Origin: Botryllus schlosseri
Lineage: Eukaryota
Length of the DNA stretch: 64,000 nucleotides
Reading direction: 5' to 3'
NCBI GenBank assembly: GCA_051294905.1
Contig: CM119373.1
Location: 24,738,001-24,802,000, forward strand
The notes beneath the pieces were generated by a model. It saw only the letters and a program-made list of their open reading frames with translations. It made no database searches and had not been told where the DNA came from. The translations under genes were made by a program, and so were the position numbers. Positions 1-64,000 of the stretch are shown here, in pieces (position 1 is the first letter of the stretch; the number at the start of each line of letters is the position of its first letter).

Positions 1-692
1 GATATGAATCCATGAGGTGTTGCACCCGTAGTTGCATGGTTCAATTCTAAGTTAATTTAATCCACAGCCAAGGCCATGTTTCATCACATCAACAAAACCA
101 CAACATAGCGATGATATAGAAAAATAAAAACACTGAGAAACGAAGAAAATCATTCAATCGGCGAAGCAAAATACCAGACACCGACCGTTGTACAAAAGTG
201 AATTGAGACACCGATTTCTGTGTGAATCAAATTTCCGGAAATGTTCACAGTAAGCTCTGTGTTAAAAATGTATTAAATTTAGAACAAAAGGTTTTAGATA
301 GATTTTATTGCTTCATTAGACTTTACTGCCCCTCAATTCATGTATGCACGGAGGATATATTCCTTTTAATCTAGGCTACCCTGCGGTATATAATCTCGTA
401 AGCACTGTAGCATTGGCGTAGTATGATTTTATTCCTTTATTCTAAAATGTTTGTGTGCCGAACAATATTGACGATTGCTCACTAACATTCGGTAGACTTA
501 TCGTCATCGGGGTAATCGTTCTGCGAGATGATTATCCTTACGGTGCTACCGAAATCAATCGCACTTGCGAAATTGTTTTGAACATGGCGAACCATACTAA
601 CCGCTAGCTAGCAGTAGTAATCCGTGCCCGTGTTCCAGTGATTTGAATCTTTATGAATATCCGTCTTCCATCGTCTCCAGTCGACAATTCAT

Positions 693-1673
693 CAGTGTTG
701 GGATCAAGTCACTACCTTCGAGTCACGAGTCATTTCGAGTCATTGCACTTTTTGACTCGAGTCAAGTCAAGTCAATCGATTTTCGAAGGTGACTCGAGTC
801 AAGTCAAGTCACTCGATTTTTGGAGGTGACTCGAGTCAAGTCGAGTCAAGTCAAGTCAAGTCACGAGTCAAGTCACAATTCAAGTCAAGTTGCCTTTTCG
901 AAGTATGAGGCATGATTACGTCATTGCATTTTGCTAGCTGTCTGAAATACAGATTGAGTGGTCATTCATTCCGAACCGATGAACGAATATAGAATTAAAT
1001 ATACACGCAAGAATGCGCTGTATCGCTCACATATACGAAGAACTGCTAAACTACGGAAGTAATTACATATCCTCAGTTTATAGTTACCAATCAAAATAGA
1101 GAATTGAGAAACAAATTGATAAGATGCAGTACATTACCCATTGACAAATTGATATGATACAATTCACGCCTGCACCAATGGTTGGAGGACTATATAAACC
1201 ATATTTGAGTTCAATTTCAATAAAACAAGAGGTTACGTTAAGGTAAGAACATAGAACGGAAATAGACATTGTGTAAATTGTATCACTTTACTACTAGTTT
1301 GCAACAACGTAAGCTGTAAGCTTCGATCACTTTGTTTGCGGTCAATTTTTTTGTGAGAGAACAATGGAGGTGAAACGCACAATTATTGAATAATTGGTCG
1401 CTCTCACGAATTACACCAGCTCACGAATTACACCAGCGTTTCGCGAACAATCCGAACATATGCAAGATACAGTGATTTTATCGACACCGATTACTTGATG
1501 ACTTGAAATTGACTCGTGAATTTTGCTCCGAGTCACGAGTCAATCCACATTTCTGGTACGCCGAGTCAAGTCAAGTCATTTTAGCAAAGTGACTCGAGTC
1601 AAGTCAAGTCATACGAAAAAGGTGACTCGAGTCTGACTCGAGTCAAGTCGTGACTCGAGTCATCCCAACACTG
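693..1673. mobile_element. Non-autonomous hAT DNA transposon (981 bp) with GACTCGAGTC/AAGTC subterminal arrays
   Basis: 12-bp TIRs CAGTGTTGGGAT (693) and ATCCCAACACTG (ends 1673); perfect 8-bp TSD CAATTCAT at 685-692 and 1674-1681; dense GACTCGAGTC/CAAGT repeats at both ends; internal 17-bp tandem duplication at 1403-1436. An 8-bp TSD with CAG termini is typical of hAT. Confidence 0.92.
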
Positions 1674-4600
1674 CAATTCATCAGCACTAAAAGATTAAGT
1701 ATTTCAAAGTTGTGATCGCCAATATTGGAAAAAATAACTTCTGCTCAAATCCTGTTGTGGTTAGCAGTATATGCGGGTATATAAGCTACCTTTTATCACC
1801 TTTGAAAAAATTGAGGAGTTGTGCGGCTTCATCCCTTGGGATTGGTTACTAGCGATGGTGTAAACGTGAGGTTATTGTTCGCGTTCGGTGTGTGAGCCGC
1901 AAAAATTTAGAGGTTCGTGGTCGCAAACAAAATTTGACAGTTTCTGCACTGTGAATCTTTTCATATATTACAATTTTTCATGTCAATATAACATATTTGG
2001 TTGAAATTCTTTCCATTTCAACTTCGGACCACTGTCAGTATGGCGCTGGCTGCATGAAAAGAATTTAGGAATATACGAACATCCACCATGATAGTATCAA
2101 AAACTTCATTGGCTTTATTATAAAAGTTTACTCGGAATGATCAGCTTACCGTTTAAGATTATTGGTGACTCTCTGCTACGAGCTTGACCCGCAATAACTA
2201 TTAATATTTATCATTGATTGATATCAACGAAATTGAAAGAGAATAGCACATCGTTGTTTGGTGTCAAAATCTAGCAAGCATACGGGATCTAACTTGATTT
2301 AATATGTTTATTTTAACACAAATACCAAATATGACTGATTGGGTTGTTGATACTGTATAAGTTAATGTTTAGGTAATATCAGAAGCAAGTATAGAAATCA
2401 TTTTTTTTTTACTCAGACCAATATCAATGAAAAAATAAACTTACGTCCGAAGCCTAGACCGTTAATGGGTAAGGTTATATTCCCTTCCACGTCGCTGTCG
2501 CAATTGTTGGCAGAGCGACGGAAAATATTGGTAACGTGGAATCATTCGATTGTTCCAATTGATACAATTGTTGATGCTTGAAATGACAACTTCAACTTCA
2601 GCATTGTGCCATAATGAGGCCTGAGTCGTAGCAGTACATTAATGTATTGCTTTACTAAAACGTAGGGTTCGAATTAGCAATATGAAGGCACAAGGCGTCA
2701 TAGGTTCGTGTTCACGTTCACGTTCACATAGAACCTTTCAGGGGTTCGCAACATCCCTAGTAGTCACATAATCCACATAGACGAATGTGCAGCATCTTCT
2801 TCCGATATCTATTATCTATGCCTCGGTGAAAATCCGCTTTTGAAAAGGTTCAGGTCGAAGCAAATTGTCCTGTAAATTGCTGAATCATAACAAGTCTCCA
2901 CAGCGTATCATTCTTTTCTTCGCAAGGACATGCGGTATGCTCTTAATATCAATGTTATCATTCCACGCCAGAGAAACTTAACAGATATAGGAAGTTTACA
3001 AAGTCGGTATAGCATAGATAAATAATTGACTAAATGGTTCCAATCGACGCCGCGAATTCGCGAAAAGTATTTACACTGTCCGGTTGATTGCATGCCCGTT
3101 GTCCGCGCCGCGTGGTATTTATTTTGATTAAAAGCGGATCTTTGGAGCATACGCCGTCTGTGAAAATAACACATTAAACGGTGGCGGTATCATCACAATA
3201 AGACACGGAAAATAAACATTTGAAATGATTGACGTTTTGGAGAAATGTCACTTTCGTGAGCGCGCGAAAAACGATTTTACGCGATGCTCAATAAAAAGTT
3301 ATGAGATAATTTATTCCGTTGGGAATTTGACCCCGCTGTATGTTTCCATGAGGTAAGTCGTCTCTCACCGGGTATATGACTAACTAGGCAGGAATTCGAT
3401 ATTGTAAAGTCGATATCCTGATATATATTCTATTATTCTGTAGAATTTCTATATTGCATCCGTTGTATGGCTGGCTATTAGTTAATGTCAGTGCAATGCA
3501 TGTTAGATTGCATATTAGCACACTAAATCATGAGATACAATGATAAAAACCACGATTGACCGTGTTAATTAATTTACAGAGATTGTTAATATATCGGTAG
3601 CGAGGTTCCGCTAAGTTGTTATTGTTGTTTGGTGCTTGTGATGCTTCGACATCAGCAGTCACTCCACACTATGCCGAAAATTTCGTGTTTTGATTCCTGA
3701 ACTGTCGTCTTATAACACGTATCGGTCCTGTTATAAGCTTTTGTAAAACACTGCCTATGGTGATCGGCAAAGTCTGACTTTATATGCCTTTAGATGTTGG
3801 CTATCTTCTTACCAGCTTTACAGTCTTCTATCAAGTATGCCATATATCAGGTATTGGCAATGAATAGACGATATTAGTCCAGATGTATTACGGGATGGTT
3901 ATCGGGCGGTTTGAAATATTACCTGAAACTATGTATTTATACTTGATTGCGACATGTTAGCACCGCGGAATATACATTAGATTCAGACACCGTGTAAGAA
4001 TTTTCCGGAATGAATGCAGATATAGTGTTACTGATCGCCGTACCCCACCCAACGTACGTTGGTACACGTTTTCTCTTACATTATTGGTCGCGATAAAAAT
4101 TACCGTTAGGATTCTGACGTCATGTTGTTTTTGGCGGTATGGACTAACCGCGACGTTGGTCAGTCGCAGTAATTCTGCCACTCGGGTTTTGTATTGTTAC
4201 CTTGTCGCCGGCATCTGCCATGATGCAACAGAAATGTGTCTGCCTTTAGCTCCTAATTACGCAGTAATCCCCTCGTAATAACCAGTCTTACTTCTGTTAG
4301 GTGGCGGTGATTTATGGCCTTCACATCGTATCCCAAACGTCTGGTGCCGTGTAGCACTAACGAGAATGCAATAGCGGAAAATAGCTCATAAACATTACAG
4401 ACATGTTTTCCCGGGTGACCGTTAAGACACTCCTACGTCTGACAGATACGCGCTACACGGTTTTTATAGTCTCAAGTGCCGTTACACCGTAAATCCACAT
4501 TCCACTCGCTGCTGCGTCCTTACTCTGTCATTTCTATAAAATCGATCCTACGATGAAGCCGTCTGACAGTTTCAAAGTTTGAATTTATTAGTAATAACTT

Positions 4601-4705
4601 CGTCGAATGCGCTCGCATGACGAAAATAAAATGTGCGGCAGTGATGGACGGAAACTCAAATAAACGTGTGTCGACTGACAGAAACGAAAGAAAATATATA
4701 AATTA

Positions 4706-4711
4706 TTTATT
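4706..4711 (-). other. Candidate polyadenylation signal (AATAAA) of gene A
   Basis: First AATAAA I found on the minus strand downstream of the gene A stop (~755 nt); no transcript evidence. Confidence 0.4.
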
Positions 4712-5465
4712 CAATAAATCGTTGAACATCGTCGGCGTTACGTAGTTGCACTGTCTCCACCATCTAATTTTACAGCCGCTCGGTGATCGTTTTGCTACAG
4801 TCAGCTTTAAATACATGGATTCATGAGATGAATAACTGACTAATATCAAATTGATTCGAATGAAGTACACAAATTACTACGGAACCAGTGACTCTGAAGG
4901 TCAAATCTCGCGTAGCAATAGTTCTTAAAATATCTCTATTCAGATTCAAAATCGTTGTCAATATCTTGGTGCGTTAAAATCATGATGATTCACGTGGTGA
5001 ATAACATTTTAGCCGTTGAACATAGCTATTGCAGTAGGTGCGTGAGTTGTAGTGCCACGTACAGTCATACAAAACGTGTGGTGAAAGGGCCATTCTGGAT
5101 GGCGAGCTGTGCGACAATTAAAGGCAAGAACGCGGCCATAAAAAAACTTGGTTGTTTGAAGGGAATGTGTCCTTGCTCGGCACTTCAAATACCGAAGTAA
5201 ATTTTACTGAGGGTTCGTATTATATCACAGCTGTATCCATCCAACGATACTAAATGTCGTATTACTATCTCAACACGCAATAGAAGGATTATGGCGTTGT
5301 CCATCGGTATATATAGCACGAGGCATGACTGTCAGATGGCGGACTGACATTATATGCAAACGGACAAAAGGTATTGTTGGTCATAGAAAATATATGTGTC
5401 ATAATCGGAAGATAGGACAACTGCGGAGAAGATAGAATGTTCGCTGCGCGCGCAGGTACGAAAAA

Positions 5466-5748
5466 TCACAGTCTCTTCGGGATTACGGCAAAATGCGTTA
5501 TCTCCATTCCTTTACTTCGCTTCAAATCGCCCTGTTGCAAAGCACCGGTCATCAGATATCCGTTCTGAACGTCGCTTTGCGATATGCGCGCGGATAAATG
5601 TAACTTGAAGTCCGGGCTGTTCCTTCGCTTGAAGCGGCCGGTTATGGTTAATGTCCCGTCGCGGTTTTGGGAGATGCGTCCGACCGCAGAATAAGTTTGC
5701 GAACCGCCGAGGCTGCTCTCGACTACCGTGCAATATCTCTTCCACCAT
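5466..5748 (-). CDS. Gene A, exon 2 (last coding exon); uncharacterised protein, paralogue of gene B
   Basis: Acceptor tgtttAG|ATGGTGGAAG. Joined in phase 2 to exon 1 it reads R-WWKRYCTVVESSLGGSQTYSAVGRISQNRDGTLTITGRFKRRNSPDFKLHLSARISQSDVQNGYLMTGALQQGDLKRSKGMEITHFAVIPKRL*. 51/94 residues are identical, ungapped, to gene B exon 2. This frame is not the one shown in the ORF track. Confidence 0.9.
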
Positions 5749-6621
5749 CTAAACAGATGAAATGATGCTTATACAGTGTCCAAGCAAGCATAACAAGGAG
5801 AATGATACGTAGGTATACGTTCACTTTCATTTCGTTTATTGCTATGTGCCGGAATTCACAACGTCGTTATCCGTTCAGTAAAACAACGGTGGAATTAGCT
5901 ATTCTGCCTTCTTACAGATCACTCTGCTCGATAGGAAGCAAACATTATCTGGGTCGATTCTTCGTATACCTAACACACATTTCACAAACGGCAGACATAT
6001 ATCCAATTAAGTCGTGGATCGAGTTCTCAAAATGCACCTGCGCATATGGGTGGTAAGCTTCTTAACCCGAGTGTCTTGACATACTAGCGAATGACAGGTT
6101 ATGATTGCGCCGCTAAGTATGGTCCAGTGGACAAGCGGTTGGTTGATTTGGACGTAGGAACTAAACCATGTTAAATGTGGCAATGAGCGTGGAGTAAACG
6201 CACAGATATAAAGCGCTTTTAGTACATGCCTATCACTTTTAGGTGGCTAGAAATGTAGTTTTCGATTATCTATCAAGTGAAATTAAGATACACATTTGGA
6301 TTATGTATAACAATACATCAGCCTATAAATACATGAGTGAAATAATGCGTATTATCCAAATTTCCACCAAACATATGTCATATAATTCCTCCATAGCCGG
6401 TCAAAATTGGTTCACAAGCATAAGGAAAAGTAACAAATTCCTAGTAAGTATCCTACGCCTGGTTTTGCCACGAAAACAGAAGAATATGAAACAGAAGTGG
6501 AAATAGTCTGATAACCAAGACAGATGAGTGAAGCAGTGCAAGTAGGCAAAAGATGGCTGAGTACTCCAAAAAGTTATTAGTACTCCGTTACTGATCATCT
6601 ATGAATATCTCGCACGCTCAC

Positions 6622-7121
6622 CTATTAACTTTTATGGTCCATTGCACTGTTTTCGCGTTTTTAGCCCATTCTTCTTCCGGATACAATAACACCTTCGCGG
6701 TGGTGCATTTCGGACCTGTCAGCAACGTTTCGCATTGCGACTGCCCCAACGCGTCCCAGTATTCATCGTAGATGCTGCGCTTGCGCTGTTTACAAGGCGG
6801 AGGAAAAAAATCGTCTAGATTACAGTTCGTGAATGAGTCCTCAAGGTCCACACACAGCGCAATGTCGTCCGACATTCCGCGCCTGGTTAGCGAATATTCG
6901 TAGTCGGAATCGGTCTTCATGCTTTCGACGCTGTTGACGGTTTTAGTGTGATCTTTAACGACAGACTTTCTGTATTCCTTTCGCTTTTTGAAACAGTCCA
7001 CTTCGAGTCGTACGTTACGCGCGTCGCAGTGTTGAGGGACGTGAAAACTGAATTCGTTGAGCGCCGAAGTGTCACCGTGTCGTTTCGAAGCCCGGTGGGA
7101 TAGTTGATCCAGTACTCCCAT
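6622..7121 (-). CDS. Gene A, exon 1; full CDS join(7121..6622,5748..5466), 260 aa, intron 5749-6621 (873 bp)
   Basis: Lies within ORF 6618-7184. The ATG at 7121 has a strong Kozak context (GCCACCACCATGG) and aligns with the gene B start. Donor AATAG|GTGAG at 6621. Shares motifs EFSFHVP, RxEVxCFKK, DSDY and KVxLxPEEEWAxNAKxxQWTIKxN with gene B. Confidence 0.88.
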
Positions 7122-7170
7122 GGTGGTGGCTGCGCGGATTAGTCGCCGGCCGACTTTGTGATGTCTAGCG

Positions 7171-7275
7171 TTAAATCTGAACATATGCGCGCATGCTGGT
7201 TACAAGTGTACTCGAAAAGGATTTATCCGTCTTAATCCGATACATAAAACCGTCTGGTACCGAGGAAGCGTACAT
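7171..7275 (-). promoter_or_regulatory. Putative upstream ORF in gene A leader (34 aa, MYASSVPDGF...YVQI*)
   Basis: ATGTAC 154 nt upstream of the main ATG; open to TAA at 7171-7173. Counts as a uORF only if the TSS lies upstream of 7275. Confidence 0.4.
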
Positions 7276-7332
7276 GGTGAAAAATACAGGATACGCAAGC
7301 CTATCTCATTCGTTTTTGAGTTATAATTCAGG

Positions 7333-7340
7333 TATTTATA
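7333..7340 (-). promoter_or_regulatory. Candidate TATA box of gene A (TATAAATA)
   Basis: Consensus match 219 nt upstream of the ATG (gene B: 234 nt). No clear Inr ~30 nt downstream, so support is weaker than for gene B. Confidence 0.4.
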
Positions 7341-10300
7341 ATCGCTGCTGCTTAACTACTACCATTTAGGCACCTCCTTGACTTCCGTCCACATAAGCTA
7401 TGTCATAAAATAACTCGAATGAAAGGGGGTCGCAATGTAAGGCGGCAGATTACGAATCATAATTAGGGATATCATCGACCTGGCGCAAATTTACAATTGT
7501 AGTAACCGTGAACACGAAAAGGGAAAAACAATACGTACTACCATTGGAATTTGAGTGCCGTTTAAAGAGTTTCGCACCACATCAGTTTATTACGTTGATT
7601 GTAGCGTTGTAATGCTCATGCATGCTTATGATATGTTCAATCCTTTCGAATTTACAAAGACCCTCTCTCCTCACATACATCCAGTCCAGTGACTTTATCT
7701 GTCGCAGCAACAAGGTCTATTTATGAGTGGTCGATGAATAGCCCATAATGTTTATATTAAGTTTCGGACATTAAACATGTCGCAATATTATTGTACAATG
7801 ATATACAGTCTGTCGTTCATTCTGGTGTGCAATTAATGGCATTTCCATTTGTTGTCCCGTGATTACTCGTACGGGTCATAATAGCCACGCTATCGGTAGT
7901 CGGATGTGTCTCACCTTCTCTGATATTATTTGGTTGTGGAGACAATAATGTATCTCACGATTACCATTCAACTATAGACGGAATCATAAATTACATATCG
8001 CAGCCATTTAGTGTCTACAATCTTCGAAATCTCACATGACTAAGTATTACAAATTTATTTAACTACCTCGTTATCTGATAGCATACGATTTATTGCAGCG
8101 ATAAAATTGACAGCTATATGGAGATTCGCAAAATGCAAACATATGCTTGATCGTGTAAAAATGAAGAGCGATAAGATGCAACTTAGTTTATGATAGTCTA
8201 TGTCTATTTGCGCTGTATAAGCCTCCTTTATCCAATAAGCGTACATTAAACAATGGGAAGTGAAATGTGCAAGCCTAAATGGATATATGCTATTCGTATA
8301 TGTGTTTGCATGAAATTTGTATATTTACCAACAATAAAGTCAATAATTTCAAGTTAACCATATGCATTCTAATTCGTGATTCTGCAGTCCTCTCCAGACA
8401 CAACTAAAATACAAAATGTTCCTCAGTTTATGAACCCTCTAAATACCAGTCTACCAGACAGTAAGCTTAAAACTGAATTACTTGGATGCCAAAAAGGATC
8501 AATATGCCGTAACTATAGATTCGGATGGGATATGTCCCCTTATTTTACGCCGCACCTGCTAGCCCTGCGACGCCCGCGAAGAAGACTGAAGAGTTTTGTG
8601 ATGCAACAAGCCAATTTCATGGTGCGGAATCGAGAGATACTCTATGCGAGAGAAGCAACTTTTTTCGAATTGTAATGAGAGCTGGGTTTTTATTTTGGTA
8701 TACAGTAAATATTCGCCATATCACATTTTCGGCGTTGGAGTCACGCAATTCGCAAGCCTAATTTGATGGATATAACCGTCTCAAATACTTTAAATAGCAT
8801 ACAGTTACGGCTTGTTGACATACATCCCACTATCGCACCTGCCTTGCCTGGAAATATTTTCGTAGACATTTTCAAAGTTGCTGTCCCGATTTTCAACTCC
8901 GCATGAATTCCTTAGCTCAAAACGCATTTCTTACAAGTACCTGCTGTTAGTGACAGATTTGAAAGTACTGCGAAAGTAGATGCATATAGCCGTAGTACAC
9001 AATGCACACCATATTCGAGTACTTTATGGACATTACGCTACTTTTTCAAATACAACCATGATTCTTCTAGGGGTAAATGATAATGCAGTTTGTGATAATT
9101 ATTATTAGTCAGTACACCAATGTGAAGTTACCTACGGACCTGCCACATGATGCTTGGACTAGGGGATTGTTCATATCTTTGGATATTCTCGGCAAACTTG
9201 AGAAAGACTAAACCAGTATATTCTAGAACATGCACCGGTCTTTTAGTCGATCATTTGTTTATTTTTCACCTGTAATTTCATCGAAAATCTGATGTCACTG
9301 ACGATGAAGTGACATATTAGTTAATGGCATGATCTTGCCGCGGGTGCGTAGTATTACATCAAGTTCGAGTATAATGGAGGTAATCCAATCCAAACTAGTA
9401 ATAACATGTGTTGCTGTAATATAATTGATTGTTTGATATTTTTTAATGAAAGGTTCTACTAATCTAAATGAACCTTAAGTGTTTAAATGCAATAAAGTGA
9501 CCTAACATTCAACACAACACGCATGACTTCAATCGCGTATTATGGTGTCTGTGACTTTTATGGGAATCAATAAACCTCAAACAGGTATATTGTTCTGAAC
9601 GTCACCTCAAACGCTCTTAGATTGCAACACTGTGACGTATATGATCTAATTTTAGAAATATCCTGTATCTGTCGCTTCATTCAGGTGCAATCAACGAAGG
9701 AGAACGAACCCAGGGTATATGTCACAATGAACATAGGCGTCTAGTTGACAGGTGAGAACCGTGTCTCCCTGTGCTTAGTAACTGAAATGGTGTGCCACAA
9801 AAATAAAATGGTAATCCTGTCTTTTACATATCGTAAATGATAACCTCCAATGAGAACATAGAACCATGTGGAAATGATGTGCTATGAACAGAGGTAGGCA
9901 TTGACGAGATACTTCCAATTTCACGCATAAGACACGTAACACTCAAGTCTATTCGTACCATTGTCACAGTTACTCTTGAGGTTGATTTGTAGAGTATTTC
10001 CACTTCTACTTCGCGATATTTGTAGTCATATAATGTATTGTAGCCTACATGTATGATACAAAATTTTGGTATGGGTTGGAATTTTGTTTGATATCATTTG
10101 CCTAAACATATGGCGACATAGCTCATGTATCTATATGAAACGTTTACCAACTAGCCATTTCGTAGCAACGGTAGATACTCGTCATTATATGCTGAGATGC
10201 ATGTTAAACACATCAAATTTCACACCGCATAACAGTACAGTGAAATCAACCATTCGACGAATGTTCTGCAAGGGTGATTTTGGACTAACCGCTTCTTGCT

Positions 10301-11062
10301 GATGTCTGATTGTCGTCGCCGTTGCTTGGATTCTTTTGCGATAATGTCACCGCAATACCTCACGGTAATGAAAATCATTCTCAAGCATCTGTACATTTCC
10401 ACCATTTCACACTATGGCGGAGGTAGTACATTCATTAGGAATACCTCTTTCCTGTTCCTTCGTTTGAAGTATCCTATATTATGGTCAACTACACGAACTC
10501 AGGAAACGCGCGCGAGCTATCGATGTCGGTGATTAGATTTCGTTTAATGAATTCGCCTCCATGAAGAGTTGAAGACTCATTGGAATAGAATTTAATCACG
10601 ACGTCACCGACTGAAATCTAATAAATATTCAGGGAGCACAGCTCACAAAACATGTCGCGTTCGATATCAATGTCAGCAAAATGCTTACATTAGATTGCGT
10701 AGTAATATAGTCTCCCAGGGAAACATAAATAATGAAGCTTATTGATCGGGGGTGACGAGCTGTGTCCTTCTATTCCTACATCAATTCAATCATATGAAGT
10801 TGAAAACGAAAGGATAAATTTTTTCACGACACTGATAAGAAAGATACAACATGTGCGCACGGCTATATTTGGCATGTTAAAATAGCACAGGGGTTAACCA
10901 TTCTGCATATTTCATGAGATCAGTTTATCAATGCTTGGGACTTAAACCTGTTCCCAGTCAATTATCGAGGACGTATTGAACACAGTACGCTAACCAAATC
11001 AGTTATTTCCTCACACTCTTCGGCCATGAAAAATAATAACCTAAGATATGATTTCATTTAAT

Positions 11063-11400
11063 TAGGGTTACCATATTTTGGAATCGGGAATAGGGGACAG
11101 TTTTAACAGATCATAAAAGTTGGCAGACTGAAATTGAAAACAGCAGATTTTGATATATGTATTTGAAATCTTCTTGTGCTGTCTACAAAATAAGGTCATC
11201 ACTCTGATTCGACTCCCGAATGACCAACTCGAACGTCCGTATCACTTGGTTCACGTCATTTATGCCGATTTTCATTTGACTCTGTCCATCACTTTATCTG
11301 TAAAAGATGTAAAGGAGTACATGTAGGCGTCCTCGGAGGACATTTTCTGTTTCGTGAAAAGGAGGACAAATCCTCTTGAAGGAGGACGTATTGTAACCAA
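11063..11400. mobile_element. Degenerate hAT-like MITE
   Basis: Left end TAGGGTTACCATATT...GGGGACA; right end GGAGGACAAATCC...GGAGGACGTATTGTAACCAA, an imperfect inverse of the left end. No TSD found. Confidence 0.4.
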
Positions 11401-14400
11401 TGTTCCCTCTAATTTTCCACGAGTCTGCGCACACTCACCGACTCACTGTGCGGTCCCTTCGACAACAGTCCGTAGCGACTAAGAAAGAGGTCATCACTTC
11501 AGATTTCTTGTGCGCGACTGCAGTGAGCGGCTGCGCGTTCTTTATTGATTTATGCGTTACAACATACGACTGTAGTGTTTTGTCGGTTTCCAATCCATGT
11601 TCGTCACGTATCGCCTAATCCAAAGGGATTAATCATTGATTGTTTATTCCTAACTGACAGGTGCTGGTCAATACCCGCGCATCTACTGCGTGAATAATTT
11701 GGAGTCTTGCAAGGTTATACCTTCGTCGTGCTATCGCGCCGGATCCGCCGTCTGGATCAAGGCAGTACCGACGCGGAGTCTGATCCCGTTGGGAGTTCAA
11801 GGGCTCGACATTAAGGGACAAATTCAATAAAGTCCCGTGCTTTGTCACATAATCGATGCGAGGCTTTTCGCTCAACAGCGCTTTGGACGAATACTGTCCG
11901 CAAAGGAATCGATATTTCTTGGAGGCGTTCGAAATTTTAATTTATGCACGGAATTGAAGTCGATTTGATTTTCCAGCCGCGAGTGTGGTTTGATTCGGAA
12001 TTTTAATTGCTTAAATGCTGGCGGGCTCCGGAGCTGTTGCGTTGTGTTGATGCTATTTCTCGCATTTAACTCCGTATTTAGTGTGCATTACCCCTGTCAA
12101 AATGATACGTACATACAAGGAAACTGACACCTAATTATGAAATCACAGGAAGAAAACTATGATTTCAGGATACTGTCACAAGCACAATTGTACATTGTTC
12201 AAAAAAATACAATTTTCCACTCTTGGATTGTTACGTAACGTTGAGAATTATGCTTACTGATGTCATGACATTGTGAACCCCGATTTTGCATTTCACGAAC
12301 AGTCAGACATAACGATTTTCAATTTTCATTCGAGACGGACGGATAAAAGAATTTTGCTCGAAATGCGATTAACGAGTTTTTAAAACAATATTTGGATTTG
12401 GGTGAGAGGGCAACATGGATTTTCTAGCGAATTTCCAATTTCAAGCCACTTTATGAATAAATTGAGAAATATCGGAATTAATCTTCATCTCTCGAAGGAA
12501 TGAAATTATGTTAACACTTTGATAGTTTAGTTGATTTGATAGTTTTAAATACGCTAACCTTTTTTGTGTATATAATATAGCACGACGGTCGGTGGAATTA
12601 ACACATTGCGGTGAAAGACTTCTACTCCATAATACATGAGTGCCGTGCACCGAATGGAAGGTTGAAATCAGAGCGACACAGGGCATTACATTGTTATCAC
12701 CCGCTCAAATTTTATGCTGCGAATTGCGACATCGAAATCTCAATTAACGGTTACGCCATTGACCACTATGACCGAACCACGTTCTATTCTGCCTTTTTTG
12801 TCGCGACTCACAATCCCAAGTCTTGGCCACTGTATTTTCTCTGCTTATATCAGAATTTAGATGTGATCAATATTTGTCAAGTGTCAGGAGGGCCTAAGAT
12901 AGCTCAATAAGTTATCGGAGGCCTCGTGGTAATTGAATAAAAGAACGATAGCTGCCAGTGTTATTTCTCATTCCCTATAGACCGACAAGCTCATTTTATT
13001 GGAGCTATACTAGTCCTTTTCGTACATGACATGCTGAGGACGGTTACAATATATGCTTACAAATAGAACTAGGCATAACGAATCGAGTCTATGAATCCCA
13101 GTCGGGTGTCAATTGTAATGATTAGAGCTGTGAAGTGACAATCGACTTTGTGTAACGAAAATATACGCCTTTGCATCAAGAGTAACATCTACAAAACTAT
13201 ATAGTTCACAGATTGAATTTCCAACGTTGGATCCTCGAAATCTCGACTAGCTGTAGTCCATCACCGAAAACATGTTGCGGTTACTAATATTCATGGAACG
13301 ACATTTCTGTCAAGTAGTGATTAATCTTCATAATAGTCACCAAGCGTTACGATATAGTCATGGTCTAGAAATACAATATTATATCGGATGACGTGGAGCT
13401 GTCATCATTGTCAATATAGACCCGAAATATATACATATATATATTTTAACTTTTGAGGTTATAGGTACTCTTCTAACTTGTTGAAATTTGGCACTCGAAT
13501 ATTCGACTCGACCCGAAACTTGAATGACAATCCAATAAATCAGATACTCAATCTGACCACCCCCTCCAAATCAAAACAGATAATTCTAAGTCATGTAGCA
13601 CTAGAAACTTATTTGCTATTTCAATGCAGGAACCCGCACATAGCATTACCACCTACTGGCCAATTGCTGTCAGCATATCCAATATCCAATAGGCATCATG
13701 CTTATTCGCTCACCTCCGGTTCACCGCCAGCGTCTTAAGGTACACGTCTTTAAATCACCCCAAAACATGCTCTTCAAACCCCCGCCGGTGATGGATCACA
13801 AACGTACCACGATCAAACCCGTTCCTTTTCTCTCAGGGTGGGCCGTGAACATAAGCAGTTAAACACCTTTCACAGTCTGTGATGAATGAGTTGAGACTGA
13901 CATACATTGGGGACGTGGCAAGGTATATATTTATCGCCGATGTAGCCACAGGCCGCCATAGTATCTTGAATGATCAAAGCGTCCGTGCTCATACAAATAG
14001 GTTTATGTGTGGAAAAACTGATGTAATATCTTCTTTCAGACAGTTAAAAGATAACGTAACGTCACATTGTCTTTTTTCATTCTATGAAACGGTTGCCATA
14101 TTTGCTATATTTCTGAACGTGTGGTTGTGGTCGTATATACTATGACGCCGAAATCAATTATACGTTAGAGGATAGAGAAGTAAACTGCATCATATAGTAG
14201 AATATAGTTAACACATATCTGCATAGTCCATAATGAATCTGCACATTAGATAAACCAATGTTCTGCTATCAATGCAATGCATTGTTTCGTCTCGTTTTAT
14301 TTTGGAAGGGAGATACATACAAGGAGTATAACTCAGTTGGTTCTTTGATACAGAAGCAACGCCGCGTTCTCCTGATGATACCATTACAAAACGGAGCCCC

Positions 14401-17013
14401 AGGTTATACATTATAGCATTCTGTAACCGATACGCTGGGTTACAATCGGCTGTTGTTTTGTTTCCGGATAATACGTCACTGTATAATTCATATTTATATT
14501 TATCTAACATGCACTTCAGTGCATTTCACATGTTGATGACCACAATTTCTCTGACTTCCGATATAATAATAATAGACCGTCCATATTTATCCACTTGCAA
14601 TTGGAATTTCATCTGATCAGTGCCATAGACATGGAATCATAGTTTTCATTAGCAATGATATATAGCTATGTGAAATTATAATAACTTGAAGTTTACGTAA
14701 AATACAGAATTACTTTGCTGATAGTTACGTCTCTTGAAAGCAGTTTTGAAGCGCATGATGTTATTATCTTTCAAGTAAAACTTACTTGTATATTCAACGC
14801 CGACTCATACACCATGTAGAAAAAAAAATTTTAGGTCAATGCGGTTCATCTTTATAGGCTTTCATGCAACTATGTCTCGGGACGTAATAATTCAGGGAAT
14901 CCAAAATCAGTGACCAACGATGGGGGCGTATGAGAATGTATGTTAGTTAAATTTTTATAATGTACATTTTACAACGTAAACAGGTCTCAATCCCTCAATT
15001 CCTACTCAGTGTCTGTGATGCAATCCTATTTCACCCATACTAGAGATTCGTTGATAACGTGTGGTGTTATAGTGAAATGGTGTTTACTGACATCGTCATA
15101 AGATATCATTCCCATTCACGAAGACCACCTGATAAATCTACATAACTGAGACTTGTTCGAATCATCCCTGCTAGCAATGTGCGTGTTTGTCTGTGATATT
15201 ACCAGACAGAAAAAAAATCTAACATTTATTTAACAACTCTACCTACAGTATAGACTAGAATTGTTCAAATTGGAATGAATTGGCACAATAAACCATTCTC
15301 AATTGCACGCATGATATAGCCCACAGTTATCCATACAGCATTTGTTCATTAATAAATCCATTAATCTATGGTTAGGGGTGTTGACCTTGACACATCTCAA
15401 ATGAACATGGACAATAATAATCAATTTTCGGACTGTTAATCTCGTCTATATCCCACCCGAATTTGCTTATTCCTATAGGCGTGTTGTCAGACAAGTACAA
15501 GGTATATTCGAACCCCTCAATTTACCTCTCAGGTTTTCTGACAACGCTTCGGTAGCACGTTTTCCCGACACATATGCATCATCCAGGGCCGTCACTGTCC
15601 TTTCCATCATTCTAATGTATGTCGTTTTCCTTGCTTGGTGGTCCCGTGTCATTAATGGGATGTATCCTAATCAGATAAGACCTTATCGATAGCAAAGATA
15701 GAGCTGCCATAGAAAAAAGATTCATGCAACCTTTGTCAGCGCTCGCCACCCATATAACTGCTCATGAAAGACGGCAAGATGAAAGTCCGCACGTGGTTAA
15801 CTTAAAGAATGGACACACCATCTGTACAAATACGCTTATCGTTCCGATTGAAGGGACGCTCAGAGGTAAAAGGCGCTTTATCGCCTCGAGATATGCATTC
15901 GTCCGGCAAATTTGGAAGGATATTTGATTATCCCATCCGCACAGCACATGCTAAAAAGACTGTTGAACAGCGACAATACAGTTCTTTTACATTCCCCCTT
16001 ATTTTGTTTGAACAATCAGTATATTCTATGAACTAATTTGGTTGTAAAGCGTTTAGTGAGGGTACTGAGGAATTTTACCGATTTGTACCTAGAACGGCAT
16101 AAATTTGCATACGAGATATGATCATTAGGACAAGTTTTGGCAATTTTTGCAACTTTTTTTACAGCTCCCGACAGCTTCCTAGATATTCATAATCTATTAT
16201 GTTATGATGTTTTAAGATGCTTGGAGAAATTTTATAGTGCAACATTCCGTAAGTTTATCTATTTTTCATGCAAATTTTTACCGCAACTTTCATCAACTGT
16301 TGCGCAGAATCTGACTAAATGATTTAAAAAAACATGCTATAATAAACTATTTCTAGTATGGAACTATATTCTCTTTGATTTGCATAAGAAAGAGCTATGT
16401 GATGGATTACGTGCATCTCAATGTTATGTATAACTCAAAGGCTTGAAAGCTAGAAGTTCAACTATTCCAGGCAAGCACTCCGTGCCCGAACAATAAGTAA
16501 ATATATCGCTTTATTAATCCAGTCTTTTAAATTTGACGAAGTTTTCCATTCCACGAACGCCAAGGAGAGAGACGAAAATTACATTTTCACTGGGTAACCG
16601 TTTTCAGACTATTGATTTGGTTAAAGTCCCCAACGGTGAGTTTTAATGCAATGCCTCAGGCCAAGTTTGCAGGCCTAGGGGGTTTGGAGTGTGGTATTGA
16701 ACTTGATTTAGGGTGAGGGGACTGGTGGATTATCGCTATGCTCTTTGGATTATTGGGAAAGACTATATCCGCAGGATTCAAACCTAAATAGCGTAAAAGT
16801 ATACGCATGATGGTGATCGATTGAATAGCGAGGAGAGAGAAAGAAGCACTCAAGAACGGTGAATTGAATGACTCAATAATGATGTCATTAAGTCGCATTA
16901 TCTAAATATGCGGAATCAAATTCATCTAGCGTGCCGTACTTGCCATTCTTGAAATCAATCCAACGCTGGGTGGTATCACGTCATTAGGATCAAGTTCTAA
17001 TAATATTGATGAT

Positions 17014-17150
17014 GTGGCAAATAGCGTAGCAGGCCTAGTACCTTTCATTTCAGCAACACCAATGGATTGCAGGTGCAAGTTCGACTCTAAAGCCCTTTCC
17101 TAAGTATCTGGGTCTCCTGGGCTCTTAGGCTCGTCGCCAATCGACCTGCA
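17014..17150 (+). mobile_element. tRNA-derived SINE, degenerate partial copy
   Basis: GTGGCAAATAGCGTAG...CAGCAACACCAATGGATTGCAGGT...AAGTTCGACTC...GGCTCGTCGCCAAT matches the copies at 24911 and 61249. Confidence 0.6.
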
Positions 17151-17570
17151 TGCGGGTTTTTTTACAAAAGATTAGCATTTGAAGAGCTTCTTTGAGGTAC
17201 AGAAATACCATATACAATATAAAAATACTCTTAAAAACTTAAAATGTAATTTGAACGTGCTGTAAGTTGGCTGCCAAGTAATCAAAACAAGAGTATTTTG
17301 AAAGGGGTGAACGACCATTAATTCCGTAACACCACGAAGATTAAGCCAAATAAATCAGTATTGGTAAACCTGGAATATATCGCACTGAATCAACAAATCG
17401 CGCATGGTAATCGGTCAGGCGACAATTATATCAGCTGTTATCGGATTTTCTGTCAAACAGACATACAGTACGTCAATAAATATTCTGTTACAGATTTACA
17501 GTAAAAAAACTATTTGTGTCATTCGGCGAGCGTGCTCAGGTATGACGCGATTTACGTGGTTTGCGAAAAA

Positions 17571-17586
17571 GACGTCACGTGACTCA
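17571..17586. promoter_or_regulatory. Composite bZIP/bHLH site: GACGTCA (CRE-like) + GTCACGTGAC (palindromic E-box) + TGACTCA (AP-1), overlapping
   Basis: Sequence GACGTCACGTGACTCA seen directly; more ACGT-core motifs within ~60 bp on each side. Function is inferred. Confidence 0.45.
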
Positions 17587-20500
17587 CGACGTAGTTTGAC
17601 GACCGTAACACGGGAGTTTTCACGATTGTTGACGTGTCATTTGGCCAAACTGACGATTGATACGTTGGAGTCCATTTTGAGATCTTTGAAAATTATTGGT
17701 ACCGACAGCAATATCAAAATAGCAGCAGTTACATCAAAATGCTACCATGTTTTTGACGTGGAACCGTCCGAGTCGTACAGCATAGCCTACACGCTTCATT
17801 GATTGCTTGTCAATGTTGCCACGAATTGAATTTGCTCCTATTTCTAACTAACGAGTTAGAAATTTTTACATTGCTGTTATCAAACTTGGACATTGTTAAA
17901 GCACTATACTTAGTTAAACATGTCCACAGGTTTCCGATTCATATGATTAAATAGTGTTAAACTATACGAGAATGAGTGGGAATTAAAACGCAAAGGTATA
18001 TTTCGGCGAACTGGTCACTGGTACGTTGACTGATATGCTGGCACAGATTGTTGATTGACCGTATTTGTCAGAGACTGCGCTTGAGTCTCATCTGCCAAAA
18101 TGTCAGAGGCTTATCCTGCCCCCTCCGTCACTGCGTCGTCATTTCGAAAACTTTTTTACGACAACAGGTCCAGGGAAAGTAAAAACAAAGGAAATATATA
18201 ATGATACGAATGAAAACGGTCAGGAAGCGACATAAAAAAGAGAGTTAGAAGATAAATGTTTCACCGGCCATAAAATGATACTTTTACATCCAGTAGACCG
18301 CGTTTAGGCAGCCTCCTATATGATCATTAAATTACATAATGTATTGTACATCCCGTTGAGCCATTTCCATATAAATCTTCCGACCTGATCAGATAGAAAT
18401 AATAGAATTATGATTATAGCTGCAAGACTGACACTGCTGAGCAGCGTTATAGTACGCTAAACCGACTTATTCAATACACTTTACACCACTCCGCCAGTAC
18501 GGATTCAACCTTTGGACTTTTACAGTGTTATTCCATGCTTTTATCTTTCAACTGATGGTAAAAGTTCCCTAGTCTTTGCGAGAAAATAATATAGATCATC
18601 GAAATCCTAATCCGCATTCAAACATATATTGTTTAACTTTTGCTCACAGAATCGGATTAACGGATCGCTAGCTGTTAATCTGATTCCGATTGTCCGCGTC
18701 GCGTCGCTCCGTTTGATTCCAGCAATACGGAAACTCGTACGATACTATTTCAGCGTTCTAGATTACGGGCGCATCGACTCGCGGCTTACAGTCGGCGGTG
18801 ACGTATCGAATGCAGACAGGACAGCGTGGTCCTTTTGTTGCGTCGTCTCGCCTTGCATGTGGAGTGCCAGACCCCCATCCGCACGAAGTGAAAGTTCAAG
18901 AACGGGATTCTTTGATTTGCGAGCTTGGCCAAAGTTCGCTTGGGTTCGTGGTATCAATCGTGCGAAACTGCATGGGTGGGTGTTAGGTCTGCACATATCA
19001 TATTGCGCTTAGGTTTGGTAAACTTTATGTATTGGCATTTAGTGATGAGATGTCACTCATCCCCAGTAAATATATCTATAAAATATTTACTATCACCCTC
19101 GGTAGCTTGCAGATTTGTGGAATGGAGGTCCCACTATTCACTATGTATGCTGAGCTCCCATCTCGGCGAATACCATTCGGAATTTCAGGCGATCGAACAG
19201 TTCTCATGCAATTATTGACAGGTGGCATCGGAAAGGTTTTACGGAAAAGAATTATTTATGGAATTATTTCAACTAAAATCTACCTGCAAATAGAAAACGT
19301 TTAGACCTTGGCCAAGCATTTGCGTTTAATTTGGAATCTCTTCACCAATACAATTATGCTGCATGGTTGAAAATAATTTCTTGGTGATATGCATTCATAC
19401 GAGGATTCTTATATCAAATCGTGAACGATGCCCGGTGTTTTAACGATGCTCGGGTATCAGTCAGTTGTTACTTTCTAGCATCTACAACATCATGAAATTC
19501 GAAGCGATGACTGACTGTAACCCGACCCAAATTACATCATGTTTTCGTATTCCCTGACCCGATAAAAGTTTCTTGAACTGTAAATAATGTTTATCACAGT
19601 TTGGCCAAGTCGTGCTAAGATAATCCAGTTAGGTACCAGTGTAGGGAAAGCAATTTTCGAATTTGACCTTGTTTCATGTTCGGCGCTGCAAAAGTTTGCA
19701 AGAGACACAGATCTTTGGAAACGCGCGGGACTATAACCAAACACTCTGCTAACTGCAGAAGACGCTGCTTTACTCGATGTATATATTAAACAAAAACAAA
19801 TAAAATTACCTGACAGCTTTCAGACAGGATCATTTCCTGCAATAATACAGTCTGATGCGACACTGCGATTGACCAAAGTCTGCAGAAGTAACTCATAAGT
19901 GAAGGGTCAAGTATACATTCGCGGTGTTACTGGTCGTAGAAATATAATGACAATAGCTCATACAGAAAGGAAATGCCCCTGCAAGACAGCAAAAACTTGT
20001 TGAAAGACTATACATTTATAAGTTAGGGTAGTTAAGTGTGAAGCTGTTTATTGAGCCGGCTTTCATCGAAAATGTTAACGGTCGCGAAATACTGACGAAG
20101 CAACCAATCGCTTGCTATTGTCGTTGAAATGCTTCCAACATTTATGAATATCAGTTAACAAACTTCACAGTTCTCACCTAGTACTCGTGTACAGGTCTGG
20201 GACTGCAAAGCAAACTTTACGAAAAGTACACTGAGCAATACAGGCATCATGCTATAAATACATATAGTGTACTTTTGCCGTAGGTGGTATTGAAATATAC
20301 GCGTACATTAAATTTCCATGAGCCAATTTATTTTCGCCACATATGACACGCCATAATAGGTTATCCAATGAAATATCTACTAAAGCACGTATTTCGACAA
20401 TTTCAGTTGTCTTCTTGACATCTGCGAGATCCAAAGATAACAAAATACATGGACGCTTCCATCGTCGCAGTCTACAATGTGGGCGTGGAATCGTCAGCGT

Positions 20501-22174
20501 GTATATAAGCGATGTATTAATCAATATTTTGTATAAAGTACGACAGAAATCACAAACCGTCGTTGTCTGAAAACAAATGTGATGGTAATACGAATACTCC
20601 CGTGTCAAAACTCATTACCAAATGGGTTGGGCATTCTATACATGTAGGTATTGGCGTTGATATGGTATGAGTAATGTCAGGATACTTCTGAAATGCTTGG
20701 AGCCAGACTCGTGCAGAACCACGGGGTATATCTATCTATACGTGATTGCGTGATGACTTTCTGCGAATATCAGCAACCCACCAAGTTTTTTGCAAAACTC
20801 TATGTTTCGGTTGATCATACGATGAAAATATTTACGTAAAATCTGATTTCTAATTCTTTGATGACACCACTTGAAGTAAAGGACAGCCCCTAATTATAAC
20901 CATTTTAGATCCATGTAAATAATATTCCTGACTATATGATTTAATTCTCAGTATTCAAAACTTACAGATGTCATTACATCAATGTGCGCAAAAAGATAAG
21001 CTTATAATTCGTTGGTAGGATTTATGACTTTGTTAGAATAAAAACCACTCGGGTATTGCCATATTTAACGACACTGTTCTAACTTGTATGTATATGGGAT
21101 ATAGGACGCAGTTTCTGCAAATAGATTTCCTTAACTTAGTTGGCAGATTGAACCCAGTTAATGTTGGGCGTGTACAGGACAAGGAGTACATTGTGTTTAT
21201 GTTATTGAACTCCATCACAATAATCCCACCGTAAATTTCTACCTATTCAACGTACTATGGAACATTATGTTTGTCTACCAGCCCGTGTGCTATTTAATCC
21301 ATTACAGTCTACTCACCGGGTATACGTACTAACATGCCAAAAAATGCGTGAAATAATAAGCTGTGGTCTTATATCCTGTAAACATCAAGTTTTGCTCAAA
21401 TCTCTGACAGATGCAGCCTGTCATTTTGCACTTGACTGGGCTTACGATATCATTCTACAAATGCTTTAAATCTTCAGTCAATATCCCAGTTCATCTTCAC
21501 ACTGTTGGTAATCCGTGACTAGAATGCAGTCCACTTGGGATCAGTCTAAGCCCAATCACTAGTCCCACTAGATTTAAAGAATTCATAATATTTCAGACGA
21601 GACTAGTAACTACATACTGAGTAAGAGTTGCCATAGCGAACTTGATTTCATAGTTTAGTGCCAGATCGGGTTATCTGTCGTTTCAATGATCGTGTTTTCG
21701 ATTATGGAGTTGTTGAATGTCATCAGCTCTCCCAATTCTTTCTATCGCGATATATATTGGATTTCGATGTGGTCACAGGGGTTCAAATCGACTCGCTATT
21801 TATCATTCGGGCCTTTTGCTATCAATTCCCTTCGTTCCATAGAATTGTTTGTCTGCGAAATGCGGTATGAGCATGTTAGTTTCAAAGGTTGCCAAGAAAC
21901 GGAGTTACACGGTAATTTACAACCTTTTTCACGAAAATCATAAAAACTTAACATGTTTGTCGCTAGGAAGCGTATGTATGCACGTTCATTTATTCTCCAG
22001 CAAAGACACAATGAACAAATGCTTGAGAGCGCTATAAAATGGAATATATCAACGAGGCCACTGGCCCTGGTATGTCGAGTTACCGAGAAAGTTCACATGC
22101 AAGAAGTCCGGTCGTTCGAGGCCGAATTAAATCCACGAACACGGAAACAAATCACACTAATGAAAGAAACCTAT

Positions 22175-22287
22175 TGACGTCAACGTCCCGCTTTATCGTT
22201 AACTTCGGATGACTAGTAAGACATTTTAAAGACGCAAACGGCAAATAGAATACTATGGTCTGATATTTCGCTGAATGAATGACGTCA
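22175..22287. promoter_or_regulatory. Pair of perfect CRE palindromes (TGACGTCA at 22175 and 22280)
   Basis: Motifs seen directly; not inside any recognised repeat. Confidence 0.45.
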
Positions 22288-23806
22288 CTGTTGGTCCTAT
22301 ATATTAACAATTGCCGTTTATTGACCATTGCAATTGCCCATATATTTAGATTATATCATGATGTCTATATGAAAGATTAAAAGCAGATGGAATGTTGATT
22401 AAGTAAAAAATAAGTAGGCTTACACTGCGTTCGTCGGATATTTAGAAAAAGTGTTTGCGCAGTGTGTTTGAGATATATCACCAACGCTCTGCTGAGTACA
22501 GCCATAACACTGTCTATATGCCTTATGGCGATATGACATCGCTGCGTGGGTCAGGTGAATTATGACAAACTATCATAGCAAATAAACACCGCACGGACTA
22601 TTTCTGCACACGCATCCATGTCATCTGCGTTCAGACGGCGGGTCAATATTTGATGTAGCGAGGGTCGCAATAACATTCATTACACAGTGACCTATGTGTG
22701 TGTATATCAAAACACTTTATGTTTGAGTTATTTGATATCTTGTAATATAGATCTAATCGGCTTAGTCAGAGGTGGCGCCCTATAATCTTGTTGGATGCCA
22801 TCATTTCTCAAAGTGCCGACAGACATGATATGGAAACTCTAAACTCATATAGGGCTGAATAGTCTGGCTATGTTTCATTTCGGTGTATTTTATCCCTTAC
22901 GGAGCCCTTATCACACTGGTAATTGAACTTTGCAGACCGTGACCAAAATCTGAGTTATAATAGCATCTCGCGACCCAAGTCTCACGCATGAAAAAGAATT
23001 CACTTTCAATATTGGTAAGATACGTCTCTACAAGCATGTATATGACATCGAGAACGCACAAACAATAATTGTATGCAACGCAGCTCTTAAACATGTCTGA
23101 CGGACGCGATTTCAAAATCGGGTGCATTACTTCCCCGAGGTTTACATTTGTTCTGCGTGTCTACTCAGATTGCAAGGATGAGACTATTCGGTGCCAACCA
23201 TTTCAATCGGACATATCGATATCTAAAGTTTTCGCGAACAAGCGACTGTCAATTTGGGTCAAGGTTTCATTGCTGCCTACATGTTGACACCACCCTTTGC
23301 CTAGTCATACCTTTGCCAAAACATCATGTCTTCATGTATCCTGGCGCGGAAGGGGTGGGATTCAAAATACACGTGCATCACATCTGGCACCCACTTGTTG
23401 CACACCCCTATGACGCATCCCGACAGTCTCACACGGTGTTTTTCCTCAGAAACAATGTCAGATAAATCTTATCTTGAATTCAAACTAATTTGAGTGATAC
23501 AAAGGTATGCATATTTTCATTATCAAGCCATCTGTGGTCATGACACTTTTCCAGGTGTCGCGCCTATTGGCTATAGTAGGTTACCCAACACAGTGTCCTG
23601 GGATGTGCACAAATCCACCACAGGATATCTCACGAAGCGTGACGAAATATTTTTTGTTGCAGGAAATTCAACAAATATTGCATATATTACATCACTGGAG
23701 CCATCGCGATCCAAAGTTATACTCTTCGCGACCCACACTTTTGAGAGTCAGTGCTTTAGACTATCGATTTTAAAAAGATCGTGTAGAGACCTCCAAGATG
23801 CGAGTG

Positions 23807-23847
23807 TGACGTCACATACTTTGTTCCAGTCGCGCGTTGTGACGTCA
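23807..23847. promoter_or_regulatory. Pair of perfect CRE palindromes 33 bp apart (TGACGTCA at 23807 and 23840)
   Basis: Motifs seen directly, both in a GTGTGACGTCA/TTGTGACGTCA context. Confidence 0.5.
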
Positions 23848-24910
23848 TGTACGCTCTTTTCACATAACACTTCTCAATATTGTTCATTGTGACGTTGGCG
23901 TAACGGAAGTAATAAATGAATCCATGAATTCGTTTTTAGTTTTATTTGCTAGATCATTCGAATGCATGCATTTGCATCTTGCGAACACTGCGGAGCCAAT
24001 GACTATAATTCTTCGCAGATATGAAATTCGTACTAATGCAGCATAGTGGTATTGTAACGACTTCATTCGCTGGCATAAGAGGAGGAGCATTTTTATATTT
24101 TATGGTGTTTGATAAATTGATTGTAAGAACCGAAGCCAAGATATCGGCAGAACTGCGCTCAGTTTCATTCGAGATCGGTAGTTCTCCGTCAAAAGTGCGT
24201 GTTCTCCGCCAGCAGTGAATATCAGTTATATCACACGACGAATTTCAATGCTTCGAATTCCTTATTTCAGCTAACACCTAAAATTGATACATATGTATCG
24301 TTTTTTGCATTACACAAGTACCCTCACATCGTATGCAAAGAATTGTTAATGCATTAATTTAAATAAATGGACGTAAACCCTCAACCGCATGCTCTGTCTC
24401 CACGATTGGTTAAATTCACGAATGAATGTTAAGGCATATTAAATAGAATTCGTAGCACAGCATAAGAGCATATTCGTCTGGTCATCCACGTACCGTGTCA
24501 GTGCTGTTGCCGATCCCTAAGCTATAATTGATTTGGCGGTGCTTTAATCTGGTCCACTGACTAAAAACCTTGGGGCTTCAAACGGTGCCGACGCAACGTG
24601 CGAAAATCTAATTGTATATACGTTACTCTCACGCACCATTACGCGTAGATGGAGTCTATTTACAAGGAAAGCGGCTGGTGTTTGGGTAGCGCGCTGCGCC
24701 CGCGACAGGAGGTTTTCCTGCCCTTCAAAAGGAAACAATATCAAGCATTAACAAGAGTCCATAACATAAAAGCATAAAATTGTAAAATAAAAACTGAATT
24801 TTTAGTGGAGACGCTACTATGGCCCAACTGCGAGGCTTCAAGTACAAATTTTTACGAATGTTCCTCTTTATAAGTAGATCTGTAAGCCAAAATAAGTGTT
24901 TTATTAACGC

Positions 24911-25153
24911 ACCTTGTCCCGTGTGGCAAAATAGCGTAGTGGTATAATCCACAGCAGCAACCCCAATATGGGTTGCGGGTTCGAGTCCGATCGAGTTCGA
25001 CTGCAGAATTCCGTAAGCGGAGTCTCATTTAAAGCCCATAGAAGTGGGTCGTACTACAGACCAGCAGCTACGGAATAAAATGAAGAAAATCGGCCTTGTG
25101 TGAATGACCATAGTCGTTGACAAACACCATGGATACCACAAACAAACAATAAA
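24911..25153 (+). mobile_element. tRNA-derived SINE with intact Pol III A and B boxes
   Basis: A box TAGCGTAGTGG (24932-24942) and B box GGTTCGAGTCC (24978-24988); homologous through to the ACAAACAATAA tail with the minus-strand copy at 60963-61249. Confidence 0.75.
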
Positions 25154-38811: not shown

Positions 38812-39578
38812 GATGCATGTTTATGTAGAGGTATTTACAACAGGCCAGCATGCTGTAAAAGCGTGCATGCAACTATGTGCATTGCGCAGTGACAACAGAT
38901 ACCTTTTGATTATACTAAAGGTTTTCCCAATTGCATTACAGACTACATCGCAGTTACAGCATTGGAGAAATAATTGTAAAATGGGGCTGTTCAAAAACAT
39001 TTTTTCAAATTTTCCGGCTACTTCTTAAAATTGCTAGATTGCCTAAAAAATCAAATTTGGCTCAATTCCAACCAGTAGAAAGCAATGCTATGAAAGAAAA
39101 TTTTAGACTAATTACAAATAGAGATTTTCGAATTTTACCGGCTATCTCATGATATTGTTACATTGTGTAAAAATATGATTCATAGCAAATTTGACTCAAT
39201 TCCAACAAGAAAAAGTGACGTTATTAGAGTAGAATGTTTTGGATATGAAAAAATAGTCGGCTTACTACTATGTAATTATATTATATGAAAGAATTTCTCA
39301 CTAAGATACTCCATTTATTTTCAAATCCAAAATATTCTCCTCTCACATCATTGATTCCACTTTTTTCAAATTAAGCCAGATTCAGTGTTCCTTTTATGCA
39401 ACATAACAATTTTATCATGTAACCACCCAGTAAAATAAAAAAGAAGTTATTTTAGAACAGCCATATTTCACGAACATCACACAACATTAGCCATTCATTA
39501 TTACTCACGTGCACAATGCACATACTTAACAAAACGTCAAATGGACGAGGGGCATTGTGTGTTTTCACAGACAGCAGA

Positions 39579-39760
39579 TCAAATCAATGAGTTACACCTC
39601 AAAAATACTAATGTGGAAAGGAGATCCTCAAATATGTTAAGCGGCATGGCCGTAGAATGAATCCACATCTACTGAATACACGTTCCACTAGTGCACTAGA
39701 TGCAGGAATTGACAAGCATTTTTGAACCATACACTGAAGAGCATTAAATACTCATTCTTT
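39579..39760 (-). pseudogene. hAT transposase C-terminal dimerisation domain relic
   Basis: MVQKCLSIPASSALVERVFSRCGFILRP, then after a frameshift LSTLVFLRCN, matching the hAT dimerisation motif (LSIPASSAxVERxFS...LVFLxCN). Confidence 0.85.
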
Positions 39761-40805
39761 CTAGTCGCCAAAAATGCAAAGAATCATCGCCTTCAAATCT
39801 ACACATGAGCTTAATAGTCTCTTCACCATCTGAGTCATTTCATTGGTTCTAATTGAACTTTGATTCAATTGTTTGCTTGTATAATTGAAAAGTCTTGAGT
39901 ACTTTAATTGCAGAGGATCTATTACCTCTTCATCACTGGACGATTTTGTACAATGCATTGCTACTATGTATCATTTTCTGTTGTTTTTACGGCGGAATAT
40001 CTGATATCAGACAAGTACAACGAAAGCAGTGGTGACAAATAGCGATGTCGGCAGAATTCGTCGGATGCGTTGATCTAGCCATTATGATTCGCAAATTTCT
40101 TCATCTTCAAGTCATATAAAATAAGCCGAGTCAATGACTTGGGTCGAGTCATGCGTAATGACTCGAGTACAAGTCGAGTCAATCCAAATATTGACTCGAG
40201 TCGAGTCGAGTCATTTTCCCATTTCAAGAAAATGACTCGAGTCAAGTCGAGTCATAAAAAAATCGTGACTCGAGTCTGACTCGAGTCGAGTCATGACTCG
40301 AGTCATTACAACCCTGATGGATACCAAACTTTAGTATCATGTCTCCCGCGAGCTGGCGCTACGGCATCGCTATTCAACATCGAGCGCGAACGTACTAGCC
40401 AACCGAGTCAAATTTGAGTGACGATGTCGAGTCCGCGATTACCTGGACACATCACTCATATTATCGTTTGGCCTCGTAAAACATTAGTGTGGTCCTTGTC
40501 CTTTATTGACGATTCCGTGATTGTGTGAGTGCAAAATGCACCGCTGACAATCTGCGATACATTACCAACACATCCTCACTTCAAATAGACGTTACCGCGC
40601 TTTCTCACATAGGAGAGACTTGCGATTGATCAATGTTTATTTTGGATTTGGGGTAGCGCCGTTATGCTAGATCTTTGAAGCTACGCAATTCTGCCATCTG
40701 TCACTGTCTGCAATGATTTGGCAGGTGAGAATTTCTACCATATAACGAGGACAGTTATTCTGGACTCATCTGTTGTTGTATGAATGAACAATGAAGACAT
40801 TAGCG

Positions 40806-41928
40806 CAGGGGTTGGCAAACTACGGCCCGCGGGCCGCATGCGGCCCGCAACACCGTTCTGTGCGGCCCGCGAGAGTCTAAAAAACTTTTAAAAAATATTG
40901 ATAAAATGCGTACTAAAAATCGAATTAATGCAGGGACTTGATTAACTATTTCTTAGTATATTTCACCATGATAATTCTAAGACAGTGGTTCTCAAACTGG
41001 TGGTCAGACCCCCCTTGGGGGCGTGAAAGCATCTGAAGGGGGCGCGAAGCTGAGCGCAACTGAAAAAAAATTTCGCGCTCCGCGCGATTCACATCCAATT
41101 CAAAGTTATTGCTCTGTATTTAGTCTGATGAATTACATATTCAAAAATCTCTCATCCACAGTCGTAACCTTCCATGCCGTCAAACTACCCGTTAGGTTGG
41201 CTAGCATCCTGGTTGCGTTTTGTGATATGACGATAAGGGGGCGCGAAATCTTTCACCGTCATAAGGGGGGAGGGGGGGATGCGTGTCTTAAAAAGTTTGA
41301 GAATCACTGATCTAAGGTAAATACTTAATATCACAGCAGGATAGCTGCAACGAGATTGACATAATTTGGATCACGATTGGGATTTCAGATTGGACACTCT
41401 ATTTTTAATTATTTCAGTGTTGTGTTTATAAAAAACGATTCGGGCGTGTCTTAGGTAGCTTCGTTTGTATGCGTAGGATTTGGTATTTATATTTTATCTA
41501 CACATAGTAGAAGCCTGTTTGAAGCTAACCTGGTTATGATGCTGTCAGCATTGTGAGTCCTGGAACTGAACCAAAAGTGGAATTAGTAAATCTATGAACA
41601 GATCGCTGCTCACAGATTTAAATTTCAATCCTGTTCTAAGAATCGGGCCAACCGACTTTCATCTCTATAGTTTTGACAAATTGGTTATTTAGGTTCGCCA
41701 GCCTATGAAATCTCGCGACTATATGTTTCTGACGCGTGTACGATATCATCAAAGCAATGTTTGACTTGTTTTAAATAAGCACTTGCGTATATTATCTCCA
41801 TGTCCTCACTATATAATCAAATATCAATATCGCGTTTTCGTTTATAATCCCAATTTTATATGGTGCGACCCGCGAATGAATTCAGATGTTGAATGCGGCC
41901 CGCGAGCTCAAAAGTTTGCCCACCCCTG
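40806..41928. mobile_element. hAT-Charlie-type MITE carrying a nested MITE
   Basis: TIR CAGGGGT(T/G)GGCAAAC; GGCCCGC subterminal repeats; perfect TSD CATTAGCG at 40798-40805 and 41929-41936. Confidence 0.92.
40983..41309 (+). mobile_element. Charlie-type MITE, ~327-bp family, copy 1 (nested)
   Basis: CAGTGGTTCTCAAACT ... AGTTTGAGAATCACTG; TSD TTCTAAGA/ATCTAAGG (6/8); homologous to 42392 and 63680. Confidence 0.88.
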
Positions 41929-42391
41929 CATTAGCGTGTGAGGTACCAGAATTCAATGATAGATGTGTGCATACCGTTTTAATTGCTGTATTACAAACAT
42001 GGTGAAATAAAATCATGTTTACTCCTGGCTAGTTGCTTTGTATTCGATTTCGAACATATAGTGTGGAGATAGCTGGATTCCACGTCTGGTGTGTCTTAGG
42101 TATGGACAATTGGACATGGACACTGGTACTATGATAAACCAGATAAAAAGAAACTGCTCAGGAATGCGTTAAAGATATAGCTACATTTCGCTCACACTCT
42201 AGTAACGCGCCAGTTGCTCAAGGTGTTCGCAATGTGTCTGTCCATCATTGAAGGGGTTTCCTTGGTTTCGTGCACTTGGTTGCATTGAAATTTGAGTTTA
42301 AGCCTTGCCTACTTTTTACTGTATTGACATTCATATATAAACTTGAATGAAAACCCGAATGGATGAGGATGAATATATACACATTCTGCCC

Positions 42392-42718
42392 CTGTGGTTC
42401 TTAAACTGGGGGGGCGCCTGCCTTGGGGGCGTGAAACTAACTGAATGGGGGGGGGGCGATGTCGCAGTTAACTGAAAAATCGTTCGCGCCAATCGCGATT
42501 TACATCCAACTAATGGTGTGTACTCTGTCTATTGTCCGAATTTCATATTTGAGAAGACTCTCATCGATAGCCATAACCTATGATGCCATCAAACTATCCG
42601 TTGGGATGGCTTGCATTCTGATTTATCTCTTTTTTATTTTGTGTTATCGCGATAACGGGGGCTCGATATTTTTCGCTATCAAAAAGGGGGCGTGTGTAAA
42701 AAAGTTTGAGAACCACTG
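42392..42718 (+). mobile_element. Charlie-type MITE, ~327-bp family, copy 2
   Basis: CTGTGGTTCTTAAACT ... AGTTTGAGAACCACTG; TSD TTCTGCCC/TTCTACAC (6/8); internal homology to copies 1 and 3. Confidence 0.85.
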
Positions 42719-45689
42719 TTCTACACCTTCACCATTTTCTAACACCGATATAAATGTCGCTTGATGTCACTCGTGCATTTGAGATTTGATGGTCATGACT
42801 CATGCTCCCGATGGGCCGAGAAAATGAAGAGTGACGATCCTTTTAGGCTAGTGGAAGGAGAGTTACGTCACATTGTTTTTGCTCATCTGCGAACGTGCAA
42901 TAACACGTAAAGCCGTGATTTTAGTAGGCTGTGTATAGGCCTATATGTATATATATATAACTGTGGTATGTTTCCTCCTCCTTGTCTTTAGTATTCACGC
43001 ATTAATAATTTATCACATAATGACCTATATTTTTGTCGTGCCATAAATCTGGCTATCACCTGCCACGACCATTTGGACACAATTCCAAAATCCTCCATCC
43101 GCAATGTTATCGATGAATATTCGCCAGTATATGGAACGCGATACGTGAAGATTCAGTCGTCTATAATGAAATATCATGTATGTCACATCGGAGAGGACGT
43201 GACGTAACGTAGGGTCGCACCTATACATTAGGTCATTATCAATATCAGGGGGATCGACTAGAGCTGATTATTTAGAATATCAAACTTATGCGTTGCACCA
43301 AGATAAATTTATGTCCTCGGTTCGGATATGATTATCACTTCGCGAAGGTTATGTGCATTGTTAGTGAATGAGATAATAGCAAAATGGGACCAGTGGCCCC
43401 ATTTCTCATGAGATTAAGGGTAACTGCAGTAAGATTATATCCATTATCGCAAAACAGATAGATTCTAATACTGTTCATCCTTTTCATCGTTTTTATACGT
43501 CCCCATTGGTATGGAACTCAAATGGTTGACTCGACGTTAAGTCCAATATACTGATTTTCTCTTTGCCTGAGAGTTAATGCAAAAGATTTGTCTGGAATAA
43601 ATTTTCTAATATTCTGTACATCTAGAAGTGTTATCAGCACTAAACACTCAATTAGAGATCGCTTCAACCTATTACAAACTTAATATATTAGCTTTACCAA
43701 ATCCACGGTAAATTTGATGCCTGAGGAAGAGGCACTGCTGTACAACTTGATACGGGCAATTCTACAAGTAATTTACTTTCCAGTTGACGTGATGTTCCTA
43801 ACATCATATTTAATTTTTGATTAAGCGATACAATCAGATTGATTATCGCCGTATTATTATATTTCTCTGAAATTACGGCTGCCTTAACAATGTAATCAAT
43901 ATAATTTGACTAGTTAGCGTCGAAGGGGTCGTGAAGCGCGCCGGGTCCATGCTCGCCAAAATTCTGGGCAAAGTATACCGTTCTCGGTATGCAAAGGAAA
44001 TCAGACTGCGCTTACCGGTAATTATGTCTCGTGATTAATGTGAAATCGCGAATTGCGATGATAATTAAACGGAATTAAATCATTACTCTATTATTTTATG
44101 GCTTGCAATCTGTGAAAATCCCATGTTCACTAAACGAAACATTACAATGCTCCGATAAGAGCAGGTATTTGGATTTGCATTTGAAAATGCGGAAATAGAG
44201 ATTGTCCAAGGAACGTATTCCTCCTACGGATAACGGTATATGCCTCAATTCCGGGTTTTTAGGCCAGAGAATTGCAGTATCGACCGAATAACACTTTTGA
44301 AAAACATAATAAAATGTTGAGTTTATGATAACTTTACAATGTTAAAAGTTAAAAACCTTGATTTTACACCACACGTCAGTGCCGTTCATACCAACATGAT
44401 AGCGTAATGATAAAGTGTGGCTGTCCTGCTTCCGGGTTAACCGGGTGTCACCTAAGACTTCACTTTAAAACTGATATCCTCGGCTGGTCCGTTAGGCCTG
44501 CTGCACTCTGGCCAGCATCGAGAGGAAAAGTGATAGTGTTGATTCGATAACCTAACAGTTCTTTCGTCCGAGCAATACGGTATTGCAGATAAATATGAAT
44601 TTAAGTATCACGTTATCATGAAAGCACCATCTTTACAGTGCCTTAATATCAATGCAATGCGAAACATTTATAAACTTGACTTTCCGATGTTCCTCTATCT
44701 TACTGTTCGAAGAGCTTCTCATGTGTTGTAAAAAAGGCCTATAGGCTTGACCGCTAGATCTTTGGGCGGTCGTGTTTACATTTTGTAGGTAAATTTGCAA
44801 GTGATATTGACTATAATCATCGCGGCATTTACACCTTAAGAGACCCGGTTCCCACGCCGCCCACGAATTCCAGGCGTCATTCCAACCACTGAGGGTGCCA
44901 TCTGCCAAATTCTCTTGTGATCACTTTTCTGCGAAGAGCGCGAGAAAACTTTCCGAATCCGCAACTCTCGTCTGTTTACAGATGGTTCGCATTCTTTTGT
45001 CATCATTACCTGGGCTAATTACCAGTTGTCCCGGTGCCGTACGTCAGCAGGTTTCTGGTAATATTGTGGTAAATAAATCAAATGTAAATGTCGCGTTCGT
45101 GGCCTTTTAATTGGACGTTGTGCAATTAGTTAGAACATGTACCCTCCGATGTGCACAGTGACGTATCTAAAATTTCGAGAAGTCATGATTCTTCGCGAAA
45201 ATTAACTTCAACGGTCGCAACCCATAGTCACCAAAATAAGTATCAGTACCGGGGGCTATGAAAATTTCGTCATATTTCGTTATCGTTGGCGGTACTTGAA
45301 TATATTTTATTTAGAAGGGTGGTTGAGATCTTCTTCCCCCTTCAGCATCACGAAATCATTACAACAACGGATCAATCGACTGATTTCATTCATCCGCATC
45401 TTGACTTGGCTGCTGTGTTACGCCAGATATATATCCCGTCGCATTTGTCCCATTTCCGCGGCCTGCATTGTAAGTACGTGAGATAAATTAGGTGTATTTC
45501 AATAAACTTTCTAGCAGAGGGTAGGGTGAAAACAGGTCTCCTACACTTTCTGGTACCAAATTATGATTTCACTACTGGATTAAACGAATCGAATACAAAA
45601 ATCATTATGGAGATATATTTTAGGTCTGACCGGCACTGGATTATAGCGGATGCCGCCAGTGGCAGGGCTGAGTGGTCGAATATATAGGT

Positions 45690-46350
45690 CAGGAGTCACC
45701 AACACATGACCCGCGGGACGCATGCTGCACCTGAGGTCGTATTTTGCGGCCCGCCACCTGATTTGAGGTTTCGGAAGACCGCTTGGTAAGGGGTTTAAAA
45801 TGCTGAAATTGGTTTCATTTTAAAAATACTGTTGTTTTTCAAAATGTAGAATTCGGTATCAGACAGGAATGCTCGATACGATCTTGATGATCAACTAGAC
45901 TGATCACTCCTGCATCAAACAGGTACACTTGTTTACATACAGTCTGGCTGTAAAATGTTAGTCAAGAAAAGAAAATAAAAAAGGAGTTTCAAGCCGAGCG
46001 AGGATGTAGTTCTTCAAGAAATATCGTGTCTAGCTAAAAAATGATCCATTCTTTAGTCGCTGAAGACTGAAGAGTCTTGTCAGTCATTATGCTCTACTCA
46101 TAGTTCAAAATAGAATCAAAGTGATTTTCATGATATTATTGTTGTATCTGTATTTCTTTAATAAAGTATATTTTCTTTTGTGGTCCGTTGCCCATGTGGG
46201 AGAGCACAGCGTTGTACTGACGTATAGTTTTAATAACGTGGTTGTTAAGCTGTGAGGCTTATTTTTATCTGGATGCTGAATTCATGCGGCTCGCGGCCTC
46301 TGCGAAATTTGAAAAATGGCTCGCGACCCGTTTTGAGTGTGTGGCCCTTG
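45690..46350. mobile_element. Old Charlie-type MITE (~660 bp)
   Basis: Left CAGGAGTCACCAAC..GACCCGCGGG..GCGGCCCGCC; right GCGGCTCGCG..GGCTCGCGACCC..GGCCCTTG; ATATATAG on both flanks (left copy offset by 2 nt). Confidence 0.6.
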
Positions 46351-49300
46351 ATATATAGATGGATAGTTGTCCAACACTTTTCCCACGGCCAATGCCGATT
46401 GCAAATCTCGAGGAAAGGGGGATGTAAAGTTGATTGGTAACATCGCCAATTAGGTATAAAGGACGTTTGACGGTTTAACGCAAAAAAGACTGCGTTGATA
46501 TCAGCCTCGATAGTTACCGCATCCGCTATGATCTGGCATTCATCAAGGCTTCCTACAAAAGAATTATAGCAAAGCCGGTAATTATCTGGCGGTTACAAAA
46601 TTTAAGACTTGATCTACAACAGAAGTATTAGTTAATCGAAGCCTTTGATCCTCATTCACTTCTGTCTTGATAAGGTAAGACACTTTAGTGTTCGATACAT
46701 GTAACGTATCGCCTGTCAATCATCAACATCCTCTTATTCTCCAACCGCAAAATGGAGTTAATATGATGGGCTGTTAAGTGAAACGATGGTCTATAATTTG
46801 ATTGATCGAAATTGCATTACGTAGTGTTATATGAATAGGGAAGATGATTCTGCACATCGTTAGCACCGGCCAGCATGCCACATGGCGTCTCTTCGGTGTG
46901 GGTGTGTCGTAGGTTATCCGTCAATATTTTATTTTTGCTGTAAAATCTATCTTGATATTATCTGTAATGTTAGATGTAACTTGTAGGTATCTCTCGCGGA
47001 CATAATGGATAAATTACCCTGTCACGTGTCACCATGTGTATACGTGCATTAAATCCGTCAGCAAACTCTCTAGGCATCTTGATGTCACAATCCGAAGATC
47101 ACGACACGAATGTTTGCAAAGGTGTCTAAATACGTGGCAGGGTCGTTTCATAGTCTAAATTGAATAACCGGCCAAAACTCGTAATCAAAATTCGACTTCA
47201 ATTCATGAAAATCTACAATCCAATTTATTAGGTTCGAAATACAAATATATCTTCAGCCGTGCTACTTATTGTGCGCAAAGTACCTCATTGCCAAAGAGAT
47301 TTCGGTCCATATCCAATCACTTTGATCTTAAGTCTTATATAACCATTCATCCAATCGTTATTTGATCATAGTTTTATCGATTCAACAATGCCACCATTCA
47401 CGTCTACTATGATAAGAATGTAATACTTCCAGAGCCGTGAAGTGAAGGTATATTGATAAATTTATTCGCCATAAATCGAATTGTACTCAACGGATTACAT
47501 CACACGCTCATAACGAAATTAGAATTACGCAATGTGGGGAAGTTTTGCAGAAGCTTTGTCGTAATTCTCACAGTTAGTCGCAGTGGATTTTATCGGGGTC
47601 AAGTGGGAAGTCTGGATAAAAATAGACTACACTTTCACACAACGGCTCAGTCGGCTTCCCAATTTCACACGAGTTGGTTTACTTAGGCGCAAGTAGTTGA
47701 TGAATTATCATTCGCATGTTGATTCAATTGCCTTTTAAGATGCTAGATATCCGGTTGTAGAGCAGGCAATTTATAACAGTTCCACTCAAAGATCCGCGGT
47801 GATTTACGGTAAATTGTCTCGCGCAAAATAAACTATCGCGGTGATTTGTCTTGACGATAACCATGTTTAGGGTATAGCCGTATAAACGTTTAATATATAC
47901 TTGGGAAGAACGATTCAGACCTACTTCGAAATCACCAGCACGAAACCGGTTCCAGACATATACCAAACATATGCAGTAATTTATTACGCACTGCATGAAT
48001 TGCAGTGACGACGTTGGACTGAATTCTAAAACTGCACCTATCCCACTCCACGAGTTTTGCAATTTTAAGAAACAATAACCACAGTCCCTCTCATCATATG
48101 AAAACAGATTATGGTGAGTGCTAATATGCAATTCGCATAATCAAGATATTGTGGTTGCATAGTTATTGCTGTTGCTTAGTATCATGGTTTTGGACATCTA
48201 CGCAGATTTCACAACGGGCTGATTTTAGAATATTGATTACTACTGAGCAACCGATCTATCGCACGGCCGACTTTCGTGTAAAGCTTTTGACAGACATCAT
48301 CAATGCCGATCGGAGGGTGATGAAGAGCAAAGATGAACTACCAGCACGGTGACATTTAGGGCGTAGAACGCTATCGGACGATCGATGAATGTACCACAAC
48401 GTTACTCGCCAACACATTTCAAGGATGTAAATCCCCTAGCATTTTACATGGGTACAACATTGTCGCCTTTGCATCTTTTTTCACGATGTTAGAGGGAATA
48501 CGTTCTACTTATGATATTGCGAAATCGACTACAGGTCGCAATAGGATTACAAAGTCTCCACTTCGTCCACGCGTAGAATGCTATACATATCAGCGATATG
48601 AACTACCATCACGGATGTAGTATATTCTTCATTGTACGTACGGGACTGTATGTTACGCTTTTATGAATGTTCCAAGGTCCCCACCGTGGTGTTCGATCTT
48701 GGGCGTGAATCCATTCATCCACTGCAGACGGGTTCTAGCATAGATTTTGAAATGACCTTTCGATTTTGCAATAATTTGAGCACAAACTTTACATGAATAT
48801 TCAACATATTTTTCATGTCGCAATTTAATATGGTTAGACTAGTATGGCGATGGATTAGTTTTGTTCTAGCGGTTGACGCTAAATATATCTATTAGTCATT
48901 CTCGGTTATTCGTATGCTGAACACTCGTTCTTGGTGTCAGCTGTCCTATAAAGTCGACATTCAATTCTCCAAATAAGGGTATACTGTATGTATACATCAC
49001 CAGCTGTTCCCTTGATAATGAGGGTCGGAATCCCCTTCTGCCTACGTCACAAGAAACCGCAATAAGTACCTGTACACGTGATTCGCCTGCCAATTTCGCT
49101 AATTGGAATCCCACATTGTTGAAAAAGGCCAGTGCCGTGATGTTTGGATGGTTGAGATTACGTAACTCCTTTAGATTTCCTTGAGATGGTATTGCGCAAA
49201 AAACTGATCAACTTCTTGCAACACGCACTGAAATCACAATTTATCGCTTCTGACTTTATCACACCTGATAAAGTATTCTCATAGATATCGTTCTTATGAT

Positions 49301-52300
49301 AATAAACAATATCAGCGGGTAATGCAATTTCATGTACCAGCACAGAAATGTTTTCGGTCTGACGTAGAACGGAGTGTAATAATGTTATACATAACACGGG
49401 CTAACAGACACGAATATAAAGTTGTCATAAAGGTATTCTAGCGCAAAATATTATGGTTTGGTAATTAAAGTAATGAAATCAGTACGATGCTTTTGATACA
49501 CAACGACATTGACGAACTTCGTTCGACAACACCCTGTCTACTTTCTTGATACTATATATAGATTTTATTATTTATACTATCGCCTTTCATATTCCAATCC
49601 TTCACTTATACTTCTTTAAATAATTAAAGTATTAGTATAGAGATCACGTCCATACTGACCATATCGGTGGTTGCTGAAAAAACCTGAAACATACATCTCT
49701 ATATGGGAGTGTGATGAAGCATATTAGTAATTCGAAATCTTTAAATGATGCAGATAACATGCTTCACAGCAGGTCTAATAAATCCCACAATAATTAACGC
49801 AAGTTACCAGTATACGGAATTGTGTTTGATCAACTATTCAATAGTTACTATCGTCTTCATTGTCAGCATGAGTCAAAGGTAGTTTGCTTTTTACACTGTA
49901 AGAAATATTCATCATCATCGTTGCATTGACTATTGAAACGTCATTGCACTTGTGCACTCTTTTATTAATAGTACCGTTACCTATAATTACTCTAAGATTG
50001 TGGCTCCGGAAAAGAAAAATGTGAATGGCCAATTCATTACGTCATCGATAATTCCAATTTACCAGCTCATATATTTTAAAACAAACTGCTAGCTGTAATA
50101 GCGCTTTACCGTGAAGGTCTTTTTCTAAGACGCGCGTGACTACATCTACATCTTAACCACCACGTTAAACGAATTCCTAGAAAGACACTTTGTCAATTTA
50201 ACGACCATTGTCACAGATAGGTCGAAGACGAAAAAGGTATCCCGGTATTTGATGCATGCCCCAAGTATAGATCGTACACGAGGCTGACCGAAATCTTGCG
50301 TTCTTCATGATGTAAATATGTGCCACTAAATCGGTCTTGAATTATATAGACCGAAATTACATCGATGACTTTATAATATAAGCGGTGTGCATTACTCATA
50401 TACAAGTCATGGGGCTTTTTCATTCTGCGCGGAAATTCATACTAAATGGAATGGTAGAACTAGCGCATCGGCTGAGGACCAAAAAAAGATCGCTCACACT
50501 GCCATGGACATTGGACACCTTGGAATCTGAGTGCAAGGGCAAATGAATATTTTCGTCTTTCTGATGCCGAGGAAGAAAAGCGCCAGCAATCATACGTAAC
50601 CCATAAAGATGTAACAGTGATACCACGGGCAGACTCAAGACCTTGGGGTTTCACAATTTTAAGTCGATATGGAATGAGCACTTAGGCAGTACGGAGAACA
50701 GAAACGGGACAAAGATATCGACGATACCATCCAGACTTCGAAACGTGAATACCCATCACGAAGAGATGAATTTATTCCGTGTCGGATTACCAAATGAACA
50801 TTACACACTGAGTGATCATCTTACTCCAATTGATGCTTCTGATTTATTGTACTCGGTTATTGTTGCTCACGAGCTGTATTCCTGCTCTGGAACATCGGTA
50901 CCGGACACTGAACAACATTTCGCAGAGAAACTATGTTATATAATATTATATTATATAACGAGTGCAATTCCTGACTTACACTAATATTCCACAACATGCA
51001 TCGATTTCGTATAGCCGCCAATAATGTATAAGTTCTGAATGTCGTATAACGCATGGCAAGAGTAAATCGAATTGTGTGGATTGTTGAAATCAATTAGCGT
51101 GTGATGCAAAATTCTTTTGTTTCCATAAACATCATACCACGATTTTATCAATAAAATAATAATAAATTCTGCTTATACCTCCTCACGGTGTGTGTTATTG
51201 CCGGACCATTGGTCTCACGTTTTTATTTCGAACCTTCATGTATAATTTCAGGAAATATCTTAAATATAAAAACAAAATATATCTGTATGCACTCTACTGA
51301 GCAACTGCTCCATATTGATGAATATTATTTTATTCCCGAATGATGGTCCAATGTTGGACATTGACGAATGCAAATATCAAGTTATAGTTTCTACGAAGAT
51401 TCTTTTTTCTTTATACCCAAATGGTGTCAGTTGTGATATGTAATAAATGAAGTGCACTATTTTACATTAGTCATGGATGAAATTATCTCTAATTTAATTG
51501 TGTAACAAAGTGTGCATTTTGTGATATTCAGGGCGTACCTGGTTCTGTTGTCGCTTGAAAAAAAATTGAGTATATCAACTCATTAACACGCCCAACACAA
51601 ACACTCAGCTCATTGAACATTTCCTCCACACTCTGCAAACGCAAAACAATACAAAACGAGATTTGAACACGCATTGATGAACCATTACCGTTTCCGGTAC
51701 AAGTTATAAAAATTCATTTCAAAATGATCATACCTGTTCAACGATACAAAAATCTTGCATCGTCGTTGTCACTGACAAAGTATGGACAGACTTGTCGTCT
51801 CTAATTCCAATGATTTCGCTATCGGGAATCTTAGGCCGTTGTTTCTTAGTCTCATTAACAGTGTTAATGATAATGTTGGCGTTCGGTGTATTCCGCGAAT
51901 GTGGGCCTTACCACAGCACGATCTTAGCCATCTGACGTCAATGGATTCAGCGAATCCCGCTCTAAATTGCAGACAAAGTTAATGTTTCGCTAATGAGCAG
52001 CGCGAATTGCTACCTCCGCTTCTCAGACTTGAGAGATAATAACACGCTGTACACATTTTTCGGATAAGAGAGAATGATGTGAAAACGGTATTCTGTCTGT
52101 CTTCTTTGAAAAATCTATTACCATCCCTTTGTCGCTTCCCTTAAACGGCTAAATTTTGTCCACTAAACTATTGCTTTTGTCTGGAAACAATACGATTTAG
52201 CATCAATCAGCACTGTATAGTGACGTAGTGCGATCACCTGGGTTTTGGTAATCACCTTGCTTCCCTGAAAGATAATATTGGATATCCTGAATTCTTGTAG

Positions 52301-55300
52301 TTACGGTTTGAGATAAAATGATCTTTTTGCGACGTTAAGTGTTCGAAAGATGAATTGAAATGCAACATCTATGCCAGAATTTTAGTGTAGTTGTGGTTTG
52401 GTCGACAGGAAAATATATAATCCCTCAAAATGAAACCAGGTCAAACTCACCAATTGATTTCATGTTTTTAATTGAATTGGTCCCTGAGGATTAGGGTTGG
52501 CAACCCACTGAAATTATTCGTTTGAATTAATATACTGACCTCGTCCATTCGTATCCTATAGTATGTATGAATCCAGGTAATCCTGGTGTGTTGAACTGTC
52601 CGCTATGGGAGCAGTTCAAGCGTATTATGACTCATAAGTCGGGACGGTTGACACAATCTCCTCCGTGTGAATCTGATGAAAATGGGGATCAATAACTTTG
52701 TATAGACTTAATTTAGTTATGGCGAACTTTTCCTTATTTCTACAGCATGCGATACCCTACAAAGTGTCAACGGATTGTCTGGACGTTCGCCACATGACGT
52801 TTACGAACCATTGCGCGGGCCACTTGAATGTTGATGACCTTTTTAGTCTTCCAACAGGAATGAACCGAATTTGGTGACGGTGAAAACAAAATCAATAAAA
52901 ATTATGACATGAAGACTCTGCGTGCAATAACGACGTAGCAGCGCGCAGCGCGAATTCCCTTTCAAGTTAACGAATGCCGATAATAATGTTACTTGCATAT
53001 ATTCCGGGGGTCGCCTCTGCATACCGCTGGGCTCATTTGGCAAGGACAGGATTATCCGGCGCTTGAACTTATAAATACCAAAGATTTCGGATAATTTGCA
53101 AAACATCGTACTTTATGGTCATGGTCATATACGACGATCTACAAAAATTGTGGCTGGTCCATGGCTACGCCAATGCGTCGGAACTGATATATATTTCAGT
53201 GATATATCATTTGCTTATCATAGAAATGTAACTATATATTTACGAACATCTGCTCTTGATGAAGACCGGGTAACATTGCAGAGTAACGTTCGTCCCTAAA
53301 GGAAGTTCTGGTTACCATGTGATAATTGCCCCGGAAGGAGGACAATGTAACAAATGTTGTGGAACGAGTGGAAAATGTTAGTCATCTACATGATTTCATC
53401 CAACATTTTGTTCTGCGTCTTTTCGGTGCCCTTACCCCACTGCAGAATAGCAAGATACGTACACCATACAACGTTATAGTATACAACTGATCCAAACTTT
53501 AACTTGGTTGCATGAACCCTATGATAAAAAGGCAATGCCATTCACACTCGAGAATTGAAGATATCATGTATCAAAAAAGATTTTGGGGCCTCCGTTTTGT
53601 TGATGTCTGTTTTGGTGCGCAGTGTGCAGTAACGTGTGAAGAATACTCTTTTAAACACTACGTGTCTCGTCCCTAATTGGATGGCAGACTTATTGATTTT
53701 ATTCGTTTATCCACACATGATAAATCTGCTGATCTCGAGATAACATATTCCAACTTGGAAAATTAGCGAATATCATTAAATGTAGTATGGTCGGATTCAA
53801 TTTACGTCCAATTTACGTCCATATATATATATATGTGTATGTATATCGGCATTGTTATCAAATGTAACTACAACCGTGCGTCGCCGGACTGAATGAAGTG
53901 ACTATGATTGTTGGTTGAGCGATGTATACCTGTTCGCAGACACAAATCTGCCAAACCATAAACCCCAAGTTGCGGAGTAGCTTTTAGTGGCAGTTACGCC
54001 ACGCATTAATGTAAGGCAGTCCAAGTTAGCAAGGTATAAGAGTGTACTTGTAGAGTCAGTAACGTTGTGAGCGTGTTGTTCCACACATAAGTGGATTCCT
54101 TATCCCTTTATGGCTGAACAAACCTGGTTGTTCATTTCATTGTCTAAAACTGTCATTAATAACTATAACAAACGATAACTATGGAGTTCCTTTGATGTGT
54201 TTGCTGTTTGTTGAGTGTGGTGGCTATGAAGTAGGCCTATACAGCAATCCGGCCAGACTGCATTACACAGCCATGGATTCACATGTATTCAGTGAATTTG
54301 ATAATACATACTGAGGTGAACCTCCTTTGCCGCCCGATACATCTACATAGGACAAGGAAAATAAAGCTCTGTCGATACCATGCACATTTGTCATTACATA
54401 TGCTGGTTATGCGGCGTGTACTGCTAAAAAAGCTATCAAGCTGCAGTGGAAAGTGGAGAAATAGCATGGGGGCGGTTTTTGCAGTTGTAACAGCTGCGCG
54501 TGTTTGATTCCGAGAATGGTCGTCCCAAGAAATGCTACCAAAATGTTACAGGTTTATCTTCTCCTAGCGACCCGACACGCCCAGACCTACTACAGTACAA
54601 TACCGGGCTCTGCTAAATGTTGACAGCTCAGAAATCATAATAAAATTACCGACCATTCTGTAAATGACCTGTGCAGTGCACCGAGAATGCTTCAACGACA
54701 ACATATAGTAACGCAGCTATGGCGTAATACATGCCCATTCCTGTTTGACAAAATCCGATTTACGGCGTTAGTAATTTGATAACCAGAAGAATCAAATCCC
54801 ACGTAGCAATAGTTCTAATGGAAACAAGTTGCTATCATATTACGCAAAAGTGCAATCATGTACGTTGCAGTACTATTCGCCTACCGGGCACCGAAGAGCA
54901 ATGTTTATGGTTTGCGTATTTATTTAATAACACCCTCGAAAGATTTATCGCGCCAACCATGAAAAATGTGATATCAAACTGTGTGCGGTGTCTGGTTGTA
55001 TACATCCTCTCAAGTGGTGCGATTTTAAATATTCCTAGACTGATGTGTTTACACGTAAGCAGGCTAATTAGTCACCCATTCCAGTTGGTGAAACTGAAGA
55101 CGCAGAGCAGGATGTGATAGGATCAGTTCAGTCGCGTTAGTTGGGCGCGCGGTGTTTGAAAATCTCTGCAGTCACGCTGTGCCAACCAACCCGTCATCCG
55201 CTACCATCAGTCATCGCGGGGTAATGGGATACGTCATCGTCACACGCAGGCATGGTCAAAGTAAATTTGGTGTAGACACTAAAGTTTTTGAGGGACAGTG

Positions 55301-58170
55301 TATCATTAGGTGATTTAACGGAAATGGATTTTGAATAAGGTACAAATTTAATCGACAATAAAAGGCATATCAAGGATACGATCGTTGTCCCTGAATTTAT
55401 ACTAGTCCTGTTGAAACAAATAAAACTTATATCTCGCATTGATGGTATTGATGAAACTCTGGTACGGGGCCAGGGGAAGAAAGGTACCAGTTGAGCCTCC
55501 AAATCTTCGACCTGGAAATTGTGATGACATACGTTGTCACTGCGTCCTAGTGAATATCTGTGGTGACACGTAATCATTCAAACTTCCACGGTGGCTACGC
55601 GGGTAATTTCAACCAACCATATCGAAACAGCGGGTATTTGAGCGCGTCCCTGTGACGTGAAATTGGTAGCCCTTCATGGTGTTTGGTTGCTTGATTATTC
55701 AAATGTTTGACCCACTATACGTAAGCTGTAGCGTATTTGATAGTTGCACTGGAATGCGATTCACTCTATCTAACAATACCATGAATAATGCTCCCACTAT
55801 GATATCAAGGCACCTGGAATTCCGGTCCAACGGAGGAACACTCGGAATTCTCTGCTCAACCGTAAGAATTGAACATGTATACTGTCTAGGCTTTCCATCA
55901 CCCAGCAATACTCCGTAAAGGAAGTCACCAGCAGAGATTAGCATAGTTAATACTTTCGAATTTACGTGCGAATTTAAATTTAGCATAGATTTCATATTGG
56001 CGCTAAATCCAAGCGTCAATTCGGTGATAATGTATTCAGAACTGGCGTGAAGGAGCGAAATCACTAGAAATTACATTATAATAAAACTTGGACGTTATCA
56101 AAATTTTCAAATGGAAATCTGTGCCGATCTTTATTGTCTGGCGACATCGTACCGAGCTTTAACTCTTCGTTACAGTTAGTAACTATCAAATCACCCCATA
56201 ACTCTACCTTTTTACGTGTGAACAGACCGGCCATTGCTTATATCACTATTCTTCTATATAAACTTGATCCATTCACATCGGATATGATGGGTGTGAAACT
56301 ATAGCGCTTTGTCACAAATGTTTTGCAAAGCCACGTTGGAAATCCGCTGAATCGATATTTTCTTTGGCAGTGTGATTTGCAGTAATCTTTAATCCCAATA
56401 ACCCGCATGTAAATAAATAAAACAAACACAGTTCTATTGCTAATCATATGTTCATCTCCGGATATTTTTACGTCACAGGGCGATTCCCGCCCGATATCAT
56501 TCTCATCACGTTATTATTAAGTCGAAATCCACGATGTAAAACTCCGGGTATCTTTTCTCAAGGTCGTTATGCCTTGATATGAACCGTGTTTGATGATAAT
56601 TTCGCGTATGTCTCATTGTGTCAAAGTTAATGATACTCTTGTATACATGGTACTGTGTCCGTGTGGTTATGGAATTCAAAGTGTGATCCGGTTTCTCCTA
56701 AAAACTCAAGAATATTTCGATGCGCGACAGCTTTGCAAGTTTCGACGACCTGCCAGTTTTCGCGACGACGTGAACTGCACGACAGCCGGAAATGTGGTGC
56801 GTCGAGTCTGGAAAGCTCATGTCATTATTGTTGTGGTACGCTGTCTTAGTAGGAAACAAGATTTGTCAGTCCCAGTGAGTCGCGCCTTTCGTTAACTGTG
56901 TACGCATAGTTAGGGCACCCGTCACGCGTGCTTTATAGGGCACTTGCAATTAGTCAAGCGAGGCCCGCTGCTGTACGGGGCAGCCTGCAATATGTTAGTA
57001 AACACAGCGACAGCGTATATCGGATGTCAAGACTAGGTTGTAACGCGCTAATCATGTTGACGAAACGGGACCATATCTTCTTGCGACACCGCTAATACAC
57101 CCGTGGCATACGGCATTACACAGAATCTCCCGGTATAATTGGTGCTCAATAATGACATACACGATAAGAATATGCGCAAATAATCTCATACGCCGAACCG
57201 GGTGCGCGATTGGCGCAAATGTGGATGCGGAATCAATAAGTATTCTAGAATTCATTTCTAATGTTTCTACGGGATAATTTAAAATGATTAAATTGAATTT
57301 GTGGATTTCAGCCAGTATTGAAACACGAATAACCGTCCCGATGTACCGATCCTGCCAATCGATTAATTCACTCATGTTGGAAATATTCAATGGATCAGAT
57401 ATGTAGATATGTGTGTGGTTTGTGAACTGTTTCACTATATCACTTTTAGACGGGAATTCCATTTTAATTTTACCCCATTGCGAACATACAGGTTGTGCTC
57501 TAGCAAGTCGCGTAAACCAAGGGTCAAGCACTGAGTTTTTTTCAGGAAAGGATACCGATTTAACATTCCTAGTCCCAATCCTAATCCCAATCAATCAGTA
57601 GTTGGCGAAATTTTGTCATTTGAACATATATAGCCTACAATAAGAGCTGTAAAAATTGCTTGATTTTGCGGCTAGGAAATTATTTTGGGTTATATGTAAA
57701 ATCGAGCAAACCACATTGACCATATGCATATCTTGTTCGTCATGATTATCATTTCCAACCGCATGTCCTCAACTGAAAGTTTGAATACATATGCGAAAAG
57801 GTCTGGTAAATGATCAAGGTTGATCAGTACCTAATTCCACTTGTTGAATTATTACGTCGAACAGTTGGAAACATAAGTTGTTTATACCGCATAAATAATT
57901 TGCATTAAGACTGAAATCCTGTATCTGCAAAGATAGCGCAAAATAGTGGTGCCGTGGTGGAATACGAACATTGTATCGTCATTGCATCAGGAACATGTTT
58001 ACTGTAATAATCAGCGGGATAAGACGTAAGCGAGGGTGCGTTTAACCTATTTCATTCACGGAAAGAAACGGTTCCACAATATACCGGCCGCAAAGTGGAA
58101 TCGCGAGCGTGTTAGGTTTTCGGAAAAAATAGTTGACGGAGAGCGAACGGAAAAAAGAGAAAGCGGAGCG

Positions 58171-58203
58171 TATAAAAAGAGCGCACTGTCGGAGTGTTCA
58201 GTT
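58171..58203 (+). promoter_or_regulatory. Core promoter of gene B: TATA box (TATAAAAA, 58171) plus Inr (TCAGTT, +1 A at 58200)
   Basis: The TATA lies 29 nt upstream of a TCAKTY-type initiator, the canonical spacing; 205 nt upstream of the ATG. Confidence 0.7.
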
Positions 58204-58249
58204 AGACGACGCTCGAAAGTATTGTAAGGGATTTGAAGTAATCTCTCGC

Positions 58250-58318
58250 ATGTACAGCGTGGAAAAGGATGTTTTTCGATTATTGAAGTCACTATTTCAG
58301 CATCATCGTTACGATTGA
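58250..58318 (+). promoter_or_regulatory. Putative uORF1 in gene B leader (22 aa, MYSVEKDVFRLLKSLFQHHRYD*)
   Basis: ATGTAC 155 nt upstream of the main ATG and downstream of the predicted TSS. Confidence 0.45.
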
Positions 58319-58330
58319 GTGTACCTGTAC

Positions 58331-58408
58331 ATGCAAAATTCTAAATTCAACCATCTTTTCAGCAGATATTCATATTGCAACCTCGATAATATAACTCTGC
58401 AGCCATGA
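58331..58408 (+). promoter_or_regulatory. Putative uORF2 (25 aa) whose TGA overlaps the main ATG (ATGA)
   Basis: ATGCAAAAT...CAGCCATGA read directly; out of frame with the main CDS. Confidence 0.4.
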
Positions 58409-58919
58409 AATTTTTTGGAGCTAACTCGAAGAGAAAGGGTGGCGAAAGCACAGCCGTTGGCGAATTCAGCTTCCACGTACCGGCGGAGGAAGTGAAGCCT
58501 TCCGGAAAACGTATCGAAGTCGAATGCTTCAAGAAGAAGCGCGAGTTCAAACCCAACATGATCAGCCAGCATCTCAACAGCCTGGAAAGTCTAAAATCCG
58601 ACACTGATGTAACATCAGACTCCGACTACGATTCGATGCCGCGATCCGAAGAGAGCGACATTTGCGTGTCGCTGAGCAAGTTCCGATTGGAAGACACTCT
58701 CCCTCATTATTACGAACGAATACCGAGTCCAGCGCATTCCGAGTGTGGCTCTTGCGAAAACACGCATCGGCGCTTGCGCGAAACCGCATCCATCGACTCT
58801 AACGACTCTATGATCGACACAGCTCAATCATCTTGCGCAGTAACGAAAGTTATGTTATTTCCCGAAGAGGAGTGGGCCAGAAACGCGAAGTCAATTCAGT
58901 GGACCATCAAATTTAATAG
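58405..58919 (+). CDS. Gene B, exon 1; full CDS join(58405..58919,59211..59496), 266 aa, intron 58920-59210 (291 bp)
   Basis: ATG in a GCAGCCATG context; donor AATAG|GTACGT at the same codon position as in gene A; shared motif blocks with gene A; higher GC than the flanks. Confidence 0.9.
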
Positions 58920-59210
58920 GTACGTTAATTTACAATGTTGGTAATCAGATGTATAGCGTACTCTCCATAGCTTACTTAGTTACTTGGTCCGTGGACATAT
59001 GACCAATTAGCATGAGATACTTGGCCATGTTGGTTAAGGTTAGGGTTGGGTGTGAGTTAAATATATAGTCATTTGTAGTTTTTCATTGATTTTCATGTCT
59101 GATGCCCCTCTATGTCTGCAAAATATGTGAGCTTCGAATTTCCCAAAATAATAACAGCAACGGGAACTTCGTTTCAATCGTGATTTTCAATCTCCCTCTC
59201 TTTTTATCAG

Positions 59211-59496
59211 ATGGTGGAAGAGTTTATGTATCGTTACCGAGACAAGCGTCGGGGGCTCGTACGTGAAATCCGCCGAAGCGAAGGTCGTCCATAACGCCGA
59301 CGGCAGCCTCACAATCACCGGCCGCTTTAAGCGCCTCGAAAACCCGGACTTTCGACTTGAGTTGTCGGCGAACTTATCGCGACACGATGTCAAACTCGGA
59401 TACGCGATGACAGGAGATTTACTGCAAGGCGATCTGCTGCAATTCGGGCACTTGGATGCTACGCACTTTGCGGCGATTAACAAAGACCAATGTTAA
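59211..59496 (+). CDS. Gene B, exon 2 (last coding exon); uncharacterised protein, paralogue of gene A
   Basis: Polypyrimidine tract and acceptor ctctctttttatcAG|ATGGTGGAAG; reads R-WWKSLCIVTETSVGGSYVKSAEAKVVHNADGSLTITGRFKRLENPDFRLELSANLSRHDVKLGYAMTGDLLQGDLLQFGHLDATHFAAINKDQC*. Confidence 0.92.
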
Positions 59497-60115
59497 GATT
59501 GCTGGCGTATCTTTATGCCAATGCGTTCTTAAGTAATGATGAATGCTTAAGTGTGGACAACGCGGGGTTGCCGGTTAATCTTTTCATCCGGCGAAGCAAC
59601 TGTCACTAAAGTTACGCTGACTCAAGTCCGAAAGTCATCCGTTACATTTCACTGTGCCTTATTTATTTTTCTTATCCTTAAACTTTACTGCTTGTCAGTG
59701 CCGAATTTAATATTTTCTCAAAATTCTATGCGCATTTTCCTCAGAACGAATATAATATTTACAAAAAAAAAACTTTACTAGCTTCTTCTACTGATGTGGC
59801 GATAAGAATGTAAGTTCACCAGTTGCATTATATCAGGTAAATGAACAGTATCTGGTTCAGGTTTTGCAGACAGCAGAAAATTGTATGTTATGTATTGAGT
59901 ATCTGCGTAGCAGCGCATTGGATTTATTCGGAGTATTGCTGCGATTCTACACGGCGTCCATTGCATCCTATGAGCCGAGACACGAATATACCATACGCTT
60001 CATTGGTTGTCGTATACATAGTCGAGTCTAGTTGGTACGTCAAAATTCGAGTCCATATCGTCTGAAGATAAATATGAAATCATCCAAATCAAAACATTGC
60101 ACCACGCATCAACAA

Positions 60116-60121
60116 AATAAA
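60116..60121 (+). other. Candidate polyadenylation signal (AATAAA) of gene B
   Basis: First AATAAA I found after the stop (~620 nt). Confidence 0.45.
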
Positions 60122-60962
60122 AGCATTCAACTGTGAAATTAGATAAGTCCGTACGGACACATTTTCTGAACAGCAAGCGACTATAGATTGGTGGGATGCA
60201 ATCAGTCGTGCTAATTTAAAGCATGCCACGCAAGACTAATCCTACAATGCCTAGCAAATCGAGAAGTAAATAATGCGATTGTGACAGCACATTGTCATTT
60301 CCGAAGTTGATTTTACACAAAACAGGTATTTTCCAATTCTATTCAAGAGTCCTCGCTTGCAAAAGGATAATTCTGGTATATGTATAAAAGTTTCGAAATC
60401 CTTTTGTTTCCTATTCAGCACGAATTGTAGATAAAAGCTCATATCCTGCAATGCCTGGTTACAATCCGATTTAGATATGTATTTGTTGATCTTAGCACAA
60501 GTCGATGTTTTGCGATTACAACGTCTGCAGAGATGTAGTTTAGTGTCAAATAATGATGCCTTGCACACCGGCCGCCGTAGTTGATGTTTTGCCGCGTTCG
60601 AGACAGTGTTATGGGCAATCATATCAAGGCTAATCCTCGCCGACATAATCCGGACATGACGCTAAATACTTTGATGTCAAATGCAAATATCAAACATAAG
60701 ATCACGGTAGAAATGTGTATATTGTTTTTGACATGTCCGAGAGTATATAGTAAGTCGTAGATCGTGAGTTTTTTGGATTATATTGGGCACAAAGTACTTT
60801 GCTTTCGAAAAACATTCTGCAGCCGAATATCCTTGATTTGCTGCTTCGGTAATCAGCACTCAATAACGACTCGGCAAATCACCTTTGCAGGCATATTGTA
60901 GCAGAGGCGGAATCATGGCACGTGTATCGGTCCCGAATTCGATATGGTTGAATCCGGTCCGG

Positions 60963-61249
60963 GTTATTGTTGGTTGTGGTATTCGTGGTCTTTGTCGATT
61001 ACTATTGCCATTTAAACCAGGGCAATTTTCTCCAATTTTCTCCAGTAGCTACCGACTTGTAGCAAGGTACAATTCTAGGCTTTAGTAAGGTACAACTTAC
61101 ACGGATGAATTGGCGAGGACGAGCCCAGATAAATCTCCAACATTAAGTAGGAATTCTGGAGTCGACCTCGGTCGGACTCGAGCCCGCAACCCATTGGTGT
61201 TGAAGCTGTGGATTATACCACTACGCTATCTCACAATGCGGGACCAGGT
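60963..61249 (-). mobile_element. tRNA-derived SINE, near full-length copy
   Basis: Minus strand GATAGCGTAGTGGTATAATCCACAGC...GGGTTGCGGGCTCGAGTCC (B box has one substitution), ending in an ACCAACAATAA tail; homologous to 24911-25153. Confidence 0.75.
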
Positions 61250-63679
61250 TATTGAATCTTCATTTAAGCCCGAAAGCTTCACATTGCTCATTCGCAGAGG
61301 GATCATTCTGTCAGACTCAAGCTTAAAAGTTTCCAAAGTCGATCCCGACCGAATTTCCACCACTGTGGTGTGGATAAGCACATCGAGCCCTTTGAACACC
61401 AAAGTAGAGTACATTCTTTAAATAAGGAATCGGGAGGTATACTAGAGCCAAGTGTTGTTTTGTCAGAATTGGAATCACAACGGAAAATGACACGTCGAGA
61501 TTAATTGAGCGTAGTTAACTCCTATCCTGCATGTCAGGTTTTAATGAAGTTTTACACCTAATACTGAAAACAAAACTTTCATTAACTGTTATCGAGCGTA
61601 ATTCACCGCAAGTTAATAGAATTATACAAAGAAATGACGGACATTCAAATCTCGCATTCGTTTGAAAAATTTAGTAAACCAACACAGGCGTAGCCACAGG
61701 GCTGTAAATTACCCTTGTATATCAGTTGATAATAACACACGTACTGCAGTTGGCAGCGAAATTGCACATCGAAATCTAGATACGCATCTGTATCTTTTTC
61801 GAATTAGTCGCTCATGATTGACAAGTGGATTTTTCGCTTACACACAAATGTACGTGTCGTCTATCACGTATGTAGTGCTGCAATATTCAAATTTGTATGG
61901 TTTTGTTATGTATGGGTTTATAGTGCAACAATTCAATGATTTCAATCCCTGGATTTCTATGTTGTTTAAATGCCTTTATTGCGGTTTATATGTGCAAGTG
62001 CATGTGCATGCGAAATATGCACGGCCTCGACACTGATATATAAGTGGTACTCAAGAATTCTGAATGAGAATGATGTATATATAGGATATGTGGGAAATTA
62101 TAGGATATGTGTGATTGTCACAGCCTTTTCGTGCAAAAATAGAAATATTCTGTATTTGTCACAATATTTTGTCTAAAATTATTTCGTGGCCAAGCGCGTC
62201 GATATAAATATAGTCGTTTAGAATACATTTCTCTGTCTGGAAAATTATTCATTCAGATTCGGACGCAACTCATACCTCCCTACAGAAATACTTTCGATCG
62301 ACTTATGTAAGTGGCCGAGTGTCGTATGATGTTATCACAATCTAATTGGAACCGTCACAACTGGTAGGTTGGTATCCTGTCTTAGGCACGAACTTGTATC
62401 TCCTTTTCGTCATATCTATTCATTATAGGTAACGACATATCTGTGGCATGGCGTCTTTGTCGAAAATAAGTATTTACCGTGCCAAAAGAAAACTCATGTT
62501 GCCAAATTTATACCGATACTCATGTACATATTACCGTTTGTTGTGATATCTCAGCGTGGCAGTATTTTTCGCCCGTTTCCTATTTGGAATCCTTGTCAGT
62601 AGTAATGCGAGAGGCTTAAGCTATGCAGAACCGAACTATCAATGCCAATGCTCTGCGAATGAGTTATTTTAGATATAACATACCCGGTAATCTTATACCG
62701 CTTGGAAGCTAACTCGATGTTTCATTTATTTGAATTGAGTCGATTGCTAATACATATTGTTTTTTATATGTCCCGTATCAGCATATTTGATCTTCGTAAT
62801 GATTCATATTTGGTGGTGTAACGGTGATATTTCTATACTCATACCGGCATGAAATGCGAAAATGGTGTATATATCAAACAATAAATACTTCAAAGTGCAA
62901 TATGCCTTCAGTTCAGTTTGTTCAAGCGAAGTGGCCATCGTAGATCAGTGCCTCGATATCTGTTCGTTCATTGTACCTGCTATTATTGAACGTCGGTCAT
63001 GGTATGGACTTGGCTATCCCGCACTTTGATTTCAAAGTTGTTTGCTTAGATTAACTCGCAGTGCTGAGTTTAGGAGTCCATGGACGGCATTAACATATAA
63101 AGTTCGTGAAAGCTATTTCCAGAAACAAAACCGTGTGATAATGATGATATCAATTGGAACACCTGCCTTAACTATATCTCGCCTATTGTGAGATGTAAGG
63201 TCAGAAGTTTGAACTGATTTGCGCAGGCACGCGTATTTCACTATAGAGACGTAAGCAATGTCGGATATTCATGCAAAATATTTACCGTGGTTACCTACTC
63301 CCATGGGACTAAAACAGAAGTAGTTTTACTTTCTTAAGGTGTTCATTAACTCCGTCACGATAAAATGACAGATGACAGACCATACCAATCACGGTTTGAT
63401 GTATTCAATATTAGTAAAGGTTCATGAATAATATCGGATGTAGAGAAGGGGAGAGGTTTCAACATAGTGAAATATTCACAGACTAATTATATAATTATAG
63501 TGGATAGCAACAAAATCGGAACGGCGGCTAAAGGATTTTTTGTGAATTGCTGCTATCATAGAATAACAGCTTCTGGCGCCACTTTCAATATGCTTTACAT
63601 ATCACTGTAGCTCCGAATTATATTTATGCCATAAAGATTGCGTTGGTATCAACGTGACGTGACCCTTCAGCCTTTACAC

Positions 63680-64000
63680 CAGTGGCTCTCAAATTGGAGG
63701 GAGCGTCCAACTTAGGGGCGAGAAAGTATACCAAAAGGGGGGCGCGAATCCTCGGTCAACTGAAAATCTTTTCCGCGTTCCGCACGATTTACCTCCAATT
63801 CATAGTTATTGCTCTGTGTAGATTCTGAATTTCCTATTTAGGAATTCTCTCACCAATATATAGTCATAACCTTCCATGCCATCAAACTATCCGTTGGGAA
63901 TGCTGGCATTGTGGTTGCAAGTTGTAGTATGATGATAAGTGGGCGCGAAATTTTTCTCTATGATCAAGGGGGGCGTGTCCAAAAAAGTTTGAGAATCACT
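63680..64000 (+). mobile_element. Charlie-type MITE, ~327-bp family, copy 3 (runs to the window edge)
   Basis: CAGTGGCTCTCAAATT ... AGTTTGAGAATCACT; homologous to copies 1 and 2; the right TSD lies outside the window. Confidence 0.85.

What the first reader, a model, noticed from the sequence alone, without database searches (positions are those of the whole stretch)
5466..59496. Head-to-head pair of old paralogues sharing a 51-kb gene-free upstream region
Seen: two two-exon genes with the same intron position and phase (AATAG|GT...AG|ATGGTGGAAG in both) point away from each other. I could find no other protein-coding gene between them. Their introns and spacers show no obvious nucleotide similarity and the best-conserved exon is ~54% identical at the protein level, so the duplication is old and both frames remain intact. 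Inference: a long non-coding interval retained between divergent paralogues is typical of bigene clusters under shared long-range control. Each gene is invisible as a whole in the ORF track because it is split.
Basis: partly seen in the sequence, partly recalled or inferred. Interest (0 to 1): 0.8.

Follow-up and report, generated by a model that had tools for sequence, protein, structure and literature searches.

The report
Old tunicate paralogue cluster, ordinary spacer
Two real, expressed sister genes of an unstudied animal protein family face away from each other across 51 kb in a sea-squirt genome. They belong to a three-gene cluster, and nothing I could test shows that the gap is a shared control region.

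Summary
Gene A (-, coding 7121..6622 and 5748..5466) and gene B (+, 58405..58919 and 59211..59496) are two-exon paralogues. Each has one phase-2 GT..AG intron at the same codon. Exon 1 is 35% identical and exon 2 is 55% identical.

RNA reads confirm junction 58919^59211 in B and show that its mRNA carries the tunicate spliced leader. The junction in A rests on spliced orthologue transcripts only.

- The pair is part of a three-gene cluster, A(-) 51 kb B(+) 64 kb C(+). C lies beyond the window.
- In Styela clava, A's orthologue is head-to-head with C's orthologue, 17 kb apart. B's orthologues lie 8.7 Mb away on the same chromosome.
- The B-to-C gap, between two genes on the same strand, is longer than the A-B gap.
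- The spacer holds a tRNA-Gln gene, dispersed repeats and a transposon-like remnant. I found no locus-specific conserved non-coding sequence.
- I found no other protein-coding gene in the spacer, but small-exon genes are not excluded.

The proteins (260 and 266 aa) have a disordered N-terminal half and a confidently predicted 8-stranded beta-barrel. They have no Pfam family. Uncharacterised relatives occur in other tunicates and in hexapods, with structure-level hits to a few more uncharacterised entries.

The parts
5466..5748 (-). Gene A exon 2 with its stop codon. It encodes most of the C-terminal beta-barrel.
   Evidence: Sequence read directly. 55% identical to B exon 2. 87% identical to the S. 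clava LOC120347569 exon.
5749..6621 (-). Gene A intron: 873 bp, GT..AG, phase 2.
   Evidence: The junction KVNR|WWKRY is present in the spliced orthologues P0002, P0003, P0004 and P0005. It was not tested with this species' reads.
6622..7121 (-). Gene A exon 1 coding part, from the ATG at 7121. It encodes the disordered N-terminal half and the first barrel strand.
   Evidence: Kozak-like GCCACCACCATGG at 7121. The ORF extends in frame to an ATG at 7184 that no orthologue uses.
7122..58404 (.). A-B interval of 51,283 bp. No protein-coding gene was detected in it.
   Evidence: None of 35 ORFs of 100 aa or more matches Pfam at E<=0.01. None of 122 ORFs of 70 aa or more matches the S. clava flanks. 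No RNA-seq reads fall on 55200-58150. Only 7.7% of the interval repeats within the 174-kb neighbourhood, but there were 14,276 first-look repeat candidates genome-wide for 7200-27000.
16116..16773 (.). Dispersed repeat of about 640 bp.
   Evidence: At least 39 scored copies on many chromosomes at 77-80% identity.
29361..29432 (-). tRNA-Gln (anticodon CTG) gene inside the spacer.
   Evidence: Rfam RF00005, 66.1 bits, E 3.7e-12. ARAGORN.
31940..32020 (.). Short dispersed repeat. It is the only spacer sequence that also matches an S. clava spacer.
   Evidence: blastn match to the S. clava B/B' spacer and to the B-C spacer. 476 first-look candidates genome-wide, of which 40 were scored at 83-88% identity.
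36170..37422 (-). Transposon-like ORF remnant. It was noted separately by the scan as a hAT fold-back element.
   Evidence: The 198-aa ORF has 24 fragmentary, unnamed homologues on many contigs. No Pfam domain.
58360..58365 (+). Two adjacent trans-splice acceptors (cag|cag) where the spliced leader joins gene B mRNA, about 40 nt before the ATG.
   Evidence: Loose 5' read ends before 58361 and 58364 read ...ATTGGAGTATTTGGTTGTATTA. This equals the published tunicate leader 'Chordata 1' (PMC3795323). It has 426 genomic copies against 0 for the control.
58405..58919 (+). Gene B exon 1 coding part.
   Evidence: RNA depth is 10-17 per strand in raw reads.
58920..59210 (+). Gene B intron: 291 bp, GT..AG, phase 2.
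   Evidence: Joint 58917->59209 (cut +2), 'skips 291', in 17 RNA reads and in contigs of two further runs.
59211..59496 (+). Gene B exon 2 with its stop codon. The 3' UTR runs on to about 59770.
   Evidence: RNA coverage reaches about 59770.

Best explanation
A and B are two members of a three-gene local family, A(-), B(+), C(+), spread over about 120 kb of a gene-poor stretch of a tunicate chromosome of roughly 0.5 Gb genome size.

The family arose by old duplications. One inverted duplication gave A facing a B/C-type gene. One further duplication gave B and C. All three lineages existed before this species split from Styela clava. All keep the same single phase-2 intron and intact frames under purifying selection.

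The 51-kb interval is most simply ordinary intergenic DNA that was inherited and then expanded. It contains dispersed repeats, a transposon remnant and a tRNA gene. There is no demonstrated shared regulatory landscape.

The mRNA of B, and probably of the others, is matured by spliced-leader trans-splicing, so the true transcription start is not visible in the mature mRNA.

The encoded proteins have no signal peptide, a disordered and partly acidic/serine-rich N-terminal half, and a C-terminal 8-stranded up-and-down beta-barrel. I infer an intracellular protein whose barrel binds a small ligand or a peptide. That functional step is inference only.
For: - Paralogy and shared intron.
- Third paralogue C at G000:C3:24861396-24861784 and from 24863524, with the same intron position and phase.
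- Trees group winA with S. clava LOC120347569 (100/99) and winC with LOC120347419 (100/96 and 99/96). They group winB with LOC120347519/494 (96/92, then 93/87 in the second tree). B and C are sisters (96/92 and 97/99).
- S. clava coordinates on OZ123522.1:
  - A-orthologue 14011041-14012056 (-) faces C-orthologue 14029424-14030577 (+). No gene is called in the 17.4 kb between them.
  - B-orthologues sit at 5304631-5306017 (-) and 5316171-5317532 (+).
  -.
- Expression, splice junction and spliced leader of B.
- The gene A stretch is partly held by the same RNA-like runs.
- Purifying selection: pS is saturated, dN is 0.24 (A vs ScA), 0.37 (B vs ScB) and 0.55 (A vs B), and 17 of 24 coding variants in B are synonymous.
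- Spacer content.
- Structure: residues 143-259 have pLDDT above 90 and form eight strands. The N-terminal 140 residues have pLDDT below 60.
- Barrel matches: Z 11.0 and 10.4 to designed beta-barrels, and 8-8.5 to avidins and Gid4.
- Family range: 99 representatives. All named ones are 'uncharacterized', from tunicates and hexapods. A fold search adds a few more uncharacterised entries.
- No Pfam, NCBIfam or PDB sequence relative.
Against: - In both species A faces a B/C-type paralogue with no gene detected or annotated between them. That could reflect constraint rather than inertia.
- The lack of conserved non-coding sequence is weak evidence, because synonymous sites between the two species are saturated.
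- The gene-free status of the spacer rests on ORF, Pfam and cross-species tests, with RNA laid on only its last 3 kb.
- Gene A's junction and expression were not shown with reads of this species.
- The ligand- or peptide-binding role of the barrel has no direct support. The fold matches are generic.
Confidence: 0.75

Rival explanations
1. The 51-kb interval is a regulatory landscape whose enhancers serve both divergent genes. Selection against breaking it keeps the genes linked, head-to-head and free of intervening genes.
For: - A is head-to-head with a B/C-type paralogue, with no gene detected or called in between, both here (51 kb) and in S. clava (17.4 kb). This has held despite saturated synonymous divergence.
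- A and B are held by several of the same RNA-like runs: X1, X2, X3, X5, X11, X14.
Against: - A's partner differs between species: B here, C in S. clava. The S. clava B copies lie 8.7 Mb away, so A-B linkage is dispensable.
- There is no locus-specific conserved non-coding sequence.
- The B-to-C gap is 64 kb and the left flank of A is equally empty, so the spacing is regional rather than specific to the divergent pair.
- The proximal 3 kb upstream of the two genes share nothing.
- The spacer tolerates a tRNA gene and repeats.
Confidence: 0.15
2. The interval is not gene-free. It holds one or more unrecognised genes, either protein-coding genes with small exons or long non-coding RNAs. If so, the two paralogues do not share an empty upstream region.
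For: - The tests used here see only ORFs of 70-100 aa or more, or sequence conserved with 4 S. clava loci.
- RNA was laid on only 55200-58404 of the spacer.
- A pol III gene, tRNA-Gln, is already there.
- Low-depth contigs of run X2 lie at 55.4-55.8, 56.9-57.3 and 57.8-58.1 kb.
Against: - No ORF of 100 aa or more matches Pfam.
- The S. clava RefSeq annotation calls no gene in the orthologous A-C spacer or in the B-B' spacer.
- The raw RNA-seq run X23 has zero reads on 55200-58150. The X2 contigs have depth 0.3-3, which fits DNA or pre-mRNA background.
Confidence: 0.15
3. The head-to-head layout reflects how this family duplicates. Inverted duplication is favoured mechanically, and selection on the arrangement plays no part.
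For: S. clava carries a second, independent head-to-head pair, B and B'. Its arms are about 2.1 kb long and 86% identical. They include about 0.7 kb upstream of the start codon, and the two genes lie 10 kb apart.
Against: - This is one extra case only.
- B and C lie on the same strand here.
- No inverted-repeat remnant survives around A and B.
Confidence: 0.2

Closest known systems
Bigene clusters with shared intergenic enhancers, such as the vertebrate Dlx1/2, Dlx3/4 and Dlx5/6 pairs (from general knowledge)
   Same: Two old paralogues lie next to each other in inverted orientation, with a non-coding interval between them.
   Different: - Dlx pairs are tail-to-tail and only a few kb apart. 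Their linkage and intergenic enhancers are conserved across vertebrates.
- Here the genes are head-to-head and 51 kb apart.
- A's partner differs in S. clava.
- No conserved non-coding block was found.
- A third paralogue lies 64 kb further on.
Bidirectional (divergent) promoter gene pairs
   Same: The orientation is head-to-head.
   Different: Such pairs have start sites less than about 1 kb apart. Here the start codons are 51,283 bp apart. B's mature 5' end is made by trans-splicing.
Styela clava uncharacterized proteins LOC120347569, LOC120347519/LOC120347494 and LOC120347419 (RefSeq)
   Same: - They are orthologues of A, B and C respectively by tree.
- They have the same two-exon structure, with the intron at the same codon and phase.
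- All lie on one chromosome.
   Different: - Introns are shorter: 218-592 bp against 291-1739 bp here.
- Spacers are shorter: 10-17 kb.
- B is duplicated and lies 8.7 Mb from the A/C pair.
Small 8-stranded up-and-down beta-barrels: avidins, lipocalin/nitrobindin-like calycins, Gid4 substrate receptors and designed barrels
   Same: The predicted C-terminal domain superposes over 100-115 residues. Z is 11.0 and 10.4 for designed barrels, and 8-8.5 for Gid4 and avidins. Foldseek gives about E 1e-3 to nitrobindin.
   Different: - Sequence identity is 3-12%.
- No sequence-level relation to any solved chain.
- No Pfam family.
- The matches form a flat list of generic barrels, so only the fold class is shared and no family membership follows.

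Membership tests
Bigene cluster under shared long-range control | Two paralogues adjacent and in inverted orientation | tested here: met
   A is on the minus strand and B on the plus strand, head-to-head, with paralogy at E 9e-30 and 8e-37. There are three genes, however, not two.
Bigene cluster under shared long-range control | Linkage and orientation of the same two genes conserved in other species | tested here: not met
   In S. clava the B orthologues lie at 5.30-5.32 Mb and the A orthologue at 14.01 Mb of OZ123522.1. A is paired with the C orthologue instead. Ciona intestinalis and Clavelina lepadiformis show one family gene and no paralogue within 10 kb on either side.
Bigene cluster under shared long-range control | Conserved non-coding elements in the interval | tested here: not met
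   blastn of the 174-kb region against four S. clava loci gives only exons and one dispersed repeat. Caveat: synonymous sites are saturated, so this test is weak.
Bigene cluster under shared long-range control | Overlapping expression driven by shared enhancers | not testable with these tools
   The only information is that both genes occur in some of the same RNA-like runs. There are no spatial, accessibility or contact data.
Bidirectional promoter pair | Divergent start sites within about 1 kb | tested here: not met
   The start codons are 51,283 bp apart.
Spliced-leader trans-spliced tunicate mRNA | cDNA 5' end carries the species' leader joined at a genomic AG acceptor, and the leader is encoded elsewhere | tested here: met
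   This holds for gene B. The loose 5' ends match the published 'Chordata 1' leader. The leader is absent from the window and has 426 copies in the genome, one of them followed by GT. The acceptors are cag|cag at 58360-58365. Gene A was not tested.
Lipocalin / calycin superfamily | 8-stranded antiparallel up-and-down barrel | tested here: met
   The predicted model has eight strands at 143-259 with pLDDT above 90.
Lipocalin / calycin superfamily | Family sequence signature or profile match | tested here: not met
   No Pfam lipocalin, avidin or FABP hit for the window exons or for 10 relatives. No PDB sequence hit with the family profile.

The most novel reading that the evidence does not exclude
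Gene A and a B/C-type paralogue may have stayed divergently paired, with nothing coding between them, since before this species split from Styela clava. The same family formed a second head-to-head pair in S. clava. Together these could mean that this uncharacterised beta-barrel family depends on a shared divergent regulatory block. If so, this would be a tunicate case of co-regulated head-to-head paralogues with a very large shared upstream domain.
Probability: 0.15. Interest if true: 0.5.

Novelty: new member of a known kind. Interest (0 to 1): 0.3.

Why it matters
As a gene arrangement this is an ordinary product of old local duplications, and it does not open a new question.

Its modest value is in annotation:
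- It defines three intact, expressed or probably expressed genes that an ORF track misses.
- It fixes their splice sites, and for A the likely start codon.
- It shows that B's mRNA is SL trans-spliced.
- It places the genes in a conserved family found in tunicates and hexapods, with structure-level hits to a few more uncharacterised entries. The family has a confidently predicted beta-barrel and no Pfam entry or studied member.

That protein family, rather than the 51-kb gap, is the part worth following up.

Tried and rejected
- **Pfam on the four exons and on 10 full-length relatives:** nothing above noise.
- **NCBIfam:** nothing.
- **PDB sequence search with the family profile:** nothing.
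- **ESM Atlas feature search of the barrel:** best score 0.88, to unnamed bacterial clusters, which is below the trust level.
- **Weak hits of the profile search:** a weak match (E 2e-6) to a Pseudomonas Ig-like repeat protein. I treated it as compositional or repeat noise.
- **Conserved non-coding elements:** the only spacer match to S. clava (31948-32005) turned out to be a dispersed repeat.
- **Synteny of other S. clava neighbours:** no match within 30 kb to the left of the window or 80 kb to the right. The exception is a glutathione-peroxidase gene.
- **Literature search by six RefSeq LOC identifiers:** no paper.
- **Loose ends at 58919:** eleven RNA reads leave exon 1 of B at 58919 and continue as ATGTTTATCTCCCGC... 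This sequence is found neither in the window nor in the genome with up to 3 mismatches. It is unexplained. It may be a library artefact or a mixed consensus.
- **N-myristoylation of A-type proteins (MG start):** considered and dropped. The position that usually needs a small residue is Q or E. This is my reading against the known consensus.
- **Operon reading of the trans-splicing:** rejected. No same-strand gene lies within 51 kb upstream of B.
- **Repeat mapping:** The genome search scores only the most abundant repeat per query, so the repeat fraction of the spacer could not be measured.
Full report
**What is there**

On the minus strand, an ORF from 7184 (probable true start ATG 7121) runs to a GT donor after 6622. 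An AG acceptor before 5748 opens a second exon that ends with TGA at 5466. On the plus strand, an ORF from ATG 58405 runs to a GT donor after 58919. An AG acceptor before 59211 opens a second exon that ends with TAA at 59496.

Both junctions read AATAG|GT...AG|ATGGTGGAAG and are phase 2. Spliced in a script, the products are 260 aa (A) and 266 aa (B).

- Exon 1 products are 35% identical (E 9e-30).
- Exon 2 products are 55% identical (E 8e-37).
- Introns, the 3 kb upstream and the 2 kb downstream share no nucleotide similarity.

One correction applies. A's start is most likely 7121 (GCCACCACCATGG), where all orthologues begin with MGV....

**RNA evidence**

I could lay reads once, and chose 55200-61100 around gene B.

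- A 2026 bulk RNA-seq run gives 17 reads with 13 different starts across a joint that skips 291 bases with GT..AG ends. This is exactly 58919^59211.
- Contigs of two older runs carry the same joint at depth 162 and 52. Intron-containing contigs have depth 5-7.
- Coverage runs from about 58362 to about 59770.
- No raw RNA reads fall on 55200-58150.

Reads that start at 58361 or 58364 carry extra 5' letters, ...ATTGGAGTATTTGGTTGTATTA.

- This sequence is not in the window.
- It occurs 426 times in the genome against 0 for the reversed control.
- It is followed by AAG|GT in a sampled copy.
- It equals the 'Chordata 1' spliced-leader consensus GATTGGAGTATTTGGTTGTATTAAG of PMC3795323, Table 1.

Gene B mRNA is therefore SL trans-spliced at a cag|cag double acceptor 40 nt before its ATG. 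The real transcription start is not visible in the mature mRNA.

For gene A, the stretch 5000-7600 is 20-31% held by several of the same small RNA-like runs. That fits exon-only content but is not proof. Its junction is supported by spliced orthologue transcripts (KVNR|WWKRY in P0002, P0003 and P0005) and by the S. clava RefSeq model.

**It is a three-gene cluster**

A six-frame search of the window's own genome (window = G000:C3:24738001-24802000) with A's exon 2 finds A, B and a third locus at C3:24863525 on the plus strand. Its exon 1 lies at 24861396-24861784.

The donor AA|GTGAGT and the acceptor CAG|G sit at the same codon and phase. The product is an intact 227-aa protein.

The layout is A(-), 51 kb, B(+), 64 kb, C(+). 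A glutathione-peroxidase gene follows on the minus strand about 10 kb beyond C.

**Age and orthology**

The best named relatives are four 'uncharacterized' Styela clava proteins. Maximum-likelihood trees give these groupings:

- a tunicate clade (100/100)
- winA with LOC120347569 (100/99)
- winB with LOC120347519/494 (96/92, then 93/87 in the second tree)
- winC with LOC120347419 (100/96 and 99/96)
- B and C as sisters (96/92 and 97/99)

Ciona, Phallusia and Clavelina proteins form a separate group. Its position relative to A and to B+C is unresolved.

Synonymous sites are saturated in all comparisons (pS 0.76-0.88). dN is 0.24 (A vs ScA), 0.37 (B vs ScB) and 0.55 (A vs B). Of 24 coding variants seen in B's reads and contigs, 17 are synonymous. 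Only one of the seven replacements falls in the barrel. 'Old duplication, both frames maintained' is therefore right.

**Is linkage conserved?**

On S. clava chromosome OZ123522.1:

- The A orthologue lies at 14011041-14012056 (-) and the C orthologue at 14029424-14030577 (+). They are head-to-head, with no gene called in the 17.4 kb between them.
- The two B orthologues lie at 5304631-5306017 (-) and 5316171-5317532 (+). They are also head-to-head, 10 kb apart, and 8.7 Mb from A.
- Their arms are about 2.1 kb long and 86% identical.
- A glutathione-peroxidase gene flanks B' there, whereas here it flanks C.

A-B adjacency is thus not conserved. A facing some B/C-type paralogue is conserved.

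In Ciona intestinalis and Clavelina lepadiformis I found a single family gene with no paralogue within 10 kb. In Ciona the upstream divergent neighbour is a KCTD gene.

**The spacer**

- It contains a bona fide tRNA-Gln(CTG) gene at 29361-29432 on the minus strand.
- It contains a 640-bp dispersed repeat at 16116-16773.
- It contains a short dispersed repeat at 31940-32020.
- It contains a transposon-like ORF remnant at 36170-37422. That remnant has 24 fragmentary, unnamed homologues and no Pfam domain.
- None of the 35 ORFs of 100 aa or more hits Pfam at E<=0.01.
- None of the 122 ORFs of 70 aa or more matches the S. clava flanks.
- blastn of the 174-kb neighbourhood against the S. clava loci finds only exons and that dispersed repeat.

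I found no other coding gene and no locus-specific conserved non-coding element. Two caveats apply. Small-exon genes and lncRNAs are not excluded. Given saturated divergence, the absence of conserved elements is weak evidence.

The same-strand B-to-C gap (64 kb) and the empty 35 kb on A's other side show that wide spacing is a property of the region, not of the divergent pair.

**The protein**

A profile search of 1.84 billion representatives finds 99 proteins, 47 of them at E<=1e-10.

- All named hits are 'uncharacterized'. They come from tunicates and from hexapods (Hymenoptera, Hemiptera, Diptera and Collembola).
- A fold search adds a few more uncharacterised entries, whose organisms the tool did not give.
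- No Pfam, NCBIfam or PDB sequence relative exists.

AlphaFold2 was run on orthologue P0003, which is 81-82% identical to A, with 45 aligned sequences.

- The N-terminal 140 residues are predicted disordered (pLDDT below 60).
- Residues 143-259 form an eight-stranded barrel with pLDDT above 90.
- The shared intron cuts the barrel after its second strand.

Structural matches are a flat list of generic small barrels:

- designed barrels, Z 11.0 and 10.4
- Gid4 and avidins, Z 8-8.5
- nitrobindin by Foldseek, about E 1e-3

There is no signal peptide. My inference is an intracellular protein whose barrel binds a small ligand or a peptide. This is not tested.

**Verdict**

The central claim, a bigene cluster held together by shared long-range control, is not supported.

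The arrangement is best read as an ordinary, old, three-member duplication cluster in gene-poor DNA. My results agree with the first and only partly test the second.

Noticed in passing
G000:C3:24861396-24861784 and 24863524-24863817 (63.9 kb beyond gene B's stop, outside the window; L004 8397-8785, L003 1500-1793): A third intact paralogue, C (227 aa, plus strand). It has the same phase-2 intron position and is the orthologue of S. clava LOC120347419.
   Followed up: yes
window 58360-58365 (+), and L009 1501-1526: Gene B mRNA carries the tunicate spliced leader GATTGGAGTATTTGGTTGTATTAAG at two adjacent acceptors (cag|cag). The 22-nt core of the leader occurs 426 times, dispersed over all large contigs. 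A sampled copy is followed by a GT donor.
   Followed up: partly
window 29361-29432 (-): A tRNA-Gln(CTG) gene (66 bits) lies alone in the middle of the spacer.
   Followed up: partly
window 58919 (+): Eleven RNA reads leave exon 1 of B at the donor and continue as ATGTTTATCTCCCGCTTAGGG... This sequence is absent from the window and from the genome with up to 3 mismatches. It could be an artefact, a mixed consensus or sequence missing from the assembly.
   Followed up: partly
window 16116-16773: A dispersed repeat of about 640 bp with dozens of copies at 77-80% identity on many chromosomes. It was not classified.
   Followed up: no
window 31940-32020; also L013 about 8890-8955 and S. clava L006 8850-8910: A short repeat with a GGCCCGCCGACT core. 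It is present in hundreds of copies here and also in S. clava, so it is probably the conserved end of a mobile element shared by styelids.
   Followed up: partly
window 36170-37422 (-): ORFs of a transposon-like remnant. They have 24 fragmentary homologues in eukaryote-sized contigs, with no Pfam domain and no names. The scan notes it separately as a hAT fold-back element.
   Followed up: partly
S. clava OZ123522.1 5304631-5317532 (L006, L007): A second head-to-head pair in the same family. Two B-type copies have arms of about 2.1 kb at 86% nucleotide identity, including about 0.7 kb upstream of the start codon. The genes lie 10 kb apart.
   Followed up: partly
G000:C3 about 24874023-24875643 (-) (L020 about 2023-3643): A glutathione-peroxidase gene lies convergent to paralogue C. 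Its S. clava counterpart lies convergent to the B' copy, which points to rearrangement within the cluster since the two species split.
   Followed up: partly
window 58405-59496: RNA samples of the same species label differ from the assembly at many sites (reads are mostly 95-99% alike). This includes TAA>TGA in B's stop codon at 59495. Polymorphism is high, as expected for a tunicate.
   Followed up: partly
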